In this document: piece by piece, positions 1 to 64,000 of the stretch
Numbering within the stretch: the first letter of the stretch is position 1
How the letters are laid out: every line of letters begins with the position of its first letter
Origin: Candidatus Omnitrophota bacterium
GTDB lineage: Bacteria > Omnitrophota > Gorgyraeia > Zapsychrales > Zapsychraceae
Direction of reading: 5' to 3'
Length of the DNA stretch: 64,000 bases
NCBI GenBank assembly: GCA_028280285.1
Contig: JANQMA010000013.1
Location: forward strand, 5,355 to 69,354
Position numbers and translations under genes: made by a program
Notes under the pieces: model-generated
Databases searched by the model: none
What the model was told of the DNA's origin: nothing
Seen by the model: only the letters and a program-made list of their open reading frames with translations

Positions 1-1219
1 AACGAACGGCACCAAGCAAGATACAGCAAAGATAAACAATACGATAAACCGGAACGGCCTTTGCCCCAAACAAATAATCGGCCGCACGGTCACCATAATA
101 CGACCAGGCAATAATCGTACTGAAGGCAAAAAGAATCGTTCCAATCGAAACCAACCAGCCGGTTCCCGGCATACCTGCCTCAAAAGCAGCTGCGGTTAGC
201 TGCCCCTTTACTGTAGTAATTTCATAGGCCCCGGTGCAAACGATCACAAGCGCTGTAATGCTGCAGACAATAATCGTATCAATAAACGGACCCAACATAG
301 CCACCAATCCTTCACGCACCGGTTCATTGGTCCGGGCGGCCCCGTGGGCCATAGCCGCACTCCCCAAACCTGCTTCATTCGAGAAAAGACCCCGGGCCAC
401 ACCAGCCCGGATCACACCTCCTAAAAGCCCTCCGGAAACAGCTTCAGGTGCAGTAAAAGCGCTGTGAAAAATCAACTGTATCCCCGGAAGAATTAAGGTG
501 TAATTTTTAATAAGAATCGCAAGCCCTGCCAGTATATAAAAAGCACACATAAACGGCACAAGAAAAGAAGCGCACATAGCAATACGTTTTATGCCACCTA
601 AAATAACAAGACCAACTAAAACAACAACAATGATGCCTCCGATAGAACAAAAAGCTCCTACTGCCTCAGACGCATGCCCATTAATAAGCCCATTGGCCGC
701 CGCTACAATGCTATTGATCTGAAACATATTACCAATACCAAAACTCGCGGCAATAGTAAAAAAAGCAAACAGAACGGCAAGCCATTTAAATTGCGGGCCA
801 AGACCCTGTTCAATAAAATGCATTGGCCCACAATGCGCCTCGCCCTTCTCATCAATTGTACGAAATCTAACCGAAAGTGTGCAGCTGGTAAATTTAGTTG
901 CCATCCCGACACAGGCGGTAATCCACATCCAAAAAACAGCCCCGGGACCGCCCATCAAAATCGCAGCCGCTACACCAACTATATTGCCTGTACCGATGGT
1001 TGCTGATAACGCCGTTACAAGTGCTTTAAAGTGTGAAATTTCACCAGGGTCAGAATCTTTATCATATACCCCAAAGAGAACTTTCAGTGCATGCGAAAAA
1101 CCACGCAGCTGTATAATAGACAGTTTAAACGATAAAAATAGACCCGTTCCGACAAGTAAAATCATCAAAGGAGGGCCCCAAACAAAAGAAGCAAATTGTA
1201 AAAGAATATTACTATTCAA
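1..1219 (-). CDS. Alanine/glycine:cation symporter (AGCS family), partial; C-terminus lies beyond position 1
   Basis: Reverse-strand translation is open from about 1219 (TTG start; no ATG before the in-frame stop at 1223-1225) to the window edge. It is polytopic and contains the AGCS-type stretches GPPLMILLVGTGLFLSFKL, TGNIVGVAAAILMGGPGAVFWMW and AMAHGAARTNEPVREGL. It is absent from the ORF track because its stop is outside the window. Confidence 0.8.
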   Translation of the reverse strand, partial: MNSNILLQFASFVWGPPLMILLVGTGLFLSFKLSIIQLRGFSHALKVLFGVYDKDSDPGEISHFKALVTALSATIGTGNIVGVAAAILMGGPGAVFWMWITACVGMATKFTSCTLSVRFRTIDEKGEAHCGPMHFIEQGLGPQFKWLAVLFAFFTIAASFGIGNMFQINSIVAAANGLINGHASEAVGAFCSIGGIIVVVLVGLVILGGIKRIAMCASFLVPFMCAFYILAGLAILIKNYTLILPGIQLIFHSAFTAPEAVSGGLLGGVIRAGVARGLFSNEAGLGSAAMAHGAARTNEPVREGLVAMLGPFIDTIIVCSITALVIVCTGAYEITTVKGQLTAAAFEAGMPGTGWLVSIGTILFAFSTIIAWSYYGDRAADYLFGAKAVPVYRIVYLCCILLGAVR

Positions 1220-1243
1220 TAATTAGTTTTTATTTTGGAAGGT

Positions 1244-1747
1244 TTAACGATTTCGCTGACGTTCTTTTAACTCGCGCAGTCTATCTTCTCGTTCTCGTTT
1301 TCGTTTTTCAATACGTTGTTTTCTCTCTAGCTTTTCAAGATACTCTTCATGCTCTCTCAACTTACGTGCTTGCTCTTTTTCAGCCCGCTTGCGCTCTATT
1401 TCCATTTTTTTTAATTTTCTTTCTCTATTTTTTTCGACCTTTTTTGTATCGCGTTCTTCTTTAATATCTAAAAAGAAATCTTTTTCTTCTTCCTGCTCGA
1501 TTTCTTTTTCCCGCCACTTATATAACCATAAAATCTTTTCCTCCGCCGTTGCCCCTCTCCAGGATTTCTCCTTTTCGAGTCGATATCCTTGTTTAATCTC
1601 AAATGGAACAATATCAAGGTCCTCGCCAAACTTTTCAATAACAGCCGTCTTTTTATCATCAATACGATCTTCCTCTTCAGCTAAAGCCAAATCACTCAGC
1701 TGGAAAAAAAGGAAATACCCTAATATGAATATCAGATATTTTTTCAT
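1244..1747 (-). CDS. Secreted protein with an extremely charged ER/K-rich single alpha-helix region
   Basis: N-terminal signal peptide (MKKYLIFILGYFLFFQLSDLALA) followed by about 110 aa of alternating E/K/R (ERKRAEKEQARKLREHEEYLEKLERKQRIEKRKRERE). No catalytic motifs seen. Confidence 0.5.
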   Translation of the reverse strand: MKKYLIFILGYFLFFQLSDLALAEEEDRIDDKKTAVIEKFGEDLDIVPFEIKQGYRLEKEKSWRGATAEEKILWLYKWREKEIEQEEEKDFFLDIKEERDTKKVEKNRERKLKKMEIERKRAEKEQARKLREHEEYLEKLERKQRIEKRKREREDRLRELKERQRNR

Positions 1748-1780
1748 AACCTCTCCTAGTACTACTAGAAGTATAATAGA

Positions 1781-2206
1781 TCAAATGGATTCTGCCCAGG
1801 CCAAGATCTGTGCCTTGATCTGATCGCGTATCCGCTCAGTTTCCGCCAAACGCTTTTCATCACTGCCGCTCAGCGCCGATGGGTCGGGAAAACCGATATG
1901 GACACGCGCACCGCTTCCAGGAAAAACCGGGCAGCGCTCAGCGCTCGCTTCATCACAGACAGTGATAATATAGTCATACGTGCGCCCTTCATCGATAAAA
2001 TCCCGGGCACTGTTTGTTGTATTTTGAGATATATCGATACCGACATTCGCCATGGCTTTAACAACAAACGGATTGAGTTGGCCTGGCTCAATCCCGGCAC
2101 TTTCGGCAACAAATTTATCGGCCGCAAAATGGTTGATAAACGCCTCAGCCATTTGGCTGCGCGCACTGTTATGAATACAAACAAATAATACTTTTTTCTG
2201 ACTCAT
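1781..2206 (-). CDS. arsC: Arsenate reductase (thioredoxin-coupled, LMW-PTP fold)
   Basis: P-loop VCIHNSARSQMAE (a CX5R motif) plus a downstream Cys pair TVCDEASAERCP with the 7-residue spacing typical of Cys82/Cys89 in Trx-coupled ArsC. The probable start is the internal MSQKKVLFV, which gives a 2-4 nt overlap with crcB upstream. Confidence 0.7.
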   Translation of the reverse strand: MSQKKVLFVCIHNSARSQMAEAFINHFAADKFVAESAGIEPGQLNPFVVKAMANVGIDISQNTTNSARDFIDEGRTYDYIITVCDEASAERCPVFPGSGARVHIGFPDPSALSGSDEKRLAETERIRDQIKAQILAWAESI

Positions 2207-2589
2207 TTGACCGCCCCTCCAATAAGATGCCCCAGGAAAATAGCCCCGATGCAAAGAACAAAATTAAGCAATATATTGAGAAAAGCCACAAACGCTTCTC
2301 CTTCGATAAAAAGATGATGTGTATCCCGCGAAAAACTAGAAAATGTTGTAAACCCGCCCAAAAGCCCAACAAACAAAAATAAATCAAGATTTTTAGGAAA
2401 CACTCCTTCTTTAATTAAAAAATATTCAAAGAAAAATCCAAACAAAAATGACCCGATAACATTAACCGTAAGCGTTGCGAGTGGAAAACCGGTTAATAGC
2501 GAAACCCGTGCCGCCACACAATTAACCCCGAAGCGCAAAATAGATCCGACAAATCCCCCACAGCCAACCGCAATAATATGCCCTATCAC
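2203..2589 (-). CDS. crcB: Fluoride ion channel CrcB/FluC
   Basis: 128 aa with four transmembrane helices and the hallmark GGFTTFSSF motif. Confidence 0.85.
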   Translation of the reverse strand: MIGHIIAVGCGGFVGSILRFGVNCVAARVSLLTGFPLATLTVNVIGSFLFGFFFEYFLIKEGVFPKNLDLFLFVGLLGGFTTFSSFSRDTHHLFIEGEAFVAFLNILLNFVLCIGAIFLGHLIGGAVK

Positions 2590-3509
2590 GTGACATCAAT
2601 CCTTTCCGGCATTTTGTTAAGTAAAAACGCAATCACGACACCACTTAAAAAAAGTAATATGGCAAAACATAAATGGGCATCTAGATGTGGAATAATATTC
2701 ACCTGTTCAAGCGGAATAATTTTTCCATGGCGGCCTTCCATAAAAGAAATTGTGTCCTTCCATGGCCAAATCTTAGGAAGTGATCCTGCAATAATCCCCA
2801 AAATAGCTGCAATGGTTAGGTCATGATATTTTTTAAATAGCCAGCTCAGCACACGCACTATGCTCAAAACACCACAAAATATTCCTGAGACAAAAACAAG
2901 CAAAACAACAAAATCCTTTTGATCAATGGCCTCAATAATATTTCGATATTGTCCGAGCAGAAGCAGAATAAATGATCCGGAAATACCCGGCAATATCATC
3001 GCACTTATGGCAATAAAACCGCTTATAAAAATCATAAGAAGCGAATCACCGCTAAATACAGGTTTCTGGATCACAATCCACCATGCCCCCATCGCAAATA
3101 ATACGGCTGTCAAAGACAGTTTCGTATCCCATTGTTTGATCAGTTTCGCAATAAGCGGGATGGTCGCAATAATCAGTCCAAAGAAAAACGCAAAGAGAAA
3201 CTGTGGCTCATTCGCAAGAAGCCATTTCAAAATCTTCGAAAGACAAATAATGGCTGTAATAATCCCTACGACTAAATTAAGCAAAAACTTCCAATGGGCA
3301 TGCGCCAGCGCCTTTTCAAGCTGCAAAGTAAACACATATTTAAAAAACATCCAGTCAAAAGACTTAATCGCCTTAATAAATGATTCGTAAATGCCAAGCA
3401 TTAAAGCAATTGTCCCCCCGGATATACCGGGAATAATATCGGCAATGCCCATGCAAAAGCCTTTAAGAAACAAGATGAATGAAAATTTATGCTTCATTGG
3501 TTCAACCAC
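2586..3509 (-). CDS. Polytopic membrane protein, DUF368/PopT-like (candidate undecaprenyl-phosphate recycling transporter)
   Basis: 307 aa with about 8 transmembrane helices. It shows an internal duplication with two GISGGT/GISGSF motifs (GIADIIPGISGGTIALMLG and AMILPGISGSFILLLLG). It overlaps crcB by 4 nt. Confidence 0.55.
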   Translation of the reverse strand: MVEPMKHKFSFILFLKGFCMGIADIIPGISGGTIALMLGIYESFIKAIKSFDWMFFKYVFTLQLEKALAHAHWKFLLNLVVGIITAIICLSKILKWLLANEPQFLFAFFFGLIIATIPLIAKLIKQWDTKLSLTAVLFAMGAWWIVIQKPVFSGDSLLMIFISGFIAISAMILPGISGSFILLLLGQYRNIIEAIDQKDFVVLLVFVSGIFCGVLSIVRVLSWLFKKYHDLTIAAILGIIAGSLPKIWPWKDTISFMEGRHGKIIPLEQVNIIPHLDAHLCFAILLFLSGVVIAFLLNKMPERIDVT

Positions 3510-5062
3510 TCTTTAATGTCATTGGAATATTGATAAGGGATATTGTTGCGTTTTAAAATATGCTCGGTAATAGTCTGAATATTTTTGGTCGGAAGAATGA
3601 TCCGTGCATTATCTTGTGTATCAAAGATAATATGTTTATCTCTTTTAGAAATTTCGGTTATTTTTTGAATAAACCCTTTAAACGAGTTAATCTTCTCTCC
3701 ATTCACCGTTTCAACAATCGCCGGTCCATAGTTATGATAACCGGTGTTCACATCGTCAGGTAAAACACGCAAAAGAACAACTTTCCGATCTACTTTTTCT
3801 GCGTTAAGACGCCCCCGTCCCACCAAATAATGAAGCAGATTATTAGGCGCCTTTTCAAACCACCGATTCCCCCATGACTTTAATAAATCTGTTGTTAAAA
3901 CAGTAAAGACAAGCCCGCCATAAATGTAATAAGGAGGCCGGTCATAATGGTGTGGATGCGGGACAAGCGAAACAAAAGGTTTCAATGGAAATATAATCTG
4001 CTTTTTACGCCCGTCTCTGACAATATCAAGCTTAATGTTTTCTCCTACTTGCTTTTCAGCAACCAAATGGGGCAGCGCCAAACGTTCGGTCTCACGGAAT
4101 ACAAATGTTCCATCCTCCCCGATAGGCACATTATTAATTTTTAAAATAATGTCATTTTCTTGTAAAAAGCCGTCGGCTGATGAAAAAGGGATGACTTTGG
4201 TCACTAAAATGCCGCCTTCTTTATCTGTAATTTTAAAAAATTGGCGCAATGTCGGATTATCGGTACTATTATAATCAATGCCGATCATCGGGAAACCATC
4301 GTACACATCATCTTTAAAGTCATCAAAAAAATGCCGGATAATCGGGGCAGGTATCATGTAACCGATATTCTGTCCGCTTTGCAGCCGCTGCATAGCAACG
4401 CCTACCATTTTACCGTTCTGCACCACCGGTCCACCGCTATTGCCCGGATTAATCGCCGCATCAATCTGTACAGTTAAGAGTTTTCGCGCACTCAAAGAAT
4501 ACGCCGTTAACTCAACCCGTGAGACAACACCTTCGGTGATAGAGAGCTTATCCCCGCCTTGAGGATAACCCAAAACAGTGACCGTATCCTGCAACTGCGG
4601 CAAATCACCGATCTTAAGGGGCGTTACATCATCAAAAAAAGATTTATCCTCAACTTTCAGCAAGGCTAAATCACAATCATGTCCAATCGCAATAACCTTA
4701 GCTGTATATTTTTTGGAATCATTATTTTTCTTAACTTGAACAAATGTCGCATCGGAAACAACATGCGCATTGGTAAGAATTTTGTTTCCCTCAATAATCG
4801 CCCCAGAACCCCCGGAGGCGGAAGATCCCTTTGATTGCCAGGGTCTATAATAATCCATTCTGTTTGCTGTTACAAACACCTTAACAACACTATTTTTAAT
4901 ATTCTCTTGGGCGCATGTATTGTGAGGATAAAGAAAAAAACTGAAAAGTATTACTAAACTGAAAAAAGCCGCATGACAGGCTTTAGTGCGCCTGTAAAAT
5001 GCGCTTGATTCGCTGTATTTGCTCCTGCGGCAGGTTATAGTGGGAGGTGTTGATTTCATCAA
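3494..5062 (-). CDS. Trypsin-like serine protease, HtrA/DegP (S1C) family
   Basis: Catalytic triad contexts TNAHVV (His), DLALLKV (Asp) and GNSGGPVV (Ser), with an N-terminal hydrophobic signal/anchor and a PDZ-like C-terminal region. The listed start overlaps the upstream gene stop (4983) by 80 nt, so the true start is probably downstream or an alternative start and remains uncertain. Confidence 0.8.
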   Translation of the reverse strand: MMKSTPPTITCRRSKYSESSAFYRRTKACHAAFFSLVILFSFFLYPHNTCAQENIKNSVVKVFVTANRMDYYRPWQSKGSSASGGSGAIIEGNKILTNAHVVSDATFVQVKKNNDSKKYTAKVIAIGHDCDLALLKVEDKSFFDDVTPLKIGDLPQLQDTVTVLGYPQGGDKLSITEGVVSRVELTAYSLSARKLLTVQIDAAINPGNSGGPVVQNGKMVGVAMQRLQSGQNIGYMIPAPIIRHFFDDFKDDVYDGFPMIGIDYNSTDNPTLRQFFKITDKEGGILVTKVIPFSSADGFLQENDIILKINNVPIGEDGTFVFRETERLALPHLVAEKQVGENIKLDIVRDGRKKQIIFPLKPFVSLVPHPHHYDRPPYYIYGGLVFTVLTTDLLKSWGNRWFEKAPNNLLHYLVGRGRLNAEKVDRKVVLLRVLPDDVNTGYHNYGPAIVETVNGEKINSFKGFIQKITEISKRDKHIIFDTQDNARIILPTKNIQTITEHILKRNNIPYQYSNDIKEWLNQ

Positions 5063-8000
5063 ACTTCAAATCAAGATTGCTTTTGATTTTTTTCAGCCGG
5101 AAAGCGATCTGCTCTCTTGTATAGCTATTGATATTAGCTTGATTTTGCAAAGACCGCAACAAATCTAGTTCTTTTTTTAAATCTTTTATTTCTGTCTTTA
5201 AATCATCTAAATTCGTCTGTGTTTTATTGAGCGCTTCATCCTTCTCAAATAACTCCGTCTGCACCAAAGTCAACTGTTCTTCAAGGGTTGAAATATTAGC
5301 TAAATTATCCTTAATTTCTCCCCTTGCTTCAGCCAACTCCTCCTTATAAATGCCTAATATGCCTTCTAACTCATCGATTTGTTCGTTTTTTAATTTAACC
5401 TGATTGCTGAAACTTGCTGCTTTGGAGGCCACTTTTTCGTGAGACGATAACTCATCTTTTAATTTTTTCACAGCATTTTTTCGCAAGGCCAGTTGTTCAA
5501 CAGTCTCAGTATGTTTTTTATTTAACTTATCGTACTTTTTATTAATCTGATCCAGGACTTTTTGATGAACTTTAATATCTTTTTCTTTTTCCTCAACTAA
5601 CCTTTGATGCTCAGCAGAAGCTTCTTTATTGGCTGTTCGAAGATTGCGAAGCTTTACTTTTAAATCTTTCAAATTTTTATTAACTTTAGCTAATTCAACG
5701 GTTTCCCGACCGCTCATTTCAACTTGCGGCTGATTATTACTAAGGAGCATGTTTTGTTGTTTAAGCTGTGCTATTTCCTGTTTTTGTTGTTTAATAATCT
5801 TTTCTTTTCTTAAAAGTCTTTCGGTCTTTTTCTTGTTGGCTAACTGAATATTTTTCAAATTGTCTTTTACTTTTTCGAAATATTTTTTTGTTTTAGCGAG
5901 CTTTTCTATTATCTTTGCATCTTTGGCACTATATGCCCTGTTCTTACTAAGTTGTGCATTTTTTTCTTTCAGTGCAATAATTACCTGCGATTGTCTCTTA
6001 ATGATTTCATCTTTTTCAGCAAGCTTAGAAACATTCTCTTTATTTATATCCTGTGCATTTTTTATTTCTTTGTTTAAGCTTTTTGCAATTCTCTTATTGC
6101 CTGCAAGCTGCGCCTTCTTGATTTCTTCTTTTAACTCTTTCAAACGCTCATTGGCTTCAGCTAACTTTTTTGTTATCTCACCATTAACATCCACTCTTTT
6201 TTCTTTTTGTGATGGCTCTATGGCTTTTTTCTTAAGAGCGGCAATTTGTTTCGACTGTTTTTCAATCAGCCTACTTTGCTCTAAAACCTTTGCCGCTTCT
6301 TTTTTTCTGGATAATTGAACGCCTCTGATTTCTTCCTTTAAATCTTTTAAACGCCGACTAGTCTCAGCCAACTTCTTGACCGTCTTTTCGTTAACATCCG
6401 CCTGCATTTCTTCTTTTGCCGGCACTTGTTGCGACGCATTTTTCTTTTTAAACGCAGCGATTTGCCGCAACTGCTTCTTAATCAGGCTGCTTTGTTCCAA
6501 AACCTTTGCTGCCTCTTTTTTTCTGGCCAGTTCAACACTTTTAATTTCTTCCTTTAAAGCGCTTACATATTCGTTGGCTTTAGCCAACTTTTTTGCGGCT
6601 TGAATTTCATCAATGGATCGACCTTCATTTTGTTTTAACTGTGTATTTTTATCCTTAAGTGCTAAAATTTCCTGTGATTGCTGTTCAACGATCTCTTCCT
6701 GTTTAGACAGCTGCACGGTTAATTTTTTTATTTTTTTCTCAAAAGATTTATTAACGTTTTTGATTTCTTTTTCTAATTGTTTTTTCTTTTTTCTTTGTGC
6801 TATTTGTAAAGCGTTCATCTTTGTTTTCAACTGTTTAAACGATACTTCTAATTCATTATATTTAGAAATTTCAAGATCTAAAGATTCACGCTTTTCTTCT
6901 AATTGTGTCTTTAACCGCTTGATATTTTTTTCATACTGACTGATATCATCGCCTTTCTCTTTTAACTCTGCCTTTTTCGTCCGAGTGGGTGTATTGCGCG
7001 ATGCCTCGAGTTCACGAATCTCAGATTGCAAATGGCGTAAGGCAATATCTTTCGTTTCTATTTTAACGCGATATTCCGCTACCTCTCCCTGCAACTTTAG
7101 AATCTCATCGCTTTTTTGGAATAAAGTCCTACTTCGCCCCTTTTGGGCATTCACGACCTCATTAAGCTCAAGGGCTTTACGCTCAACCATTTTTTGACTG
7201 AGCTTTAATTGCGTATCAATCCGTTCTATTTCAAGATCATGAGCTTGCGTGGCCTTCAATAAGCTATCTTGCAAAGTATTAATTTCATCTGTTTTTTCCT
7301 TGATGATTTCCTGGCCTAGGGTAAAGCGGGCTGTAAACTCCTCTAGCTCGCTCTTCAAAGCCGCAATTTTTAAATCTTGTTGCTCCATTGATCTAGCTCT
7401 TTCTGCAGTCTCAAGAGTTAAATCAACAATTTCTCCCTGCATTCTGTCGATTTGCTCATCTTTTGAATCTGCCATGGAGCGCAACATATCATATTTAACC
7501 TCAGCCTGCTTGATCTCACTTTTTAATGCGTCAAACATTTTGGCCTCAGCCACTTCATTGTCTCTGCTTTTAACAATGGCAATTGTTTGGCGCTTAGACA
7601 AATCAATGCCATCTTCTGTATAAAAACGTTTTGCATAGGCACCGCCCCCCATACGCTGAGGCGAATCATACTTTTGTTTTAAATACTTATTTTTGATATT
7701 GAGAATATCGCCATATTGAACAAAAAGCTGGGTTTTCAAATCCGCCAAATAGTCATTTTTTTCCATAAGGACGGCATTAACGTCGGCCAAAAGCATCCCC
7801 TCATGTTCATCTAAGTAACTTGGTTTTGATTGATCCATTTGGGTAAACTCAATATTTTTGAGTTTTTGATTAAACACTTCCGGATCAACCCCTTTATGTA
7901 GAAGCCGCCTTTTCAAAAGCTCAATATTTTCACCTATTGTTTTTATTTCATACTGCAGAAGTGAATTGACAGTAAGCAAATCCCTGAACTGATAAAGCAG

Positions 8001-8324
8001 TATCTGGTAATCAGCGGGCACAGAAGGATCTTTGAGAAGTTCAGTTAGAGCATTTTGCGCATCTGTATTGGCTGGATCGATAACAAGCACTTGAACAATT
8101 GCATCAATAGACTCATCCACCTTATTGGCCTTAAACATTCGTTCACTGTCTTCCTTGAGAGCAGCAATGATATTGACGCGGGAAGATTCTGCAGCAGGCA
8201 CATACGTCATGTTGATGGCAAGCATAAGGCCCAATATCACAAAAGTTGTTGTAGAAGTGAGGTTTAACATTGGACAGAAAGTATAACATGTGATTACACG
8301 AGGGGCAAGGCGTGGAAGGATCAC
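4983..8324 (-). CDS. Large (1113 aa) membrane-anchored coiled-coil protein with internal tandem repeats
   Basis: N-terminal hydrophobic segment, then about 1000 aa of K/E/Q-rich heptad-like sequence. A roughly 71-aa unit (EEIKSVELARKKEAAKVLEQS.LI.KQ..QIAA.KKK) is repeated about 2.5 times, which corresponds to about 213-bp DNA repeats near 6100-6600. Confidence 0.6.
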   Translation of the reverse strand: MILPRLAPRVITCYTFCPMLNLTSTTTFVILGLMLAINMTYVPAAESSRVNIIAALKEDSERMFKANKVDESIDAIVQVLVIDPANTDAQNALTELLKDPSVPADYQILLYQFRDLLTVNSLLQYEIKTIGENIELLKRRLLHKGVDPEVFNQKLKNIEFTQMDQSKPSYLDEHEGMLLADVNAVLMEKNDYLADLKTQLFVQYGDILNIKNKYLKQKYDSPQRMGGGAYAKRFYTEDGIDLSKRQTIAIVKSRDNEVAEAKMFDALKSEIKQAEVKYDMLRSMADSKDEQIDRMQGEIVDLTLETAERARSMEQQDLKIAALKSELEEFTARFTLGQEIIKEKTDEINTLQDSLLKATQAHDLEIERIDTQLKLSQKMVERKALELNEVVNAQKGRSRTLFQKSDEILKLQGEVAEYRVKIETKDIALRHLQSEIRELEASRNTPTRTKKAELKEKGDDISQYEKNIKRLKTQLEEKRESLDLEISKYNELEVSFKQLKTKMNALQIAQRKKKKQLEKEIKNVNKSFEKKIKKLTVQLSKQEEIVEQQSQEILALKDKNTQLKQNEGRSIDEIQAAKKLAKANEYVSALKEEIKSVELARKKEAAKVLEQSSLIKKQLRQIAAFKKKNASQQVPAKEEMQADVNEKTVKKLAETSRRLKDLKEEIRGVQLSRKKEAAKVLEQSRLIEKQSKQIAALKKKAIEPSQKEKRVDVNGEITKKLAEANERLKELKEEIKKAQLAGNKRIAKSLNKEIKNAQDINKENVSKLAEKDEIIKRQSQVIIALKEKNAQLSKNRAYSAKDAKIIEKLAKTKKYFEKVKDNLKNIQLANKKKTERLLRKEKIIKQQKQEIAQLKQQNMLLSNNQPQVEMSGRETVELAKVNKNLKDLKVKLRNLRTANKEASAEHQRLVEEKEKDIKVHQKVLDQINKKYDKLNKKHTETVEQLALRKNAVKKLKDELSSHEKVASKAASFSNQVKLKNEQIDELEGILGIYKEELAEARGEIKDNLANISTLEEQLTLVQTELFEKDEALNKTQTNLDDLKTEIKDLKKELDLLRSLQNQANINSYTREQIAFRLKKIKSNLDLKFDEINTSHYNLPQEQIQRIKRILQAH

Positions 8325-8353
8325 AAATATTAGTCTTGCAACAACTTACAATC

Positions 8354-8851
8354 CTAATATTGGTTTTTGGCCAATTTACGCCTAAAGGCCGGCCAATAAT
8401 CTTCCCCTAATATATAACCTGTACAATTGTAGGACCCGCAGTGGCAGGGGTGATCCTCGTAACTATCGAGGTCATACCCGTAATTGTAGCTCAATTCCTC
8501 ACCTTTTTTGATGTCACGCAGAGCCACAATCCAGATTTTTCCCTTAATAATGTCTGATTCGCAATTAGGATCACAAGAATGGTTAATGTAACGGGCGGTA
8601 TTGTATTTGACATGCCCATCAATATCATGTTTTTTATTTAATGTAAAAATATAGACTGCACCCAGCTCAGGATTCTTTTTATTCTCCTCAAGAGGAATAT
8701 CTGCCCTTCTATCAGATTCCGCTTTCGTGATCCGCTCACCAACATATTCAATAATTTTGGTTCCTTCTTTAATATTCTTCTTGGCATAAATGCCAATGCC
8801 ATGAATATATGATTTTGAAACACGGATATACGGACTTGTTGTAGGCTTCAT
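8354..8851 (-). CDS. SET-domain protein (putative protein-lysine methyltransferase) with a post-SET Cys cluster
   Basis: Motifs IHGIGIYA (GxG), RYINHSCDPNC (NHSC), ELSYNYGY (ELxY/DYG) and post-SET HPCHCGSYNC. Confidence 0.8.
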   Translation of the reverse strand: MKPTTSPYIRVSKSYIHGIGIYAKKNIKEGTKIIEYVGERITKAESDRRADIPLEENKKNPELGAVYIFTLNKKHDIDGHVKYNTARYINHSCDPNCESDIIKGKIWIVALRDIKKGEELSYNYGYDLDSYEDHPCHCGSYNCTGYILGEDYWPAFRRKLAKNQY

Positions 8852-8878
8852 AGTGTTTGCTCGTTTTCTATTAATGGA

Positions 8879-9241
8879 TTAATGACTGTCGATAATCTCG
8901 GAAAGTTTTTCAATCGTGCTTGGCTTGGCAATAAATTCATGCCCGCCAATTTTCCCCCCTTGGGAGACAACCTCATCGGCCCTGACTGTCGCTGTTAAAA
9001 AGATAACAGGGATATTTTTTATTTCGGAGTTATCTTTTATTTGAATCGCAATATCCGGACCCTCTAAATCAGGCATAATGACATCAAGGAGAATAAGATC
9101 CGGTTGTATTTTTAAAATTTCTTGGATGGCCAGTGTCGCACTGTTAACAGCAAAAACTTCATATTTGCCGGTTGCTTCCAAATTAAGCTTTAACATGTCA
9201 GTGAAGCTTTTTTCATCATCAATTAAAAGAATTTTTTTCAT
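8879..9241 (-). CDS. Single-domain response regulator (CheY-like receiver)
   Basis: LLIDDEKSF...DLILLDVIMPDLEGPD...KP receiver signature; 120 aa. It overlaps the upstream kinase by 4 nt (ATGA-type coupling). Confidence 0.8.
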   Translation of the reverse strand: MKKILLIDDEKSFTDMLKLNLEATGKYEVFAVNSATLAIQEILKIQPDLILLDVIMPDLEGPDIAIQIKDNSEIKNIPVIFLTATVRADEVVSQGGKIGGHEFIAKPSTIEKLSEIIDSH

Positions 9242-10446
9242 TGATCCTCACTTGCTTTAAAAATTAGGCTGATTGTTGCTCCTGTCGTGTCGTTATTTTT
9301 AGCACTAATAAAAGCATCGTGCCTGTCCATTATATTCTTAACAACCGAAAGCCCAAGCCCAACGCCGCCTTTGGCCCGTTTGGTCGTAAAAAACGGCTCA
9401 AAAATATGCTTTAATTTATCAGCCTCAATACCGCATCCGTCATCCTGAATCTGAATAATCACTACAGCCTGAGAATTATCCGTATTGCGCCCATCAAACG
9501 TGCCGCAAGTATTTTTTGCCTCAGCCATGGTTGAGGCGAATGTTTTAATCACAATGGCGCCGTTTTTATCAATGGCATGTTCGGCATTTAAAAGAACATT
9601 TAAAATGACCTGATCAATACGATTAGAATCAACGCTGATATTTGGAAGATTCTTCGTATATTCTTTCTTTATTTTAATAAGTTTTTTTTCAAATTGGAAG
9701 GAAATTAAACTTAAAGATTTATCGATCAAATCGTTTATATTGACGAGCTTTGTTTCAACCTCCTTGAGCGCCGCAAAATCTAAAAGATCCATAATGATAT
9801 TATCCGCCCTCTGTGTTGCTTCTCTGATATTATTCACCACGGTATCAAAATTTTTATTGTCGGACTTCACATGGTCCGATAAATAAGTCACCCCGTAAAG
9901 AATAGTGGAAAGCGGATTTTTAACTTCATGGGCAATGCCTGTAGCCAGGCCTCCAACAACCTTCATCTTTTCGGCCTCAATTAAATGCTCTTGCGCTTCT
10001 TGCAAAGCCGTATAAGCGCTCTTTAATTCCGCTTCAATTCTTTTTCGCTCAATGGCATAGTAAATAGTTTTACTGAGAATGTAGGCTGTATACATTCCCT
10101 TAACAAGAAAATCTTCAGCCCCCGCCGCAACGGCCTTAAGCCCCATTTCTTCTTCATTCGCCCCTGTATTAACCACAATAGGCAGCTCAGGAGCTATACG
10201 CGAAATTTGTGTGACCGTATCAATCCCGGCACTATCAGGCAGGTTTAGATCAAGGATAATCGCATCATAAGATTTTTGCCCTATAAACTGCAAGGCCTCA
10301 GAGACAGTGCCTGCCGTATCCAAATCTTTAACAATATGCGCCATGTTTTTAAGCATGGATTCTAAAAGGCGCGTATCAACGGGATTATCTTCAGCGATAA
10401 GAAGGGTAAGCGGTTTTTGTTGATTATTTTCAACGGACAAGGTCAC
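9238..10446 (-). CDS. Hybrid sensor histidine kinase (N-terminal receiver + HisKA + HATPase_c)
   Basis: Receiver LLIAEDNPVDTRLL...ILDLNLPDSAG; H-box GIAHEVKNPLSTI; ATPase G-boxes DDGCGI and GGVGLGLS. Confidence 0.85.
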   Translation of the reverse strand: MTLSVENNQQKPLTLLIAEDNPVDTRLLESMLKNMAHIVKDLDTAGTVSEALQFIGQKSYDAIILDLNLPDSAGIDTVTQISRIAPELPIVVNTGANEEEMGLKAVAAGAEDFLVKGMYTAYILSKTIYYAIERKRIEAELKSAYTALQEAQEHLIEAEKMKVVGGLATGIAHEVKNPLSTILYGVTYLSDHVKSDNKNFDTVVNNIREATQRADNIIMDLLDFAALKEVETKLVNINDLIDKSLSLISFQFEKKLIKIKKEYTKNLPNISVDSNRIDQVILNVLLNAEHAIDKNGAIVIKTFASTMAEAKNTCGTFDGRNTDNSQAVVIIQIQDDGCGIEADKLKHIFEPFFTTKRAKGGVGLGLSVVKNIMDRHDAFISAKNNDTTGATISLIFKASEDQ

Positions 10447-10447
10447 A

Positions 10448-10879
10448 TTAGCCTCTTATTGTTTCATCAACCAAGTTGTTGTGACTGCCAATAACAACCC
10501 AATGGGCTTCATTCTTTTTCCATGTCATTGTATAGCGGCGGATTACTCTTTTCCCACCTTCAACATTTTTTTCGATCGTAAAGATAAAATATTGCACAAT
10601 GGCAATATCATCATGAATTTCAATCGCAATCGGCCGAAGTTCACAAATGATAATCTCCGTCGATTTGGTCCAGAACCCAACCCATTTTTCAAGCCATGGG
10701 CGATCGATATTGATCGGACTTTCGTGGCCAAACCCTAGAAAGTCAGGGTGGATATACTTGATAAACTCATCCACACGTTTACTGATGAGATGTTCCCAAT
10801 GTTTTTCAATCGAATCCCAAACGCTGTTTTGTTCATCCGTCCAATCGGAAGGTTTATTTGAAGTTAAATCAGACATCAC
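10448..10879 (-). CDS. Hypothetical protein, possibly NTF2/SnoaL-like fold
   Basis: 143 aa, rich in Trp/His and soluble. It is the first gene of the kinase/regulator operon, separated from the kinase by a 1-nt gap. Its composition resembles NTF2-like proteins, but no definitive motif is present. Confidence 0.35.
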   Translation of the reverse strand: MMSDLTSNKPSDWTDEQNSVWDSIEKHWEHLISKRVDEFIKYIHPDFLGFGHESPINIDRPWLEKWVGFWTKSTEIIICELRPIAIEIHDDIAIVQYFIFTIEKNVEGGKRVIRRYTMTWKKNEAHWVVIGSHNNLVDETIRG

Positions 10880-10934
10880 GCCTCCTCAATTATTGATAAA
10901 ATTCACTCAATCTTAACAGATCATCTATTAGGTT

Positions 10935-11339
10935 TCAATGCTCTTCTAAGGCGCCCTTAATCTGATCGGCCATGGCCGCAAGCTCTTCTTGTCCGGCCTC
11001 TTTGGCATTGGCAAAATTTAAATCAGGTATTCCGCTTATCGGGATTAAATGAATATGCGTATGCGGCACCTCTAAGCCGGCAACCATAAGGCCTACCCTT
11101 TTTTGTGGGGTTACCTGATCAATAGCCTTGGCGACTTTTTTAGCAAAAATCAATATGCCGCCTAAAGTCTCCTCATCATTATCAAATATATAATCAATCT
11201 CTCTTTTAGGAATAACTAATGTGTGGCCCGGGTTAATTGGTTTGACATCCAAAAAAGCAAAAAAACGCTCATCTTCTAAAATCTTATGGCACGGTATTTC
11301 ACCTTGAATAATTTTTGTAAAAAGTCCGGACATGCCCAC
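10935..11339 (-). CDS. HIT-family (histidine triad) nucleotide hydrolase
   Basis: HTHIHLIP histidine-triad motif plus the N-terminal FxKIIxGEIP region. Confidence 0.85.
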   Translation of the reverse strand: MGMSGLFTKIIQGEIPCHKILEDERFFAFLDVKPINPGHTLVIPKREIDYIFDNDEETLGGILIFAKKVAKAIDQVTPQKRVGLMVAGLEVPHTHIHLIPISGIPDLNFANAKEAGQEELAAMADQIKGALEEH

Positions 11340-11344
11340 CCTCC

Positions 11345-12136
11345 TTACTTATTTTTATCTTCCTCTTCAAAGACAGGAAATTTACCTATTAAAGCATTTT
11401 CAACTAAATCTTTAACCTTTTCACTAAAATTTGATGATAAAATCCACTCTAAATACCCTCTATCTTTTTTGACCAACTCTTGCAGACTATATTTGCCCGC
11501 ATACTTACCGAACATGACATACAATTTTTTGTTCCACCAGCGGAATTTACGATTATCATCATAAAATTCAGAAGACGGCTTATAATTAAATTGACCTAAA
11601 TCATCCAGGCCTCCATCAGCTCCGATATATTGATCAACTTGTTGAGTCAGAATATCAAGCGTAGCCTCGGTATCCGCCATGGCCGAATGGGCATTTTCCA
11701 ATCTCTTATCACAATAAAATTTGTAAGCCGCTGTTAAATCACGCGGCTCTTTAAGATGATATATTTTTTGTGCATCAAACACCTTATGCGTTTGCCATTT
11801 AAACTCCAGCCCCCCTTCATTGCATTCACGTTCCAGGAGCGGCAAATCAAACCGGATTAAATTAAACCCTGCCAAATCAGACTCGCCGATAAAGTCAATC
11901 ACTTCCTGGGCCAAATCCTTAAAAACGGGCGCATCATGCACATCCGCATCGGTAATACCTGTTAACAGTGTTACGTCTTTGGGGATTGATATTTGAGGAT
12001 TAACGCGTTTTTCGTATGTTTGCCTCTGACCGTCACGTGTGACTTTGATAAGCGCGATCTCGATTATTTTGTCCCTTTCAACCCATGTACCGGTGGTCTC
12101 TAAGTCTAAAACAACCAAATCATTAGTCAATTGCAT
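11345..12136 (-). CDS. DEDDh 3'-5' exonuclease (DnaQ/epsilon-like) with C-terminal extension
   Basis: Exo I motif VVLDLETTG, Exo III motif HSAMADTEAT (H-x4-D); 263 aa. Confidence 0.8.
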   Translation of the reverse strand: MQLTNDLVVLDLETTGTWVERDKIIEIALIKVTRDGQRQTYEKRVNPQISIPKDVTLLTGITDADVHDAPVFKDLAQEVIDFIGESDLAGFNLIRFDLPLLERECNEGGLEFKWQTHKVFDAQKIYHLKEPRDLTAAYKFYCDKRLENAHSAMADTEATLDILTQQVDQYIGADGGLDDLGQFNYKPSSEFYDDNRKFRWWNKKLYVMFGKYAGKYSLQELVKKDRGYLEWILSSNFSEKVKDLVENALIGKFPVFEEEDKNK

Positions 12137-12158
12137 GCTGTACCTTTCTATGCTGCGG

Positions 12159-12204
12159 AATAAAAAACCCCGGCCGCTTTGCTGTACAAAGCGAAGCAGC
12201 CGGG
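12159..12204 (-). terminator. Rho-independent terminator downstream of the cold-shock gene
   Basis: Minus-strand hairpin CCCCGGCtgcttcgcttt/aaagcGGCCGGGG (outer 7-bp GC stem plus inner GCTTTG/CAAAGC stem), followed by a U-run (plus-strand A6 at 12161-12166). Confidence 0.6.
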
Positions 12205-12220
12205 GTTGGATAAAACTTAT

Positions 12221-12421
12221 CTAAATGCGCACAACGTTTTGTGCTTGATCGCCTTTTGGCCCATCAATAACTTCAAATTCAACATCCTGACCTTCGTCAA
12301 GCGACTTGTATCCTTCCCCTTGGATTGCGGAATAGTGAACAAAGACATCACTTCCTTCCTCATTGGTAATAAACCCATATCCTTTAGGATTGCTAAACCA
12401 TTTTACTTTCCCTTTGGCCAT
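12221..12421 (-). CDS. Cold-shock protein (CspA family)
   Basis: 66 aa; [16 protein letters not shown] (RNP1) and VFVHYSAI (RNP2). Confidence 0.95.
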
Positions 12422-12456
12422 TTGACGTCTCCTCTGTTAATCATTGTACTTGTGTT

Positions 12457-12503
12457 CAAACAAAAACCCCAGTCGCTTTGTCGCCTAAGCAAAGCAGCCG
12501 GGG
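12457..12503 (-). terminator. Second, sequence-related terminator-like hairpin (rnd terminator and/or attenuator in the csp leader)
   Basis: Hairpin CCCCGGCTGCTTTG...CAAAGCGACTGGGG on the minus-strand RNA, followed by UUUUUGUUU. It shares AAGCAGCCGGGG and CGCTTTG blocks with the 12159-12204 hairpin. Confidence 0.5.
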
Positions 12504-12616
12504 AAAATTGATCACATCTAAAACTAAAACAAACTTGTTTAACAAACGTTCCATAAATAATTCTGTATCAGCGTTTTATCTGTTATCAGTATCGCGAAAA
12601 TAGAAAGTATTGTCAA

Positions 12617-13774
12617 TTAAATATTCACAAATTTTACTTCAAAACTCCCAATACTCTCGAACACTTCCTTCAAAATATCTTTTTGCCAGCTCATTAAATC
12701 TACCTTTTTAAAGGCCGCCTTAAAACCTAAATTTTTTTGCATTTTAAGAAATATCGTCAAATCGCTATTCGAAACAATTAAAGAAGGCCTTAAGCCGAGA
12801 TCTTTTGCCTTTTTATTTATCTGCGATTTAACTAAAGTAAAATACTCTTTACTAATAACCCTGACAGGCCTTTCCTCTGTTTTTTTCTCCGGCCATTTTT
12901 CCTGTGGCATTTGCGCTGCCTTTTCTAATTGCTTTAAAATGCTTACATGATAATCCTGCTTCACATTTTTAGGCACTTTAAACTCATGTCGAATAATTTT
13001 AGAGCGACACTGTACGGCAATTTGAGTAAATCGCAAAAGAAATTGATTCGACATAATTTTAAAACTCGGCTTATCCTGTTTTCGCGCCTCCTGATCTCTC
13101 CATGTCCATAGATGCTTTAAATAATTAAGCTCTTTACGTTCGAGAACTCCTGACCCTTTAATGCGCCAGACTTCTTCCCGTTTTTTTTGAACTTTAACCG
13201 ACCGGGCAACTTTTTGACACCACTCTTCATGCCAGGACTCACGCCCCAATTCTTTCAACTTTTCTTTCAGCATGCGGTGTAAGTCAATTAAATACGCAAC
13301 ATCTGTCCCAGCGTACAACAATTGTTTTTCTGATAATGGACGCTTACCCCAATTGGATTTCTGACTTGATTTAGAGATAGTTTGATCGAAATATTCTTCG
13401 AGAAGTGCGGCAAGACTAAAGGCCGTATTACCTAATAATTCCGCAGCAAGCATGGTGTCAAATACGCCTACTTGCGGATCAAATCCGTAATGGATATAAA
13501 GCATACGCAAATCATAGTCAGCCCCGTGGAGTACAAGCAACTTGTCTTTGAGGCATGCAAAAAGATCCTGACAATTTAAATCATCTAAAGGATCAATAAT
13601 AAAAATATTTTGTGAAGTGGCTAACTGGATAAGACATACTTTATCCTTGTACGAATAAAGGCTGCTCCCTTCGGTATCAAGAGCGATCACAGACTCGGCG
13701 CCAATACGTGCAATACATTGATCGAGAAGCTCTTTCGAGTCAACATACGTATAGTGAACATCCGCCACAGACAT
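12617..13774 (-). CDS. rnd: Ribonuclease D (3'-5' exonuclease + HRDC)
   Basis: DEDDy exonuclease motifs IALDTEGSSL and LIQLAT, with Y-x3-D near AGTDVAYL; C-terminal HRDC-like region; 385 aa. Confidence 0.8.
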   Translation of the reverse strand: MSVADVHYTYVDSKELLDQCIARIGAESVIALDTEGSSLYSYKDKVCLIQLATSQNIFIIDPLDDLNCQDLFACLKDKLLVLHGADYDLRMLYIHYGFDPQVGVFDTMLAAELLGNTAFSLAALLEEYFDQTISKSSQKSNWGKRPLSEKQLLYAGTDVAYLIDLHRMLKEKLKELGRESWHEEWCQKVARSVKVQKKREEVWRIKGSGVLERKELNYLKHLWTWRDQEARKQDKPSFKIMSNQFLLRFTQIAVQCRSKIIRHEFKVPKNVKQDYHVSILKQLEKAAQMPQEKWPEKKTEERPVRVISKEYFTLVKSQINKKAKDLGLRPSLIVSNSDLTIFLKMQKNLGFKAAFKKVDLMSWQKDILKEVFESIGSFEVKFVNI

Positions 13775-13779
13775 AACGA

Positions 13780-15150
13780 TTATGCCTTCTCTTTAAAATA
13801 CTGGTCAACGAGCTTGACCGCAGCGCCAGTATAGGCATCAGGAGTCAATTGTTTCATCGTCTCTTTGACATCTTCGGGAACGCATTTAAGCGAATCAATA
13901 AACACCGCTAATTCAGACGCAGTTATTTTAGATCCCCGTGTCAATTCTTTAAGTTTCTCATAAGGATTCTCTTCGCCGTAAACACGCATAACCGTTTGAA
14001 CCGGCTCTGCCAGAAGCTCCCAATTAACCTCTAACTCTTTGGCTATAACATCTTTACTAATATCAACTTTGTTGAGTCCTTTAAGCGTCGACTTAACCCC
14101 AAGCAAAACATATCCGAACACAGCGCCTAAATTTCGCAAAACCGTGCTGTCTGTCAAATCCCTTTGCATACGCGAATTAAGCAGCTTAACCGCCATATGA
14201 TTCATAAGTGCAATCGCCAACCCCAGATTACCTTCTGCATTCTCAAAATCAATCGGATTTACCTTGTGTGGCATGGTGGATGAACCCACTTCACCACTTT
14301 TAAGCTTCTGTTTAAAATAATTGATAGATATGTAGTTCCACATATCCCGATCCAAATCAATGATAATCGAAGAAAGCCGCACAAGGCTGTGCAGTATGCG
14401 AGCGATATAGCTGTAAGAATTGATCTGTGTGGTGTATTTAAGCTGTTTAAGCCCTAGGTATTCTTTGAGAAAAGTTTGTGTCTGCGCAGGCCAGTCAATA
14501 TCCGTATATGCAGCTAAATGCGCATTAAAGTTACCTGTTGCTCCATTGATTTTACCTTCAACCGCTATACCATTAAGAAGAATCAGTTCATCGTTTATAC
14601 GGGCGGCAAAATTGATAAATTCTTTACCCACGGTTGTTGGACTCGCTGGCTGACCATGCGTGCGCGACATCATGGCAATATTTTTATTATCATGGGCCAA
14701 TTGTTCTAATTTAATTAAAAGCGCCTCCAGTTCCTTTACAACAACCCCCCGCCCCTCTTGGATCATTAAACAATAGGCCAAATTATTAATATCCTCGGAG
14801 GTGCAGGCAAAATGAACCCACTCTTTAATCGAAGAAAGCCCTAATGCATCCAACTGCTCCTTGATATAGTACTCAACCGCCTTAACATCATGATTGGTTG
14901 TTGCCTCGATGGCTTTAATGGCCGCTGCGCTTTCACCATCAAATTTATCCGCAATAGATAAGATATTTTTATAATCTGCATCCGCCGCTTCAAATAAGTT
15001 GAGCCCTTTGGAAAGAAACACCAGCCACTGGCATTCCACATAAACACGACGTTTATGCAGACCAAACTCGGAAAATATAGGCGTTAATTCCTTTATTTTG
15101 TCACAATAACGCCCGTCTAACGCACTTAACGATTGGATATTCTCATTCAT
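13780..15150 (-). CDS. purB: Adenylosuccinate lyase
   Basis: 456 aa; fumarate-lyase signature GSSTMPHKVNPIDFENAEGN; N-terminus SALDGRY typical of PurB. Confidence 0.9.
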   Translation of the reverse strand: MNENIQSLSALDGRYCDKIKELTPIFSEFGLHKRRVYVECQWLVFLSKGLNLFEAADADYKNILSIADKFDGESAAAIKAIEATTNHDVKAVEYYIKEQLDALGLSSIKEWVHFACTSEDINNLAYCLMIQEGRGVVVKELEALLIKLEQLAHDNKNIAMMSRTHGQPASPTTVGKEFINFAARINDELILLNGIAVEGKINGATGNFNAHLAAYTDIDWPAQTQTFLKEYLGLKQLKYTTQINSYSYIARILHSLVRLSSIIIDLDRDMWNYISINYFKQKLKSGEVGSSTMPHKVNPIDFENAEGNLGLAIALMNHMAVKLLNSRMQRDLTDSTVLRNLGAVFGYVLLGVKSTLKGLNKVDISKDVIAKELEVNWELLAEPVQTVMRVYGEENPYEKLKELTRGSKITASELAVFIDSLKCVPEDVKETMKQLTPDAYTGAAVKLVDQYFKEKA

Positions 15151-15245
15151 TGATTATGTATCTTTATTTAGGCTTTTTATCAACTAATCAAAGCTATGTT
15201 AAAATTATGAACATCAATTTTAACTGATATATATAGAAAGTCAAA

Positions 15246-16334
15246 TTAAGGTTTGCGGGCTTGATCCAAAAACTTCATAATCTCAGCCACGACAATCTTA
15301 TTGCCTTTTTCATTCAAATGAAAGTCACGCGGCGGGCCATTATAAAGCTCTAAAACATTGTCTTTATGTGCTTTAAATACCTCGATCAGATTAATATAAG
15401 CAATTTGATTAACCTCAAGGAAATTAATTAAGATGTCTTCATGACGGTTTTGTGGTTGATCAAAGACAGAAACCAACTCCGGCTGAATCAGATAAATCAT
15501 TGTAATACCTCGATCACTTAAATACCGGTGAATCTGCCCTAAATAGGCTAAATGCTCCTGCCAATACGGCGCTAAATCATCTGCATAAGGATCCCTAATG
15601 GATTGACAGGCATGATAATGCCATGACGCATAAAGGGAATCTTCAAGTGTACCGTGCTCTTCTTTGAGTATGTTCTTAACGCGGGGATCATCAATCTTAC
15701 TCAACCAGCGGTTATATTTAGACTGCACATATAGTCCTAAAATAGAACGGAAAAAATTAGATTTCACCCACCACTTTTCAGGAGCATCATTTTTAATCTC
15801 TTCATAAAAAGGCACCTCTCGGCGCAAATCGTCTAAATCATTTCCAAAAAAGTTTATAATAACAATGTGCGGATCAAGCTGAATGCCTTTTTCTTTTAAA
15901 TAATACCAATGATCTTTAATGCCCGTATTTCCAATTCCGGCATTCAGCACAAGCGTACCGGTACTATTTAATTCTTGTTGAAGCAAATAAGGATACGTTT
16001 TATCATCATCAACAAATAGTCCAAACGTAAAGGAATCACCTATGCAGAGAATTCTTTGCTTGTATTCATCCGGATTCTTAAACGAGCTTATAACACCTGT
16101 ATCTCTTAAACCCAAATCATTGATCGTCGCTTCATACGGTTTATGCCCGGGAAATAGAAGACGTTTTTGTTGATTCGGCTCAAAATATCCGAAACTCAGC
16201 TTTGCGCTTTTTTCATCAACCATATCCAATTTGAAATAGTTGTTTCCGGCAAATAGACCACAAAAAAGTTCAATCGCAATAAATAAAACACCCCAAATAA
16301 AAAACAGAAAAAATAATGGTTTTAGTATTTTCAT
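15246..16334 (-). CDS. Membrane-anchored SGNH/GDSL-family hydrolase
   Basis: N-terminal transmembrane helix, block I ILCIGDSFTFG (GDS), block III GxND (FFGNDLDD). It overlaps the upstream radical SAM gene by 4 nt. Confidence 0.65.
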   Translation of the reverse strand: MKILKPLFFLFFIWGVLFIAIELFCGLFAGNNYFKLDMVDEKSAKLSFGYFEPNQQKRLLFPGHKPYEATINDLGLRDTGVISSFKNPDEYKQRILCIGDSFTFGLFVDDDKTYPYLLQQELNSTGTLVLNAGIGNTGIKDHWYYLKEKGIQLDPHIVIINFFGNDLDDLRREVPFYEEIKNDAPEKWWVKSNFFRSILGLYVQSKYNRWLSKIDDPRVKNILKEEHGTLEDSLYASWHYHACQSIRDPYADDLAPYWQEHLAYLGQIHRYLSDRGITMIYLIQPELVSVFDQPQNRHEDILINFLEVNQIAYINLIEVFKAHKDNVLELYNGPPRDFHLNEKGNKIVVAEIMKFLDQARKP

Positions 16335-17698
16335 TTTTTTGTAAACGGGAAGGTCTGGCAGGAGCTACACAAAGATTTTTCTTCCATGCATAAATAAAGT
16401 TTGACATCAGAGTGGTGCTGACGAATCCATTTAGTCATATTTTGATAGATAGTTGAACGGGTACGGTGATCATAACGTATCTTTTGATCATGACCCAAAA
16501 TCATTTCTTCATCTAATATAGTATTATCCGGAAAACGGTTTTCAATTGCTTTACGTAAACTGTTGGTCATGCGCAGCGTCCCCAAACTGAGCCAGGCAAT
16601 ACTTTTGGGAGAAATATTTTTATAGATCGTATCTATAATACGTTTATACTCCTTTTCAGCGCCTTCGTATTGAAAAATCGGATCAAAATGAAAGCCAACA
16701 GAATACCCTGCCTGGGCGCATTTAACCGCTGCCGCTATCCTCTCGTCAAAACTGGCCGTAAAATGTTCAATGCTGTTGGTTATTCGTGATGTGTTAATAC
16801 TCCAGGCGATAACAATATTCGCTGCCGCCTTGACCTTAAACAAGTTATCTATATTCACACTTTTTGTTTTAAATTCAAACTGACTACGGGGATAACCACG
16901 GAAAAACTCAACAATCTTTGGAGAATACTCTGTGATATGATCAAAGACAAGCGAATCGCTATACTCCCCACTTCCGATCCGAATATCTTGCCGGTATTTT
17001 TTAAATTCCTCAAAGAAATCATCAATATTCCCCGGTAAAACAATTCCAGGGGCATTAATAAAACCCTGTAGATAACAATAACTGCAGTCAAATGCACAAC
17101 CACTTCCCAAATTGACAATGTGCAGCCCGCAGGCAACTGTATGCGGTGAACATGGGCAATTTTTAAAAAAATCATATTTTTCACGCACAATATAAAAATG
17201 ATCGAGACGATTATTATAGTCTTTAATAGAATAGGATTTATTTTGAATAAACTGATTATACTGATCGATCACATGTGTTTTGGCCTGAGGAAAGTGTTGT
17301 TTAACACGCTTGGCTAAATCACTCGTTTCAACCTCTTTTTCAATATAGATGTTGGCTGGAGACAAAGTGCGCTTGGAAACATCGGCTTTTAAATCAGGGT
17401 CAATATCCACTTTACCCAAATAAAAATCTTTGGCCGGATATACTTTGCTTAGTGTGGGATACCGCCTGCTGACAAGGGCTTTTTTAACATCATGAAAATT
17501 AAGGCCACTAGTTGGCATTTGATCAATAATATCCCTCGCCTTAAATCCGTCGCGCTTGGTGATTTCATACAGCAGCCGGGCAATTTGGATCTGTTTTGTT
17601 TCCCCAAAATGGGCGAAAGAAGTCGCTACAATATTGTTAAGTTCTTTAATATCAGTCATAAATGAAAATTGGCGTTTAACAGGAAGGTATATTACCAC
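16331..17698 (-). CDS. Radical SAM protein, spore-photoproduct-lyase-like (COG1533-type), with a roughly 190-aa N-terminal extension
   Basis: CxxxCxxC cluster GCAFDCSYCYLQG at about residue 200. Overall length (455 aa) and downstream conservation are consistent with an SPL/DNA-repair radical SAM protein. Confidence 0.65.
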   Translation of the reverse strand: MVIYLPVKRQFSFMTDIKELNNIVATSFAHFGETKQIQIARLLYEITKRDGFKARDIIDQMPTSGLNFHDVKKALVSRRYPTLSKVYPAKDFYLGKVDIDPDLKADVSKRTLSPANIYIEKEVETSDLAKRVKQHFPQAKTHVIDQYNQFIQNKSYSIKDYNNRLDHFYIVREKYDFFKNCPCSPHTVACGLHIVNLGSGCAFDCSYCYLQGFINAPGIVLPGNIDDFFEEFKKYRQDIRIGSGEYSDSLVFDHITEYSPKIVEFFRGYPRSQFEFKTKSVNIDNLFKVKAAANIVIAWSINTSRITNSIEHFTASFDERIAAAVKCAQAGYSVGFHFDPIFQYEGAEKEYKRIIDTIYKNISPKSIAWLSLGTLRMTNSLRKAIENRFPDNTILDEEMILGHDQKIRYDHRTRSTIYQNMTKWIRQHHSDVKLYLCMEEKSLCSSCQTFPFTKK

Positions 17699-17727
17699 TC
17701 CTCGGGCTATTTAGGGGAATTTTTTGT

Positions 17728-18849
17728 TCAGCACTCTTTAAATAAAATACCGCCTTTTTCTGTCTGTTTAACCTCAAGCAGTGCCGCATCAGCTGTTTTA
17801 ATCAATTTTTTCGGGCTAATATTTTTGCCCGGAACAAATTGTGAAACACCAAAACTAGCGGAAACTTTGATTTTTTTTCCATCATGTTCAAAACTCAAAT
17901 TTTTAATCACATCAGAAATTGATATTAAGCGGTTGACGATTTGCTCAGGCTCTCCATCTCCAAAAAGCATCATAAACTCATCACCCCCGTAACGTCCGAT
18001 ATCTGTGCCTTCACGTACAGATTGTTTAACTGTCTTGATAATTTTTTTAAGAACAGCATCTCCAAATGTGTGACCTAAAGTATCATTTAAGTCTTTAAAA
18101 TGATCAATATCAAATATGATGAAATAAAACCCTTCATCGGTAAATATTGATTTTGTAATCCTTCGCTCCAGTCTTTTAATAAAATGTTTACGATTAAACG
18201 TTTGTGTCAGCCCGTCAATTTCGGCTTCCGTTTTAGCAGCCTCATAAGATCGCTCAAGCTTCTCTTCGCTTTCACGCAGCTTTTCACGTATCACAAACTC
18301 TTTTTCATACTGATTAGCATAAAGATTGCCGATGATGGCCATAAAAATCATTGTGGAGGTGAGAAAAAATAATGCATGAAACAAATAAAATAAGTCCACA
18401 GTTGCCGGCGACAAAAGCGTTGCAATAACATACATCGCCAGAATCCCAACATAGATGACAATGTTATACCCGGTGCGGAAACTATTAGCCATGAACATTC
18501 CTATAACAACCAGATTTAAACCCTGATAATAAGGACTAACAGAACCCTCCGTTATATTGATCATCAGACAAATACCGCCGGCTGTAAAAATACCGACAAA
18601 AATACAAAGCCACACAGCATATCGCGTAAAGTTGCTAAGTAAGGTCAAACAATAAATCGCCAATAAACCTGCCGTTACCGCCAGACGAATAATAAAAAAT
18701 AGGGCCAGAGGATAATTGCCATAGATAAAAAAGTCTAGAGCAAAAAAGGAAAGATACAAAACAATCGCAACTATTAACGCCAAACGTAGCCGGATAGTCG
18801 TTATTAAATTAATTTCTGTTAAGTATTTTGTTTGGAGCTGTTTATTCAC
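17728..18849 (-). CDS. Membrane-bound diguanylate cyclase (GGDEF)
   Basis: Five to six N-terminal transmembrane helices; GGDEF active site RYGGDEF; conserved DxLT and KxxND regions. Confidence 0.85.
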   Translation of the reverse strand: MNKQLQTKYLTEINLITTIRLRLALIVAIVLYLSFFALDFFIYGNYPLALFFIIRLAVTAGLLAIYCLTLLSNFTRYAVWLCIFVGIFTAGGICLMINITEGSVSPYYQGLNLVVIGMFMANSFRTGYNIVIYVGILAMYVIATLLSPATVDLFYLFHALFFLTSTMIFMAIIGNLYANQYEKEFVIREKLRESEEKLERSYEAAKTEAEIDGLTQTFNRKHFIKRLERRITKSIFTDEGFYFIIFDIDHFKDLNDTLGHTFGDAVLKKIIKTVKQSVREGTDIGRYGGDEFMMLFGDGEPEQIVNRLISISDVIKNLSFEHDGKKIKVSASFGVSQFVPGKNISPKKLIKTADAALLEVKQTEKGGILFKEC

Positions 18850-18888
18850 TTCTGTATCCCAGATGAGGGCAAATAGACGAAATCAACT

Positions 18889-19662
18889 TCAGCCTAAGCG
18901 GAAGGCTTCATTGACACTTTTCAAAATCTCTGCCGGGTTAATATATTCAATTAGAGTTGTGACATTTGTTTTTTGGGAAACAGTTTGTAAAATTTGTTTT
19001 GCTTGCAAGGACGACTTATCAGGCGTATAAAGCACGCAGTTTATTTTAGCTGTTTTGGCCATTTGATAAAGACGCAACACCAGCAAATCTCCTGGAATAT
19101 CATCGAGGTTAAGCGCAACAAGCGCTATATCCGGCTGAAGGCCTATCATCTCCTCTATCGCCTCTATTCCGGAAGCAGAAGTACGGACGGCATAACCGTC
19201 GTTTTTAAACATCGCTTCAATATCTTCAAGCACATTCGCATCACTTTCAACAATAAAGACATCCTTCCCCACTTTGACCTTGCCTGCATCCCGGTCTTGA
19301 AAAACAGCCTTAATCTCATCTAAAATTTGTTGCGGGCTATAAGGTTTTGCAATAAAACCGGCTACATTAAGCTCCATAAACATTTTCTCCATATCAGCCC
19401 TGCCGGTTGAAACAAATATGGGATACTTCGGTTGCTCATCATCACAAATCTTTTCATAAAACTCAACGCCGCCCATGTTTGGCATATTAATATCAAGAAT
19501 AATTAGATCCGGGATTTCCGCTTCGGCCACTTCAAGACCTTTAAGCCCATCATTAGCCATACTGACATGAAAGCCGTTTTTTGTCAAAAATGCCTGAAGC
19601 GTTTGGCAAACGTCTTTTTCATCATCAATAATTAAAATTTTCTGAGCCATAAAATACCTCAC
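18889..19662 (-). CDS. Response regulator with two tandem receiver domains (second one degenerate)
   Basis: REC1 ILIIDDEKDV...DLIILDINMPNMGG...AKP; REC2 VFIVESDANV...DIALVALNLDD; no output domain. Confidence 0.75.
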   Translation of the reverse strand: MRYFMAQKILIIDDEKDVCQTLQAFLTKNGFHVSMANDGLKGLEVAEAEIPDLIILDINMPNMGGVEFYEKICDDEQPKYPIFVSTGRADMEKMFMELNVAGFIAKPYSPQQILDEIKAVFQDRDAGKVKVGKDVFIVESDANVLEDIEAMFKNDGYAVRTSASGIEAIEEMIGLQPDIALVALNLDDIPGDLLVLRLYQMAKTAKINCVLYTPDKSSLQAKQILQTVSQKTNVTTLIEYINPAEILKSVNEAFRLG

Positions 19663-19764
19663 GTGAATTAATTAGGTTAATACGTATTTAACACCACTTT
19701 TATGCCGTTTGCAAATGTTTGAAAAGATTTTTTGAGGGGTAATTGGAAAAACGATTTATGGGTG

Positions 19765-19826
19765 AGATAAAACAAATAGGCCTTCACACTATTACATTCC
19801 GCCAGGTATGAGAACGCGTGAAGGCC
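19765..19826 (-). terminator. Candidate intrinsic terminator downstream of the methyltransferase gene
   Basis: 9-bp stem AGGCCTTCAC/GTGAAGGCC (19778-19787 / 19818-19826) with a large loop. A U-rich run follows on the minus strand (plus-strand AAAACAAAT at 19769-19777). Confidence 0.4.
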
Positions 19827-19901
19827 CGACCTCTGTCCTCTTCTTCGCTCTCTATCTTAGCGGTAATTTTTACTTACACAATGCCCAGAATACACCCAAA
19901 A

Positions 19902-20669
19902 CTATCTTTTTTCTACTTTTTGCGCCACTATCATCCAATCCCATGGATACGGATTTCCAAGCCATTTCGGAGGATTATCGGCCTCCTCTTCCCAGCTGTA
20001 CTCAATTTTTTTAATATCTATAACTTTATAGCCATTTTCTGACAAAAATACCGCCAATTCCTCACGCGTAAAACACTTCGTTGGTGTTCCGCCAATATTG
20101 ACTATAGCGTCAACAGCTGAAAAAACATCCTTTTGAAATAAACGATCCATTACCTTAACGCCCTTTGTACGACTGGCGCCATAGCGCATATCAACCCTTA
20201 TCATCGCCTGATAAACATAAATAATAGACTCATACGCAGGAACAATAAAAATGCTTTTGCCTGACGGTTTAGTCGCGCGCCTGACTGAACGCAACATAGC
20301 CAGACGCTTTTTATAAGCAGGGTTGATTAAAGCATTAACACAGAAACTGATATCGGCCTTAAACGGAAATCCTTTTTTAGTATGAAAATCATGACAAAGA
20401 TATTCTATATTGGAAAATGGATTGGTCGTCTGAGCTAATTTAAGAAGATCTTCAGCAAAATCGACGGCATAAACTTTTTTAAACCTTGGGGCAAGATGTT
20501 TCAGCAGGCTACCCGGTCCGCACCCTAAATCGGCAACCTTTAAGCGTGGATTAGCCAGAGCATTTAATTCTTTTTTAAAAACTTCTTTAAGATCTCGCTC
20601 GACTATTTGTAAAACATTGTCTGTGTATTTGCGGGAAAAAGAATTCCAATAATTATTATCCATGCGCAA
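19902..20669 (-). CDS. Class I SAM-dependent methyltransferase
   Basis: Motif I VADLGCGPGSL and motif post-I YAVDF; 255 aa. Confidence 0.75.
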   Translation of the reverse strand: MRMDNNYWNSFSRKYTDNVLQIVERDLKEVFKKELNALANPRLKVADLGCGPGSLLKHLAPRFKKVYAVDFAEDLLKLAQTTNPFSNIEYLCHDFHTKKGFPFKADISFCVNALINPAYKKRLAMLRSVRRATKPSGKSIFIVPAYESIIYVYQAMIRVDMRYGASRTKGVKVMDRLFQKDVFSAVDAIVNIGGTPTKCFTREELAVFLSENGYKVIDIKKIEYSWEEEADNPPKWLGNPYPWDWMIVAQKVEKR

Positions 20670-20674
20670 TCATA

Positions 20675-21127
20675 TTAGTCATCGATGCTGATATCATTGG
20701 GAAAGGCCTTACCTTTACCTGTCTCACAATATTCCTTGAGGCTGAGCATAAAAACAGCCCACTTTGTATTGCAGTGCGCAAAAAAATCAGATTCTTCCGC
20801 CCATCCTGATTGTGCAAACAAAACTTCAGTTTTACCGTCGGCTTCTTCCAAATCAAAGGTCGTAATAGTACCTTTCCATTCCTCTGGGCCTTCCACACAT
20901 TTCCATTTGATAAACTCAGGCGTTACCTCCAAAACTTCCATACCCGGACCACTTTCAGGAAACTTAAAGGTTAATGTTTCCCCCTCCAAGCTTTCCCCCA
21001 CAACGTTTTCTGTCCACCACCCTTTAAGACCGTCGGTAGTCGCAACGGCATCAAAAACTTTCTCCATTGGTGTATTGATTTTTATTTTATGTACTATGTC
21101 TGACATCTTTTGCCCTTTCTTTTTCAA
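20675..21127 (-). CDS. SRPBCC (Bet v1/AHSA1-like) domain protein
   Basis: 150 aa; the pattern (KVFDAVATTDGLKGWW...) matches the AHSA1/START-like superfamily. This is a fold-level call only. Confidence 0.55.
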   Translation of the reverse strand: MKKKGQKMSDIVHKIKINTPMEKVFDAVATTDGLKGWWTENVVGESLEGETLTFKFPESGPGMEVLEVTPEFIKWKCVEGPEEWKGTITTFDLEEADGKTEVLFAQSGWAEESDFFAHCNTKWAVFMLSLKEYCETGKGKAFPNDISIDD

Positions 21128-21140
21128 ATATGTTAAAGCT

Positions 21141-22817
21141 CTAAACTTTTGTTTGTTTTGGAAGTTTGATTGTAAATGTTGTACCTTCTCCTTCCACTGA
21201 TTCTACACTCAATTCACCTCCATGTTTTTGAATGATTTCATAACTGATACTTAATCCCAATCCTGTTCCCTCCCCAACAGGTTTTGTGGTAAAAAAAGGA
21301 TCGAAAATCTTATCTAATTTATCTTTGGGAATACCGATGCCGTTATCACTTAAACGAATACTCACATCATGCTCATCCTCTAAAGTTTCGATAATAATAT
21401 TTCCTTTTTCTTTCATGGCTTGATAGGCATTGATCAACAAATTTAAAATAACCTGTCCTAACTTTTGGACATTGCATTTAACGGGACTTGTGGTGTTATA
21501 TTTTTTAATAAGTTCGGCCTTGCCTGTCACCTCACTGGTCACAAGACTAAGCACTCCTTCAATAACCTCTTTAACCACTACATATTCCATTTCTCCTTTA
21601 TCTTCCCGGGCAAATCCGCGTAAATCGAGCACAATCTTTTTAACACGCTCAAGCCCAACCTTGGTCTCATCAATCAATACATTCATATCTTTTGTGATTG
21701 TATCAAAATTCGTCTCCTTTATATATGTTTTAATTTCTTTTAACCGGGTCTTGGCTTCAGAAATTTGATCAGCCTCAATCAGTTGTATTAATTCCATTGT
21801 CTTTTGTTGGACTTCATTAAAAATTTGACAATACTCCTCTAAAATCTGAATATTGTTAAAAACAAATCCGACTGGATTATTGATCTCATGCGCAACCCCG
21901 GCGGCCAATTGTCCGATGGATGCCATTTTCTCCGATTGAATCAATTTTGATTGCGCTATCTGTAACTGCCGGTTTTTTTTAAGCAAATCGTGATGGGCCT
22001 GTTCAATCTGAATGATCTTCGATCTTAATGTATAAACCATTTTACTAATAGACTCTGCCAACGTTCCCATTTCATCAGGCCTATCACGAAGCGATTTATC
22101 CACTTCTATTTTAAGATCTCCGTCGGCTATTTTATGCGCCAAAACCGATAGCATAACAACCGGTTGAGTAATCTTCCCGGACATAATCACAGCAAAAATA
22201 ATGCAGCCGAAAATAATACAAAAAATAAGCGGTACTCCAATAAACAAAGCCAACCTATTATTGCTATCGATTGTCTTTTGAAGCATTGTGGCATGATTAA
22301 GCTCAGAGACAATTAAAGCCTCAACACTTTCTTCTACAGAGCGCTTAATCTGATTGGCCTCTTCATAGTATTGAGAAAGTGCAATCGAACTGCCTTGTTG
22401 CACATCCTCAATTCCTTTATCACACTTAGCAATCAGATCATCGACAGTTTTTTTCGTTTTCTGATAGGCCATTTTACTTTTATAATCAACAATCGTCCCT
22501 TCCAGTTTTCTAAGAAGCTCCTTAAGCTCCTTTGTCTTTTGCCGGTATTCATTGCGGAAATTCACATTATGAATATTTTTAGCCGAAAAATAATAGGCCA
22601 AAATAGTATCCGAAACACTATTTAAAATCCTATGCTGCATATCTAAATTGCGGGTAATTTGTCGATAAGTCTGAAATATTTTGAAATGATATAACGCGGT
22701 AACGGCAATACCCGCCGTCATGGCCATGACAATAATCAAAAAGGCGATCACTAAGGTCTTGCGGATATGCGCTGATCTTAAATAACTTTTGGGTTTTTTG
22801 ACTTGGTTTTCAAGCAC
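21141..22817 (-). CDS. Sensor histidine kinase (TM-sensor-TM-HAMP-HisKA-HATPase_c)
   Basis: Two transmembrane helices flank a periplasmic region of about 150 aa. H-box [13 protein letters not shown]; G-boxes DNGIGI and GTGLGLS. Confidence 0.85.
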
Positions 22818-22933
22818 TGATAATGGCGTAAATTATCTATATTTAGTAATTATTAGGTAAAATTATTATAATACCCATTAATAGCAGTACAATGAAATAT
22901 ATATATAAATTAAGATAAGATTAGAGCCGTGGA

Positions 22934-25900
22934 TTATAGCATAAGAGCTTGTTCAAGTGACTCTTCATGTCTGACATGCATACGATTCTTTTGGCCGTCA
23001 TTGAGGCCCAAGAGTTGCGGCAGGTTATTGATAGGCGTGATTTGAAGGACTTGTGGAATCAAGCCGGGGATTTCAATACTTTGCAGCTGGGCCGGATCAA
23101 TAGCAAAATCCAAATCAACACCAACCCCTTGGCTCTCTAATTCAAGGAAATCAGGGTTAAAGTCAATACCACCTTGTTTAAGATCTGAAATAGTAGCCTC
23201 ATCATTATGGGCCTTCGTCGGTGAACGGACAGCTATTTCAGGATATGGACTATCTTGTAGGTCCTTTTCAGTAACTTGTGGTAATCTTATTTCTATTTCG
23301 GTTCCAGTATTTTTATCTGATTGAATACTTAATTTTCCGCCATTTTTACTCACATCAAGATCAAGCGCTGCTAATCCCATGCCCGTTGCCTGCCCAAAAG
23401 AAACACGATACCAATTGCCATCCTCATCTTGAAAATCAGTTTCTTTATTATAAGAATAATGCAACACATTCTCAATGTCATCTGTGTCCATTCCGATTCC
23501 ATTATCTTTAATCTTAACAACTACTTCACTTGTTTTTTCATCAAAGGAGGCAGATAAACGCACCTTTCCTCTAACATGACTCCCTCCGTGTTTTTTGACA
23601 CGATCAGGATAAACGGCATTGAAACTGACATATTCTCCAGTTTCTTCAAAACCATCATTAATTTTTTTTAGCTTTTGTGCAGCAACAGCAAATTTACCAT
23701 TTCTTGTCGCCTGGATCAACGACGCTCTAAATCGTTTAGGGTGTGTTAAAATTGTTAACTTTTCCTCATCTTGAATATTAACTTCAATTTCCTCTACAGC
23801 ATCTGAACCGAGAAGTGACTCCATAGAATCAAAATCTCTGTTTGTGTGTACTATCTTATTTTTTGTGGATCTTAAAATATCTGCCAAGTTCACATGAGAA
23901 AGAATGAGACCATGACGTGTCCTTTCATCAATTGTCAGGGCTCTCATACGATCATATCGCTCCCCGATAAATCCACTCAGCCAATCAATTTTAGCCAAAA
24001 TATCTGAAACCTTTTTAAGGGTTCTCGGGTCGTCACTTAAATCAAACGAATCGCGCACACTATCCGTACTAGCCGCCTCAAAAGATTTTTTAAATGAAGG
24101 AAACCCTTCACTATTCGTAACATCTTCAGGTAACCCTTCTATCATTTTAGGCGTGATAACAGCTTTGATAAACCGCCTTAGTGCTTTCGCAGCAACCTCC
24201 TCATCACCTTTTCCAAAATGTTTTTTTCCATTTCGCAGATGCCTGTTAAATCGCCCACGATTAATATTATTGATAACCCAGTCTAAATTAGCCATTTTAC
24301 TTAGAGCAAAATCCGTTCCGACAATATCATCAAACTCCCCCCACAAAATACGCATTTGTCTGAAAATTTCCAGCATATCCTGCTGTAAGTAGATCGCGAG
24401 TGTCGCTTTTTCTAAAATACCCCCTTTGTGTGTAATTTCATAATCGTGCAAATAATCTGCATATGTTGCCGGATAGTATCTGCGCTTGATTAATTCCTCA
24501 TAAGCTGGCAAAGGCTGTTTGGACATATATTGAATCATAGCCCCGCCTGCAGTCTGCACCATTTGAAAAAATCGATCTAAACCATTCTTGCGCGCACTAC
24601 CGACTGTGCCGCCGCCAATAATAGCGATTTTTTTGCCTTTTTGACTATCCATAAACAAAAGAACCTTATCAATAAGAAGCGTATCGAACCTTCCCGTTGC
24701 AATTTCTTCATTAATCCGGTCTCTTGGGAAAGGTGGCACGACCTCTCCATTTTTCGCTATGAACTCTTCAAATAACACACGATTAAAAAAATCGATTCCC
24801 GCTTGAGGCACATTTACATACATAGCCGGCAAAAAGCTGTCTCCCTTCAGACCTATATACTCCTTTTTTTGATCTCGCTTATTAACCCCCGAAGGCCCAT
24901 TAAGAAGTCCGAAATTCAGATCCTTAATATTTTCTATATGCTCCCAAATAGCCTCAGGAGAAACCATATGGAATTTCCAATTATTTTCGACTTGTTCGCT
25001 AGGTCTGGCAATTCTAAAACTTGTTTCTACTAAATCATTCGGCGCAATCTTCTTGTCTTTAAATACCAGTGATTTCGGAAAATTTAACTTACTCCTGACA
25101 TCAGGATTTTTAATAAAAGCATCAATCGCGTGTTGTAAAAATTTGTCGCGATCACCTTCGTTTTTTACCCTAAAATCGATATTGCGCACAAATGGCGCTG
25201 AGCCTTCAACAGCATCCAATGCTTTATATAAAATAATCGCCGGCTGCCCGCCTAGAGGAAGATATTTCATGGTTGGTAAAGAACGCAAGTTTTGATACAT
25301 TAGAAACAATTTTTCTTTAATGCTCTTGTCACTTTTGCCATTTAACCAAGCGAACTCCAAAACATTCATATGCTCCTCAGCTTCCTTCATTTCCTTGGCC
25401 ATGACATAACCCATAACAGCGGGGGTGTCCTCATCTAAGCCCATTGAAGCATCGCGCCGATGGGCCGTTCCCATAGCATCTATAACATGTAAAACAGAAT
25501 GTTGAAGCAGTTTACGACGAAACTCCATATGCTTATCATAGGCATCCTCTAATTTATCAAGCCCCTTATAATAAACGGTAAAAAAATGAACAAGGGCACG
25601 ATATTGCTGAGTAAGATCGTTTGAGTCAAAATATTCAATATATTTCTCAAATGTTGAAGGCGCCAAATGCCTGACATGTCGAGGGATGTTTTCATTCCAC
25701 CTGTAGATATCGTTAAAAGCTCCTAAAACAAAACTTTGCGTCGATCTGATTTGATGCTCAAAATTAGAATTACTTTGCAGAATATTTTCATATATGTTAG
25801 TGAAAATTTTTATTCTATCCAGATTAAGCATATCTGATGGTAATGCTGCCCGGGCTTCTAATATATTTTTTTCAAACTCCTCTAGAGATTTTTCTAAGAT

Positions 25901-28900
25901 TTGCTCTTCCTCAATAAAACGTATATCTTCTCCCATAACAAGCTCGCCATTTTGCATTTCATTATGCATGAAATCTGCTATTTGATATGGTGCATGAACG
26001 CCTTCGAAAAAATGAACCTTTACTTCTTTACCCATCAACTCACTTAGCACCTTTTGCGCAAAAGGAGCAATAGGCCTATTTGTGTATTTTTCAAAATATT
26101 TCTTTTTAATCTCATCATATACGCGTCGCTTCTCCTCGAATCCTTCAGATTCGAACTCTTTAATCAATCTTTCATTTCTTTCTATTTCACCCAATACGTA
26201 TTCATAATGAGCACTCTCAATTCCCTTTTCCTTCATTTCTTTTGATATCTTTGTACGGTGGTTTTCAGCTTTTTGAGGATTTATATTTTCATTTTCCAAC
26301 GCCGTCTTTCTTTTATTTAATACCTTCCGCCTCTTTTGCAACATCGGCAAATAATCACGCATCTCTTTATTAATTTCATCTAAAGGCCTCCCATTATGAG
26401 AAATAACAAAAGCTTTGGCTCCGGCTTCCAGTGCCTGTTTAATTGTGGGTAAGGCAGCCATAAAACGCGCATCAGCATCAATTTTCCCGTTTTTCGCAAC
26501 ACCATTCAAATCGAGACGAATAGTAATAATCTTTCCTTCGATCACAATATTAGGAACATTTTTAAGCTCTAACGCCCTTAAGAGCTCATACAATGTCTTT
26601 TGCTCAAAAATATCTGAAATAGGCGTGGCACGCACATCTTCGCCAATATAGGCATCGATATAGATCTTTTCAATTTGCGCCTGAAGTTTTTTTACTTTAA
26701 GCAACCTTTTACTTGATTTTTCTAAGGACGACCAAGCACCATCTATTGCATCATTGTATCTTTTTCGAGCCTTTTTAAGTTGCCTCAGCAGCCCTCTTAC
26801 CTTACTTGTACCATTTAAAGCGACAAGCTGCTCTTCGCTTAAGGCTTCATTCAATTTATTGCGTTGCTGCAACTGTTCTTGCGTTAATTCATAAATATCA
26901 GATTCATAAACATTAGCCCGTTTTAATCGGTCTCTTAAAATGTCAATCGCCAAATTTCTCTCCGTCTCTTGAACATGCTCATCCGCCGTTAATTCTACAT
27001 ACTTTTTATTTTTCGCCTTGTCTGTATATTTTTGAAAGTAGACGCCATCCGCTGGACTAACAACCCGATACCCTTTTCTTTTAATCGTATCGGTAGCACC
27101 ATTAAAAATTCGGTAATCAATATGAAAAGGATAGCGCCCATGCTTGTGGCCGACGTGCTTGCCCGCCACCCCTTCTTCAGCCAAAATAGCATCAATTTCA
27201 TATGGCACGATCCAGGGCATATCGTTTGGATTAAAGGCACTTTTCCCATGCAAAGGTTTTCCCAATAATTTATTGCGCATATGCCATAAAGCTAAATTGT
27301 GACGCTCTTTAAGAGAAAATTGTTTTTTATAAAATTTAACTTCTATATCTTCAAGAGAATACCCCTCTTCGTCTTCCCTTAATTGAACAAGAGGTAAGGC
27401 CATTTTGTACCACTCATTAAATTTACTCACAAAACTATCAGGAATTTCATTCAGTGAATTATATTTTCCAAGCTCTTCGGCCAACTCTCTTTGAATTCTT
27501 AAAACATTCTCAATGGCTATCCGGTCATCCGGCTCATTAACATGTTTAGCCAAATCGCCATACACACTCTCCGTTGAAAACTCATGCGTATCTAAGATAA
27601 ACCGGGCAATTTCCAAAAGATTGATTTTGTTTCTATATTCTTCTTCATTCTCCGTTTTTTCAGGTTGTTTAAATTCCTTATTAAAGACAGCCGACATAAA
27701 ATCAAGTTCCTTGTTGCCGTGATTATAGTGTACTTTGAGCAAATCACGTGTTTCTTCATCATTAGCCATGACATGCAACTTTTGTAATGTGCGAAAGCTT
27801 CGAAAAATGGTTTCCGCCCTTTTTTCTTCAAACCTTGCTCTTTCTACCGGATCCTCAGTTATTTTATCTAAAGGGTAGTTATCCGGAATGGTAATATTAT
27901 CCCCATCCATAATAACTTCTGTTGGCAGACTCCCTTCTTGCTTTGCCATTTTTTGATCTTCTTCCAATATGTTACGCCGCACATGATTTAATACACCACG
28001 GGTAGGACGATACAAACTATGCCCATCTGAAAAAATAAACACCTCGCGAGCTTCGCCAGGACTAACTTGACTTATAACGCGATTAAAATCCTCTTCCATT
28101 TGTGGATGTTTAAAGCGAGGTTTATGCAATGATTGCCCGTTGGCATTACGCAATGTGACATATTTACGCGCCATTTTTTCACGATGGGCTGGAAGCGGCG
28201 GCATAACAACAGCATCATCACTCCGTTCATCTTTTTTCATCTGATAGCGCCCGGAAACCCGCATAAACTGATTGCTCAGTATATTGCGCGACAATTGGAC
28301 CGGCTCAAGGACGGCCGAATCATACGTACTGTGAGAAAGGCCGATGCCACCGGAGAAATATTTACGTGGCATGATTTGTTGGGAAGCAGGGTCGTACTCT
28401 TCTTTGATATAATCGTAAACGCCTTTGCGATAGGCTTGCAGATACTTTTGGTAAACCTCTTCTTTGGAATTTGGCGCGCCGCTTTCTAAGCCTTGGACCT
28501 TATTTTGGTCAGCGTATTTAGCGGTTAAAATTGAACTTTTAAGCTTGTCTTTATACCAAACCGCTAAGATAAACGAATGATAGATTTGACGTAATGCAGC
28601 GAAATGTTTGCCGCGATTAACCTCCTCTTCGATGATAGGCAAAATAACATCTTTCATCACATCTGTTGAAATCTGTGCAATTTTGGATGCGTCTAACTTG
28701 GAAGGATCATGACGCGTAGAATAATCTTCATGGGCATGAAAATAGGCAAAATAATCTTCTTCGGTCATTACCTTTAAATGGCTATAGGTAATAAAAGCCT
28801 TATTCCTATCTTCATAAATCTTGGCTGTCTCCGGTACGATCCAAATTTTGTTGTACGTATTTAATGGAATATCTGCCAAGCCGTGTTGTTGTTCAGCTCT

Positions 28901-29392
28901 TTGCCGGACTTTGTTCCAAAATTTTTGCCCTAATTCGCTTTCGGGGTAAGTTAAAGACGCACTTAATTGCTTTAAGAGATAATCTTGAAGCAACATATTA
29001 CGTCCAAACTCGGTTACTTCAAGCGTCTCGGTTATAATCCTGTCGTCCTCATATGGCGACAGGTTAACCCAGAGCTCTTCTTCGGGGACAGTTAAAGCGG
29101 CTAGAAAATATTTAATTAACTGTTCGGATTCTTTTGAAACATCAAGCTGCTTAAGATTTTCATCCCCAAGATTAAGAATAAAATCAAAAGCAAAGGGTTC
29201 GTTTGGATTTATAATAATTCCATTTAAGACAGGCGGATTATACGGTTGGCTGACTGAAACAAAAACCCCGGGGGCAGGAACAAATACCTCTTGAGCCGCA
29301 GCATAAGAAGCGAATATGGTTTCAAATAAAAATACCCCGGCTATAAATAAAGATAAAACTTGTTTAGAAATCCGTAAGCCCGGCATACCCAT
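22934..29392 (-). CDS. Giant secreted multidomain protein (about 2150 aa): shared N-terminal module, insertion-split phosphoglycerate-kinase-like fold, C-terminal GHKL ATPase domain, shared C-terminal tail
   Basis: Start reassigned to the internal [34 protein letters not shown] (signal peptide). The ORF-track start at 29443 would overlap the upstream giant gene by 80 nt. PGK-like motifs: [80 protein letters not shown]. GHKL motifs: KDNGIGMD and GQATGMGLA. Confidence 0.7.
   Translation of the reverse strand: [2152 protein letters not shown]
23279..23626 (-). other. GHKL/HATPase_c-like ATP-binding domain at the C-terminus of the giant ORF
   Basis: D-x-G-x-G ([10 protein letters not shown]) and G-x-G-x-G-L ([11 protein letters not shown]) boxes, ending in a [10 protein letters not shown] strand. 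Confidence 0.6.
24494..26566 (-). other. Phosphoglycerate-kinase-like fold embedded in the giant ORF (residues about 960-1650), interrupted by coiled-coil insertions of about 90-150 aa
   Basis: The order and spacing of the PGK signature blocks are preserved: R-x-D-x-N / ALPTI / SHxGRP; then SxAP...L.GKEV...RF..EE; then DAxGTAHR; then the IIGGG and TGGG loops. Confidence 0.6.
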
Positions 29393-32300
29393 CGGATATC
29401 TCACTTTCTCTAGTAGCAAGGTTAATTTTATGATTGGCTTCATACTCCTCGGATCTGTATCCTAATAATTCATAAATAGCCTCCTCATCATAAACTTCAT
29501 CTTTTGTTGTGCGGATCGGCGTCTGTTTAAAATCTTGTGTATTAAGCCCCAGCAGTTGCGGAAGATTAACAGGTGTAATATTTTGAATCACCGGAATAAA
29601 CCCTTTAAGATCAAGATAAATATCCGCCGGCTGCTGTGGTAAAGGCAGCGGCACCCCCTTACCATCACGCTTGATTTGCCATTCAAAGAGATCAGGGTTT
29701 AGGTTAATCCCGCCAAGATCGTCTTCTTGCTTTTGCATTGCCGCCTCATCAGCAGCTTCCTGCCCATATTCTTCTGCTGCCTGTGCGGCCATTTGTTCCA
29801 AACGCGCTTCTCTACGTAACGCTGCCAACTGTGCATTAAGCGGAATGTAAATGGTTTGCTCTTCTGTGCTTTGTTGAAAGGTAATATTCGGATCTTGCGA
29901 ATTAGTATCAACAATGTTCAACAAACTTTCAACATCGCCAAATACTTGATTGATAATATCTATACCGTCTTTTTCCAAGAGTGCTTCTCTCCGCTTAAAA
30001 TCATCGGTTAAATCAAGCCACCACGAGGCAACCCATGGCTCATAATACGGCCTGGATTTGATTTTAATTTGTTCCTTGGAATAAGCGTCCAATATGATTG
30101 TCTTGCGATCATCCGTGTTCGTTTTCATAACCTGGAGCATGCTTGACACAAACTCTCTGAACTCTTCAAGAGTAAGTTTTTCATAAAGATCTTTCCAGGT
30201 AACCTTAAAACTTTTCAAGGCCTGATAAATATCCCGTTCAACCCACACATTTTTATTGTCAGAAAGATTTTCTGCTTTAGCCGCTTCAATTAACGCCGCA
30301 AAACCGTGCTCATAATCAAAATTAGGCAAATCCGAATCCGCCTGCTCCTGAAGCATGGTTGCCCCCATCCTTCGGTCTAATGGATCAGCAGACTTAAGCA
30401 GCTCCCTTGGATCGCCTTCAGCTTCGATTCCTAGACGTAAGAAAATATCATCAACAGTAGCCTGATAATTTTCAAAATCCGGAATCGGCTGCCCTGGCTT
30501 TGAAAAATCATACGGAGCAAAGGCAGCAGCAAACTCGACTTCAGGAACATACGTAATCCCGTTGACCTCTATATGCTCGGAATAACCACTTGTTCTCGTT
30601 AAAAGCAACCGCAAGTCACGCTTAATTTCATTATCGAGAAATAGGTCAATTCTGACAGGAGGATTGCTAAAGTCCATATACCTCGGCCCAAGAATCGCGG
30701 CCTGTTTTACAATCTTAGGCGCCTGGTTGATAAACGGTTTAATAAACGCGTGTAAAATACGCGGATCGTTCGGCTCAACATAACTTTTTGACTCCCTGTC
30801 TCTTTCTTCTGGGTTCAACATATAAATTAATGCCTCAAACGCACTAACAGCAACCAGATCATTAGGCGACTCTGTTCTTTTAAATAAATAATCTAATAAT
30901 TCATTAGCATCAACATCCCTTTTAACAAGCAGCTCGATTTTCTCTCTAAAAATTTCGGGGTTAGTTTCAGAGTCTAAGCTATTAAGCAAATTTGTATCGA
31001 TAATATTTACTCCATCCGGCAAAACATCGAATCTATAATCTTTACGTTGTTTAATAAGCTCAACCCCCAGCATGCGCAGTTGATAATTAGGATGGTTTAT
31101 CATCTGTGCAATATCATCAATTGATCTTACATGAAGAAGAATTAACTCATTTAAGTCTCTAATCCTATCGATCCTTTGCCTATGCGGCCGGTCGCGGTTA
31201 ACATTGGCGCCTTCTTTTCCGACATTGCCATCCTGGCGGATTGTATCTCTCCTGCGCACTCCGCCCCCTCTTTCAAAATGCGTCATCCCTAAAGTTGCTT
31301 TATAACGTATATCCTGATTGCCCTCTTCTTCGTATTCCACTGCTTGGCCAACATTTGGAAAAAAGATATCATTCCATATCCTGAGTTTTTGATATAAAGC
31401 AGCCTTCCTGTTAACTACCGCCTCTCCTGATATACGCGCATCTGAATCATTTTCTAAATCATCGATTTCCCTTACAATCTTTTGAGCATAACCCAGAATC
31501 AAATCGAACATTTTGGTGCGTACTTCGACATTTTCATGTTCCGTTCCCTTATGCACAGCTTCTAGCATATCTCGTTCTTCTTGTGTATTATCAGCCAGCC
31601 ATGCCTTTTCCATAAGAATGGCAGCCGGTATATCCGCACGAGGATCAGTATCATCTGCTGTTCTACGACTGAGCACCTCTTTAGCCGGATTACCTTCCAT
31701 GGCCCCCAAAAGACCAAAAACCTCCTCACGAACAAATGATGGGAAATCTTTATGCGTTGCGCCAACTAAATCATCCGATAAAACACCACTTTTAAATGCA
31801 TCATTGACCATACGATCAAAACTAACCTCTTTATCATCTGCATTTAAAAAATTTCGCGCTATTGTTTCTTTTCGATCTTCATCTCGCACAATTGTATTCC
31901 ATAGATCGGCCGATATACGTAACTCTCTTTCAATATTAAGCAACTCCTCGCCCGCCAAAGGAGTCGGATATAAATTAATCAGTGATTCTGGATTAAGCAC
32001 AGCTAATTGTTTACGTAACTCTCTTCTAACATCTACATTAGCATTATTAAGTGCTTGTTCTCCTAGACGCTCATATCGCTCCAATAAATCTATGATGTAG
32101 GAATAAATATCCTGGCGTTGATCTTTAGCTGTTTTGGCCATCTGACTCAGCGCTCTGATATAACGGATTTGTTGGGGGGTTGCTTCAGGCCCTTTAGTTT
32201 GGGATGCCTTTATGACTCCTCTTTCTATAGCCTCAACATCTATTTTATTCGCAATCCAGTTGATTAAATCAATCGTCCGCCCCTCTACTGAAACATCCTT

Positions 32301-35300
32301 AAGCGTCCCTTCAAACTCAACAGGAGCTAAATTATACTGAAACGCATCATATATGGCGTCTCTGGCCGGCTTATCGAATGCATCTTGTCCCATTTTTTTA
32401 AATTCGCGGTCAATGAGATCTTTAAGACTGTTTGTTTCGCGTGTGGGTGGCTCCTGATTAAGCTTGCGTCTTACCTGGCCAAGCGCCTGAATAGCCTGCA
32501 TCTGTGCTGTTCCATATCTTGCAATACGGATATAAGTCAAAACTGTTTCGCGCTGTTTGCCATACTCAATATCTTTGGCACCGCTGCCGAAAAATACATC
32601 CGCCAAAACATTAAGCGCATCAACATCCCCCATAGCTCCTAACTGGCTAAAATGATGCGCAACATTGGAAAGCTCCCCGGAGGCGATGTCAGCAAAAGTA
32701 ATGCCTTTTGGTTGATACCCGTATCTCTTCAGCCCTCCACGAGCAATATCACGTGTAACAGGATCGTTATTTTGCGTATAGGAAAGAAGCATGACAATCC
32801 GTCTTTGCTTTTGCCGTTCTGTCATATCTGCGTGAGGCGGTTCAGCCATCATCGATGCCATAAACTGATTAAAACTGCGTGCATCAAGACTTCTGATCCT
32901 CTTGCGTGCCTCAAGCAATTTTCTTTTGTTAACCCCTAACTCGGAAAAAACGATATCGTAAAACAGTTTAAACCCAACCGATCTTGGATCAATAAATTCG
33001 GTTGAAATATAACTTGCCAGTAAATGTTCCGCCCCCGCATTAAAAAGCGCCGAATAATAGGTCTGATCCTCCATGCGGTCTAACGCCAGACCAAAAGAAT
33101 TAAGATACAGTAAGCTCTCTTTATCTTGTAGCCCCTTAGCTCTAGCTTGCGCCAATTGATAAATAGCATTTTCAATTATGCTTGTTGTGCCACGCAAGAC
33201 CCGCATAGAAAGAGTTGGGTTATATTCACGGTGTTTTTTCACCAGTGCTTTTTGTGATAAACGCCAATCATTTTCCGTATGAAGCCGGTAGGCCTGTGCG
33301 GCCCTTTCTCTAACCAGTGGATCGGAGTCCCACATCGCATCAATCAAAGCCTGTTTGGCTACCGCCCCACGTACATACGCCAGACGCGTCACCGCCTCGA
33401 TTCTATACTGAACCTTTTCATGTAGCGTTGCAATGCGGGCTAACAATTCCCGCGCCGGTTTACGTACCGGCCTTGCCAATAAACGTGCAGTGCTTACGGC
33501 AAGCCCATAATTTAAATTATCGAGTTCTAACTCATATTCACCTTCAACCCGCACCCAGGGATTGCTCGGAAGGCCTGGCGCAGCAATCGGTCTGGTTATG
33601 TCAATCGTAAAATCTCTCCCTGAAAAGATGAATGATTCGCGGTCTAGATCTGCCCCGCGCAAATTGAGTTCAAAACGCAGACGCTCATGAGCTCTGTCCG
33701 ATAAGGTAGCAACCGTTGCATATCTAGATAATGTTTTTCTATCTCGGTCATAAATCCAATAGGAATCATTCGACATAAACAAAAGCGCGTCGAATGCAGC
33801 CTCAACCTCAATATCATTGTCTGCTCTATTATTGAGCAAAAACCGTTCAATGCCCTCAAAATTAGCCGCTCTTTTACCCTTTATAAATAAAAACGACTCA
33901 CTACGAAGCCCTGAAATCCTTAAGGCCTGAGCAACGGCAAAAGGACTATTACTTTTCTCAATGGTTTCGATCAGAAGCCTGCTGGTATTTTTAGTACGCG
34001 AGCGTTCTAACCATTTACTCACAATCCTTTTTATTGTCTCATTTGTCCCCCCAAGCAAATCAATCAGTCCGCGGACAATGCTTTCGTCTAAATCATTTTT
34101 TGGAAAGAGCTCTGTATATCTTTCAAGCCAGGCATCAGCATACTCCGCAGATTGCGGCCGGTCGCGCATGGCATTGACCATAACAATCGCCGCTTGCCTG
34201 CCTTTTTCTCTGGCCGCATCAGGATTCGCTTTATATGCTTCTTGAAATAATCTATCTAATTCAATTAACTCTTTCAGCGTTTTAGAATCATTTTTTGTCC
34301 GTAAATACTCCTCGATATTATCTTGTGCAATCAAGCTGTCGACATCTGTTATTTCTTCTCTCTGCTGGTAAATTTCCAAATCCCTTGGAGCCGCTTCAAG
34401 AGCCGAACCTCCCGCTACAGCCGTCGCGACAGCAAGCTTGGCGGCCACCGCACCACTTTTTGCGCTTTTTAACAAGCCTGTTATTGCTGCAGCATCAGAA
34501 GCACCGATGAGCTCATTAGCTCTGCTTTCAAGCTCCTTCTTATTATATTTATAGTCTCCTTTATCTTCTCCCTGCTCAGGAAGCTTAATAAAAACGTCTT
34601 CTGTCAGTTTTTGGAACATATAAATAATCAAGTTCTCATAAATATAATAAAAGTCATCCCCGGCCAGCTCCGATAAAAAGACTCGTGTTTTCCCTTTATC
34701 TAAACGGAAATTCGCAAGCCCCATTTTTTCAAACGGTATTTTGGACGCCACTTCCTGCATATGTCGGACTTTTTTTAAATCACTTTCCTCAACATCCTCA
34801 AAATCTTCTTTTTTGAGACTATCCGGAGATTCAATGTCAAAAACTTCAAGCAATAGACGCCCGGCCTCTTCGGTGCCCACATTAACCAGGGCCCTGGCCG
34901 CCATAAGCGTATAAATCATTTTTTCGAAATCAAAAAATGCAATTGTTCCGTTTGGCAAAAGATACTTGCGATAAATCGGCACAAGCCAATTTAAATTGCT
35001 TATCTGTGGGCTTTTGGACTGACGAAAGGATTCATGATAATTTTTGTACTTGCCCGGCGTTTGCGTAAAATAATCGGCAAAATATTGATAAACGGTCTCG
35101 ACTCTACTTGTCTTATTGTCAATTTTCCTGTCAACCACACTCCAAAGCTCTTCGCTTCTTTTATCGATTAATTCATCAAATTTTTCCCGTATGAGTTTAT
35201 CATTATCTTGATCTTTTTTCTTAAACAATCCCCTGATGCTGCGTAATATCCTCTCGACTTCCGCATCTCTCTGTTCACTTAAAACAGGCTCTCTTAGCTC

Positions 35301-38300
35301 CGTTCTTCTCACACCCACACGAGCCGATCTATCCCTTCGCGACCTAATATTAGCCACAAGGTTGTCCTCTTTTGTTTTTTTACGGTTAAAATATCTATTA
35401 ACCAAAATCTTTTGATCTTGCAGTTTTTTAATTGTTTTAAGAAGACTGAGCAGCCACCTACTTTTTTTATCTTTCGCTTTAACAATATTCTCAATAATTT
35501 TTTTTGGTAGTTTTTTTGGATAATTCGCTTCAATTTTTTCAATAAATTTTCGTTTGGCAGCACCACTAAAGCTCTTGCGATAACCCCAAACGAGAACTCC
35601 ACTTAAAAGAAGCACCGTGATCATAGTAGGCACAGTATTTTTAAAAACCTCTTCATTATATGCTTTAGCCTTTAGCCAGCTTTGAAATACAGGATCCCCG
35701 CTGGCGTCCGGGTACACAGAAACAAAGGCCAATAATTCCCCATCTGTTTTAAACTGTTCAGGCTCACTTTTGGCAATCGCCAATATATCCGCATAAAACT
35801 CTTTGATCCTTTGCTCACTGTTTGCCTCTAGGCTATGTAACAGTGTGGTCACATCTTCAATCATGGGTGTCAGTCCCATAGGCTGAATATGCATGTGAAG
35901 ACGAGTAAGGGCTTTACGCTCTTCAACCGGAAGCCTTATGTACGCCTTAAGGTACGCAGCATGCATGTCCTCTTTTTTGACATCTGTATTCTTAAAATAA
36001 TACTCCTTCGCCATCCACAAATAATCATTAAGATCCTCATTGTCGGTTCTTGGCGCTTTCTCAGCCAAAACATAATTTGTTTTAAAAGCCTCTCTGCGCA
36101 CACGAGGCGATTCATGTAAAGTGAACTCAAGCACTAAAGTAAATAACGTTTTATCTCCCAGCTGTTTGATAGCCTCTAAAACATAAAAAGCAAAGGTATT
36201 TCTTCTATCAAGAACATCACGCTTGACATCGGATTGCCGATAAAACCTGAGGATCCCGGAAAGACTGTCTTGCGCTGCAACAGGAAGCGGAACGCGATAC
36301 AACCCGATAATAGAAAAATAGGCAATAAGTATGGCAACGGCAATGCCAACACCTATCATGGTAATTCTTTGTATCGAATCAAGGGTTAAGTCCCAACTCC
36401 TATCCCCTTCGTTGCGTTCATTTATTTTGTTAAATTTTTTGTTTGTTTTTACTTTACTTCTCCAATCACGAAACCTTTTCCATTGCCGTCCGGGCCATTG
36501 CCATAAGGTTGCTAAAGCAGATAGCATAGCATTATCCTTAGTTGGCGGCTTCTCATGCAGACTTTCATCGATATCGCGTAAAATATTGACTAATTGTAAT
36601 TGTTGAGAGCGCTCAGGTACTTCTACAATTGTGGCAATAGTTATATCTTGATCAGTTTTTTTTGATTGAGCCTCCGACTCAGTATTAGCCTGTCCTTTTT
36701 GTTTTTTATCAAAATCAATCTGGTCAATTATCCCTTGTATCTCGGTCGCCCCCCCTGTCACGATCATAAAAATAGTCTTTTCCGATTCCATCATCCTAAG
36801 TAATTGCCCGGAGACAGTATCTTGAGAGCTTATTTGATTTTTTTTCTTAAAAACCTGCAGCTGTGCGAGTGTTGTTGCACGTTGAGGATAAATGTATTCA
36901 ATACGTTCAATCCCAAATCGGTTAAACACTTCCGCTGTATATTGAACGGCATTGGCTGGAATAACTAATAATGTCTTGGACCCATCAGCAATGCCGTTAT
37001 AATGACCTTCTGTAAACCCCTTTTCTTTATAAAACGTTTCATGAAATGCAAATTGATTTTTAACCTTTTGCCAAATCGCCAACTCCTCAAAATAGCGCGC
37101 TTTATCTTCCACATCACCTTCTATAGCTTGAGGGATTACATCGACAAATCTTTGAATATCCATTGAATTGACGCGCATTCGTAACGCAAGGAGTGCAACT
37201 GCCTTTCTTTCTTCATAGGTAAGTGAACCATAATAATCCGTCAAGATTTCATAAACCAGGCCATTTAAAAAGTCTCTTAATTCGGTATCAGTCTCTAAAT
37301 CAACTGCGGATTTGCCCGTTTGCTGTTCATACTGTTGCAGCTCCTCGGCCGTGGACTCCCATCGGGTAAGATTGGTGAAGATATCATTGAGCTCTGTATC
37401 AAGTATCATATTCTGAGCGGCTAGATACTCCATAAGCGGCATAAGTGCAGGAACAACAATAGACTTAAGCTGTACCCCGACAGCTTCCACACCTTCTTTT
37501 TGTTTATCCAGTGTTTGATTTTTTTGCAGAACATTAACCAAATTGATAAGATATCCAGACATTGACAAATTATCCGCCGCCCCCTCAATAATGAGATTTT
37601 CAACAAGCTCATGCGGAAGGCGCGCCTTGTACCTGCCTGTCTTTTCTTCAAAACTCAAATCCCTTGAATCCTGTGGAACAAGAAATTCCCCCAGGCTTGG
37701 GGTGCCCAATACAATAAAGGCTGTCATAAGCGTTGCATTTGCTAATGTAAGGCGTATAGAAGCCCCGTACACAAACCGATAAAGCCAACTTTTTTCTTCA
37801 ACCACCGGGCGAGATCTGACATAAAAAGCCCCTAAAAAAAGTACAATTAACGCTCCAATGACAACGGAAACTGTTCCTGCCCTTATATCTTCTTTAAGGG
37901 TTTTAATTATTTTGAAAAAAAACACGTCTGTATTATTGGACATCCACCTCCCGTAACTGTTTTCAAACCAGTACATCGAACTTATCGCTTTATATACAAA
38001 TCCGTCTCTTAATGCAGCTGTTCTACTTTGGTTTTTAATATTTTGCTCCTCAGCGGCTATGCGCTGCCTTGTCAGTCGTTTAAAATTCTCTAACCTTTCT
38101 TCGTCACTTAAGCCATTGTCAGGTTTATTTTTGAGCAATTTATCTGAAAATACCCACATTTCATCTTTGACTGCCTTTCTAAGATCATTGGAAGGCCGCC
38201 GCAATAATTCCACGGTTTTTTGTAAAGCCTTTGGGTCAACCCCTCTGGCATACTCCTGTCTAAAAGCAAGATTAGAAATAACATTCTTCACAACAGGATC

Positions 38301-40049
38301 CGTCAGATCTGATACCGATTCGTCACGCGCAATCATTGGATGAAAAGCATCCATCGCCGACTGAAAATATTCCGTTTGCTCCTCTGTAAAGTCATCATAA
38401 GTTAGATTATTGTATAAAGTAATCGACTTTTGTCTTTTCTCAAGAAGCTCCGCATAAATATCAACTTCTTCATATTGAGGTGGATTGGTAATAGCCTTAT
38501 GCGGGTAAGCTATAAAAGAAAGCGCACCCCAAGCACTAGCTAGCGCAACTAACACACTTCCGACAAGATAAGCAGGTGTTAATGCAAATCGTTTTACCTT
38601 TCTTGGCCTATCTACAACCGCATTATCAACTTCGTTTTTTTCTTCAGGCGCCGTAACTTCAATAACTTCCTGTATCGGCTCAACATCTAGATCAGCCTTT
38701 TTGATTTCCTGAAATTTTTCTTCAGCAGTTTTATTCTCAGGTGCATCGTTACTTTGCCAACTCATACGCACCTGTGTATTAATATCCAGCGATGCTGTTC
38801 CTTTTTTGCCCCCATTATCTTTTGTCACCTCAACCAGGCGGGTGTTGACGCGCGAAACATTTTCATCGCTTTGGGCAAAGCTAAATTTTTGCCCCCAATT
38901 CAAATTATCAAAATCCGTTTCAATCCGGACATTGGTATCCCCAAACGCAGGATTGGCCAGCGCCTGCAAATCAAGCCCGCCAGAGAAGTATTTCCGTGCC
39001 ACAATTTCCTGTTTTTGCGGATTGTACTCTTCCCTGATCAAATCAAAGACGCCTTGCTTAAACCCTTCAAGGTAGTGATCATAAATCTTCCGGCTGATTT
39101 GCTTGTCTTCTGTATCAACGCCTTCTGTTTTGCCGCGATCCACATAAAGCTGACTTAATAAACTCGTCTTAAGCTTTTTCTTATACCAGCCGGCAAGGAC
39201 CAAAGAATGAACAATCTGTCTTAATGACGCGAATGCCTCGCCATGGTTGATCTCATGCTCAATTTCCGGAATAATCACTGCGCGGACAATATCAGAAATG
39301 TTGGATGCCGCCGGCTCATCGCTAAGCCGGGCATGATTGGTATTTTTATCCGAGACCACATAATCTTCTTCCAGCATGGCCTTAAGCGTGCATTCAACCA
39401 CATAGGCGCTTGTGCCGTCCTCATAGATCGTTGCTTTATCGGGGACAATCCACACCTTATTAAAGGCATTGACCGGCATATTTTGATCACCGTATTGAGC
39501 GTGAATGCGTTCGTTGATACGCTCCCAAAGTTTGGCGCCAATCGAATCGGTTGTGTCATCCGGATACATCAAAGAGGCTGTCATCTGCTTAAGGACATAA
39601 TCCTGAGCCAGCACATCGCGCCCCATCAATGTATCGCCAAAAGAATCGGCAATGATGCGATCAGGCTCATCGGGCGAAAGGTTGACCCATAACTCGTTTT
39701 CGGGAATGGTTAGTGAGGCAAGAAAGTATTTGATTAACTTTTTGGCTTCGGCTTGAAAGCCTTGATCATTATTAAAATTAGTATCTCCATGATCAATAAT
39801 AAAATCAAGCTCCAAAGGATTTTCCGGATGGACGATCACGCCACGCATGAACATCGGTGTCATCGGGGCAGACTGAGTCATCATTTCCCCGACAGGAGGC
39901 AGTTTTAACACATGCGCTGGTTGTGGAACAGGAAGGCTTTGGGCCTGGGCATACTCAGGGCCAATAATTGACTGCACACCAAAGGTAAGCAGCAAAATAT
40001 AAACAATCCCCTTAAAAGAAATACTTTTTTTGTGATTTTGGAATAACAT
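29364..40049 (-). CDS. Giant (3561 aa) signal-peptide-bearing, multi-pass membrane alpha-solenoid protein; shares N-terminal module and C-terminal tail with the downstream giant ORF
   Basis: Signal peptide MLFQNHKKSISFKGIVYILLLTFGVQSIIG. At least 5 hydrophobic transmembrane-like helices are scattered through the protein (e.g. LVGSVLVALASAWGALSFIAY, TVSVVIGALIVLFLGAFYV, MIGVGIAVAILIAYFSIIGLY, TMITVLLLSGVLVWGY). It carries HEAT/PBS-type repeats (DSDPLVRERAAQAY) and is predominantly helical. No catalytic motif recognised. Confidence 0.7.
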   Translation of the reverse strand: MLFQNHKKSISFKGIVYILLLTFGVQSIIGPEYAQAQSLPVPQPAHVLKLPPVGEMMTQSAPMTPMFMRGVIVHPENPLELDFIIDHGDTNFNNDQGFQAEAKKLIKYFLASLTIPENELWVNLSPDEPDRIIADSFGDTLMGRDVLAQDYVLKQMTASLMYPDDTTDSIGAKLWERINERIHAQYGDQNMPVNAFNKVWIVPDKATIYEDGTSAYVVECTLKAMLEEDYVVSDKNTNHARLSDEPAASNISDIVRAVIIPEIEHEINHGEAFASLRQIVHSLVLAGWYKKKLKTSLLSQLYVDRGKTEGVDTEDKQISRKIYDHYLEGFKQGVFDLIREEYNPQKQEIVARKYFSGGLDLQALANPAFGDTNVRIETDFDNLNWGQKFSFAQSDENVSRVNTRLVEVTKDNGGKKGTASLDINTQVRMSWQSNDAPENKTAEEKFQEIKKADLDVEPIQEVIEVTAPEEKNEVDNAVVDRPRKVKRFALTPAYLVGSVLVALASAWGALSFIAYPHKAITNPPQYEEVDIYAELLEKRQKSITLYNNLTYDDFTEEQTEYFQSAMDAFHPMIARDESVSDLTDPVVKNVISNLAFRQEYARGVDPKALQKTVELLRRPSNDLRKAVKDEMWVFSDKLLKNKPDNGLSDEERLENFKRLTRQRIAAEEQNIKNQSRTAALRDGFVYKAISSMYWFENSYGRWMSNNTDVFFFKIIKTLKEDIRAGTVSVVIGALIVLFLGAFYVRSRPVVEEKSWLYRFVYGASIRLTLANATLMTAFIVLGTPSLGEFLVPQDSRDLSFEEKTGRYKARLPHELVENLIIEGAADNLSMSGYLINLVNVLQKNQTLDKQKEGVEAVGVQLKSIVVPALMPLMEYLAAQNMILDTELNDIFTNLTRWESTAEELQQYEQQTGKSAVDLETDTELRDFLNGLVYEILTDYYGSLTYEERKAVALLALRMRVNSMDIQRFVDVIPQAIEGDVEDKARYFEELAIWQKVKNQFAFHETFYKEKGFTEGHYNGIADGSKTLLVIPANAVQYTAEVFNRFGIERIEYIYPQRATTLAQLQVFKKKNQISSQDTVSGQLLRMMESEKTIFMIVTGGATEIQGIIDQIDFDKKQKGQANTESEAQSKKTDQDITIATIVEVPERSQQLQLVNILRDIDESLHEKPPTKDNAMLSALATLWQWPGRQWKRFRDWRSKVKTNKKFNKINERNEGDRSWDLTLDSIQRITMIGVGIAVAILIAYFSIIGLYRVPLPVAAQDSLSGILRFYRQSDVKRDVLDRRNTFAFYVLEAIKQLGDKTLFTLVLEFTLHESPRVRREAFKTNYVLAEKAPRTDNEDLNDYLWMAKEYYFKNTDVKKEDMHAAYLKAYIRLPVEERKALTRLHMHIQPMGLTPMIEDVTTLLHSLEANSEQRIKEFYADILAIAKSEPEQFKTDGELLAFVSVYPDASGDPVFQSWLKAKAYNEEVFKNTVPTMITVLLLSGVLVWGYRKSFSGAAKRKFIEKIEANYPKKLPKKIIENIVKAKDKKSRWLLSLLKTIKKLQDQKILVNRYFNRKKTKEDNLVANIRSRRDRSARVGVRRTELREPVLSEQRDAEVERILRSIRGLFKKKDQDNDKLIREKFDELIDKRSEELWSVVDRKIDNKTSRVETVYQYFADYFTQTPGKYKNYHESFRQSKSPQISNLNWLVPIYRKYLLPNGTIAFFDFEKMIYTLMAARALVNVGTEEAGRLLLEVFDIESPDSLKKEDFEDVEESDLKKVRHMQEVASKIPFEKMGLANFRLDKGKTRVFLSELAGDDFYYIYENLIIYMFQKLTEDVFIKLPEQGEDKGDYKYNKKELESRANELIGASDAAAITGLLKSAKSGAVAAKLAVATAVAGGSALEAAPRDLEIYQQREEITDVDSLIAQDNIEEYLRTKNDSKTLKELIELDRLFQEAYKANPDAAREKGRQAAIVMVNAMRDRPQSAEYADAWLERYTELFPKNDLDESIVRGLIDLLGGTNETIKRIVSKWLERSRTKNTSRLLIETIEKSNSPFAVAQALRISGLRSESFLFIKGKRAANFEGIERFLLNNRADNDIEVEAAFDALLFMSNDSYWIYDRDRKTLSRYATVATLSDRAHERLRFELNLRGADLDRESFIFSGRDFTIDITRPIAAPGLPSNPWVRVEGEYELELDNLNYGLAVSTARLLARPVRKPARELLARIATLHEKVQYRIEAVTRLAYVRGAVAKQALIDAMWDSDPLVRERAAQAYRLHTENDWRLSQKALVKKHREYNPTLSMRVLRGTTSIIENAIYQLAQARAKGLQDKESLLYLNSFGLALDRMEDQTYYSALFNAGAEHLLASYISTEFIDPRSVGFKLFYDIVFSELGVNKRKLLEARKRIRSLDARSFNQFMASMMAEPPHADMTERQKQRRIVMLLSYTQNNDPVTRDIARGGLKRYGYQPKGITFADIASGELSNVAHHFSQLGAMGDVDALNVLADVFFGSGAKDIEYGKQRETVLTYIRIARYGTAQMQAIQALGQVRRKLNQEPPTRETNSLKDLIDREFKKMGQDAFDKPARDAIYDAFQYNLAPVEFEGTLKDVSVEGRTIDLINWIANKIDVEAIERGVIKASQTKGPEATPQQIRYIRALSQMAKTAKDQRQDIYSYIIDLLERYERLGEQALNNANVDVRRELRKQLAVLNPESLINLYPTPLAGEELLNIERELRISADLWNTIVRDEDRKETIARNFLNADDKEVSFDRMVNDAFKSGVLSDDLVGATHKDFPSFVREEVFGLLGAMEGNPAKEVLSRRTADDTDPRADIPAAILMEKAWLADNTQEERDMLEAVHKGTEHENVEVRTKMFDLILGYAQKIVREIDDLENDSDARISGEAVVNRKAALYQKLRIWNDIFFPNVGQAVEYEEEGNQDIRYKATLGMTHFERGGGVRRRDTIRQDGNVGKEGANVNRDRPHRQRIDRIRDLNELILLHVRSIDDIAQMINHPNYQLRMLGVELIKQRKDYRFDVLPDGVNIIDTNLLNSLDSETNPEIFREKIELLVKRDVDANELLDYLFKRTESPNDLVAVSAFEALIYMLNPEERDRESKSYVEPNDPRILHAFIKPFINQAPKIVKQAAILGPRYMDFSNPPVRIDLFLDNEIKRDLRLLLTRTSGYSEHIEVNGITYVPEVEFAAAFAPYDFSKPGQPIPDFENYQATVDDIFLRLGIEAEGDPRELLKSADPLDRRMGATMLQEQADSDLPNFDYEHGFAALIEAAKAENLSDNKNVWVERDIYQALKSFKVTWKDLYEKLTLEEFREFVSSMLQVMKTNTDDRKTIILDAYSKEQIKIKSRPYYEPWVASWWLDLTDDFKRREALLEKDGIDIINQVFGDVESLLNIVDTNSQDPNITFQQSTEEQTIYIPLNAQLAALRREARLEQMAAQAAEEYGQEAADEAAMQKQEDDLGGINLNPDLFEWQIKRDGKGVPLPLPQQPADIYLDLKGFIPVIQNITPVNLPQLLGLNTQDFKQTPIRTTKDEVYDEEAIYELLGYRSEEYEANHKINLATRESEISDGYAGLTDF

Positions 40050-40227
40050 GCTTAAACCCAGCCCCCAGAAAGTCCTTTACTACTATTTATAATATATATA
40101 AGTAAGATGATAATTGTGTGAAAGTAGTGTGACTTTCGTGTGAAAAAACACACTTTTACCCGAGACTTACCAGGACAAGCCAGGACACATATGGACAAAT
40201 AATACGACTCTGAAAGGTTTTAGGTTA

Positions 40228-40272
40228 TGGGTTTTAGGTTTCAGCCTCCTAACACCCAACACCTAAAACCTT
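40228..40272. repeat. 10-bp perfect inverted repeat GGTTTTAGGT...ACCTAAAACC immediately 3' of surface protein A
   Basis: Stem GGTTTTAGGT (40228-37) / ACCTAAAACC (40263-72); TAGG/CCTA-rich. Confidence 0.4.
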
Positions 40273-43200
40273 AAGGATTAGGATGGGTTATATGACCTTC
40301 TTGATCGACCAAATATATTTGGCCATAGTAGTAAATCTTCCACGCCGGATAAAAGAAGCTCCCCTCGATATAAACCAACTCCAGCTCAGCCCCTTGCATC
40401 ATTGTACGAATAAATTCTCTTCGTTCTTTGCGCGTTAAATCTTTTTGCAATAACTTTGATAAAAGACGCAGTGCTTTGCGTTTATTAACCGGCAAATATT
40501 TAATCGGTTCGCGAACCCAGGTGACTTCACGAAAAGCACCACTATCGGCATCAACAATGGCGATGACAACTGTTCTTTTCTTTAATGTTTTTCTTAGCTT
40601 TTTAAATATTTGTTTTTTCTCTTTGCGTTCTTCTCCGCTACGCAGCTTTACACTATCAGAATCATCATCTTTAAATTCGGTCACTGTTCGTGTCATACGC
40701 TCCTTCAACTTATCTTCATCCAACGGCTTATCAAACGCAACCAGATAGTAATCGCCTTTTTCCGACGAGACATAAAGCGGCTTGCGCGCAATAGTGTTTT
40801 TAAATATTTGCGCAAAGTCTTCGTCGTATGGAACCAATTGCTCTTCAATGCCATCCACGGCCGCTTGAATAATAACAAATGCATCTTCATCAATGTGATC
40901 ACGCACATAAACATTTTTTTCTGAACCATTTTCGAGCTCAATTGTTTTAAGTTGTAGGAAATTTTCAATGCGCTTTTTAAAACGAGGTTTGGCTTTAACA
41001 ACCCGCGCTTTATTTTCTGTTTTGGGCGGCTCAACAACCGCAACAAATTTGTTGAAATTTTGTTCTGTTGGATCAATTTTAGTCAACGGCAAATAATAAT
41101 TTTGGACAAACTGCTCGGCCGTTACAAATGTATTTTCACCAATACCTGACGGGGCTGGATCATTGATCCAAAAGCCGTGAATACCATAATCCTCGGCGGT
41201 AAAAGGGTCGTCCGTAGCCCGAACCCCTTTGACAACAACCCAGTTATTATAGTCCCCGCCAAACGGCACAGCTGCCGGAATATACACCGGATGACCGTCA
41301 ACACCCGATCCAAACGGATTGTCGCTCCCGCCACCAGCGGGATAAGACACCCATTTAGCAATTTCATTAAGTGCTTCTTCTTGAGTTGCAAGTGACTTCA
41401 TGCCGAAGTTGTAATGATAAGGAACAAAATCCGGATCGAGATTCTGAATCACTTTCCAAAGCCCGCGCATATCAAGGGCATTTAAATCGTCATTTACGCC
41501 GTAGTTAAACGGCTCGCCGAATTGAAATAATAGCTCCTGATTGCTGAGCTGCTCATCAAACAATTCCGGCGGACCATCTGGATGGTCGAACCGGTTCCAC
41601 CACATATATTGAATCAACATCTTGGCCACCGCCGGACCGCTGAATTTTTCAACCGGATCAGTACCGTTATCAAGCGACCGGACATACGGAAACTTATCGG
41701 CATTAAGAACAAAGTCTTCTGACTCAACCTCAATGAAAAAACTTTGTGTATCCGTGCCGCCATTGCCGTCATCGGCAGTGATAGTTAATTCGTACTTGCC
41801 GATATCTTCTTCCTTAGGCGTCCATTCAAAAAGACCGGTTGTGCCGTCAAAAGACGCATCGCCTGGCAGATTATTGAGCGCAAGAGCTACACTATCGCCA
41901 TCTTCATCGAAAACGCTGATAGTAAAACTCAAGGTTTGACCGACTTTAATTGTTTGATCACCAGGCCCATCGATCACAGGCGGCGCATTAACAACGATAT
42001 TTTTAACCGTTAAGGTAATTGTCTCAAAATCTTCTAATTCTCCGTCGCTGACAGTAAAAGTGATTTGATATGTGCTGTCTTCATCGAGCTCCGGGGCATT
42101 GGCAATAAATGTGTTATCAACAAAGCTCATCCAAGACTCAAGACCTTGGGCTGAAAAGATTAAAGTATCTCCATCAGGATCAGAACCACTAAGTGTAAAA
42201 TTAAGTGAAGCACCTTCATTAACGTTCTTATCACCAATTGAATCGAGCATTGGCGCTCGGTTAACATTACCTACACTGATTGTAATTGTTTCACTATCAG
42301 TGAGAGACCCATCGCTCGCTGTAAACGTAACACTATAATTACCTTCATCGCCAACGTCAGGATTCGCCGCAAAAGAAGTACCATCAAAGCTCATCCAATC
42401 TTCAAGGGCATTTGTTGAAATACTAACCCCATCGCCATCCGGGTCAGAGGTCGTTACATTAAAACTCAAATTACCGCCCTCTTCGACACTTTTATTGCCA
42501 ATCGTATCCAATACCGGCGCACGGTTTGTATTATTCACCGTTATGACAATAGTCTCTGCATCTGTGCCGCCGTTACCATCATCCGCTGTAAACGTAACAT
42601 TGTAGCTACCCGCATCATTAAAACCAGGGGTAGCCGAAAAGCTAGAACCATCAAAACTCATCCATGATACAAGACCTGAAGCTTCAATGATCACATCATC
42701 CCCATCCAGATCCGTTGCATTAACAGTGAAGTTTAATACTTCCGATTCATTAACAGACCTATTACCAATCGCACCTAAGACAGGCGGTGTATTACTAAAC
42801 TTATCAGTGACAGTAATTGTGATCGTTTCTGAATCTGTTCCGTCACGCCCATCATCCACCGTAAAGGTTACATCATATGCACCGGATTGCGTGGTCGTTG
42901 GTGTCCAGGTAAAGATGCGCGTGGCCGTATCAAAAATTGCACCGACGGGAAGATTGGTTGCCGAAAAAGAAAGCGGGTCGCTGTCAGCGTCTGACCCCGA
43001 AACAGTGAACCTAAGAAGCCCTTCTTCCTCAACCGTCTTATCTCCGATTGAGTTTAGTACCGGCTGAGTGTTAGCTTTTGCTGTAACCGTTATAGTAATT
43101 GTCTCTGAGTCCGTGCCGCCGCCACCGTCGCTGACATTAAATGTCACTTGATGTGTGCCGACCTGGGATGCAAGCGGCGTCCAGAAAAATGTATTGGTGG

Positions 43201-44107
43201 TTGTATTAAAGCTGGCGCCGATCGGCAGACTCGGTGAAGAAAATGATAAAGGATCACTATCAGGGTCTGTGGCCGTCACAGTAAAACTTAGATTACTTTC
43301 TGCCTCAACATTTTTATTTCCTATAGCATCCATTTGCGGTGGATTGTTGGGCTTGTCATTGACCGTAATGGTAATTGTTTCTGAGTCTGTGCCACCGCGG
43401 CCATCACTTACTTTAAATAGAACTTGATAGATGCCGGATTGATTGTCAGTCGGAGTCCAAGAAAACATCCTGCTATTTGCATCAAAAACAGCGCCTATTG
43501 GCAAAAACTCGGCTGAAAAAGTTAACGGATCATTATTAGGATCATTCGCACTAACCGTAAACGCCAACTCGCTTTCTTCATCAATCTCTTTATTCCCGAT
43601 GGAATCAAGAATAGGGCTCGCATTACCACCGCCACCGCCGGCAACCGTCACAGAACCATTTACTATGTTTTCAACACTGGCCGTTGCTGACTGATCACTT
43701 AAATCAAATTGAAGAAGATTAATAGGGGTTGTGCCCGTGGGTGCTGTATTTTTGATTTTAAATGTAAAAACCAATGCCTCGCCAGATACATCCGACACGG
43801 CGGAAAAGCTGAATTGCGTTACAATAACTTCTCCTTCTTCAGGAGAATGAGAATTACTGGCAAAGTCAGGAAACGTGGAACCATTCTCAACAGAAACAAA
43901 CTCCAAAACATCTTTATCCCAAGACAACTTGGTATCTATCCCGATGACATCAAGGTCATTATCCGAAAATTGAAGAGTTATGGTAATCTCATCACCCGGC
44001 ATACCGGACGCACTCGAAAGCTCTCCATCATAAGCAAAGGCATTAGCCGTCAAGGCAATGAAAAATAAACTAAGGAAAAGTATTTTTTTCACGAAAGCTC
44101 TATTCAC
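40271..44107 (-). CDS. Giant surface protein A (1278 aa): signal peptide, cohesin-like domain, 7 He_PIG (Ig-like) repeats, conserved C-terminal domain
   Basis: Signal peptide MNRAFVKKILFLSLFFIALTANAFA; cohesin-like YDGELSSASGMPGDEITITLQFSD...ALVFTFKIKN...NGSVTV. Repeats of the form P.LD.IGNK.V.E...L.FTVSA.DPD.DPL.FSA..LP.GA.FD..T..F.WTP...Q.G...V.F.VSDG.GGTDSETITITV. It overlaps the next gene (B) by 8 nt. Confidence 0.75.
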   Translation of the reverse strand: MNRAFVKKILFLSLFFIALTANAFAYDGELSSASGMPGDEITITLQFSDNDLDVIGIDTKLSWDKDVLEFVSVENGSTFPDFASNSHSPEEGEVIVTQFSFSAVSDVSGEALVFTFKIKNTAPTGTTPINLLQFDLSDQSATASVENIVNGSVTVAGGGGGNASPILDSIGNKEIDEESELAFTVSANDPNNDPLTFSAEFLPIGAVFDANSRMFSWTPTDNQSGIYQVLFKVSDGRGGTDSETITITVNDKPNNPPQMDAIGNKNVEAESNLSFTVTATDPDSDPLSFSSPSLPIGASFNTTTNTFFWTPLASQVGTHQVTFNVSDGGGGTDSETITITVTAKANTQPVLNSIGDKTVEEEGLLRFTVSGSDADSDPLSFSATNLPVGAIFDTATRIFTWTPTTTQSGAYDVTFTVDDGRDGTDSETITITVTDKFSNTPPVLGAIGNRSVNESEVLNFTVNATDLDGDDVIIEASGLVSWMSFDGSSFSATPGFNDAGSYNVTFTADDGNGGTDAETIVITVNNTNRAPVLDTIGNKSVEEGGNLSFNVTTSDPDGDGVSISTNALEDWMSFDGTSFAANPDVGDEGNYSVTFTASDGSLTDSETITISVGNVNRAPMLDSIGDKNVNEGASLNFTLSGSDPDGDTLIFSAQGLESWMSFVDNTFIANAPELDEDSTYQITFTVSDGELEDFETITLTVKNIVVNAPPVIDGPGDQTIKVGQTLSFTISVFDEDGDSVALALNNLPGDASFDGTTGLFEWTPKEEDIGKYELTITADDGNGGTDTQSFFIEVESEDFVLNADKFPYVRSLDNGTDPVEKFSGPAVAKMLIQYMWWNRFDHPDGPPELFDEQLSNQELLFQFGEPFNYGVNDDLNALDMRGLWKVIQNLDPDFVPYHYNFGMKSLATQEEALNEIAKWVSYPAGGGSDNPFGSGVDGHPVYIPAAVPFGGDYNNWVVVKGVRATDDPFTAEDYGIHGFWINDPAPSGIGENTFVTAEQFVQNYYLPLTKIDPTEQNFNKFVAVVEPPKTENKARVVKAKPRFKKRIENFLQLKTIELENGSEKNVYVRDHIDEDAFVIIQAAVDGIEEQLVPYDEDFAQIFKNTIARKPLYVSSEKGDYYLVAFDKPLDEDKLKERMTRTVTEFKDDDSDSVKLRSGEERKEKKQIFKKLRKTLKKRTVVIAIVDADSGAFREVTWVREPIKYLPVNKRKALRLLSKLLQKDLTRKERREFIRTMMQGAELELVYIEGSFFYPAWKIYYYGQIYLVDQEGHITHPNP

Positions 44108-47100
44108 TGTTTTCTTCAGTAGTTACATTATGGTTATGATCGACGATGTGGGTCTCACCATTAAAGGACACCCTCCAGCTCGGATAGTATACTTCCCCTG
44201 TATTAATCAACTCGGCCTCAGCTCCATTGATATTATTTACACCAAGGTGATCGGCAACTATCTGTAATGCATCAGCCGACTTAACCGGCAAGTAATTGAC
44301 AGGCCCCTGCGTCCATGTGATTTCCCTCAACTTTCCTGCAGAAGCATCAATAATCGCAACAGCTATGACGCCGTTTTGATCTACTGCTTCATCTGAAGGA
44401 GTAAAGGAAACAATGTAGTAATCACCTGTTTGTGATTTAACGAATAACGGCAGATTAACTTCAACATCTTTAAGTAGTTCAGCTAATCGTTCATCATACG
44501 CGACAACCTCACCCGTTACACGATCAGTAGCCGCACGGATTAATTCTTCGCTGTCTTCAACGGCGTAACTTAGCTGAGCCGTTTGCTCAACCACAGTACC
44601 GTATCCTCCTAAAGTCCCAGAATCAATCAACGATACATAGCGACCCCGGTTCGGATCATTGAGTGTGACATCAGTCAATGGAGCAACATAGTTCGCCGCA
44701 AACTCCTCGGCTGTGACATACGCTTGCTGGCCCAGTCCTGTAACGTGTGGATTCATAATCCAGAAACCATGAATGCCGTACTCTGCAGCCGCACTTGGAT
44801 TATCTGTTGCACGAACACCTGTAACCACAACCCAGTTGTCATAACTTCCTCCAACCGGCACTGCCGCCGGTACATACACCGGATGACCTTCACCCTGACC
44901 TATCTCTGTTGCCAGAAGATTAGCAATGTCGCTTAAAGCTTCTCGCTTAGACGTACGGCTGGCAATTATCCAATCGTAATTATACGGTGTATATGCCGGA
45001 TCAAGGTTTTGTAGTACGGTCCATAGACCCTGAGCATCCAGGCGGTCAAGCGTCTGATTAACCGCGTAGTTTTCCACCTGACCGAAATCAAATAAGGCCA
45101 ATTGATCGTTATGAACTTTTTCTGCATCTGTTGCAGGACCTTCTGGATTAACGTCTGCATTCCACCATAGATAATCTAATATCATCTGCGCTGCTGCTGT
45201 CGCACTATACTGCTTAATCAATTCATCTTCAGTTATTGTTTCTTCTTGCGCTGCAAAGCTTGCCTGCACATCTTCAACCGGCTCTAACTCCAAGCCCTTT
45301 GAACTGATTGCCGGCACATTAGAGAGGTTATTCGTAAATCCTTGTGCAGTGCTTGTCTCATATCGAACCGCTCCATCCGTCTGCCAATCCTGATTCACAA
45401 ACGACCAGACTTGCGCATAGACCGGATTACCGTTTAAAGGAATCTCAACTGTTGCCTGGGTTTGAAGACCAGCACTTTGGGAATAAATATCGGTTCCACC
45501 CGGCGTTGTTCCAATGGCAAACCAGTATTGTGCGGCATTGTTTTTCTGTTTCCAACTAAAAGTAACAGGAGAACTATTTAACGTCGAGCCCGGCTCAGGC
45601 GATGTTATCTGAGGATTATTTTCCGTATTGTACTGAACCGCCCCATCGCTCAGCCAATCCTGATTCACAAACGACCAGACTTGTGCATAGACCGGACTGC
45701 CGTTTAGAGGAATCTCAACTGTTGCCTGGGTCTGAAGACCAGCACTTTGGGAATAAATATCGGTTCCACCCGGCGTTGTCCCAATGGCAAACCAATATTG
45801 TGCGGCATTGTTTTTCTGTTTCCAATTAAAAGTAACAGGAGAACTATTTAACGTCGAGCCCGGCTCAGGCGATGTTATCTGCGATACAACCTCCGTATTA
45901 TATTGAATTGTTCCTTCTGTCTCCCAAACACCGTTCATTAATGTCCAGACCTGCGCATAGACCGGATTACCGTTTAAAGGAATCTCAACTGTTGCCTGGA
46001 TCTGAAGACCGGCACTTTGGGAATAAATATCGGTTCCACCCGGCGTTGTCCCAATGGCAAACCAATACTTTTGCACTCCTGATGTACTTGTCCAACTGAA
46101 TGTTACAGGCGAAGAGCTTAAAGTTGTCCCTGGTGATGGCGATGTTATTTGGGAGGCCTCAGCACCTGGATTCACCGTGATTGTAATCGTCTCTGAATCT
46201 GTAAGTTGTCCGTCGCTGACAGTAAATGTGACGCTATGATTACCAGCGTGTGCATTCGTAGGCACCCATCTAAACATTTTATTGCTTTGGGTAAATTCGG
46301 CACCAGGAGGTAAATTTTGTGCCGAGTATGTCAACGTATCTCCATTTGGATCAGTCGCGCTTATCGTAAAGCTCATATTTTGATTCGCATTAACGGACCT
46401 ATTGCCAATGGGTGCTAGTACCGGGGCCTGCTGCGGCACCGCTTCGACTGTAATGGAAACAATTTGTGCATCTGTACCGCCATTACCGTCACTTACATTA
46501 AACGTTACATTGTGTGTACCGATTTGACTGGCCGTTGGAAACCATCTAAACAGATTAGATTGTGCATTAAATTCGGCACCCGAAGGCAAATTTTGCGCTG
46601 AGTATGTTAGCACGTCGCCATCATCATCCGTAGCACTGACAACAAAATTAACATTATCGCCAACCCTGGCCGTCTTGTTTGGTATATTGTTAAGTACCGG
46701 CGGGCTGTTGAGTCCATTGACAGTGATCGTTATTGTTTGAGAAGAGCTTCCTCCATTAATATCGGAGGCAACAAATGTGACTTCGTGCACACCTTCCTGG
46801 TCAAATGTTGGCCGCCAAGAGAAAAATCCGCTAAATGAATTTACAACCGCGCCTTGTGGCATTTGTGCGCCGTATAATACTGTGCTGCCCTCTGGATCAT
46901 TAGCCTTAACAGTAAATGTTAATCTTTCCCCTATAGTAATTACTTGATTGCCAATCGGCTCAAAGAGGGGCGGAAGATTGCCATCGCGCTCTATAACAGT
47001 TATAGTAATCGTCTCTTCATCCGTACCGCCCTCTATGTCGCCGGCGATAAGCGTAATTTCATGTATACCTACTTGATCATCGGTTGGCTGCCAAGAGAAG

Positions 47101-48845
47101 GCACCGAATATATTCAAAACAGCTCCCTCTGGTAAATTGTTTGAACCGTATATGACAACGTTTCCATCAGGATCGGTTGCTTTTATGGTAAAAAACAATG
47201 TTTGACCGGCCTTGGCCGTCTTATCGCCTATCGGCTCCAGAATAGGCGGAAGATTGCCTCCGGCACCTGTAACTGTGATTGTAATCGTTTCAGAGTCGGT
47301 TAACTCACCATCACTAACATTGAATGTCACATCATGTGTACCAATTTGATTTGAACTAGGAGTCCAGCTGAATGTACGCGTGCTTGAATTAAAATCAGCC
47401 CCTGACGGAATTCCATTGGCTGAATAGCTGAGTGTATCTCCATCAGGATCCGTTGCGCTAATGGTAAAATTTAAACTGCTGTCTGCTGCAACATTTTTAT
47501 TTCCAATACCTGCCAAAACAGGCGCCCTGTTTTGTTGTGAAGTAACTGTGATCGTAATTGTTTCCGAATCCGTATCTTGACCATCGGTTACACTAAAGGT
47601 TACTTGATGGGTACCGGCTTGATTAGAAGTCGGCGTCCAATTAAATGTTCGCGTGTTTGGGTTAAAATCAGCGCCTGAAGGAGCATTGTCTGCTGAATAG
47701 GTAAGCGGATCTCCGTCTAAATCGGTTGCACTGATAGTAAAATTTAGATTATTTTCTGCCTGAACATTTTTATTACCTATAGTTGCTAACTCCGGCGGAT
47801 TATTTGGCTCCGAAGTAACTGTGACCGTGACTATTTCAAAATCTGTATCCTTGCCATCAGTTACGCTGAATGTTATATCGTGTGTGCCAATTTGAGCTGC
47901 CGTTGGCGTCCAACTGAATGTCCGTGTAGTTGGATTAAAGGCAGCACCCGTCGGTGTGTTTTCAGCAGAATACGTTAATACATCCCCTGCGTCCGGATCA
48001 ATCGCATTAATAGGGAAACTCAAATTATTGCCTGCCTGGACACTTTTATTGCCTATCGTTTGCAACACCGGCGGATTATTAACCGCTTCTGTAACCGTAA
48101 TCGTAATCGTCTCGGAATCTGTGCCGCCAGCACCATCATTAACATTAAAAATTACATCATGTGTCCCGATATCATTAATGCTTGGCGTCCAATTAAAGAT
48201 TCTTGTCGTTGGATTAAAGACGGCGCCAGTTGGTGTATTTTGGGCCGAATAAGTCAATGTGTTTCCATCAGGGTCGGTTGCACTGATAGTAAAATTTAAA
48301 TTGGCACCTACTTGAACACTTTTATCCCCAATCGCCGCTAATACTGGCGGTCGGTTTACCGAGCCCCCGGTTATTGTGATTTTTCCATCTGTACGGCTTG
48401 TCGCACTTGTTGTTGTCGTATCACTAAAGTCATATAATTCAAAACCAAGCGGTGTATCTCCACCCGGTGCATTGGCCTTAACCGTAAAACGTAATTTAAG
48501 CGATTCACCATTACCGTTGGTTGATACAGGAAGAGTTCCAAATTGAACAACAATCAATCTGTTAGCATTATTTGAGTCAACTAAGGCGGTAACATTAGTT
48601 AACTGAGCCGTATCGGCCCCGGCCACGGCACTGTCAAATGTAAGCACATTTGAGTCAAAAGTGACCACTGTATCGATACCTGCTAAGGCATCGGTGATAC
48701 CTCCCGCGTTGGTATAGTTGACCGAGATCTCAACCGTCTCTCCAGGGTCAGCTGTAGTACTAGATAGCGCACCCTCAAAGGCTAGTGCATTTGTGCTTAG
48801 CAATAATGTGAAGAATAAACTAAAAGATGCAATTAACTGTTTCAT
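44100..48845 (-). CDS. Giant surface protein B (1581 aa): signal peptide, cohesin-like domain, 8 He_PIG repeats, 3 near-identical 90-aa beta-repeats, conserved C-terminal domain
   Basis: Cohesin-like FEGALSSTTADPGETVEISVNYTNAGG...TFDSNVLTFDSAVAG...SLKLRFTVKANAPGGDTPLGF...DGKITIT. C-terminal domain ...HPVYVPAAVPVGGSYDNWVVVTGVRATDNP...YYPSWRVSFNGETHIVDHNHNVTTEE. Confidence 0.75.
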   Translation of the reverse strand: MKQLIASFSLFFTLLLSTNALAFEGALSSTTADPGETVEISVNYTNAGGITDALAGIDTVVTFDSNVLTFDSAVAGADTAQLTNVTALVDSNNANRLIVVQFGTLPVSTNGNGESLKLRFTVKANAPGGDTPLGFELYDFSDTTTTSATSRTDGKITITGGSVNRPPVLAAIGDKSVQVGANLNFTISATDPDGNTLTYSAQNTPTGAVFNPTTRIFNWTPSINDIGTHDVIFNVNDGAGGTDSETITITVTEAVNNPPVLQTIGNKSVQAGNNLSFPINAIDPDAGDVLTYSAENTPTGAAFNPTTRTFSWTPTAAQIGTHDITFSVTDGKDTDFEIVTVTVTSEPNNPPELATIGNKNVQAENNLNFTISATDLDGDPLTYSADNAPSGADFNPNTRTFNWTPTSNQAGTHQVTFSVTDGQDTDSETITITVTSQQNRAPVLAGIGNKNVAADSSLNFTISATDPDGDTLSYSANGIPSGADFNSSTRTFSWTPSSNQIGTHDVTFNVSDGELTDSETITITVTGAGGNLPPILEPIGDKTAKAGQTLFFTIKATDPDGNVVIYGSNNLPEGAVLNIFGAFSWQPTDDQVGIHEITLIAGDIEGGTDEETITITVIERDGNLPPLFEPIGNQVITIGERLTFTVKANDPEGSTVLYGAQMPQGAVVNSFSGFFSWRPTFDQEGVHEVTFVASDINGGSSSQTITITVNGLNSPPVLNNIPNKTARVGDNVNFVVSATDDDGDVLTYSAQNLPSGAEFNAQSNLFRWFPTASQIGTHNVTFNVSDGNGGTDAQIVSITVEAVPQQAPVLAPIGNRSVNANQNMSFTISATDPNGDTLTYSAQNLPPGAEFTQSNKMFRWVPTNAHAGNHSVTFTVSDGQLTDSETITITVNPGAEASQITSPSPGTTLSSSPVTFSWTSTSGVQKYWFAIGTTPGGTDIYSQSAGLQIQATVEIPLNGNPVYAQVWTLMNGVWETEGTIQYNTEVVSQITSPEPGSTLNSSPVTFNWKQKNNAAQYWFAIGTTPGGTDIYSQSAGLQTQATVEIPLNGSPVYAQVWSFVNQDWLSDGAVQYNTENNPQITSPEPGSTLNSSPVTFSWKQKNNAAQYWFAIGTTPGGTDIYSQSAGLQTQATVEIPLNGNPVYAQVWSFVNQDWQTDGAVRYETSTAQGFTNNLSNVPAISSKGLELEPVEDVQASFAAQEETITEDELIKQYSATAAAQMILDYLWWNADVNPEGPATDAEKVHNDQLALFDFGQVENYAVNQTLDRLDAQGLWTVLQNLDPAYTPYNYDWIIASRTSKREALSDIANLLATEIGQGEGHPVYVPAAVPVGGSYDNWVVVTGVRATDNPSAAAEYGIHGFWIMNPHVTGLGQQAYVTAEEFAANYVAPLTDVTLNDPNRGRYVSLIDSGTLGGYGTVVEQTAQLSYAVEDSEELIRAATDRVTGEVVAYDERLAELLKDVEVNLPLFVKSQTGDYYIVSFTPSDEAVDQNGVIAVAIIDASAGKLREITWTQGPVNYLPVKSADALQIVADHLGVNNINGAEAELINTGEVYYPSWRVSFNGETHIVDHNHNVTTEENSE
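45348..46160 (-). repeat. Three tandem near-identical ~270-bp (90-aa) coding repeats inside surface protein B
   Basis: Protein units QITSPEPGSTLNSSPVTF.WKQKNNAAQYWFAIGTTPGGTDIYSQSAGLQTQATVEIPLNG.PVYAQVW...W...GAV.Y.T repeated three times. Shadow ORFs on the plus strand (45344, 45602, 45872) recur with a 258-270 bp period, which shows high DNA identity. Confidence 0.85.
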
Positions 48846-48871
48846 TTTCTAACCTACCCCCGAACCCAACT

Positions 48872-51800
48872 TTATTCAATACTTTCTTCAGTAGTGACAT
48901 TATGGTTGTGATCAACAATGTGGGTCTCACCATTAAAGTACACCCTCCAGCTTGGATAGTATACTTCCCCTGTATTGATCAACTCAGCTTCAACCCCACC
49001 TAACTCACTTACTCCAATCTTATCACTCACTAATTGAAGCGCTGTTTCAAGATCCATCGGTTCATAATCAACCGCCTCTAAACTCCATGTCACTTCCTTT
49101 AATACACCACTCTGGGCATCAACCGCCGCAACAGCAATCACGCCCTTCTGACCCGTTGCCTCATCTTTCACAGTAAACGGCACTATATAGTAGTCGCCAT
49201 TCGCATCTGTAACAACCACCGGCAACTTCGCTCCGACACTCTTAAATACTTCCGCTAACCCTTCATCATATGCTACCACTTCATCCAACACTCCCGCAAG
49301 AGCTGCTGAAACCAACCTGTTAGCTTCCGTTATACTGTAATTGAGCCGATACACACTCTGTGTACTGCCATTAACTTCCACCTCCGTAAATACTTGCTCT
49401 ATATTAATCGGTGTATCAAGTTGTGTCTCTAACTCAGCAACAGATCCTCTGCGACTTCCTTCAATAGCTGCATCTACAATCGATACGTATCGACCATAAT
49501 GAGGATCTTCTATGGCTGTTTCTGTTAGTGCTGTAATATAGTTATCAGCAAATTCCTTTGCTGTCACGTACACTTTTTCTCCTGGCCCCTTAACCTGTGG
49601 ATTATTGATCCAGAAGCCGTTGATTTTATACTTTTCTGCTTCACTTGGATTATCTGTTGCGCGGACACCCGTTACCACCACCCACTGATCATAGCCTCCT
49701 TTAACAGGAACCGCCGCCGGTACATACACAGGATGCCCTTCTACTTGACCGACTTCTGTGGCTAGAAGATTAGCGATATCGCTTAATACTTCTTCTTTGG
49801 AGGCGCGATCAGTAATGACCCAATTGTAATTGTATAAATCACTCTCAGGGCCGTAGATTTGAAGCACTTCTTTTAGCCCCTTAGCGTCTAGGCGATTAAG
49901 TTCACTGTTGGCGGTATAGTTTTCCCATTGTCCTTCATCGAACAGAGTGATTTGATTGTTGTATGTTTCTTCTGCGTCTATGACCGGACCTTCTGGATTA
50001 ACGTCTGCATTCCACCACAGATAATCTAATATCATCTGCGCTGCTGCTGTCGCACTATACTGCTTAATCAATTCATTTTCAGTTATTGTTTCTTCTTGCG
50101 CTGAAAAGCTTGCCTGCACATCTTCAACCGGGTCTAACTCCAAGCCCTTTGAACTGATTGCCGGGACATTAGTCAGGTTGTTGAAAAACACTCCTGTCGT
50201 TGATGTTTTATATTCAACGGTACCCGTTGTCTCCCATGCTCCATCGATCAACGTCCAGAGTTGAGCATATAATGGATCTCCTGTTATTGGAAGACTCAAT
50301 TCAGGGGTTGATTGTGTTTCAACGCCCTCCTCTACTTCTATACCAAAGGTTTGGAGATAGATTCCGTTTTTTGCTGTCCCGATCGCAAACCAATATTTTT
50401 TTGCATCAGGTGACGCATTGAATGTAAAGGTTTGTTTCTCTTCAGTCAATGTTGTTCCGGGCGTTGGTGATTGTATTTCCGATATAACCGGTGGAAGATT
50501 TTCTGTTTGATATTCAACAGAGCCGGTTGTCTTCCACACACCATCGATGAGTGTCCATACTTGGGCATAAACGGGATTACCGGTTAATGGAACTCTAAGT
50601 GCAGGTGTTTCTGTCTCAAGCCCCATGCTAAACGAATGCAGATCAGTTCCACCCGCAACTGTCCCTAAAGCAAACCAGTATTGCCGTGCATCAGGGGATT
50701 CGGTGATTGTGAACACTTGTTTCTTCTCAGACAATGTCGTTTCTGCGGTCGGCGACTTAATCTCAGCCACAATGTCCGGAACATTTTCTGTTTGATATTC
50801 AACGCTGCCGGTTGTCTTCCACACACCATCAATGAGTGTCCACACTTGCGCATAAACAGGATTACCGGTTAATGGAATTTTAACCTCAGGTGTTTGTGTT
50901 TCAAGTTTCATACTAAACGACTGCAGATCAGTACCGCCCGCAACCGTTCCGAGCGCAAACCAGTATTCTGATGCATCAGGCGATTCAGTAATCGTGAATG
51001 CTTGTTTTTTGTTCGATAGCGTTGTTCCAGATGTCGGTGTTTGTATTTCTGAGATCACATCCGGAATATTCTGTGTCGTGTATTCAACAGCACCTGTTGT
51101 TTCCCACACATTATCAATGAGCGTCCACACTTGCGCATAAACAGAATTACCTGTCAACGGCACACTAAGCTCAGGTGTTGCTATAGTTTCCACATCGTTT
51201 TGGACAGGAATACCGAAAGAGTGTAAATCCGTTCCGCCTTCAGTTGTCCCGAGCGCAAACCAATATTGCTCTGCATCAGGCGATGCCGTTATTGTAAAGA
51301 TCTGTTTCTTTTTCGATAGCGCTATCGCCGTTGTTGGCGATTCAATTACAGAAATTATAGACCCCTCCGTAACAGTGATGGTGATCGTTTCCGAATCAGT
51401 CAACTCTCCGTCACTTACATTGAAGGTAACCATGAAGGTACCGGCTTGATCGACGGCCGGCATCCAGTTAAATGTACTTGGAGCAACTTCGTTAAAAGTC
51501 GCGCCTTCCGGTAGATTTTGGGCAGTAATATTTAACGGGTCTAGATCTGGGTCGGTTGCATCTACTATAAAAGTTAATAAGCGCCCCGTTTGTACTGATT
51601 TATTGCCAACCGGCGTGAGAACCGGCGGCCGGTTACCTATCACCGTTATTGTGATTGTTTCAGAATCTGTGCCACCATTACCATCGTCAACACTAAATAT
51701 TACATCATGTGTACCGATATCATTAATGGTTGGCGTCCAGCTAAATGTGCGCGTGGTTGAATCAAAATTCGACCCTGCAGGCGCATCTTCAGCAGAAAAA

Positions 51801-52660
51801 GTCAAATTATCTTCATCTTCATCGGTTGCATTAATAATGAAATTCAAATTATTTCCCACTTGTACTGATTTATTGCCAATGGCTTCCAACACCGGATCAG
51901 TGTTTGGTTTTTCAGTGACTGTGATTGTAATTGTTTCAGAATCAGTGCCGCCATTCCCATCATCAACACTAAACGTTACATCATACGTTCCGACATCATC
52001 AATGGTCGGCGTCCAGCCGAATACTTGCGTATCCACATCAAACTCCGCACCGGTTGGCAGATTTTCTGCCTTAAACGTTAAGTCATCTTCATCCGGATCA
52101 GTCGCACTAATAGTAAAGTTCAAACTGCGTCCAGCCTCCACACTTTGATTGTCAATTGGGTCCAAAACAGGATCTTGATTAACCCCGGTAACCGTAACTT
52201 TTCCGTTAGTAAGATTTGTTGCGCTTGTTGTTTGCGTGTCACTAAAATCATATAAACCAAAATTAAGCGGAGTATCGCCTCCCGGGGCGTTCGCTTTAAT
52301 CGTAAATTTAACCTTTGCCGACTCTCCGCTACCACTTATTGATATTGGAGTAAATCCAAACTGTGTGATAATTAATCTATTATCATCATTCGTATCTATT
52401 AAAGCAGTGACGCCTAGTTGAGCCGTGTCCGCTCCTGCCGAAACACTATCATAGGTAAGCACACTGGAATCAAAATTAATAACTGTATCAATCCCTGCCA
52501 GGGCATCGGTAATATCCCCTGCACCGGTATATGTCACCGAAACTTCAACCGTTTCTCCTGGATTTCCAGATACGCCGGATATTGCCCCATCGAAAGCCAA
52601 AGCTTCCGCCGTAATAATCAAACTGGCAATCATTATTAAAACAAAGAATATTTTTTTCAT
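48872..52660 (-). CDS. Giant surface protein C (about 1262 aa): signal peptide, cohesin-like domain, 3 He_PIG repeats, 5 divergent ~95-aa beta-repeats, conserved C-terminal domain
   Basis: Start reassigned to MKKIFFVLIMIASLIITAEALA (signal peptide). Cohesin-like FDGAISGVSGNPGETVEVSVTYTGAGD.... The C-terminal domain and the tail YYPSWRVYFNGETHIVDHNHNVTTEE are almost identical to those of protein B. Confidence 0.75.
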   Translation of the reverse strand: MKKIFFVLIMIASLIITAEALAFDGAISGVSGNPGETVEVSVTYTGAGDITDALAGIDTVINFDSSVLTYDSVSAGADTAQLGVTALIDTNDDNRLIITQFGFTPISISGSGESAKVKFTIKANAPGGDTPLNFGLYDFSDTQTTSATNLTNGKVTVTGVNQDPVLDPIDNQSVEAGRSLNFTISATDPDEDDLTFKAENLPTGAEFDVDTQVFGWTPTIDDVGTYDVTFSVDDGNGGTDSETITITVTEKPNTDPVLEAIGNKSVQVGNNLNFIINATDEDEDNLTFSAEDAPAGSNFDSTTRTFSWTPTINDIGTHDVIFSVDDGNGGTDSETITITVIGNRPPVLTPVGNKSVQTGRLLTFIVDATDPDLDPLNITAQNLPEGATFNEVAPSTFNWMPAVDQAGTFMVTFNVSDGELTDSETITITVTEGSIISVIESPTTAIALSKKKQIFTITASPDAEQYWFALGTTEGGTDLHSFGIPVQNDVETIATPELSVPLTGNSVYAQVWTLIDNVWETTGAVEYTTQNIPDVISEIQTPTSGTTLSNKKQAFTITESPDASEYWFALGTVAGGTDLQSFSMKLETQTPEVKIPLTGNPVYAQVWTLIDGVWKTTGSVEYQTENVPDIVAEIKSPTAETTLSEKKQVFTITESPDARQYWFALGTVAGGTDLHSFSMGLETETPALRVPLTGNPVYAQVWTLIDGVWKTTGSVEYQTENLPPVISEIQSPTPGTTLTEEKQTFTFNASPDAKKYWFAIGTAKNGIYLQTFGIEVEEGVETQSTPELSLPITGDPLYAQLWTLIDGAWETTGTVEYKTSTTGVFFNNLTNVPAISSKGLELDPVEDVQASFSAQEETITENELIKQYSATAAAQMILDYLWWNADVNPEGPVIDAEETYNNQITLFDEGQWENYTANSELNRLDAKGLKEVLQIYGPESDLYNYNWVITDRASKEEVLSDIANLLATEVGQVEGHPVYVPAAVPVKGGYDQWVVVTGVRATDNPSEAEKYKINGFWINNPQVKGPGEKVYVTAKEFADNYITALTETAIEDPHYGRYVSIVDAAIEGSRRGSVAELETQLDTPINIEQVFTEVEVNGSTQSVYRLNYSITEANRLVSAALAGVLDEVVAYDEGLAEVFKSVGAKLPVVVTDANGDYYIVPFTVKDEATGQKGVIAVAAVDAQSGVLKEVTWSLEAVDYEPMDLETALQLVSDKIGVSELGGVEAELINTGEVYYPSWRVYFNGETHIVDHNHNVTTEESIE

Positions 52661-52706
52661 TATATTTTCCTCGATTGATAACAGCTTTGATCGAATCATA
52701 TATTAT

Positions 52707-52920
52707 TTATTCTTCCACTGGAAATTTATCGATAAATGTCACTGTAAATTGTGCAATTAACGCCGCATCCAGAGCATTGATTCTTCCGTCACCGCTTACA
52801 TCCGCACGCACTTGCGCATCCGGATCAAGCGTAATGAATGTAACGGTATGCTGCGCCGTTAATGCCGCATCAAGCGCATTAATTGTTCCATTATTATTGA
52901 CATCGCCATAAGCGATATCG
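52707..52920 (-). other. Dockerin module (two 22-residue F-hand segments)
   Basis: GDVNNNGTINALDAALTAQHTVTFITLDPDAQVRADVSGDGRINALDAALIAQFTVTFI. Confidence 0.8.
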
Positions 52921-55334
52921 CCGCCACTATTACTGAAACCTGGTGTGGTATCGGGCAAATCAAACTTTTTACGTGTTTGTGAACCATCCGAAACACTGCC
53001 AAAAGACTGATTTGGCAACAAAAATTCTTTTGGCATAGTTGATATCGGGGCGTTATTCCTGTTTAGAAGCTCTATAACCTCACCTTCATTGTTAATTTGA
53101 AAATTTGTATGATAAGGCTGTGAATCGCTGTTAAGATTGGAAGCAAATACAAGAACAAACTCACCTGCACCCAAGGTGTGGGGAATTGGAAATGTCCATA
53201 CGTCTTTTTCATCACGCAGTTTAAGCCCCTTTAATTCAACGCTGAGAGGACCTTTATTATAAATTTCGATCCAGTCCTGAGGGATATTATTCTCATCCGT
53301 GTGACCACCTGTCGTGGTAGCAGATGAAAGCTCATTTATCACAAGCTGATTAGCTTCAGGGAGAGGATCTTCGCTGCTGTCTTCATTGGGATCCCTTGGT
53401 GTCGCATTAGTAAATACTTGAAACGAGACAGCCCCATCCGATGTGCGACCATAAGACTCATCCGGATTAAGGGCAGGTATTGGTATAGGCCCTCCAATAG
53501 GAGTTTTATCAGCATTTAAAAGCTTTAGTTGTTCACCTCCGAGTGCAAGTCCGAAATTAGTATGAAATTCTTGATTACCTTCTCCATTACCTTCGATCCG
53601 ATTTTTATCGGATGCCCAGATCAGTAAACGCTCAAGTCCGCCTAAAAGCTTTTGCGGAAATCTCCAATAAGTTCCTTGTTCATCCTGAAATAAAAGCCCT
53701 TCTAACTCAACTTGTCCACCTGAGGTATTATAAATTTCAATCCAGTCATTTTTCTGCCCATCACTGTCCAGAAAGGTACTATTGTTGTTTGAGACCTCAT
53801 TGATCACAATATTAGTTAATTCTGCCCGTGAAGGATAATCGTTGAAGTTGCGATTAGCGTCATCAGGTGTCGGCGAATTCCATAATCTAAAGGCTCCATC
53901 ATGATTAGAAGAAAGCCCCCAAGAAGTGTCCTCAGCCATTGGACTAACTGGAACAGCTTCAATAATCGTGTTGCCAGCATCTGAATTCATAAAAATAACC
54001 GTTCCGCCCTCATTCTTTTTAATAGAGAAATTGGTATGCGCTTCTTTCTTTCCTTGGGCATTGGTAAAAACCCCATTATCCCCGGAAAGGAAAACAACCA
54101 AATATTTTTGACTTTTAATTTCAATGCCGGAATTAGCCGGGAAAGCCCATATTTTTGAGCCATCGCTAATCTTTAGACCGTCCATAGAAATATCTTTGTC
54201 AGGACTCGTATTGTAAAATTCCACCCAATCATTGTAGTCATTTTCATAGTCACGCAGGCCGCTTTCATTGGCGATATTAATTTCGTTGATAATGATAAGG
54301 TCGGCGTTCGGATTCGCTCCGCCACCACCTGGCGTGCTTGGGTTTTTCTCACCCGGTGTCGGGGTTTGAATATTGGCCAATTGACCGACATCATCAAGCC
54401 GGCCCCAGGAAGTATTCGGGGGGATTCGTTCAACAACAAAGTCATCCACTGTAGGCGTTCCATCCGTATTTAACAGTTTTAGCGTCTCTCCTTCTGCCGT
54501 TATTTCAAAATTAGTATGAAGTCCGCCATTCATTTGTGTGGGGTGTTTATCTGAGGCAAATACAACCAAATGCTGCTTGGGACCAATATCCACATCCGGA
54601 AAGACCCACTGCTTACTGTTATCTGCTACGCGTAATCCTTTAAGGTTAACCGTAATGCTGCCATGTTCATTGTAAAGCTCAAACCAGTCATAAAACTTAC
54701 CGTCCTCAGCCTCATGACCATTTGTATTAGATGAAACTACCTCGTTGATTCTAACAAATTGCGCGTTTTGAACCAGAGGTGTTTGTGTGCTGATGTTAGA
54801 AGCTTTTATACTGGGCGTAGGCATTCGGACAAGTTGCGAACCACCATCCTGCGAACGACCGTATGATTCATCGGTTGCTGCTTGGAGTGTCGTCATACGG
54901 TCAACTTCATCCCCATCTGAATTTTTAAGTATAACCGTATCTCCGTTTGCACTTATTTTAAAAGGTAGGGAGTCACCTGTTAAACAATTGTCTCGATCAT
55001 TGGCCCAAAAAACCTTCCAGTTACCATCTTCACCCATTGTTTGACCTGCTCCAATAATTTGACCAGACGGAATCGTGTAGGTTCCCCCACCAGCATCCTC
55101 CAACACCCAATTTTGTAAATTAACGGCAACACCCCCGGTATTATAAAGTTCAATCCAGTCGGAATGATCCCCGCATGGATCTAAATAATCAGAAGATATT
55201 GTTCCACTATTAGAGGCCATGATCTCATTAATCACAATGTCTGCGTTTGCATTTGTTGATAAGGTAAGGAGAAAAGCTAAAATAAATACGGTCTGTTTAA
55301 TCATCGATTTTACATGGTTTACTTTGTCGTTCAT
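52707..55334 (-). CDS. Secreted protein with five lamin-tail domains (LTD) and a C-terminal type-I dockerin
   Basis: Signal peptide, then five repeats of INE(I/V)...DWIE(L/I)YN...L.GW.L.D......FP...(L/I)..G..LV(V/F). C-terminal duplicated Ca-binding segments DVNNNGTINALDAALTAQ and DVSGDGRINALDAALIAQ (D-x-N/D-x-N/D-G-x-x-N-x-x-D, then AAL.AQ). Confidence 0.8.
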   Translation of the reverse strand: MNDKVNHVKSMIKQTVFILAFLLTLSTNANADIVINEIMASNSGTISSDYLDPCGDHSDWIELYNTGGVAVNLQNWVLEDAGGGTYTIPSGQIIGAGQTMGEDGNWKVFWANDRDNCLTGDSLPFKISANGDTVILKNSDGDEVDRMTTLQAATDESYGRSQDGGSQLVRMPTPSIKASNISTQTPLVQNAQFVRINEVVSSNTNGHEAEDGKFYDWFELYNEHGSITVNLKGLRVADNSKQWVFPDVDIGPKQHLVVFASDKHPTQMNGGLHTNFEITAEGETLKLLNTDGTPTVDDFVVERIPPNTSWGRLDDVGQLANIQTPTPGEKNPSTPGGGGANPNADLIIINEINIANESGLRDYENDYNDWVEFYNTSPDKDISMDGLKISDGSKIWAFPANSGIEIKSQKYLVVFLSGDNGVFTNAQGKKEAHTNFSIKKNEGGTVIFMNSDAGNTIIEAVPVSPMAEDTSWGLSSNHDGAFRLWNSPTPDDANRNFNDYPSRAELTNIVINEVSNNNSTFLDSDGQKNDWIEIYNTSGGQVELEGLLFQDEQGTYWRFPQKLLGGLERLLIWASDKNRIEGNGEGNQEFHTNFGLALGGEQLKLLNADKTPIGGPIPIPALNPDESYGRTSDGAVSFQVFTNATPRDPNEDSSEDPLPEANQLVINELSSATTTGGHTDENNIPQDWIEIYNKGPLSVELKGLKLRDEKDVWTFPIPHTLGAGEFVLVFASNLNSDSQPYHTNFQINNEGEVIELLNRNNAPISTMPKEFLLPNQSFGSVSDGSQTRKKFDLPDTTPGFSNSGGDIAYGDVNNNGTINALDAALTAQHTVTFITLDPDAQVRADVSGDGRINALDAALIAQFTVTFIDKFPVEE

Positions 55335-55491
55335 GACAATAATTCCCTTTTCTTTTTTGAAATGATTAAATCGAAATTTAATTCTTCAGGCAGTATTTTC
55401 CCCCAATACCGCGCAGTCTTCGGATTCTACACTTCAACTATAATTTTCCTATATGAAAACCGTATGGCAATTATGTGAAAATACTGTGAAA

Positions 55492-56766
55492 CTAAAACTT
55501 GACCTGAATGTCTCCCTGATAAATTCGCTCAGGAAACTCTAAGGAGGAGTCGGAATTGATTTTTTTCGCATGGTAGTATGAAAGATTCGCCGTGACATTC
55601 GGCGCTAAACCAATGGTTAACTTACCATCATAGCCTTTAATTCCCGTCTGACCTTCATAGCGGTTAGAATTAGGGAATATGTCCGGAAACGCATCTTGTT
55701 CAAGGTGTGAGTATTGGCCTGTAAACTGCCAGTCGCCAAGGTATTTAACTTTTTGATTACCAAATTTAAGCCCTACTGACCAGGCTTTGTTGATTTTATC
55801 CGGCGCATCGTCATTTCTAAACCAGTCGCCGAATATCGCGATACGTTTAAATTCCTCATGTATCATTTTGCGATAACCTAGTTCAACAGAACCGCCCGAC
55901 ACCCTGAAGTTGTGTGATAAACTACCGGTACAATTCGTCCCGAATAGAGTTAAACCTGAGTTGCTGCATGCTGTGTCGTCGAGCCGCTTTCCTTTTAAAT
56001 GACGAAATTCATAGAAAGTTCCCGCCACCTTTGCATCAAAATCATTTATTTCAACCCCAACGCCCCCTTGTCCATAGATAAGCATCGGATCTTCTGTCGA
56101 AGCAGACAGTTCATCAATAGCCAGGCCGCCGGCATTACCAAATACCGTCACCTTTCTACCTATATTTTTTTCAAGGTGAAGAGCACCACCTTCCGGATTA
56201 ATATCACTGTCCCACAATAATGTTGTCGGTTTCCATATATAATCGTCTGCCTTCCATTTACCACCGACCACTTTCACCCATGGAAACGGTTTGTATTCCA
56301 AAAATCCATAATCAAGGCGTATGTCGGCTTTATCAAAGCTATCAGTAAAAGTCACATTGCCTGAACGTGAATCACCACTGCCGGTTGTAATCCCAATGCC
56401 GCCGGTGATATGTTTATTAATGCGCGAAATCAGACCTATACGCGCACGCAGACGTCCACGCTGACGGCTATCATCAATTCCTTTGCGTTTTTCATATTGA
56501 GTACGAAGACGAATGTCTCCTTTAAGCTCAATGCGCTGTACCCATTGGGGAAGACTAATGAGCCTTCCTTCAACCATATGCTCGGCCACATAACGCTTGG
56601 TTTTGTCTTTTAAAATCGTTGCCTCAATTTCGGACAAATATCCTTTGTCGACTAATTTTTCAATCAAAAGGTCATTATCGGAAATTTGCGCGTAACTTGT
56701 GGAAGGAAATACGGCGGCACCTGCAAGCAGTACGATAAAGATATATTGTAAAATTTTTATTTTCAT
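55492..56766 (-). CDS. Outer-membrane beta-barrel protein (porin-like), C-terminal Phe
   Basis: Signal peptide MKIKILQYIFIVLLAGAAVFPSTSYA, N-terminal helical/coiled segment, alternating amphipathic beta-strand pattern, and C-terminal ...QGDIQVKF (terminal aromatic residue typical of BAM substrates). Confidence 0.6.
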   Translation of the reverse strand: MKIKILQYIFIVLLAGAAVFPSTSYAQISDNDLLIEKLVDKGYLSEIEATILKDKTKRYVAEHMVEGRLISLPQWVQRIELKGDIRLRTQYEKRKGIDDSRQRGRLRARIGLISRINKHITGGIGITTGSGDSRSGNVTFTDSFDKADIRLDYGFLEYKPFPWVKVVGGKWKADDYIWKPTTLLWDSDINPEGGALHLEKNIGRKVTVFGNAGGLAIDELSASTEDPMLIYGQGGVGVEINDFDAKVAGTFYEFRHLKGKRLDDTACSNSGLTLFGTNCTGSLSHNFRVSGGSVELGYRKMIHEEFKRIAIFGDWFRNDDAPDKINKAWSVGLKFGNQKVKYLGDWQFTGQYSHLEQDAFPDIFPNSNRYEGQTGIKGYDGKLTIGLAPNVTANLSYYHAKKINSDSSLEFPERIYQGDIQVKF

Positions 56767-56835
56767 AAGATGTCGTTATCACAGTTGTCTACCCTTGGAA
56801 ACTCAAACACAAAGTATTTGAATAAAACAGGATTA

Positions 56836-59800
56836 TTATTTAAGTATAATGGTTAAATCTGTGGCAGTTAAAACAGTGCTTGCGCTGTCAACAAAGACCC
56901 TCCTCTTTTGCCCCGAGTTAATGGTTGTTCCTTGAAAAATTTCTATGTCTTCAAATATAAAGTAATTTGAATCTTGATCTAAAACGGCATAATCGCTCAA
57001 CACAATCATTGCATTCGTATTATTTTCAATTTCTAAATATTGTGATCCAATCTCTGTTACAACAATATCTTCTTGCGCATTAACCACGCCTCCTAACACA
57101 ATATCGCTGTTATTATCAGTAGATGCACTATCATCCGATGATTGTGATTGATCAGTTTGATCTTCCTGGGTGTTCTCTGCAGCCGTTTCTTCTGTCTGCT
57201 CTGTTGGTTCAGGCATCTGTTCTTCGATAGGTGTTCCCATTTCACTTGACTCTTCCGGCTCTGAAGCAGACGTATTATCTGCGCTTATATCTGTTTGCTC
57301 TGCTTCGGCCTGTACCACTACTTGTGTCTGATATGTCCTCACATCACCGCCTATCCACTCACCATTAACTTTCGTCCACAAACGGGCAAAAACATTGGCA
57401 CCATCCTGCGGCAAACCAGCGGCCAATATATTTAAATCGGTTGTCCCTCCTGAAAAAATAAAATCAGCCGATACACGCGTTGTAAAGATAGAAAATTTGC
57501 GTCCAATATTGAGTTGATATTCCTCGGCATTATTCTCTGCACTCCATGTAAACACTTGCTCTGAACCGCTCAAAGTCGAATTGTCGGCTGGTGTTTGAAT
57601 CTCAGCCGGTTTGGCCGGCTCCACATATTTATTAAAATCCCCCGGTGTCGCCTGATCAAATGATCTAAATATGGTTGATCCATCTGGGAAACGGCCACCG
57701 CTATTGTCACTCGCAATAGTTTGCACTTCAGATAATGTAATCTGATCAATAATATCTATACCATTGCGTTCAACGAGGATGACAGGCTCATCGGATGATA
57801 TTTTAAAACTTGTATGCAAATTCCCTGAAGGATCCCTTTTATCTTTACCCGAGGCATAAAGGATTAAAAACTCTCCCGGACCTATGGAAACACTTGGAAA
57901 CTTCCATTTGGTTAGATTATCTTCACTATCCGTAATGTAGCTGTCCGTCAAATCAATTGTTTGTGTGGTCGTGTTATAAAGTTCAATCCAATCTTGTTCT
58001 TCTAAATCCTCATCAAGCATTTTTTTATCGCCACTATTGACGATTTCATTGATCACTATTTCCGCAGCAGGTGCCGCAGCATCTTCTTCAAAATTAGCAG
58101 TCACGGTAATATTTTTATTTGGAAAGATTGTGTGAACCGGGTTATCAACAATGGTTGAATCGACTGTGAAATTAACAAAACGAAAACCGCGGTTATTCTG
58201 AGCTGCAATCTTAAGTGGTACATCGTTAAAATATTGCCCCGTCCCGTCCAATTGAGCTTTAAATATTTCCGCATCTAGTTGTATCGTTCCACCTTCTTCA
58301 GGAAATGAACGAAAAGTAATCGTACTTGAACCGCTTAAATTAAAAAAGCTTTCAACATAACCACGCATTTCAGCCGGACGGTCTTGAAGAAAACTAACCA
58401 AATGATTAACATTGCTGCGCCAATCACCTTCTGTAAGCAATCCAGCAGCCCATAGATTAAGATGATAAGAAACCCACGGCGCGATTTTTTGCTCGGTTTG
58501 ACGCACAAAGGCAATAGCATTATCGGAACTAAACGTCCCGTTTAAAAGCGCATCAAATTTGCGAATAAAGGCATTTTTAAATTCTATATTCTGAAGAAGC
58601 GGCGCAAGCAATTTGGAATTGTGATTGAGAATACTTAACGAATCGATATGCATAATCGAATCGGCTAATCCAAAAGCTGAATCAAAATCATAATTATAGG
58701 TATGAAATGGTCCCGGTGTCTCCCCTTTTGGGGCATCGCGCCAAAACGCCAAATTGTTTGTTGCAAAATCAATATTTCCGGCAATAATTTGGGCCACCAT
58801 ACCGGAAAGAAAACTCTTTAAATGAAGACGCTGTTTAACATAATTGTAATTTGATTGATTGTTCAGGTTGTTTGCTTGCATAAAATCAATTAAGGCAAAA
58901 AAGTCATCCAAACCTTTTCGTCCGCCAGCTTCAATAGCGCTTTCACTCACTTCTTCATATTCCGCCTGACCAAGATCATAAAAATTTCCGAAAACGGCTG
59001 TGTTATCACTCCGTACAAACACATCCTCAAAATCATTATCCCGCAAAACAATCATGTCCACATCATCATCATCAACTTCCGGATGATTCGCTTCAATCGT
59101 TGAGTTATCACGCTTTTCACTTATATTAACCATACCAAAATTAAATCCATTGATTACAACAAGGATTGCCCCGCCATCAAACCGCATTTCAAAATCTTCA
59201 TCCGTACGGCATAATTCCGCCATAAGCGTATTACGAATACCCAAAGTCGGTTTAAAAAGCGGCTCAGGCTTGGTGGTTTTGACACTATCTTGATTATTGT
59301 TACGCACCTGATAGTGACGATACTTTGTAATCGGCTTATTTAAGACCTCTCCGACAAAATGCGAATGCATCGGATCAACATCTTCATTCGCGGAGATCTT
59401 AAACGGACGCATCCACTCATTACGTGAGCTGGCCCCAATAACTTGAATTTCCGCATCTTGAGAAAAGACTTGCACCCCTTCAGCATTAAAGTATTCGACA
59501 TGCATCGGACGACGCTGTTTTCTTTGTAAATTCGGTGAAGTATCTGGCGTATCCCCACTTCCTGGGAAAATACCGATCCCAGGATCCCATAAATTGTCAT
59601 ATTCCGTTGTAATCGCAAGAACAGGCAGTCCCTTGGCATCAAAATTGATGAAATAAGTCTGCCCGGCCGGTCCACTATTGGCATAGCCGCCTCTAGAGGC
59701 GATCGCGCGGATAGTGGTTGTCTTTGTCACAGTAATCGGTCCGTTATATTTTTGAGAATTTGTGGTAGGAGCTGTTCCGTCAAGCGTGTAAAAAATTTCG

Positions 59801-60393
59801 GCACCTAAAGTGTTTGTTGAAAGACTAACTGTTATGTTGGAATCATAAAATCCACCGCCTTGTGAAAACTGCGGCCGGGAAACCATTGGTGCTCCGTTAG
59901 CCGCTCCTGGTGTAGGCTCACGGAACAAAAGGTGCTCTCCTGTTGTATGCTTACCGAATGATAAGTTACGTGGAATGGCGTCATAATCAATTCTGCTGAC
60001 AATCTGTCCAAACGGGTCCGTTAAAATAACAGCGTCGTCATCATCGGAAAGTCTAAAATTTGTATGGAAATTCGGTGGCGGCGGATCTGTTCTATCTTTG
60101 TTAGATGCAAAAACAACCAGGTATTCACCTGGTTGAATGATATAACTTGGGAAAACCCAGTGGCCAATTGACCCGTCATCATCAGCCAGCCCCCAACCTG
60201 CTAGATCAACAGGGGTTGAGCCATTGTTATAAAGCTCGATCCAATCGGAAGAATCTCCATCTGCATCAAAAAAAATTGTGTTTGATGTAGTGATTTCATT
60301 GACAACAACGTTGGCATGGGCATTCGCTGTAAACACAGCAAAAAATATTGCCAAAAAAGTTGTTAGGAAAGTTGTGCGAGTCCTGCTGTCCAT
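56836..60393 (-). CDS. Secreted LTD / CotH-kinase-like / LTD protein (1185 aa) with beta-repeat and acidic low-complexity linker
   Basis: Signal peptide. LTD1 VVVNEITTSN...DWIELYNNGSTPVDLAGWGL. Fn3/CHB_HEX_C-like FYTLDGTAPT. CotH-like core with HTYNYDFDSAFGL (compare CotH WDxDxxFG). LTD2 IVINEIVNSG...DWIELYNTT. One beta-repeat resembling those of proteins B and C (...ANVFARLWTKVNGEW...). A D/E/S/T-rich linker. Confidence 0.7.
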   Translation of the reverse strand: MDSRTRTTFLTTFLAIFFAVFTANAHANVVVNEITTSNTIFFDADGDSSDWIELYNNGSTPVDLAGWGLADDDGSIGHWVFPSYIIQPGEYLVVFASNKDRTDPPPPNFHTNFRLSDDDDAVILTDPFGQIVSRIDYDAIPRNLSFGKHTTGEHLLFREPTPGAANGAPMVSRPQFSQGGGFYDSNITVSLSTNTLGAEIFYTLDGTAPTTNSQKYNGPITVTKTTTIRAIASRGGYANSGPAGQTYFINFDAKGLPVLAITTEYDNLWDPGIGIFPGSGDTPDTSPNLQRKQRRPMHVEYFNAEGVQVFSQDAEIQVIGASSRNEWMRPFKISANEDVDPMHSHFVGEVLNKPITKYRHYQVRNNNQDSVKTTKPEPLFKPTLGIRNTLMAELCRTDEDFEMRFDGGAILVVINGFNFGMVNISEKRDNSTIEANHPEVDDDDVDMIVLRDNDFEDVFVRSDNTAVFGNFYDLGQAEYEEVSESAIEAGGRKGLDDFFALIDFMQANNLNNQSNYNYVKQRLHLKSFLSGMVAQIIAGNIDFATNNLAFWRDAPKGETPGPFHTYNYDFDSAFGLADSIMHIDSLSILNHNSKLLAPLLQNIEFKNAFIRKFDALLNGTFSSDNAIAFVRQTEQKIAPWVSYHLNLWAAGLLTEGDWRSNVNHLVSFLQDRPAEMRGYVESFFNLSGSSTITFRSFPEEGGTIQLDAEIFKAQLDGTGQYFNDVPLKIAAQNNRGFRFVNFTVDSTIVDNPVHTIFPNKNITVTANFEEDAAAPAAEIVINEIVNSGDKKMLDEDLEEQDWIELYNTTTQTIDLTDSYITDSEDNLTKWKFPSVSIGPGEFLILYASGKDKRDPSGNLHTSFKISSDEPVILVERNGIDIIDQITLSEVQTIASDNSGGRFPDGSTIFRSFDQATPGDFNKYVEPAKPAEIQTPADNSTLSGSEQVFTWSAENNAEEYQLNIGRKFSIFTTRVSADFIFSGGTTDLNILAAGLPQDGANVFARLWTKVNGEWIGGDVRTYQTQVVVQAEAEQTDISADNTSASEPEESSEMGTPIEEQMPEPTEQTEETAAENTQEDQTDQSQSSDDSASTDNNSDIVLGGVVNAQEDIVVTEIGSQYLEIENNTNAMIVLSDYAVLDQDSNYFIFEDIEIFQGTTINSGQKRRVFVDSASTVLTATDLTIILK

Positions 60394-60403
60394 AGAGATA
60401 TCT

Positions 60404-60419
60404 AATAACCGGTTATTAT
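60404..60419. promoter_or_regulatory. Perfect 16-bp palindrome TAATAACCGGTTATTA immediately upstream of the LTD-CotH gene start
   Basis: Self-complementary 16-mer located 11-26 nt upstream of the ATG at 60393, overlapping the expected ribosome-binding region. Confidence 0.4.
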
Positions 60420-60498
60420 TTATCTCTATGATATATATTTAATGTGAACTTTATGTGACAAAGCTGCAAAAGGTGTGTGAATAGTGCAGATTTTTTAT

Positions 60499-61416
60499 TT
60501 ATTCAGATTTATCATTACCTAAATCATTATTTTGCAGTAGTTTATGTAAATCTTCATTTCTCTCAAGCAATTCACGCGTCTGTTTCTGTAAAGCCTCATT
60601 AACCTCGACTAAATCCTTTACCTGATTAATCAAAAAATAATACTCTTCCCGCATTTCACGATTGGAGAAATTTTCTTGACCGGCCGGCTCTTGTGGACTC
60701 GACACATAGTCAGATTCTGGTATTAAGTCATGCTGGGCAATTAAATCCGTCAATTGCTGATCAAAGGTTTCATCCCAGAGCTGAAGTGTTATATGCGCCT
60801 TATTTAATTCCTCATCATAGATCTCAGGATCATCGGCTAATATACGTTTCATTAAAATACTATGATAGGCCAGCAAATGCTCATAATAGCCCAGCATTGT
60901 CGCGACAAGATCTTCGGTCAAAGCTATGGGCTTAATGCCGGCCACTTTGTTTTTGGCCTCTTCAATGTAGTGCATCACCTCAAGCAGCAGGGTTAATGTT
61001 TTTTCATGATCGCGTGTTTTTTGAGCCTCTTCTAAAAGCACGATAAACTGTTCTAAAAAAAGATCCAGCTCCTGATCGATATCAACAATTTCGAGGAGCG
61101 CTTTACCTATTGTTAATTCCGAAGGCCCGACGTTCCTTTGAGGGATAATGGGCACAAGAGCATCTTCTTTTGGCTCCGGATCAAAGGTTTCTTGCCCTTC
61201 TGGTATGCGCTGGGAAATCTCATCCTTACTGATAAAAATAAAAGGAGGTGTTAGATATTCCGAAAAACTTGCCTTAAAATAATTGTCTTTTTCTTTTACG
61301 ACATAAGCATGGATGTCTTCCCCCGACTTCATCCGAAAAGTATCGGCCAAGATATTTGATGTACTCAGGATAAGCATTCCTGTAAAAATTAATGTTATCA
61401 TTGCTTGTGATTTCAT
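60499..61416 (-). CDS. Hypothetical secreted protein with C-terminal coiled coil
   Basis: Signal peptide MKSQAMITLIFTGMLILSTSNILA; no recognisable enzymatic motifs. Confidence 0.5.
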   Translation of the reverse strand: MKSQAMITLIFTGMLILSTSNILADTFRMKSGEDIHAYVVKEKDNYFKASFSEYLTPPFIFISKDEISQRIPEGQETFDPEPKEDALVPIIPQRNVGPSELTIGKALLEIVDIDQELDLFLEQFIVLLEEAQKTRDHEKTLTLLLEVMHYIEEAKNKVAGIKPIALTEDLVATMLGYYEHLLAYHSILMKRILADDPEIYDEELNKAHITLQLWDETFDQQLTDLIAQHDLIPESDYVSSPQEPAGQENFSNREMREEYYFLINQVKDLVEVNEALQKQTRELLERNEDLHKLLQNNDLGNDKSE

Positions 61417-61458
61417 TTTTTTATTTCAATCCAACCATTATTATGTTAAATATGTTTC

Positions 61459-62088
61459 ATGCAAAAGATTTCACTCAATCTACTTCTCTTTACTATCGGC
61501 ATTTGCTTCTTTGCCCATGCCCAAAATCTTTCATCTGAGTATTCTCCTTTAAATCCAGACGGCTCTGTGAACGCCCTCATTGAAATACCGGCGGGCACCA
61601 ATGAAAAATGGGAGCTGTCCAAAGACACACAAACAATCGCGCTAGAACATAAAAACGGCAAACCACGCATTATTCAATACCTTGGCTACCCCGGTAATTA
61701 CGGCATGGTACCTCAAACTTTGCTTGCTGAAGATCAAGGCGGTGATGGTGATCCGCTCGACATTCTTGTGATCGGCGCACCCGCCAAACGCGGAGATATT
61801 ATTCCGGCCAAACTGCTTGGCGTTTTAAAACTTCTCGATGATAATGAACAAGATGACAAATTGATTGCCGCCATGCCTGATTCAGTTTTCGCCAATCTTA
61901 ATTCCCTCGAGGAATTAGATCGTGGTTTCCCCGGCACTCTATCAATTCTTCAAACATGGTTTACTTATTATAAGGGGCCGAACGGCGGCATGGTCTTTAA
62001 AGGTTTCGGCACGCGCGAGGAAGCCTTAGCGATTCTTAACAAAGCTTCTGTTCCACAAACTCTTTCTGCTACTCAACAAACCAATTGA
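61459..62088 (+). CDS. ppa: Family I inorganic pyrophosphatase with N-terminal signal peptide
   Basis: PPase signature DGDPLDILV within EDQGGDGDPLDILVIG, plus N-terminal MQKISLNLLLFTIGICFFAHAQ. It is the only plus-strand gene; its 3' end overlaps gspG convergently by 20 nt. Confidence 0.8.
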   Translation: MQKISLNLLLFTIGICFFAHAQNLSSEYSPLNPDGSVNALIEIPAGTNEKWELSKDTQTIALEHKNGKPRIIQYLGYPGNYGMVPQTLLAEDQGGDGDPLDILVIGAPAKRGDIIPAKLLGVLKLLDDNEQDDKLIAAMPDSVFANLNSLEELDRGFPGTLSILQTWFTYYKGPNGGMVFKGFGTREEALAILNKASVPQTLSATQQTN

Positions 62089-62488
62089 CAATATCATCCT
62101 TACTTTGAACGCCATCAGATCCTAAAGAAGACAAGTCATACGACTCGGTATTTTGGACGCCCGGGGCAACATAGACATATTCTCTTTGCCAGGGATCACG
62201 AGGAAGAGCCTTCTTTTTAAGATAGGGCCCATCCCATCCTCCCGCACCGGAAGGCTTAACCAGCAAGGCCTTTAACCCTTCATTAGTTGTGGGATACTGA
62301 CCAACATCCAGTTCGTACATATCAAGCGCAACGGAAAGATTGGCTTCGATGTCTGCCCTGGCCGCAGATATACGGGCCTTCTCGCCCTTGCCGGCCAAAT
62401 TCGGCACAACCATGGCTGCCAAAACACCAATGATAATGACAACCAATAATATTTCAACAAGGGTGAATCCCTTTGTGTTATTTTTCAT
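62069..62488 (-). CDS. gspG: Type II secretion / type IV pilin-like major pseudopilin
   Basis: Prepilin N-terminus KGFTLVEILLVVIIIGVLAAMVVPNL (cleavage/methylation site G|FTLVE); GspG-like body RADIEANLSVALDMYELDVGQYPTTNEGLKALL...GWDGPYL. Confidence 0.85.
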   Translation of the reverse strand: MKNNTKGFTLVEILLVVIIIGVLAAMVVPNLAGKGEKARISAARADIEANLSVALDMYELDVGQYPTTNEGLKALLVKPSGAGGWDGPYLKKKALPRDPWQREYVYVAPGVQNTESYDLSSLGSDGVQSKDDIVNWFVE

Positions 62489-62552
62489 CTTTATCTCCTC
62501 TGTAGTCCTTTTGAATTATAAATTGTTCGTTATACAATGCAAGTAGTATTTT

Positions 62553-62620
62553 GATCGTAATTGGTATTTGGTAATTAGTAATTGGAACGCTAATTACCAT
62601 TTACCAATTACCAACTACCA
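62553..62620. promoter_or_regulatory. Long imperfect inverted repeat built from GGTAATT/AATTACC heptads
   Basis: GTAATTGGTATTTGGTAATTAGTAATTGG-aacgc-TAATTACCATTTACCAATTACCAACTACC. It overlaps the cobB stop codon (62608-62610) and lies upstream of gspG (start 62488). Confidence 0.45.
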
Positions 62621-63363
62621 TTCATTATTACCTTACCCATCGTCTCACCAATCGATCCTTCGATTTTCAAATCCGCGAGATGATCAAGCGGTGTTTCTGA
62701 GTTTGTGATGATCGCTAAAAGCGCCCCATGACGCTTGGCCTCTCGTGGAATCGATGCTGCCGGCTCAACAAGCAAACTTGATCCCAGCACCAGCATAAAA
62801 TCGCATTCGCAGGCATGCATAAAGCATTGATCCAAGACATCAGGATCAAGCCGTTGACCAAAAGAAACCGTATTTGGTTTTAAAAACCCGTCGCACTTTT
62901 CACAAAGGGGAATTGTATCTCCGCCTTTAATTCTTTCATACGCATATTCCCACGACTTAATATCGCCGCATGTCAAACAGATCACCTCACGGCTTGTGCC
63001 ATGAATTTCAAGGGTTTTATCCGGTGCGCTTCCCGCCATTTGATGCAGTCCATCGATGTTTTGGGTGATAAGCGCGCGGAGCTTGCCTTGTTTCTCCAAT
63101 TCAACAATGGCTTTGTGTCCGGCATTGGGTTTGGCGTCTTTGTTTTCCTCGAATAAAGCGAGCTTGCGCTCCCAATAAAGTTTACGCTTTACTTCATCAG
63201 CCAAAAATTCTTGAATGGTTACCGGTTGAAACCGCTCCCAAATTCCGCCTTGTGAACGAAAATCACTGATCCCGCTTTCGGTTGATATCCCGGCGCCGGT
63301 AAAGACGACGATTTGTTTGGATTGGTCGATGAAACGTTTTAATGTATTAATTTGATCAAGCAT
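62608..63363 (-). CDS. cobB: NAD-dependent protein deacylase, Sir2 family
   Basis: GAGISTESGISDFRSQGGIW; Zn ribbon CLTCG...CEKCDG; HG motif (EIHGT). Confidence 0.85.
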   Translation of the reverse strand: MLDQINTLKRFIDQSKQIVVFTGAGISTESGISDFRSQGGIWERFQPVTIQEFLADEVKRKLYWERKLALFEENKDAKPNAGHKAIVELEKQGKLRALITQNIDGLHQMAGSAPDKTLEIHGTSREVICLTCGDIKSWEYAYERIKGGDTIPLCEKCDGFLKPNTVSFGQRLDPDVLDQCFMHACECDFMLVLGSSLLVEPAASIPREAKRHGALLAIITNSETPLDHLADLKIEGSIGETMGKVIMNGSW

Positions 63364-63372
63364 TGATAATCA

Positions 63373-63477
63373 GTGTTCTGTGTTCTATCGCAGGAAATGA
63401 TAAACGGTGTTCAGTGTTCATTTATGAACGAACACCGAACACAAATTATAGTTTTACTTAGCTAGAACACCGAACAC
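63373..63477. promoter_or_regulatory. Symmetric array of four 13-bp GTGTTCnGTGTTC elements (two forward, two reverse)
   Basis: GTGTTCTGTGTTC at 63373, GTGTTCAGTGTTC at 63407, GAACACCGAACAC at 63430 and GAACACCGAACAC at 63465. The inner pair forms a 13-bp inverted repeat with a 10-nt spacer. It lies between cobB (start 63363) and the GATase gene (stop 63483). Confidence 0.5.
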
Positions 63478-63482
63478 TCTAT

Positions 63483-64000
63483 TTAATTCCGCGTTTCATA
63501 CAAATGAATCATGGTATCAAGCATCGTTGGGTCTTGAGTTCCACTCGTTGATAAGGCGTCTTCTCCTTGATCTTCAAGCAACCTTTTAGGCATTTCCATC
63601 GATTCAACAGCAATGGGTTTATAAAAAGAAATCCGCCGTCCTTTTTGAAGCCTAGCCAAAGTATTATTGGGAAACTCCACCCAGTTATATTTATCATCCG
63701 GAACGGTTGATGTGACCGCTGCAATATCAAGCTTATCATCCATCAAATAATAAAGGCTTGTGCCTTTGCGAAACGCCCAAATACTCATCCCATCACTTAA
63801 AAAGAAATTGAGATAACGCCTGCCTTCTCCTAGTATTGCGTATAATTGGCTTAAGGCCGCATTAATGCCTTGCTCAACATCCCCGCGTGATTGCTCAATC
63901 ATTTTAAGCAGATAAATAAAATAGAGTTCGGAATCTATCCAGCTCTTGGGCGGGGCGTGGTCACACACCTCTGGTTTATTTTTGGTTAAATACTCCTCCC
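63483..64000 (-). CDS. Class-II glutamine amidotransferase-like protein (YafJ-type), 5' end probably outside the window
   Basis: The conserved C-terminal part resembles GATase_4/YafJ-like proteins (DSELYFIYLL...NFFLSDGMSIWAFR...LYY). The reading frame stays open to the window edge, and the listed start is a GTG. Confidence 0.45.
   Translation of the reverse strand, partial: EEYLTKNKPEVCDHAPPKSWIDSELYFIYLLKMIEQSRGDVEQGINAALSQLYAILGEGRRYLNFFLSDGMSIWAFRKGTSLYYLMDDKLDIAAVTSTVPDDKYNWVEFPNNTLARLQKGRRISFYKPIAVESMEMPKRLLEDQGEDALSTSGTQDPTMLDTMIHLYETRN

What the first reader, a model, noticed from the sequence alone, without database searches (positions are those of the whole stretch)
22934..40049. 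Two adjacent giant ORFs (about 2150 and 3561 aa) are built on the same N-terminal module and the same C-terminal tail but have unrelated interiors
Both giants open with a signal peptide followed by a colinear module of roughly 340 aa. Protein 2 reads ...VIVHPENPLELDFIIDHGD...ELWVNLSPDEPDRII...AQDYVLKQMTASLMYPDD...NKVWIVPDKATIYEDG...EAFASLRQIVHSLVLAGWYKKKLK...EEYNPQKQEIVARKYFSGG. Protein 1 reads ...IIINPNEPFAFDFILNLGD...ELWVNLSPYEDDRII...LQDYLLKQLSASLTYPES...NKIWIVPETAKIYEDR...KHFAALRQIYHSFILAVWYKDKLK...EEYDPASQQIMPRKYFSGG. Both end with a related tail: GGIDFNPDFLELE...IPGLIPQVLQITPINNLPQLLGLND versus GGINLNPDLFEWQ...GFIPVIQNITPVNLPQLLGLNT. Between these two shared ends the sequences are unrelated (a PGK-like plus GHKL interior versus a transmembrane alpha-solenoid interior). 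A shared 'head' and 'tail' around variable cargo is the architecture of families that use a dedicated export or sorting pathway (compare T9SS CTD, PEP-CTERM, RHS/polymorphic toxins). I do not recognise either module as a named family. Together the two ORFs span 17 kb.
Basis: seen in the sequence. Interest (0 to 1): 0.85.

Follow-up and report, generated by a model that had tools for sequence, protein, structure and literature searches.

The report
Swappable-cargo exported protein family, Omnitrophota
The two giant genes belong to a very large, so far unnamed protein family found only in Omnitrophota bacteria, in which a conserved head and a conserved tail flank a freely exchanged middle (sometimes a whole glycolytic enzyme) and which looks exported from the cell, by a route that is still unknown.

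Summary
The minus-strand ORFs 29364-40049 (3,561 aa) and 22934-29443 (2,169 aa) lie in tandem. They share a 336-aa N-terminal module (43% identity, E 2e-82) and a ~60-aa C-terminal module (47%, E 2e-9). Their interiors are unrelated.

Both belong to a huge family that appears restricted to Omnitrophota:
- The head gives at least 589 matches in GTDB species genomes.
- The tail occurs in 4,765 cluster representatives, always at the C-terminus.
- 55 of 58 long tail-bearing proteins start with the head.

The cargo (66 to over 4,500 aa) is unrelated in more than 99% of 6,305 pairs, even when heads and tails are 70-95% identical. It includes complete PGI and PGK domains and PPDK-type domains.

Members carry Sec-like signal peptides and almost no cysteine (0.07% versus 1.13% in neighbouring genes), which points to a location outside the cytoplasm.

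Best reading: the head and tail are handling modules (export, anchoring or assembly) around recombination-swapped cargo. The pathway is unknown.

The parts
29364..40049 (-). P2: head-cargo-tail protein, 3,561 aa (stop codon at 29364-29366)
   Evidence: ORF list, translation, BLASTP.
39942..40049 (-). P2 predicted Sec-type signal peptide (aa 1-36, ...YAQA|QS)
   Evidence: Lys-rich n-region, hydrophobic aa 12-30 and an A-x-A|Q site. This is a heuristic reading; SignalP was not run.
38955..39941 (-). P2 head module (aa 37-365)
   Evidence: BLASTP E 2e-82 against P1. Matches the head HMM built from alignment A3.
29715..38954 (-). P2 cargo (aa 366-3445). Hydrophobic segments at aa 488-513, 726-744, (762-787, weaker), 1232-1250 and 1472-1490; HEAT_2 at aa 2187-2254.
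   Evidence: Kyte-Doolittle scan, Pfam. No homology to P1 or to any other family member in hand.
29541..29714 (-). P2 tail module, subtype A (aa 3446-3503: GGINLNPDLFEWQIKRDGKGVPLPLPQQ...ITPVNLPQLLGLN)
   Evidence: BLASTP E 2e-9. Scores 95 bits on the tail HMM. The tail family has 4,765 representatives.
29367..29540 (-). P2 variable acidic extension after the tail (58 aa)
   Evidence: Translation. In the best 150 tail hits the extension is 0-48 aa; P2's 58 aa is slightly longer.
22934..29443 (-). P1: head-cargo-tail protein, 2,169 aa from the first ATG. An alternative start at M18 (29392) is possible. The ORF overlaps the end of P2 by 29-80 nt.
29294..29443 (-). P1 predicted signal peptide (up to ...YAAA|QE at aa 50/51)
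   Evidence: heuristic.
28337..29293 (-). P1 head module (aa 51-369)
   Evidence: BLASTP. 459 homologues at 46-57% identity, named hits nearly all Omnitrophota. AF2 model with pLDDT 70.5.
23174..28336 (-). P1 cargo (aa 370-2090); no hydrophobic segment
24494..26560 (-). P1 PGK homologue split by large insertions (aa about 962-1650). It keeps RxDxN, SHxGRP and DAxGTAHR; GGGD is changed to GGG-T.
   Evidence: Pfam PGK 6.7e-27. Alignment to T. maritima PGK 1vpe in four blocks.
23276..23593 (-). P1 GHKL (HATPase_c) domain (aa 1951-2056)
   Evidence: Pfam 1.1e-9. Matches histidine-kinase models in NCBIfam and the PDB kinases SrrB and YycG.
23000..23173 (-). P1 tail module, leaning to subtype B (aa 2091-2148: GGIDFNPDFLELE...IDPAQLQSIEIPGLIPQVLQITPINNLPQLLGLN)
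   Evidence: BLASTP. Tail-A HMM 73.5 bits, tail-B HMM 83.2 bits.

Best explanation
P1 and P2 are two tandem members of a very large, lineage-specific, unnamed protein family of Omnitrophota. The family plan is: a Sec-type signal peptide, a conserved N-terminal domain of about 330 aa (no known fold relative), an exchangeable cargo of 66 to over 4,500 aa, a conserved C-terminal domain of about 65 aa, and a short variable extension.

Shown here:
- Head and tail almost always occur together.
- They are conserved at about 50% identity across the phylum.
- They are inherited together.
- The cargo between them has been replaced wholesale by recombination.
- Some cargos are complete cytoplasmic-type enzymes.
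- The whole polypeptide is nearly cysteine-free, like other exported proteins of these genomes.

Inferred:
- The signal peptide takes the unfolded chain through Sec and is cut at A-x-A|Q.
- Head and tail are generic handling modules. Whatever lies between them is recognised, held or anchored by a common partner and delivered to one destination outside the cytoplasm: the periplasm or outer-membrane surface coat, or a prey or host cell.
- The cargo supplies the variable function.
- The invariant Gly-Gly motifs that bracket the cargo (YFSGG and GGIDLN) are candidate recognition or processing sites.
For: Family and coupling of head and tail:
- The tail profile finds 4,765 representatives at E <= 1e-3. 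In the best 150 the tail always lies 0-48 aa from the C-terminus.
- 55 of 58 tail proteins of at least 820 aa begin with the head.
- The head gives at least 589 matches in GTDB species genomes. The best 80 are almost all Omnitrophota MAGs; the few labelled otherwise are probably mislabelled.
- Of 75 complete headed ORFs in 78 loci, 59 have a subtype-A tail, 5 have a subtype-B tail, and 6 have the tail in the next ORF.
- Tail subtype follows head sub-lineage: 12 of 16 cases against 2.1 expected.

Cargo replacement:
- Fewer than 1% of 6,305 pairs share any cargo homology.
- Pairs whose heads are 70-85% identical and whose tails are 75-95% identical still have unrelated cargo.
- P0210 and P0264 share about 90 aa after the head and then diverge abruptly.
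- Cargo domains include full-length PGI (7.8e-195), full-length PGK (3e-102), PPDK, PGM, UDPGP, starch synthase, CofD, CheR and a receiver domain.

Export:
- N-termini have a Lys/Arg-rich n-region and a hydrophobic core. 69 of 115 have a small-x-A|Q site, at median position 37.
- 97 of 115 cargos have no TM-like segment.
- Cysteine is 0.074% in 165,954 family residues, against 1.13% in 495 neighbouring ORFs.
- P1 has 0 Cys in 2,169 aa and P2 has 1 in 3,561. Cytoplasmic neighbours in the window have 0.8-3%, and signal-peptide surface proteins in the window have about 0.
- From established knowledge: exported proteins of bacteria that lack Dsb oxidoreductases, and proteins that cross a membrane unfolded, avoid cysteine.

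Structure:
- The AF2 head models are confident in the core (pLDDT 80-95).
- The conserved RKYFSGG end is predicted disordered.
- The start of the tail is confident (pLDDT 79-90) despite an 80-residue disordered linker.
Against: - No secretion, sorting or outer-membrane partner gene recurs near family genes or lies in this window.
- Many cargos need ATP, SAM or phosphoryl donors (PGK, PPDK, GHKL, CheR, receiver domains). These are not expected outside a cytoplasm.
- P2 and about 16% of members have hydrophobic segments in the cargo. In P2 the charged flanks of the first two segments fit the opposite orientation to a periplasmic head (and the sequence itself).
- Signal peptides were judged by simple rules, not by SignalP or DeepTMHMM.
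- Head-tail docking could not be inspected because no coordinates were available.
- There are no expression or localisation data.
Confidence: 0.55

Rival explanations
1. Head and tail are complementary docking modules. The tail of one protein binds the head of another (or a common scaffold), as in cohesin-dockerin pairing or donor-strand exchange. Dozens of paralogues with different cargos would then assemble into a multi-enzyme surface layer or 'coat'. The modules would serve assembly rather than transport.
For: - Strict co-occurrence of head and tail, and tail subtype tracking head sub-lineage.
- The tail is dockerin-sized (about 65 aa).
- In the AF2 model of the minimal member P0046 the tail is confident although a disordered linker separates it from the head. 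pTM stays at 0.70, which suggests that it packs on the head (inference, contacts not seen).
- There are many paralogues per genome, often in tandem.
- A true cohesin/dockerin surface system is encoded just upstream in the window.
Against: - There is no homology to dockerin or cohesin.
- No contact map could be inspected.
- The co-variation of tail subtype with head lineage can be explained by shared descent alone.
- The idea does not explain why ATP-dependent enzymes would be displayed outside the cell.
Confidence: 0.2
2. The proteins stay in the cytoplasm, tethered to the inner membrane. The N-terminal hydrophobic stretch is an uncleaved anchor or is not inserted at all. Head and tail organise housekeeping enzymes (PGK, PGI, PPDK) and regulators into a membrane-associated scaffold.
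For: - The cargos are typical cytoplasmic enzymes, some full-length and apparently intact.
- Neighbouring genes are cytoplasmic signalling proteins: HK, RR, GGDEF and EAL.
- The charge distribution around P2's first two hydrophobic segments fits a cytoplasmic N-terminal side.
- A 2026 preprint reports most long Omnitrophota proteins as membrane-anchored (10.64898/2026.06.07.730766).
Against: - A Lys/Arg-rich n-region followed by a hydrophobic core and an A-x-A|Q site puts the body outside by the positive-inside rule.
- The 15-fold cysteine depletion matches signal-peptide proteins, not cytoplasmic neighbours.
- 84% of members have no other hydrophobic segment.
Confidence: 0.13
3. The head is an enzyme or self-processing domain, for example one that cleaves or ligates at the invariant Gly-Gly motifs. 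Its role would be to release or attach the cargo rather than to act as a passive export tag.
For: - About 45 invariant or near-invariant residues, many of them polar (N, S, E, D, K, Q, R, Y), in a 330-aa domain.
- Invariant GG at the head end (108 of 115) and at the tail start (109 of 115), bracketing the cargo.
- The head-end motif is predicted disordered, like a linear site.
Against: - There is no invariant Cys or His and no match to any peptidase or transferase family or fold.
- The motif does not fit the double-glycine leader consensus (sequence inspection).
- There is no evidence of cleavage.
Confidence: 0.1
4. The similarity is chance or low-complexity sequence, or an assembly or annotation artefact.
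For: None found.
Against: z = 131 for the head and z = 18 for the tail against shuffles. There are thousands of independent homologues in many metagenomes and MAGs.
Confidence: 0.01

Closest known systems
T9SS cargo proteins (Sec signal peptide + cargo + conserved C-terminal domain, Bacteroidota)
   Same: An N-terminal Sec signal, diverse cargo, and a small conserved domain at the C-terminus shared by many paralogues per genome. The machinery need not be encoded next to the cargo genes.
   Different: The tail has no similarity to Por_Secre_tail. A variable 0-58-aa extension follows it. There is also a large conserved N-terminal domain, which T9SS cargo lacks. The phylum is different, and no T9SS genes were seen in the window.
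Polymorphic toxin systems (Rhs, CdiA and relatives; Zhang et al. 2012, PMC3482391)
   Same: Conserved trafficking parts are combined with modules that are replaced by recombination among close relatives. The families are large, include giant proteins and are often in tandem.
   Different: Here the variable part is internal and both ends are conserved. The cargos are metabolic or regulatory enzyme domains and unannotated sequence, not recognised toxins. There are no RHS or filamentous-haemagglutinin repeats and no immunity-like gene downstream.
Two-partner secretion substrates (TpsA: signal peptide + conserved N-terminal TPS domain)
   Same: A signal peptide is followed directly by a conserved N-terminal domain of about 250-330 aa on very long, cysteine-poor exported proteins.
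   Different: The head does not match Haemagg_act and is predicted to be alpha/beta with long helices, not a beta-helix. No TpsB/Omp85 partner is adjacent. TpsA proteins have no conserved tail.
PE/PPE proteins of mycobacteria
   Same: A lineage-restricted, greatly expanded family with a conserved N-terminal domain that serves export and a highly variable remainder.
   Different: Export is by T7SS without a Sec signal. The folds are unrelated, and there is no conserved C-terminal module.
Omnitrophota giant proteins ('Archaeovorins', West-Roberts et al. 2023, bioRxiv 10.1101/2023.11.21.568195; Nielsen 2026, bioRxiv 10.64898/2026.06.07.730766)
   Same: Same phylum. These are long ORFs with signal peptides and/or TM helices, HEAT repeats, GHKL and methyltransferase domains and sugar-metabolism domains, next to c-di-GMP signalling genes. 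P2 (TM + HEAT) has that flavour. About 10 of 78 headed ORFs run more than 3,690 aa off the fetched locus.
   Different: Those papers describe the N-terminal regions as lacking identifiable domains (the 2023 preprint), and term searches of both found no conserved head or tail module, no cargo swapping and no cysteine exclusion. P1 and P2 are far below their size classes and have no SecA-like or C39 domains.
Cellulosomal dockerin-bearing enzymes
   Same: Many different catalytic cargos carry one small conserved C-terminal module that plugs them into a common structure.
   Different: The tail is not a dockerin, although the same scan detects a real dockerin in the neighbouring gene. Dockerin enzymes have no conserved head.

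Membership tests
Omnitrophota head-cargo-tail family (defined here) | Head domain directly after an N-terminal hydrophobic signal | tested here: met
   P1 aa 51-369 and P2 aa 37-365 match each other and 459 homologues. Both were picked up by the head HMM.
Omnitrophota head-cargo-tail family (defined here) | Tail domain within about 60 aa of the C-terminus | tested here: met
   The P1 tail ends 21 aa and the P2 tail 58 aa before the stop codon. HMM scores are 73-95 bits.
Omnitrophota head-cargo-tail family (defined here) | Near-absence of cysteine in the mature protein | tested here: met
   P1 0 of 2,169 and P2 1 of 3,561. Family 0.074% against 1.13% in neighbours.
T9SS cargo | C-terminal domain of the Por_Secre_tail / TIGR04183 type | tested here: not met
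   No Pfam hit at E <= 0.01 and no NCBIfam hit at E <= 0.1 on either tail.
T9SS cargo | T9SS machinery (PorK/L/M/N, SprA, PorU/V) in the genome | not testable with these tools
   Only 64 kb of the genome is available. None of these genes is in the window.
PEP-CTERM / exosortase substrates | C-terminal PEP motif + TM helix + Arg-rich cluster | tested here: not met
   There is no hydrophobic segment at either C-terminus. The tails end in polar or acidic sequence. No NCBIfam hit.
Rhs / polymorphic toxins | RHS/YD repeats or another known trafficking domain, with the variable toxin at the extreme C-terminus followed by an immunity gene | tested here: not met
   No RHS hit. The variable region is internal and the C-terminus is conserved. 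The downstream gene is a histidine kinase.
Rhs / polymorphic toxins | Replacement of the variable module by recombination among close relatives | tested here: met
   Pairs with heads 70-85% identical and tails 75-95% identical have no cargo homology. P0210 and P0264 show an abrupt breakpoint.
Two-partner secretion (TpsA) | N-terminal TPS domain (Haemagg_act, beta-helix) | tested here: not met
Two-partner secretion (TpsA) | Adjacent TpsB (Omp85/POTRA) transporter gene | tested here: not met
   None in the window and none among the recurrent neighbours in 78 loci.
Cohesin-dockerin | Tail is a dockerin (PF00404) | tested here: not met
   No hit on P1 or P2. The same library detects the dockerin in ORF 52707-55334.
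Archaeovorin-type giant proteins (West-Roberts 2023) | TM helices plus HEAT repeats | tested here: met
   Met by P2 only: hydrophobic segments and HEAT_2 at 2e-6.
Archaeovorin-type giant proteins (West-Roberts 2023) | Giant size class with embedded SecA-DEAD or C39/S8 peptidase domains | tested here: not met
   The proteins are 3,561 and 2,169 aa and have no such Pfam hits.

The most novel reading that the evidence does not exclude
Head and tail are the paired signals of a secretion or delivery route specific to Omnitrophota and not yet described. This route would move whole, normally cytoplasmic enzymes and regulators (PGK, PGI, PPDK, phosphoglucomutase, GHKL ATPases, receiver domains) out of the cell. 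Their destination would be a prey or host cytoplasm, or an energised extracytoplasmic compartment or coat, where they rewire or harvest metabolism. The cargo repertoire would be diversified by cassette-like recombination between the conserved ends.
Probability: 0.25. Interest if true: 0.9.

Novelty: new variant of a known kind. Interest (0 to 1): 0.78.

Why it matters
Omnitrophota are widespread, uncultured, ultra-small bacteria. They are suspected to be predators or parasites, and their many long proteins are largely unexplained.

This finding gives two sequence handles, a head profile and a tail profile, that pick out thousands of such proteins. It also gives a compositional marker, cysteine exclusion, that argues they leave the cytoplasm.

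It turns a vague puzzle into testable questions. Why do long Omnitrophota proteins with signal peptides carry glycolytic and signalling enzymes? What binds the head and the tail? Are they cleaved at the Gly-Gly motifs? Where do the cargos end up?

If the modules are export or delivery signals, they define a new bacterial protein-sorting system and a catalogue of its cargo. If they are assembly modules, they define a new way of building an enzymatic cell coat. In either case both domains deserve family models in Pfam or InterPro.

Tried and rejected
- Pfam and NCBIfam on both proteins: only PGK, GHKL and HEAT in the cargo; nothing for head or tail.
- PDB by sequence profile: nothing.
- Foldseek against PDB with the head model: best E 0.26. 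Weak rows for ClyA, MakE and MakB (TM <= 0.16) were rejected as noise.
- The AFDB50 library was not available.
- The search for homologous proteins with the tail returned only short fragments. Its word index evidently favours short proteins, so length distributions were not used. The exhaustive representative search was used instead.
- Conserved neighbours: clustering of 746 ORFs from 78 loci gave no secretion machinery. The top clusters were RR-EAL, ABC-F, a histidine kinase and glycosyltransferases.
- Internal duplication of the head (hhalign, first half against second half): probability 3.8%, rejected. Homology between tail and head end: probability 0.3%, rejected.
- Promoter and terminator scan around the two genes: counts at chance level.
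- Rfam and tRNA scans of the window: empty.
- PDB sequence search with all of P2 and with the P1 C-terminal third: only marginal or GHKL hits.
- Literature: four full-text searches and term searches within four Omnitrophota papers found no description of these modules.
- Headed ORFs that seemed to lack a tail were rechecked. Most have a subtype-B tail or a tail in the next ORF.
Full report
**1. Observation**

The window carries two adjacent minus-strand ORFs. P2 is 29364..40049 (3,561 aa) and P1 is 22934..29443 (2,169 aa).

The first ATG of P1 overlaps the end of P2 by 80 nt. A second candidate start (M18) overlaps by 29 nt. The genes are therefore tightly tandem.

BLASTP of P1 against P2 gives two significant segments and nothing else:
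- head: 145/336 identical, E 2e-82;
- tail: 28/60 identical, E 2e-9.

Against shuffled sequences:

| Region | Smith-Waterman score | Shuffles (mean +/- sd) | z |
|---|---|---|---|
| Head | 737 | 37 +/- 5 | 131 |
| Tail | 119 | 28 +/- 5 | 18 |
| Interiors | 53 | 59 +/- 8 | -0.8 |

No other ORF in the 64 kb carries either module.

- P1 has a complete but heavily expanded PGK homologue. Four blocks align to T. maritima PGK. RxDxN, SHxGRP and DAxGTAHR are kept, and GGGD is altered.
- P1 also has a GHKL ATPase domain.
- P2 has four or five hydrophobic segments and HEAT repeats.

**2. These are two members of a very large family**

A search with the P1 head found 459 homologues at 46-57% identity. 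Nearly all named ones come from Candidatus Omnitrophota or Omnitrophica MAGs, several per MAG, and none has a Pfam annotation.

One hit, P0046 (500 aa), is a minimal member: signal, head, a 66-aa linker and a tail.

A 13-sequence tail profile was scored against 1.84 billion cluster representatives:
- 4,765 proteins reached E <= 1e-3 and 2,024 reached E <= 1e-10.
- In all of the best 150 the tail ends 0-48 aa from the C-terminus.
- Protein lengths range from fragments up to 4,763 aa.

A local head HMM was run on those 150. 55 of the 58 proteins of at least 820 aa start with the head or with a 5'-truncated part of it. The shorter head-less ones have no signal peptide and look like N-terminally truncated gene calls.

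Most of the best 80 are titled Omnitrophota/Omnitrophica MAGs (including Candidatus Aceula); the rest are labelled 'uncultured Planctomycetales', 'Planctomycetales bacterium', plain 'bacterium' or, in one case, Ca. Elulimicrobium, which I take to be mislabelled Omnitrophota DNA. Single MAGs contribute up to 8 loci.

In the 78 fetched loci there are 75 headed ORFs complete at both ends:
- 59 carry the canonical tail.
- 5 carry a variant tail (subtype B).
- 6 have the tail in the immediately following ORF, which suggests a frameshift or split.
- 5 have none.

25 of the 78 loci hold two or more family genes. These are always on the same strand and often less than 100 nt apart. This is the arrangement seen in the window.

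**3. The cargo is swapped, not diverged**

Among 115 full-length members (6,305 pairs), heads average 52% identity and tails 48%. Fewer than 1% of pairs share any cargo homology.

Even close pairs have unrelated cargo of different length:
- P0202 and P0225: head 77%, tail 95%, cargo 0%.
- The two paralogues in locus L077: head 77%, tail 89%, cargo 0%.
- P0210 and P0264 (head 85%, tail 89%) share the first ~90 aa after the head at 89% identity and then diverge abruptly.

The interiors of P1 and P2 match none of the ~270 family proteins in hand.

Cargo length runs from 66 to over 4,500 aa, with a median of 887.

Most cargo has no Pfam hit. Where it does, the domains are cytoplasmic-type enzymes and regulators:
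- a full-length phosphoglucose isomerase (P0264, E 7.8e-195);
- full-length PGK (L068, Ca. Aceula lacicola, 3e-102; PGK in 3 of 27 members scanned);
- pyruvate phosphate dikinase domains;
- phosphoglucomutase, UDP-glucose pyrophosphorylase and starch synthase;
- CofD, CheR-type methyltransferases and a receiver domain.

Tail subtype follows head sub-lineage: 12 of 16 subtype-B members have a subtype-B member as nearest head, against 2.1 expected. Head and tail therefore travel together while the middle is replaced.

**4. Evidence on location**

Family N-termini have several Lys/Arg residues and then a strongly hydrophobic core. In 69 of 115 members a small-x-Ala|Gln site follows at about residue 37, just before a conserved LPxPGxMV motif.
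- P1 reads YAAA|QE.
- P2 reads YAQA|QS.

97 of 115 cargos have no further TM-like segment. P2 is in the minority that does.

The most striking property is cysteine exclusion:
- P1 has 0 Cys in 2,169 aa and P2 has 1 in 3,561.
- 59 representatives have 60 Cys in 84,977 aa, and most of those lie in the signal peptide.
- In the GTDB loci the family has 0.074% Cys (165,954 aa). The 495 neighbouring ORFs have 1.13%.
- Long cytoplasmic neighbours have 1-1.7% Cys. Neighbours with signal peptides have 0.1-0.6%.
- In the window, the signal-peptide surface proteins upstream have 0 Cys. The cytoplasmic enzymes have 0.8-3%.

From established knowledge, exported proteomes of bacteria without Dsb oxidoreductases avoid cysteine. 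So do substrates that must cross a membrane unfolded, such as autotransporter passengers and TpsA proteins.

I therefore infer that these proteins leave the cytoplasm, enzyme cargos included. This is an inference, not a demonstration.

It also creates a paradox. PGK, PPDK, GHKL, CheR and receiver domains need ATP, SAM or phosphoryl donors.

A 2026 preprint ran into the same paradox for metabolic domains in giant Omnitrophota proteins with signal peptides (10.64898/2026.06.07.730766).

**5. What head and tail are**

Neither module has a Pfam (2025) or NCBIfam (2026) match. An hmmsearch of the head profile against PDB sequences found nothing.

AF2 models:
- The head model has pLDDT 70.5.
- In the P0046 model the head core reaches 80-95 and pTM is 0.70.
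- Both show two long beta-hairpins and several long helices.

The head has about 45 invariant or near-invariant positions. Conserved motifs include WVNLSPxE, QDYxLKQ, FNKVWIVP, NxxxxFxxLRQ and RKYFSGG.

There is no sign of internal duplication, and the tail is not related to the head end.

The invariant RKYFSGG at the head end is predicted disordered. The tail begins with an invariant GGI(D/N)L. Two Gly-Gly motifs thus bracket the cargo in 108 and 109 of 115 members.

In the P0046 model the start of the tail is confident (pLDDT 79-90, a beta-hairpin) even though an 80-residue disordered linker precedes it. This hints that it packs against the head. I could not inspect the contacts.

**6. Genomic context**

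No secretion or sorting gene recurs beside family genes. The commonest neighbours in 78 loci are:
- RR-EAL phosphodiesterases (10 loci);
- an ABC-F ATPase (8 loci);
- HAMP histidine kinases (5 loci).

The window itself has, directly downstream, a HAMP histidine kinase, an AHSA1-like protein, a methyltransferase, a response regulator and a GGDEF cyclase.

Directly upstream it has a set of cohesin/He_PIG giants, an LTD-dockerin protein, a porin and an LTD-CotH protein.

Promoter and terminator scans were uninformative.

**7. Mechanism**

My best-supported reading (confidence about 0.55) has three parts:
- The signal peptide sends the unfolded, cysteine-free chain through Sec.
- Head and tail are generic handling modules that give any inserted cargo the same fate outside the cytoplasm: retention or anchoring in the envelope, hand-over to an outer-membrane or delivery system, or assembly.
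- Cargo is diversified by recombination between or next to the conserved ends.

Rivals:
- Head-to-tail docking that builds a multi-enzyme coat (0.2).
- Membrane-tethered cytoplasmic scaffolds (0.13). The n-region/A-x-A site and the Cys depletion argue against this. The nature of the cargo and the charge pattern around P2's first hydrophobic segments argue for it.
- A catalytic or self-processing head acting at the Gly-Gly motifs (0.1).

**8. Comparison with known systems, and novelty**

The design works like several known systems:
- T9SS cargo (Sec signal plus a C-terminal sorting domain);
- TpsA proteins (Sec signal plus a conserved N-terminal secretion domain on long Cys-poor proteins);
- polymorphic toxins (recombination-swapped modules).

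It fails the defining sequence and fold tests of each (see the membership table). It differs from all of them in having both ends conserved around an internal variable region, and in carrying metabolic enzymes.

The accessible literature on long Omnitrophota proteins gave no description of these modules, of the swapping or of the cysteine exclusion in my term searches. The 2023 preprint says the N-terminal regions lack identifiable domains. The papers checked were West-Roberts 2023, Nielsen 2026, Seymour 2023 and Williams 2021.

I rate it a real and previously unnamed family: a new variant of the known 'conserved handling modules + variable cargo' kind. The chance that it marks a categorically new delivery route is about 25%.

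Noticed in passing
window 40271-55334 (-): Three paralogous He_PIG/Big_9/Cadherin-like surface proteins (1,278, 1,581 and 1,275 aa), two with an N-terminal cohesin domain, are followed by a 5x LTD protein ending in a type I dockerin. This looks like a cohesin-dockerin surface system in an Omnitrophota genome. The three giants have no cysteine at all and the LTD-dockerin protein has 2.
   Followed up: partly
window 55492-60393 (-): A Porin_5-family porin and a 1,185-aa LTD + CHB_HEX_C + CotH-kinase protein with a signal peptide.
   Followed up: no
window 23000-23173 versus 29541-29714; loci L029, L030, L039, L040, L041: The tail comes in at least two subtypes. Subtype A is 'LQIKRDGKGVPLPLPQQ...PVIINI.PV.NLP.LLG' (P2). 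Subtype B is 'G.GIKFH.DPA.LQ..NAPGFT..SITI.PLKS..FLG'. P1 is intermediate and leans to B. Tail subtype tracks head sub-lineage.
   Followed up: partly
P1 aa 362-366 / 2091-2095; P2 aa 354-358 / 3446-3450: Invariant Gly-Gly motifs bracket the cargo across the family: [RK][KR][YF]F[ST]GG at the head end (108 of 115) and GGI[DN][LFMI] at the tail start (109 of 115). The first is predicted disordered. They may be recognition or cleavage sites.
   Followed up: partly
loci L006, L014, L015, L019, L020, L026, L035, L042, L058: Headed ORFs that run more than 3,690 aa off the end of the fetched locus, and tandem giants in L019 and L058. The head may also open some of the truly giant Omnitrophota ORFs described in the literature.
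   Followed up: no
L080, L081, L082 (IMG/VR contigs); P0009, P0026; L060; many 'uncultured Planctomycetales' loci: Head-bearing genes occur on contigs catalogued as viral, or labelled Pacearchaeota, Heimdallarchaeota, Ca. Elulimicrobium (Patescibacteria group) or Planctomycetales. These are probably mis-binned or mislabelled Omnitrophota DNA. A true presence outside the phylum was not excluded.
   Followed up: no
78 GTDB loci; window 17728-22817: Two-component and c-di-GMP signalling genes (RR-EAL in 10 loci, HAMP histidine kinase in 5) and an ABC-F ATPase (8 loci) recur near family genes. The window has a histidine kinase, a response regulator and a GGDEF cyclase directly downstream of P1.
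   Followed up: partly
window 8354-8851 (-): A 165-aa SET-domain protein (Pfam SET, 4.6e-27) in a bacterial genome.
   Followed up: no
window 1-64000: Every ORF of at least 150 aa that is not nested inside a longer minus-strand ORF, apart from one (61459-62088), is on the minus strand. There are no tRNA genes and no Rfam matches. The window matches a Logan assembly contig from run SRR20820735.
   Followed up: no
P0135 (311 aa): A tail-bearing fragment with a partial second tail copy immediately upstream (aa 186-225 and 234-303). It is the only listed case checked that has two tail stretches; P0272 was also listed with two.
   Followed up: no

What the first reader, a model, noticed from the sequence alone, without database searches (positions are those of the whole stretch)
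24494..26566. A complete phosphoglycerate-kinase-like fold, split by large insertions, is embedded inside a secreted giant protein
Residues about 960-1650 of the 22934-29392 ORF reproduce the diagnostic PGK blocks in the canonical order. The N-domain reads [52 protein letters not shown] (compare E. coli PGK [52 protein letters not shown]). Next comes PIAPFAQKVLSELMGKEVKVHFFEG...GELVMGEDIRFIEEE (PGK: LLPVVNYLKDKL...GELVVLENVRFNKGE), then VIDAMGTAHRRDAS (PGK: VMDAFGTAHRAQAS). The C-domain nucleotide loops follow: KKIAIIGGGTVG (PGK: AFSIAGGGDT) and MVQTAGGAMIQY...PLPA (PGK: YISTGGGAFLEF...VLPA). The blocks are separated by insertions of about 90-150 residues, several of them coiled-coil-like (KE-rich). 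There is no stand-alone pgk gene here; the fold is internal to a signal-peptide-bearing giant ORF and is followed by a GHKL ATPase domain. A PGK-derived phosphotransfer module in an exported giant protein is not something I know to be described.
Basis: partly seen in the sequence, partly recalled or inferred. Interest (0 to 1): 0.85.

Follow-up and report, generated by a model that had tools for sequence, protein, structure and literature searches.

The report
Remodelled PGK fold in exported Omnitrophota protein
A 2,152-residue exported protein of an uncultured Omnitrophota bacterium contains a complete copy of the glycolytic enzyme phosphoglycerate kinase, split by four helical insertions, that has lost the residues needed to use ATP and is always followed by a separate ATP-binding kinase-type domain, so it is probably a repurposed relative and not a working glycolytic enzyme.

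Summary

Four insertions of 91, 121, 13 and 58 residues follow PGK positions 66, 129, 256 and 347. All four sit next to ligand-binding loops, and relatives carry insertions at the same sites.

The N-lobe 3-phosphoglycerate site is kept. K215, K219, E343, D374 and most of the adenine pocket are replaced in every lineage, and new conserved basic residues appear. Canonical ATP:3-PG phosphotransfer is therefore unlikely.

Among 1.84 billion representative proteins there are only three other lineages. In every member whose sequence extends that far, the PGK-like domain is followed by a helical bundle and an ATP-competent GHKL domain without a phospho-acceptor histidine. All members carry an Omnitrophota-wide signal-peptide leader, and complete ones end in a GGIDxxP...NLPQLLGL tail. 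Three of the four genes lie near an exported pyrophosphatase/CotH/porin/Ig-domain cluster.

PGK domains in Omnitrophota giant proteins have already been reported, and GenBank auto-annotates one member as PGK. This is a new variant of a known kind, of moderate interest.

The parts
22937..29392 (-). Whole gene, 2152 aa (stop codon at 22934-22936). It overlaps the 3' end of the upstream 3561-aa paralogue by 29 nt.
   Evidence: (P0003, 100% identical)
29294..29392 (-). Signal-peptide-like N-terminus (residues 1-33): basic n-region, 22-residue hydrophobic core, SYAAA/QE motif. It is the only hydrophobic segment in the protein.
   Evidence: In the top database hits for the leader domain, 108 of 119 have the same kind of segment, ending in YAQ. 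No SignalP was available, so cleavage is inferred.
28343..29293 (-). Omnitrophota-wide leader domain (residues 34-350). It matches no Pfam family.
   Evidence: 43% identity to the upstream 3561-aa giant. At least 1425 database hits at 450-510 bits, almost all labelled Candidatus Omnitrophica/Omnitrophota.
27023..28030 (-). Module with degenerate metallophosphoesterase-like motifs (residues 455-790: SDGHS, DGDN, GNKE, GHKH). Its identity is unproven.
   Evidence: Motifs shared with P0007 and in part with P0005. No Pfam or PDB sequence hit.
24467..26560 (-). PGK-like domain, residues 945-1642: a complete two-lobed fold with four insertions.
26108..26380 (-). Insertion 1 (residues 1005-1095, 91 aa), after PGK position 66, directly after the SHNGRP motif that holds H62 and R65. 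Helical and rich in K/E.
25538..25900 (-). Insertion 2 (residues 1165-1285, 121 aa), after PGK position 129, just after the EDIRF motif that holds R122. Predicted as a helical bundle.
25154..25192 (-). Insertion 3 (residues 1401-1413, 13 aa), after PGK position 256 in the adenine-pocket strand. It is 13-59 aa long in relatives.
24692..24868 (-). Insertion 4 (residues 1509-1567, 58 aa), after PGK position 346/347, just after LNGPSGVNKRD (the altered WNGPxGVFE motif). Most of it falls in the only long low-confidence stretch of the model, model residues 574-617 (protein residues 1513-1556).
23753..24466 (-). Conserved helical linker (residues 1643-1880). No histidine is invariant across the family.
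23258..23752 (-). GHKL ATPase/kinase domain (residues 1881-2045). Motifs: N box TRNGKF 1896-1901, G1 DNGIGM 1963-1968, G2 FGQATGMGL 1999-2007, G3 TGTEIE 2029-2034.
23000..23173 (-). C-terminal tail GGIDFNP...ITPINNLPQLLGLN (residues 2074-2131). It is shared with the upstream giant and with all complete family members.

Best explanation
This is a divergent paralogue of glycolytic phosphoglycerate kinase. It has been recruited as a cargo module into an exported Omnitrophota 'leader-cargo-tail' protein.

It keeps the hinge-linked two-lobe clamp, the N-lobe site for a phospho-carboxylate ligand of the 3-PG type, and the glycine-rich loops that bind phosphates. The C-lobe MgADP/ATP site and the catalytic lysines have been rebuilt into a different, more basic site. 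Four helical insertions have been grafted onto the loops that line the cleft.

In every family member that extends that far, it is followed by a helical bundle and an ATP-competent GHKL domain with no phospho-acceptor histidine.

My inference is that the GHKL domain now supplies the ATP site. The PGK-derived clamp would bind an anionic (phosphorylated or carboxylated) ligand, either as the substrate-holding half of a composite kinase or as a sensor whose hinge closure gates the GHKL domain.

The module most likely acts outside the cytoplasm, together with the neighbouring exported pyrophosphatase, CotH-type kinase and surface proteins.

Shown: the fold, the insertions, the residue changes, the domain coupling, the rarity and the synteny. 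Inferred: ligand type, coupling mechanism and location.
- Site audit. D23, N25, R38, H62, R122, H169, R170, N336, G337, P338, G371-373, T375, G395 and G396 are kept in all lineages. K215, K219, F342, E343, D374 and S392 are changed in all lineages, although each is invariant or nearly so in 22 ordinary PGKs.
- New family-conserved basic residues appear at positions 214, 217, 343 and 344.
- Of 65 near-invariant PGK positions, this protein keeps 25 of 31 in the N-lobe and 20 of 32 in the C-lobe.
- The roles of K215, K219, E343, D374 and the adenine pocket come from PMC2441801.
- Insertion sites are shared by all lineages.
- Every member with that region has PGK-like, then linker, then GHKL in that order, even where the other modules are shuffled.
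- The GHKL N, G1, G2 and G3 boxes are intact, with no HisKA domain and no invariant histidine.
- Export. There is a single N-terminal hydrophobic segment and a conserved leader.
- Neighbours carry signal-like N-termini, including the pyrophosphatase in four loci.
- Synteny is seen in three lineages.
Against: - No biochemical data exist, and the ligand is unknown.
- A lysine sits one position before the lost K215 (GGK in place of GGAK) and could in principle substitute for it.
- E343 is not essential for catalysis in human PGK (PMC2441801).
- Relatives lack R65 (SHLDDP in place of SHLGRP), so the N-lobe site is not uniform across the family.
- The AF2 alignment contained 22 ordinary PGKs, which biases the model towards PGK.
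- The linker/GHKL model is only moderate (pLDDT 66). Its resemblance to PDK/BCKDK is weak evidence.
- ATP-dependent domains outside the cytoplasm have no obvious ATP supply.
- The signal peptide was judged by eye, not by a predictor.
Confidence: 0.55

Rival explanations
1. It is a working phosphoglycerate kinase tethered inside an exported protein. It would make ATP locally from 1,3-bisphosphoglycerate and ADP (or run in reverse) to feed the adjacent GHKL domain and the neighbouring CotH kinase. This would resemble the way PGK is built into the Mycoplasma mobile gliding motor.
For: - The PGK fold is complete, and in this protein the 3-PG site is fully conserved, including R65.
- The Gly-rich phosphate loops GGG and T(A/G)GG are kept.
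- A lysine lies next to the lost K215.
- PGK and TIM domains are reported on an Omnitrophota giant protein.
- P0056 carries a canonical PGK inside a 2525-aa protein.
Against: - K215, K219 and E343 are invariant in 22 of 22 ordinary PGKs, and D374 is D in 21 and E in 1. All four are replaced in every lineage of this family.
- Five of the six audited adenine-pocket residues are changed here.
- Core identity to ordinary PGKs is 24-29%, below the minimum of 34% among ordinary PGKs.
- Relatives also lose R65.
- The NCBIfam PGK/TIM equivalog scores 86.8 against a cut-off of 883.
Confidence: 0.12
2. It is a catalytically dead pseudoenzyme. The rigid two-lobed PGK body would serve only as a scaffold or spacer that displays the helical insertions, for example for protein-protein contacts, with no small-molecule ligand.
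For: - The catalytic and nucleotide residues are lost.
- Nearly 300 residues of helical insertion were gained.
- The family diverges faster than ordinary PGKs.
- Precedent: a non-catalytic PGK homologue, MMOB4490, in M. mobile (PMC11864180).
- Many Omnitrophota long proteins are mosaics of enzyme-like domains of unknown activity.
Against: - Ligand-contacting residues D23, N25, R38, H62, R122, H169, R170 and N336 and both Gly-rich loops survive in lineages that share only 26-43% core identity.
- The lost acidic and neutral residues are replaced by basic residues conserved across the family (K214, K217, R/K343, R344). This looks like selection for a new site and not decay.
Confidence: 0.25
3. 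The architecture is an artefact: an assembly chimera, or two or more genes fused by a gene-calling error.
For: The sequences come from metagenome assemblies. One relative appears split into two calls, P0007 and P0004, which are recorded from ENA contigs of identical length (12,080 nt), probably the same contig.
Against: - The ORF is uninterrupted over 6.5 kb.
- The same protein is recorded from NCBI and Logan assemblies.
- Four independently assembled lineages have the same PGK-like/GHKL order, the same insertion sites, the same leader and, where complete, the same tail.
Confidence: 0.02

Closest known systems
Glycolytic phosphoglycerate kinase (EC 2.7.2.3, Pfam PF00162), e.g. S. aureus 4dg5, T. 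maritima 1vpe, human PGK1
   Different: - About 283 residues of insertions at four cleft-lining loops.
- K215, K219, E343, D374 and the adenine pocket are replaced.
- 24-29% core identity.
- Embedded at residues 945-1642 of an exported 2152-aa protein.
- Obligately followed by a GHKL domain.
PGK and TIM domains on Omnitrophota giant proteins (bioRxiv 10.64898/2026.06.04.730025), and enzyme-domain mosaics in Omnitrophota long proteins (bioRxiv 10.1101/2023.11.21.568195; 10.64898/2026.06.07.730766)
   Same: The same phylum and the same phenomenon: cytoplasmic-type enzyme domains, including PGK and HATPase_c, inside very long proteins that bear a signal peptide or TM segments.
   Different: Those reports list Pfam hits only. 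Here the protein is much shorter (2152 aa), the PGK fold is split by conserved insertions, the active site is remodelled, and the domain forms a fixed unit with a GHKL domain in a family of only four lineages.
PGK of the Mycoplasma mobile gliding 'twin motor' (MMOB4530, PDB 9io5) and its non-catalytic paralogue MMOB4490 (PMC11864180)
   Same: A PGK-fold protein physically integrated with an ATPase machine. The same genome has a PGK homologue whose binding and catalytic residues are not conserved.
   Different: In M. mobile the PGK is a separate cytoplasmic polypeptide with conserved catalytic residues, and it binds an F1-like ATPase. Here the PGK fold is fused in cis to a GHKL domain, is exported, and lacks the catalytic residues.
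Thermotoga-type bifunctional PGK-TIM fusion (NCBIfam NF010569)
   Same: PGK forms one module of a longer polypeptide. It is the best NCBIfam hit (E 9.6e-25).
   Different: The score of 86.8 is far below the 883-bit cut-off. There is no TIM domain. The fusion partner and cellular location are different.
PDK/BCKDK-type GHKL protein kinases and histidine-kinase CA domains
   Same: The linker plus GHKL model aligns over about 400 columns with PDK2/BCKDK, which are a helical bundle plus a GHKL domain. By sequence it matches the CA domains of KinB, CheA and WalK. The N, G1, G2 and G3 boxes are present.
   Different: No HisKA/DHp histidine. No sequence-level match to the PDK N-terminal domain. The model confidence is only moderate (pLDDT 66).

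Membership tests
Phosphoglycerate kinase (PF00162 / EC 2.7.2.3) | Profile match above the curated threshold | tested here: met
   PF00162: 95 bits against a cut-off of 27, E 6.4e-27. Relatives score 88-148 bits.
Phosphoglycerate kinase (PF00162 / EC 2.7.2.3) | Complete two-lobed fold (N-lobe, hinge helix, C-lobe, C-terminal return to the N-lobe) in the canonical order | tested here: met
Phosphoglycerate kinase (PF00162 / EC 2.7.2.3) | 3-PG/1,3-BPG site: D23, N25, R38, H62, R65, R122, R170 | tested here: met
   All are present in this protein: D961, N963, R976, H999, R1002, R1158 and R1312. R65 is D in the three other lineages.
Phosphoglycerate kinase (PF00162 / EC 2.7.2.3) | Catalytic and nucleotide-phosphate residues K215, K219 and D374, and the ribose ligand E343 | tested here: not met
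   K215 to S (N in relatives), K219 to I (L), E343 to K (R), D374 to gap (G). Each is invariant or nearly so in 22 ordinary PGKs. Residue roles from PMC2441801.
Phosphoglycerate kinase (PF00162 / EC 2.7.2.3) | Hydrophobic adenine pocket (A214, G238, L256, G312, L313, V341) | tested here: not met
   In this protein these positions are K, Q, P, F, H and V. Only V341 is kept.
Phosphoglycerate kinase (PF00162 / EC 2.7.2.3) | Enzymatic interconversion of 3-PG + ATP and 1,3-BPG + ADP | not testable with these tools
   Needs purified protein and the GAPDH-coupled assay.
Two-component histidine kinase | HATPase_c/CA domain with N, G1, G2 and G3 boxes | tested here: met
   PF02518: 39.2 bits against a cut-off of 26.4. 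Motifs located. Best PDB sequence hits are KinB, CheA and WalK.
Two-component histidine kinase | DHp/HisKA domain with a conserved phospho-acceptor histidine upstream of the CA domain | tested here: not met
   No HisKA hit at E <= 10. No histidine among the invariant columns of the linker in four lineages.
Omnitrophota leader-cargo-tail exported proteins (not found described in the papers searched) | Signal-like N-terminus, a leader domain of about 320 aa containing WVNLSP and QDYLLKQ, and a C-terminal GGI[DN]xxP...NLPQLLGL tail | tested here: met
   Leader: 43% identity to the neighbouring giant and at least 1425 homologues. Tail: shared with the neighbour and with family members. Most database hits are truncated, so the tail could not be scored family-wide.
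Calcineurin-like metallophosphoesterase (for residues 455-790) | DxH / GD / GNH[DE] / H / GH motif set and a profile match | tested here: inconclusive
   Motif-like strings SDGHS, DGDN, GNKE and GHKH are conserved with P0007, but the GNH histidine is K/N. No Pfam or PDB hit.

The most novel reading that the evidence does not exclude
Omnitrophota run phosphoryl-transfer chemistry outside the cytoplasm. In this reading, an exported PGK-derived clamp fused to a GHKL ATP-binding domain works with an exported inorganic pyrophosphatase and an exported CotH-type kinase at the cell surface or at the contact with a host or prey cell. The PGK-derived module would have evolved a new phospho-donor or acceptor specificity (for example an acyl-phosphate, pyrophosphate or polyphosphate-type ligand) in place of MgATP. 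That would make it the first neofunctionalised enzyme family built on the otherwise almost monofunctional PGK fold.
Probability: 0.15. Interest if true: 0.85.

Novelty: new variant of a known kind. Interest (0 to 1): 0.5.

Why it matters
PGK is one of the most conserved and functionally uniform enzyme families. A lineage that keeps the fold and the substrate lobe, rebuilds the nucleotide lobe, and pairs obligately with a different ATP-binding domain would be a rare case of PGK neofunctionalisation.

It also bears on an open puzzle: what cytoplasmic-type enzyme domains are doing in the exported long and giant proteins of Omnitrophota. This protein is only 2152 residues, and the PGK-like/GHKL unit is about 1100 residues. 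That is small enough to express and test, unlike the proteins of 30,000 to 150,000 residues described so far.

If the module proves inert, the finding still warns against the automatic annotation 'phosphoglycerate kinase' now attached to a family member in GenBank, and against counting such hits as glycolytic capacity in MAG surveys.

Tried and rejected
- Word-indexed homologue search with the 767-aa region returned only two ordinary PGKs and no orthologue. The candidate list was probably swamped by K/E-rich words.
- The same tool with the family profile returned 28 ordinary PGKs but not the family members themselves.
- A genome-contig scan with the single protein found nothing.
- Alignment A1 was too divergent for that tool. 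A tighter alignment, A3, found two loci.
- A metagenome-contig scan with A3 found no relative.
- The afdb50 fold library was not available.
- The metallophosphoesterase idea for residues 455-790 could not be confirmed.
- A histidine-kinase reading of the C-terminal module was rejected as a membership claim because no HisKA domain or conserved histidine exists.
- An assembly-artefact explanation was rejected because four independent assemblies share the architecture.
- A literature search for the CotH/LTD/pyrophosphatase cluster in Omnitrophota found nothing relevant.
- I did not test codon usage or dN/dS. Base composition shows no anomaly.

Full report
OBSERVATION

The finding lies in a minus-strand ORF. 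The earliest ATG is at 29443. The public gene call starts at 29392 and gives 2152 residues.

All six quoted peptide blocks are in the translation. Pfam scores the protein against PF00162 (PGK) at E 6.4e-27, 95 bits, against a gathering cut-off of 27. It also reports HATPase_c at residues 1934-2039 (39.2 bits, cut-off 26.4).

phmmer against PDB sequences gives 47 PGK chains. The best is T. maritima 1vpe at 1e-19, with four collinear blocks covering PGK residues 5-82, 72-123, 138-202 and 343-391.

COMPLETENESS OF THE FOLD

I aligned residues 940-1665 with four relatives and 22 ordinary PGKs (A2). The region fills 379 of 385 PGK core columns at 24-29% identity. Ordinary PGKs share 34-97% with each other.

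An AlphaFold2 model from that alignment has mean pLDDT 80.2 and pTM 0.79. Only model residues 574-617 (protein residues 1513-1556, within insertion 4) are below 50.

- Foldseek against PDB: the top 50 hits are all PGK, with E down to 9.5e-18, about 700 aligned columns, and TM normalised to the target of 0.66-0.78.

Caveat: the alignment contained ordinary PGKs, which pulls the model towards PGK. The sequence evidence is independent of that.

INSERTIONS

In human PGK1 numbering, the insertions follow positions 66, about 129, 256 and 346/347. In this protein they are:

| Insertion | Residues | Length |
|---|---|---|
| 1 | 1005-1095 | 91 aa |
| 2 | 1165-1285 | 121 aa |
| 3 | 1401-1413 | 13 aa |
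| 4 | 1509-1567 | 58 aa |

Relatives have insertions at the same four sites, with different lengths: 35-91, 81-131, 13-59 and 8-58 residues (ranges across all four lineages).

The model predicts insertions 1 and 2 as bundles of five helices each, with pLDDT mostly 82-95. Insertion 1 is 45-50% charged residues.

Each insertion starts within a few residues of a ligand-contacting residue: R65, R122, L256 and E343. By position in the sequence, they therefore decorate the cleft rather than the periphery. This last point is an inference; I could not inspect coordinates.

ACTIVE-SITE AUDIT

I used human PGK1 as the ruler. Its numbering was verified on 26 of 27 checked positions; the single mismatch (position 213, G, not the A I had entered) was an error in my expected value, not in the numbering.

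- Kept in all lineages: D23, N25, R38, H62, R122, H169, R170, G213, G237, N336, G337, P338, G371-373, T375, G395 and G396.
- R65 is kept only in this protein. Relatives read SHLDDP or SHLEDP.
- Changed in every lineage: K215 to S/N, K219 to I/L, F342 to N, E343 to K/R, D374 to gap/G, S392 and E400. In the 22 ordinary PGKs, K215, K219 and E343 are invariant, and D374 is D in 21 and E in 1.
- In this protein the adenine-pocket residues A214, G238, L256, G312 and L313 are K, Q, P, F and H.
- New basic residues are conserved across the family at positions 214, 217, 343 and 344.
- Of 65 positions that are near-invariant in ordinary PGKs, this protein keeps 25 of 31 in the N-lobe and 20 of 32 in the C-lobe.

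According to PMC2441801:
- The adenine inserts into the cleft formed by A214, G238, L256, F291, G312, L313 and V341.
- E343 hydrogen-bonds the ribose.
- K219, and possibly K215, position the alpha-phosphate.
- D374 is a nucleotide-phosphate site.
- K215 is an essential catalytic residue.

Canonical MgATP:3-PG phosphotransfer is therefore unlikely. The replacement of acidic and neutral residues by conserved basic ones argues for a rebuilt site and against simple decay.

FAMILY AND DISTRIBUTION

An exhaustive HMMER search of 1.84 billion representative proteins with residues 940-2050 found the protein itself (P0003) and only four relatives above the level of ordinary PGKs:

| Protein | Length | Bits |
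|---|---|---|
| P0004 | 666 aa | 226 |
| P0005 | 2019 aa | 170 |
| P0006 | 2184 aa | 109 |
| P0007 | 1433 aa | 109 |

P0007 and P0004 are recorded from ENA contigs of identical length (12,080 nt), probably the same contig. P0007 ends where P0004 begins in the alignment. They are probably one gene split by a frameshift.

P0180 (2033 aa, locus L004) clusters with P0005 at 90% identity. That leaves four lineages in all.

All of them hit Pfam PGK (42-148 bits), and all that extend far enough hit HATPase_c. GenBank names P0005 'MAG: phosphoglycerate kinase [Candidatus Omnitrophota bacterium]' (MFP4473684.1). Two TPA MAGs carrying relatives are labelled 'uncultured Planctomycetales bacterium'.

ARCHITECTURE

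Every member has these modules:
- a signal-like N-terminus;
- a leader domain of about 320 residues;
- the PGK-like domain, directly followed by a conserved helical linker and a GHKL domain (wherever the sequence extends that far);
- a C-terminal tail GGI[DN]xxP...ITPxxNLPQLLGL in complete members.

Other modules move around. A region with degenerate metallophosphoesterase-like motifs lies before the PGK-like domain here and in P0007, but after the GHKL domain in P0005. Its identity is unproven.

The leader and tail are also found in the adjacent 3561-aa protein, with 43% identity over 336 residues. The leader has at least 1425 database homologues at up to 510 bits. Almost all are hypothetical proteins of Candidatus Omnitrophica/Omnitrophota, with no Pfam family. 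Of the top hits with enough upstream sequence, 108 of 119 start with a hydrophobic segment ending in YAQ.

The GHKL domain has intact N (TRNGKF), G1 (DNGIGM), G2 (FGQATGMGL) and G3 (TGTEIE) boxes. By sequence it is closest to the CA domains of KinB, CheA and WalK. There is no HisKA hit and no invariant histidine in the linker.

A moderate-confidence model (pLDDT 66) aligns over about 400 columns with PDK2 and BCKDK, which are a helical bundle plus a GHKL domain, and over about 260 columns with histidine kinases. I treat this as a lead only.

GENOMIC CONTEXT

In P0005, P0180 and P0006 the gene is followed by the same set of genes:
- a convergent inorganic pyrophosphatase;
- an unknown protein of about 300 aa;
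- an LTD-CotH protein of about 1250 aa;
- a Porin_5 protein;
- in L002, where the locus extends further, an LTD protein and a He_PIG/cadherin protein.

The same cluster is in this window at 40271-62088. Here the PGK-like gene sits at the other end of the cluster, after the 3561-aa paralogue. It is followed by a HAMP-HisKA-HATPase kinase, an AHSA1-family protein, a methyltransferase, a response regulator and a GGDEF protein.

All cluster proteins begin with signal-like segments. That includes the pyrophosphatase, both here and in the three other loci.

TOPOLOGY

The protein has one hydrophobic segment, at residues 5-34 or so. It has a basic n-region and an AxA-like motif (SYAAA/QE), and nothing else scores above 1.0 on a 19-residue Kyte-Doolittle window. 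I infer Sec-dependent export.

This agrees with reports that 94% of long Omnitrophota proteins carry a signal peptide or TM helices (bioRxiv 10.64898/2026.06.07.730766). No predictor was available, so cleavage and the final location are inferred.

MECHANISM

Best-supported reading (confidence 0.55): a PGK paralogue repurposed as an anion-binding hinge clamp with a rebuilt, more basic C-lobe site. It is permanently coupled to a His-less GHKL domain that now provides the ATP site. Together they would act either as a composite kinase or as a ligand-gated ATPase/kinase, working outside the cytoplasm with the exported phosphate-handling and surface proteins of the cluster.

Rivals:
- A genuine ATP-generating PGK tethered next to ATP users (0.12). 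The lost catalytic residues argue against it.
- An inert scaffold (0.25). The retention of ligand residues and the gain of conserved basic ones across lineages of 26-43% identity argue against it.
- An assembly artefact (0.02).

COMPARISON WITH WHAT IS KNOWN

PGK/TIM domains on a 71,949-aa Omnitrophota protein are reported in bioRxiv 10.64898/2026.06.04.730025. HATPase_c, PPDK_N and other enzyme domains are reported as common on such proteins. Canonical PGK (K00927) was found in 176 of 176 complete Omnitrophota genomes, so this domain is most likely an extra copy.

The M. mobile twin motor incorporates PGK into an ATPase machine, and that genome has a PGK homologue without conserved catalytic residues (PMC11864180).

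None of the papers I read describes an insertion-split, site-remodelled PGK fold coupled to a GHKL domain.

VERDICT

It is not a canonical phosphotransfer module. It is a new variant within the known phenomenon of enzyme-domain mosaics in exported Omnitrophota proteins. It is rare (four lineages), compact enough to test, and of moderate interest (0.5).

Noticed in passing
window 61459-62088 (+); also L002 6366-7004 (-), L003 16597-17265 (-), L004 8670-9308 (-): A family I inorganic pyrophosphatase (PF00719) with an N-terminal extension that looks like a signal peptide (MQKISLNLLLFTIGICFFAHAQN...). It is conserved next to the CotH/porin cluster in all four loci. An exported soluble pyrophosphatase is unusual.
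   Followed up: partly
window 40271-61416 (-): A conserved cluster of exported proteins: an unknown 305-aa protein, LTD-CotH (1185 aa), Porin_5, LTD-dockerin, and three cohesin/He_PIG/cadherin proteins of 1275-1581 aa. It is syntenic with the loci of the PGK-like relatives.
   Followed up: partly
window 29364-40049 (-): A 3561-aa paralogue with the same signal-like start, the same leader domain (43% identity) and the same GGINLNP...NLPQLLGL tail, but different cargo. It has only a weak HEAT_2 hit and several internal hydrophobic segments. Its stop overlaps the start of the PGK-like gene by 29 nt.
   Followed up: partly
window 28343-29293 (-) and 23000-23173 (-): The leader domain (WVNLSP, QDYLLKQ motifs) has at least 1425 homologues, almost all in Omnitrophota, and matches no Pfam or NCBIfam model. 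The C-terminal tail also matches no known sorting-signal model. Together they look like an undescribed phylum-wide carrier for variable cargo.
   Followed up: partly
window 27023-28030 (-), residues 455-790: A module with motifs resembling a metallophosphoesterase (SDGHS, DGDN, GNKE, GHKH), in which the GNH histidine is replaced by K/N. It is conserved in P0007 and partly in P0005. No profile or PDB hit.
   Followed up: partly
P0056 (2525 aa): Another large protein that combines PPDK_N, PEP-utilizers and PEP-utilizers_C with a full-length canonical PGK domain (295 bits). It shows that PGK also occurs intact inside long fusion proteins.
   Followed up: no
P0007 and P0004 (ENA contigs of identical length, 12,080 nt): These two calls abut in the family alignment and probably form one gene of about 2100 aa interrupted by a frameshift. 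That would be either a sequencing error or a pseudogene.
   Followed up: no
L004, L005 versus L002: A taxonomic label conflict. Two TPA MAGs carrying family members are titled 'uncultured Planctomycetales bacterium', while GenBank labels P0005 as Candidatus Omnitrophota and the leader domain is overwhelmingly from Omnitrophota.
   Followed up: no
window 17728-22817 (-): Downstream of the gene lie a HAMP-HisKA-HATPase sensor kinase, an AHSA1-family protein, a SAM methyltransferase, a response regulator and a GGDEF cyclase. This signalling set is not conserved next to the relatives.
   Followed up: no

Follow-up and report, generated by a model that had tools for sequence, protein, structure and literature searches.

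The closest described relatives of the domain characterized here are the cores of sensor histidine kinases, which provide its best matches in sequence, profile and fold. HK853, WalK/YycG, ZraS and KinB possess the same CA fold with the same N, G1, G2 and G3 boxes, and the CA domain here is likewise preceded by a helix equivalent to their DHp alpha-2. Unlike these sensor kinases, the GHKL domain occurs without an H-box, a phospho-acceptor histidine or a conserved partner regulator; it is also predicted to be extracytoplasmic, contains two beta-hairpin insertions (including a YRVxFG lid) and is located downstream of a PGK-like unit. Kinase-type CA domains that have been kept without a functional acceptor histidine are found in DivL (in which tyrosine replaces the histidine), plant phytochromes, subfamily-2 ethylene receptors and the anti-sigma kinases SpoIIAB/RsbW, all of which are cytoplasmic signalling proteins. 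To our knowledge, none of these is fused to PGK or forms part of a modular protein exported by Sec. Among the top fold matches of our domain is the DivL structure 4q20. The mitochondrial-type serine kinases PDK and BCKDK resemble the present arrangement in that a helical region of ~170 residues precedes the GHKL domain, no phospho-histidine is present, and the domain is tied to a metabolic enzyme. In global structure PDK2 came closest (TMq 0.41-0.43 over 372-382 columns), with low model confidence in the helical part, and sequence similarity to PDK/BCKDK is weak (E 0.04-0.3). The catalytic glutamate of PDK, which we take to lie four residues before the N-box asparagine, was considered as a shared residue and rejected; the position is occupied by Q, K, E or L in the four known copies and is not conserved.

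With respect to overall architecture, T9SS cargo combines a Sec signal with a C-terminal sorting domain, and MARTX toxins flank their variable effector domains with constant N- and C-regions. Both are architectural analogues only of the Omnitrophota family described below, which likewise has constant ends around a variable enzymatic middle, begins with a Sec signal and closes with a conserved element at the extreme C-terminus; no sequence or fold similarity of this family to T9SS cargo or MARTX was found. Omnitrophota are uncultured, ultra-small and probably host-dependent bacteria (PMC10066038). Two preprints (West-Roberts et al. 2023, bioRxiv 10.1101/2023.11.21.568195, and 10.64898/2026.06.07.730766) already tally HATPase_c among the most frequent domains of Omnitrophota giant and long proteins (136 of 916 long proteins) and report metabolic enzyme domains in proteins that also have a signal peptide or TM helices. 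Term searches of these preprints yielded no bracketing N-domain and C-tail, no cysteine depletion, no absence of an H-box and no PGK-helical-GHKL supermodule, and term searches of the Omnitrophota papers as a group likewise yielded neither the N-domain/C-tail family nor H-box loss. At 2.2 kaa, with a signal peptide but no TM helices, the protein reported here is far smaller than the giants on which West-Roberts et al. 2023 and the 2026 preprint focus, and the finding offers a concrete handle on the function of Omnitrophota giant proteins.

The window (the whole 64,000-nucleotide stretch of DNA that was analysed) encodes this protein in a single open reading frame (Table 1). From the N-terminus, the ORF comprises a signal peptide, a family N-domain, a region with no match in Pfam or NCBIfam (aa 401-958), a PGK-like region, a helical region, the GHKL domain and a family C-tail; the database copy, P0001, begins at Met18 (nt 29392). 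The initial annotation had located a histidine-kinase-type ATPase domain at 23279-23626 and named no strand. The plus-strand frame of this interval is riddled with stops, while the minus strand corresponds to aa 1940-2055 of the ORF (window:23279-23626:-, translated as SFNAVYPDRVKKHGGSHVRGKVRLSASFDEKTSEVVVKIKDNGIGMD...NTGTEIEIRLP). The domain itself stands, but its placement at the very end of the protein does not, as 113 residues lie downstream of it, including a conserved tail of ~60 residues.

Table 1. Positions in the window of the 2169-aa ORF, its parts and its tandem paralog.
Feature	Residues	Window position	Strand	Remarks
Whole ORF	2169 aa	22934..29443	-	
Predicted Sec signal peptide	18-50	29294..29392	-	MGMPGLRISKQ-VLSLFIAGVFLFETIFASY-AAA/QE
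Family-defining N-terminal domain	51-400	28244..29293	-	
PGK-like region	~959-1668	24440..26569	-	
Helical region between PGK and GHKL	1672-1846	23906..24430	-	
Long helix	1806-1835	23939..24028	-	aligns with DHp alpha-2 of canonical histidine kinases; holds invariant Tyr1830
Complete histidine-kinase-type GHKL (Bergerat-fold) catalytic domain	1847-2056	23276..23905	-	
N-box helix PKRFRASLIQATRNGKFAV		23684..23740	-	Asn1915 invariant, four copies
G1 box IKDNGIGMD		23486..23512	-	D1980, G1982, G1984 invariant
ATP-lid hairpin (YRVxFG), then G2 box GQATGMGL		23366..23416	-	Y2012, F2016, G2017, G2021, G2023 invariant
G3 box NTGTEI		23294..23311	-	G2047, T2048 invariant
Family C-terminal tail	2090-2150	22994..23176	-	
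Tandem paralog	3561 aa	29364..40049	-	1 Cys; HEAT repeats

As judged from its sequence, the region from aa ~1847 to 2056 constitutes a complete histidine-kinase-type GHKL ATP-binding domain. In Pfam, HATPase_c covers aa 1951-2056 with a score above threshold (E 1.1e-9, 39.1 bits, gathering cut-off 26.4), HATPase_c_2 has no Pfam match in the protein, and in NCBIfam the C-terminal ends alone of many sensor kinases match the domain. An HMM built from the CA domains of 16 canonical kinases scored it at E 4.7e-24. Comparison by hhalign with 17 canonical DHp+CA cores gave 99.7% probability (E 5e-27), and at default stringency the alignment spans DHp alpha-2 and the entire CA domain, including the N-box. 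An AF2 model displays the CA topology, an alpha-beta sandwich, with pLDDT 70-90 over the CA part, and its top Foldseek matches were WalK, HK853, ZraS and DivL at E ~1e-10. The agreement of Pfam, hhalign and Foldseek upholds the kinase-type assignment of the initial annotation, and the G1 (DNGIG) and G2 (GQATGMGL) boxes sit where it had placed them. The N-box, which it had missed, is present as well (RFRASLIQATRNGKFAV, Asn1915); the asparagine of RNGKF aligns with the NA of canonical N-boxes in all four copies. One of the two beta-hairpin insertions follows the N-box helix and the other lies in the ATP lid, where YRVxFG is the signature of the subfamily. The N, G1, G2 and G3 boxes are invariant in the four known copies even though overall identity is just 21-26%, as one would anticipate if ATP binding had been kept and not if the domain were decaying.

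Searches of the 2169-aa ORF detected no HisKA match in Pfam at E<=1 and no match to a DHp HMM at E<=10, while the two ordinary kinases of the window, used as controls for the DHp HMM, scored E 1e-21 to 1e-23. These results agree with the earlier failure to recognise an H-box by inspection. CA domains on their own are a recurring feature of the family: HisKA is missing in 6 of 6 members scanned, and any DHp signal in 11 of 12. The helical region preceding the GHKL domain is common only to P0001, P0121, P0004 and P0003. Its AF2 model falls below pLDDT 50 over long stretches, and the helical part alone matched DHp with an hhalign probability of 2.7%. The acceptor-histidine position corresponds, under greedy alignment only, to Arg1756 and is R, N, Q or H across the four copies, P0003 being the one copy with histidine. 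The possible phospho-acceptor histidine for which the initial annotation had proposed a search was not encountered, in that the four-sequence alignment, which is shallow, contains no invariant histidine upstream of the GHKL domain. The domain is not preceded by an H-box and, within this shallow set of four copies, a conserved histidine is absent as well. A degenerate H-box suspected by eye at FKKSFEAASTDSVRD (T for H) was not supported; hhalign puts alpha-1 elsewhere, under greedy settings only.

The PGK-like region that had been described upstream of the GHKL domain is indeed present (E 7e-27). It matches T. maritima PGK from position 5 to 391 of 398 in four stretches and differs from that enzyme by insertions of ~85 and ~130 aa. 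Together, the PGK-like, helical and GHKL parts make up a conserved supermodule known from four Omnitrophota proteins. An exhaustive phmmer search with the helical and GHKL parts against 1.84 billion representatives recovered only P0121 in full length and P0004 in part. A profile search with the module alignment returned three ordinary kinases and no new copy of the helical-GHKL module, and a metagenome scan with the same alignment returned 80 loci, all of them generic kinases in which the G1-G3 part alone was matched. Since the module is rare, the alignment stays at four sequences. The pairing of PGK with GHKL, which had been noted as unusual, is thus rare yet conserved in four proteins, and it becomes less odd given that cytoplasm-type enzymes occur across the whole family to which the protein belongs.

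This family includes at least 2,800 Omnitrophota proteins with the ~350-aa N-terminal domain and the ~60-aa C-terminal tail, and its members combine a Sec signal peptide, the constant N-domain, a variable enzyme cargo and the constant C-tail. The N-domain is ~50% identical in 120 of 120 homologs among the matches listed and has no counterpart among Pfam families, NCBIfam families or PDB folds. Of 120 homologs among the matches listed, 116 have the tail (consensus GGIDlNP..ldLq...I.Gf.PVIinItP.tNLPllLGl) as a single copy at their very C-terminal end; it stops a median of 14.5 residues short of the C-terminus and matches no known family in Pfam or NCBIfam. Internal repeats of the N-domain or the C-tail were not found within family members. 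The compact member analysed here displays the complete family grammar of signal peptide, constant head, enzyme cargo and constant tail, with almost no cysteine.

The N-terminal signal peptide was judged by hydropathy, charge and AxA motif. A basic n-region is followed by a hydrophobic core and by AAA/Q, with no basic residues after the core; cleavage is predicted after Ala50, with Q51-E-V-F as the mature N-terminus, and the peptide is the sole hydrophobic segment of the protein (KD 1.9). The signal peptide called in the initial annotation looks genuine, and on the topology that it wished to see examined, hydropathy gives a single N-terminal hydrophobic segment. The same layout with a hydrophobic N-terminal core was observed in 104 of 107 family members, and the AxA/Q motif is family-wide. 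The ORF contains no cysteine in 2169 residues (P ~4e-12 at 1.2% background), and cysteine is very scarce across the family (0.088% of 250,706 residues). Most other ORFs of the window, mainly of cytoplasmic type, contain ~0.5-3% cysteine, while the cohesin/He_PIG surface proteins of the window are equally cysteine-free. A syntenic cluster of surface-protein genes (LTD/CotH, Porin_5, LTD) is common to the window and the P0003 and P0004 loci. Export of the protein is thus a well-supported prediction. An ATP-dependent domain that is exported would leave the compartment in which ATP is expected, and it would therefore need a further step, such as entry into another cell or access to ATP from a source on site.

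We consider it probable that the GHKL domain is a histidine-independent kinase or ATPase carried as cargo in a Sec-exported modular protein, and not a two-component sensor. The domain would bind Mg-ATP without autophosphorylating a histidine or passing a signal to a response regulator, and a kinase-like cargo domain of this kind most likely cannot act as a two-component sensor. As a presumed histidine-independent kinase or ATPase, it could phosphorylate Ser, Thr or Tyr of a partner, as PDK/BCKDK and anti-sigma kinases do, or it could exert nucleotide-dependent control over the adjoining PGK-like unit. The protein would leave the cytoplasm via Sec, and the constant head and tail may serve sorting or anchoring. 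In that case the ATP-dependent cargo would be active on the cell surface or inside a partner cell (host or prey) and not in the cytoplasm of the producer. If the export prediction is true, thousands of proteins would place ATP-dependent enzymes beyond the producer's cytoplasm, which would mean effector delivery into partner cells or an unrecognised extracytoplasmic phospho-metabolism. Two-component biology, in turn, gains a conserved histidine-less CA domain that is physically coupled to an ATP-generating enzyme.

A more far-reaching proposal, which we regard as doubtful, is that the constant N-domain and C-tail mark a route of export or delivery, so far undescribed and specific to Omnitrophota, whose cargoes act as metabolic effectors in or on host or prey cells. 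Such a route would combine the Sec signal with a sorting element at the C-terminus and would carry ATP-dependent enzymes of cytoplasmic type, among them whole stretches of glycolysis, methyltransferases, UbiB-type kinases and kinase-like domains without the histidine, such as the present one. Under this proposal the PGK-GHKL supermodule might rewire the phospho-metabolism of the partner cell, or make and use ATP locally.

It seems unlikely that the domain has decayed into a relic or pseudokinase, having given up ATP and kept only a scaffolding role in a fast-evolving modular protein. Its divergence is extreme (51 matches at E<=1e-3 among 1.8 billion representatives, and one full-length relative), the H-box is lost, one of the two insertions falls in the ATP lid, and the neighbouring PGK-like unit is also altered, with GGGD changed to GGGT. 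The invariance of every nucleotide-binding box at such low identity, however, argues against decay. An uncleaved anchor or mis-called signal, with the whole forming a cytoplasmic membrane-tethered assembly in which GHKL regulates PGK-based metabolism, is in our judgement equally improbable. PGK and GHKL need ATP or ADP, both of which are cytoplasmic, the signal peptide was judged by hydropathy, charge and motif, and for Omnitrophota long proteins the 2026 preprint (10.64898/2026.06.07.730766) favours a position on the cytoplasmic face for much of their HATPase_c and sugar-metabolism content. The placement of basic residues before but not after the core and the family-wide AxA/Q motif speak against a tether, as do a cysteine depletion that resembles the surface proteins of the window and not its cytoplasmic ones, and the synteny with surface-protein genes.

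Returning to the favoured reading of a histidine-independent cargo domain, it remains to weigh a very divergent two-component sensor kinase, which we judge very unlikely; its acceptor histidine would lie within a DHp- or HPt-like helix that has escaped recognition, and it would signal to a nearby regulator such as that encoded at 18889-19662. Foldseek alignments to full DHp+CA kinases do span 270-320 columns, the alpha-2-like helix aligns to DHp, P0003 has its histidine at the aligned acceptor position, and response regulators lie downstream both in the window and in L083, where they occur with their own kinases or stand alone. The response regulators of the window, those encoded at 18889-19662 and 9238-10446 included, however, adjoin canonical kinases of their own, the P0003 and P0004 loci contain no two-component genes, and the P0002/P0121 loci have no kinase as a neighbour. 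An association with the canonical kinase and regulator nearby was considered and discarded, the 418-aa neighbour at the ortholog locus being unrelated to the window kinase. The GHKL domain accordingly does not appear, from gene content, to be part of a conserved two-component pair. The lack of any HisKA or DHp signal where controls reached 1e-21 or better and the variable acceptor position without an invariant upstream histidine also disfavour a sensor, and its core would be predicted to face the wrong side of the membrane. A GHL-type ATPase (the MutL, Hsp90, MORC and gyrase B class) is extremely improbable. HATPase_c_3 does match weakly, at E 0.0021 and 18.5 bits against a cut-off of 25, and HtpG appeared at E 0.02-0.06 in a PDB profile search. 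Every strong sequence or fold match, however, is to histidine kinases, CheA or PDK/BCKDK, and downstream of the domain come a linker of ~35 aa and the family tail, with no transducer-type domain.

The window also encodes a second member of the family, the tandem paralog listed in Table 1. Its N-domain and C-tail are 43% and 47% identical, respectively, to those of the 2169-aa ORF, and its reading frame overlaps the start of that ORF.

A minus-strand interval of the window, which translates to SFNAVYPDRVKKHGGSHVRGKVRLSAS...NTGTEIEIRLP, had been read in the initial annotation as a histidine-kinase-type (GHKL) ATPase domain; the plus-strand frame across 23279-23626 carries stops throughout. Pfam HATPase_c matched residues 1951-2056 of the 2169-aa protein with an E-value of 1.1e-9 and 39.1 bits (cut-off 26.4 bits). 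Many NCBIfam sensor kinase models matched the protein by their C-terminal ends only, and PDB sequence searches with the domain recovered SrrB, YycG, CheA, KinB and HK853. The domain is therefore real, its match lying far beyond chance. Profile-profile comparison with 17 canonical kinase cores, each comprising an H-box-bearing helical domain (DHp) and an ATP-binding domain (CA), gave a fit of 99.7% probability (E 5e-27), which at default and stricter stringency covered DHp helix alpha-2 and the entire CA domain and excluded alpha-1. The CA HMM, paired to a DHp HMM, scored the domain at E 4.7e-24. The AF2 model (mean pLDDT 61, most of the CA part 70-90) displayed the kinase CA topology with two beta-hairpin insertions, and the helices ahead of the CA part were modelled at low confidence. 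The best Foldseek matches were the full kinase cores of WalK, HK853, ZraS and DivL (E ~1e-10), while the best global fold match was PDK2 (TMq 0.42).

This complete kinase-class ATP-binding domain is without an acceptor histidine. The absence of an H-box noted initially held on closer analysis, as Pfam HisKA had no match in the protein at E ≤ 1 and a DHp HMM built from 16 canonical kinases had none even at E ≤ 10; the window's own two kinases, serving as positive controls, scored E 1e-21 to 1e-23. Alignment of four copies of the module revealed no invariant histidine in the 250 residues upstream of the domain. Arg1756 of this protein faces the acceptor histidine in a greedy alignment; the remaining three copies have N, Q and H there. 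The helical part alone compared with DHp at a non-significant 2.7% probability. HisKA was likewise absent in all six scanned HATPase_c-bearing family members, and a DHp signal beside the CA domain was absent in 11 of 12.

The databases searched contained only four copies of the module: the window protein, identical to P0001, and the homologs P0002/P0121, P0004 and P0003, with mutual identities of 21-26%. Columns invariant among them coincide with the nucleotide-binding boxes, which points to selection on the ATP-contact residues of a domain predicted to bind ATP. Both boxes claimed initially, G1 and G2, were recovered, together with an N-box that had been overlooked because ~50 inserted residues lie between it and G1 and the alignment to the Pfam model began at profile position 19. 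The pairing with a PGK-like region was also substantiated (Pfam PGK, E 6.7e-27, three stretches). The PGK-like unit is interrupted by insertions of ~85 and ~130 aa, and its Mg-binding GGGD motif is replaced by GGGT (GGGGT in P0121). The order PGK-like, helical, GHKL is kept in all four proteins despite differing flanks, which argues for functional coupling of the three units. P0002 (1433 aa) and P0121 (666 aa) are overlapping ORF calls at 2411-8651 of locus L083, on a contig labelled 2x coverage, and most likely represent one ortholog split by a sequencing frameshift rather than a genuinely split gene.

Features of the 2169-aa protein and of its genomic surroundings in the window
Feature	Position	Strand	Details
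GHKL domain, initially noted interval	23279-23626	-	aa 1940-2055 of the 2169-aa ORF 22934..29443(-)
N-box			RFRASLIQATRNGKFAV; Asn1915 invariant in four copies
G1			DNGIG; D1980, G1982, G1984 invariant in four copies
G2			preceded by subfamily-specific YRVxFG; G2017, G2021, G2023 invariant in four copies
G3			G2047, T2048 invariant in four copies
PGK-like unit	24440-26569	-	aligned to T. maritima PGK positions 5-391 of 398
Tandem paralog	29364-40049	-	3561 aa; directly upstream; N-domain 43% identity, C-tail 47% identity
HAMP-HisKA-HATPase_c kinase	21141-22817	-	
Receiver/regulator protein	18889-19662	-	
GGDEF cyclase	17728-18849	-	
Receiver-HisKA-HATPase_c hybrid kinase	9238-10446	-	
LTD + CotH-kinase protein	56836-60393	-	1185 aa, 1 Cys
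Pyrophosphatase	61459-62088	+	block order: pyrophosphatase / 305-aa ORF / LTD-CotH / Porin_5 / LTD

The proposed N-terminal signal peptide was supported. The sole hydrophobic segment spans residues 29-47 (KD 1.9; runner-up 0.99), with basic residues before it and AAA/QE after it, and this layout, usually AxA/Q, recurs across the family: a hydrophobic N-terminal core occurs in 104 of 107 members, most of which lack a further hydrophobic segment. Bacteria without periplasmic disulfide formation are known to avoid cysteine in their exported proteins. None of the 2169 residues is a cysteine (P ~4e-12 at a 1.2% background), the tandem paralog has one in 3561, and the 120 listed homologs contain 0.088% over 250,706 residues, with 27 Cys-free. 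The cohesin/He_PIG surface proteins of the window have no cysteine, and most of its other ORFs, mainly cytoplasmic-type, contain about 0.5-3%. The signal-peptide layout and the independent cysteine depletion therefore make export a well-supported prediction.

The GHKL domain resides within a modular family protein. A whole-protein search returned at least 2,816 clusters, the source-named ones all Omnitrophota or Omnitrophica except one, which have only the first ~350 residues in common (about 50% identity). At least 575 loci emerged from a genome scan; the best 80 of them all lie in Omnitrophota-type MAGs, which carry several paralogs each. By segment-wise BLAST, the N-domain was present in 120/120 listed homologs and a ~60-aa C-terminal tail in 116/120, with a variable region between them. 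The tail (consensus GGIDlNP..ldLq...I.Gf.PVIinItP.tNLPllLGl) is single-copy and ends a median of 14.5 residues before the C-terminus. Among the cargo domains of the listed homologs are PGK, enolase, GAPDH, aldolase, phosphoglucomutase, glucose-6-phosphate isomerase and PPDK, as well as UbiB plus M48 peptidase, methyltransferases, phosphatases and HATPase_c. No Pfam or NCBIfam model matched the head, the tail or residues 401-958, and the head AF2 model matched no PDB fold. The constant head and tail may handle sorting or anchoring. HEAT repeats are the sole Pfam match of the tandem paralog. Between its 3' end and the first ATG of the 2169-aa ORF there is an overlap of 80 nt. At the called N-terminus of homolog P0029, a C-tail-like fragment (WQSIEIPGILLPIPMNLNL) precedes the protein's own signal peptide, which suggests that ORF calls fuse tandem family genes (compare the overlap in the window).

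The initial observation is confirmed and its interpretation supported, and the GHKL domain leads into a family-level feature worth following up. The domain probably works without a histidine, as a kinase or ATPase that resembles PDK/BCKDK or the anti-sigma kinases, or else exerts nucleotide-dependent control over the PGK-like unit. ATP would not be expected beyond the cytoplasm, and for this reason we speculate that the cargo probably acts at an interface between cells or within a partner cell. Such action would fit the host-dependent lifestyle proposed for Omnitrophota (PMC10066038). West-Roberts et al. 2023 (bioRxiv 10.1101/2023.11.21.568195) already list HATPase_c with the commonest domains of giant proteins from Omnitrophota, and a 2026 preprint (10.64898/2026.06.07.730766) counts it in 136 of 916 long proteins, as part of a module that also has methyltransferases. 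These authors also remark that metabolic domains are at odds with a topology predicted to be extracytoplasmic. Term searches of both preprints did not find the head/tail bracket, cysteine depletion, H-box loss or the PGK-GHKL supermodule.

The P0003 and P0004 genes adjoin genes for a pyrophosphatase, a ~300-aa ORF, LTD/CotH, Porin_5 and LTD proteins, and the pyrophosphatase/LTD-CotH/Porin_5/LTD block also occurs in the window (52707-62088). Its LTD + CotH-kinase protein is apparently another extracytoplasmic ATP-dependent kinase. The two-component genes beside the window gene form a complete set of their own and are not conserved beside the homologs in the loci compared. An AHSA1-like protein (Activator of Hsp90 ATPase homolog, SRPBCC; 20675-21127, minus strand) is encoded two genes downstream of the GHKL domain, directly after the canonical kinase; its closeness to the domain is probably coincidental. 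A series of Cys-free surface-type giants at 40271-55334 (minus strand) comprises three cohesin or He_PIG/Big_9/cadherin-like proteins (1278, 1581 and 1275 aa) and an LTD x5 protein with dockerin, possibly a cohesin-dockerin surface assembly. The 1113-aa ORF at 4983-8324 (minus strand) has no tryptophan and two cysteines, gave only a weak coiled-coil-type TMF_TATA_bd match below the Pfam cut-off, and is followed by a SET-domain protein at 8354-8851. The minus strand carries 28 of the 34 window ORFs that reach 150 aa. Of the six on the plus strand, five are contained in longer minus-strand ORFs, and only the pyrophosphatase is not. GC skew is negative across the window (cumulative -4.4), which fits a single replichore with co-oriented transcription.
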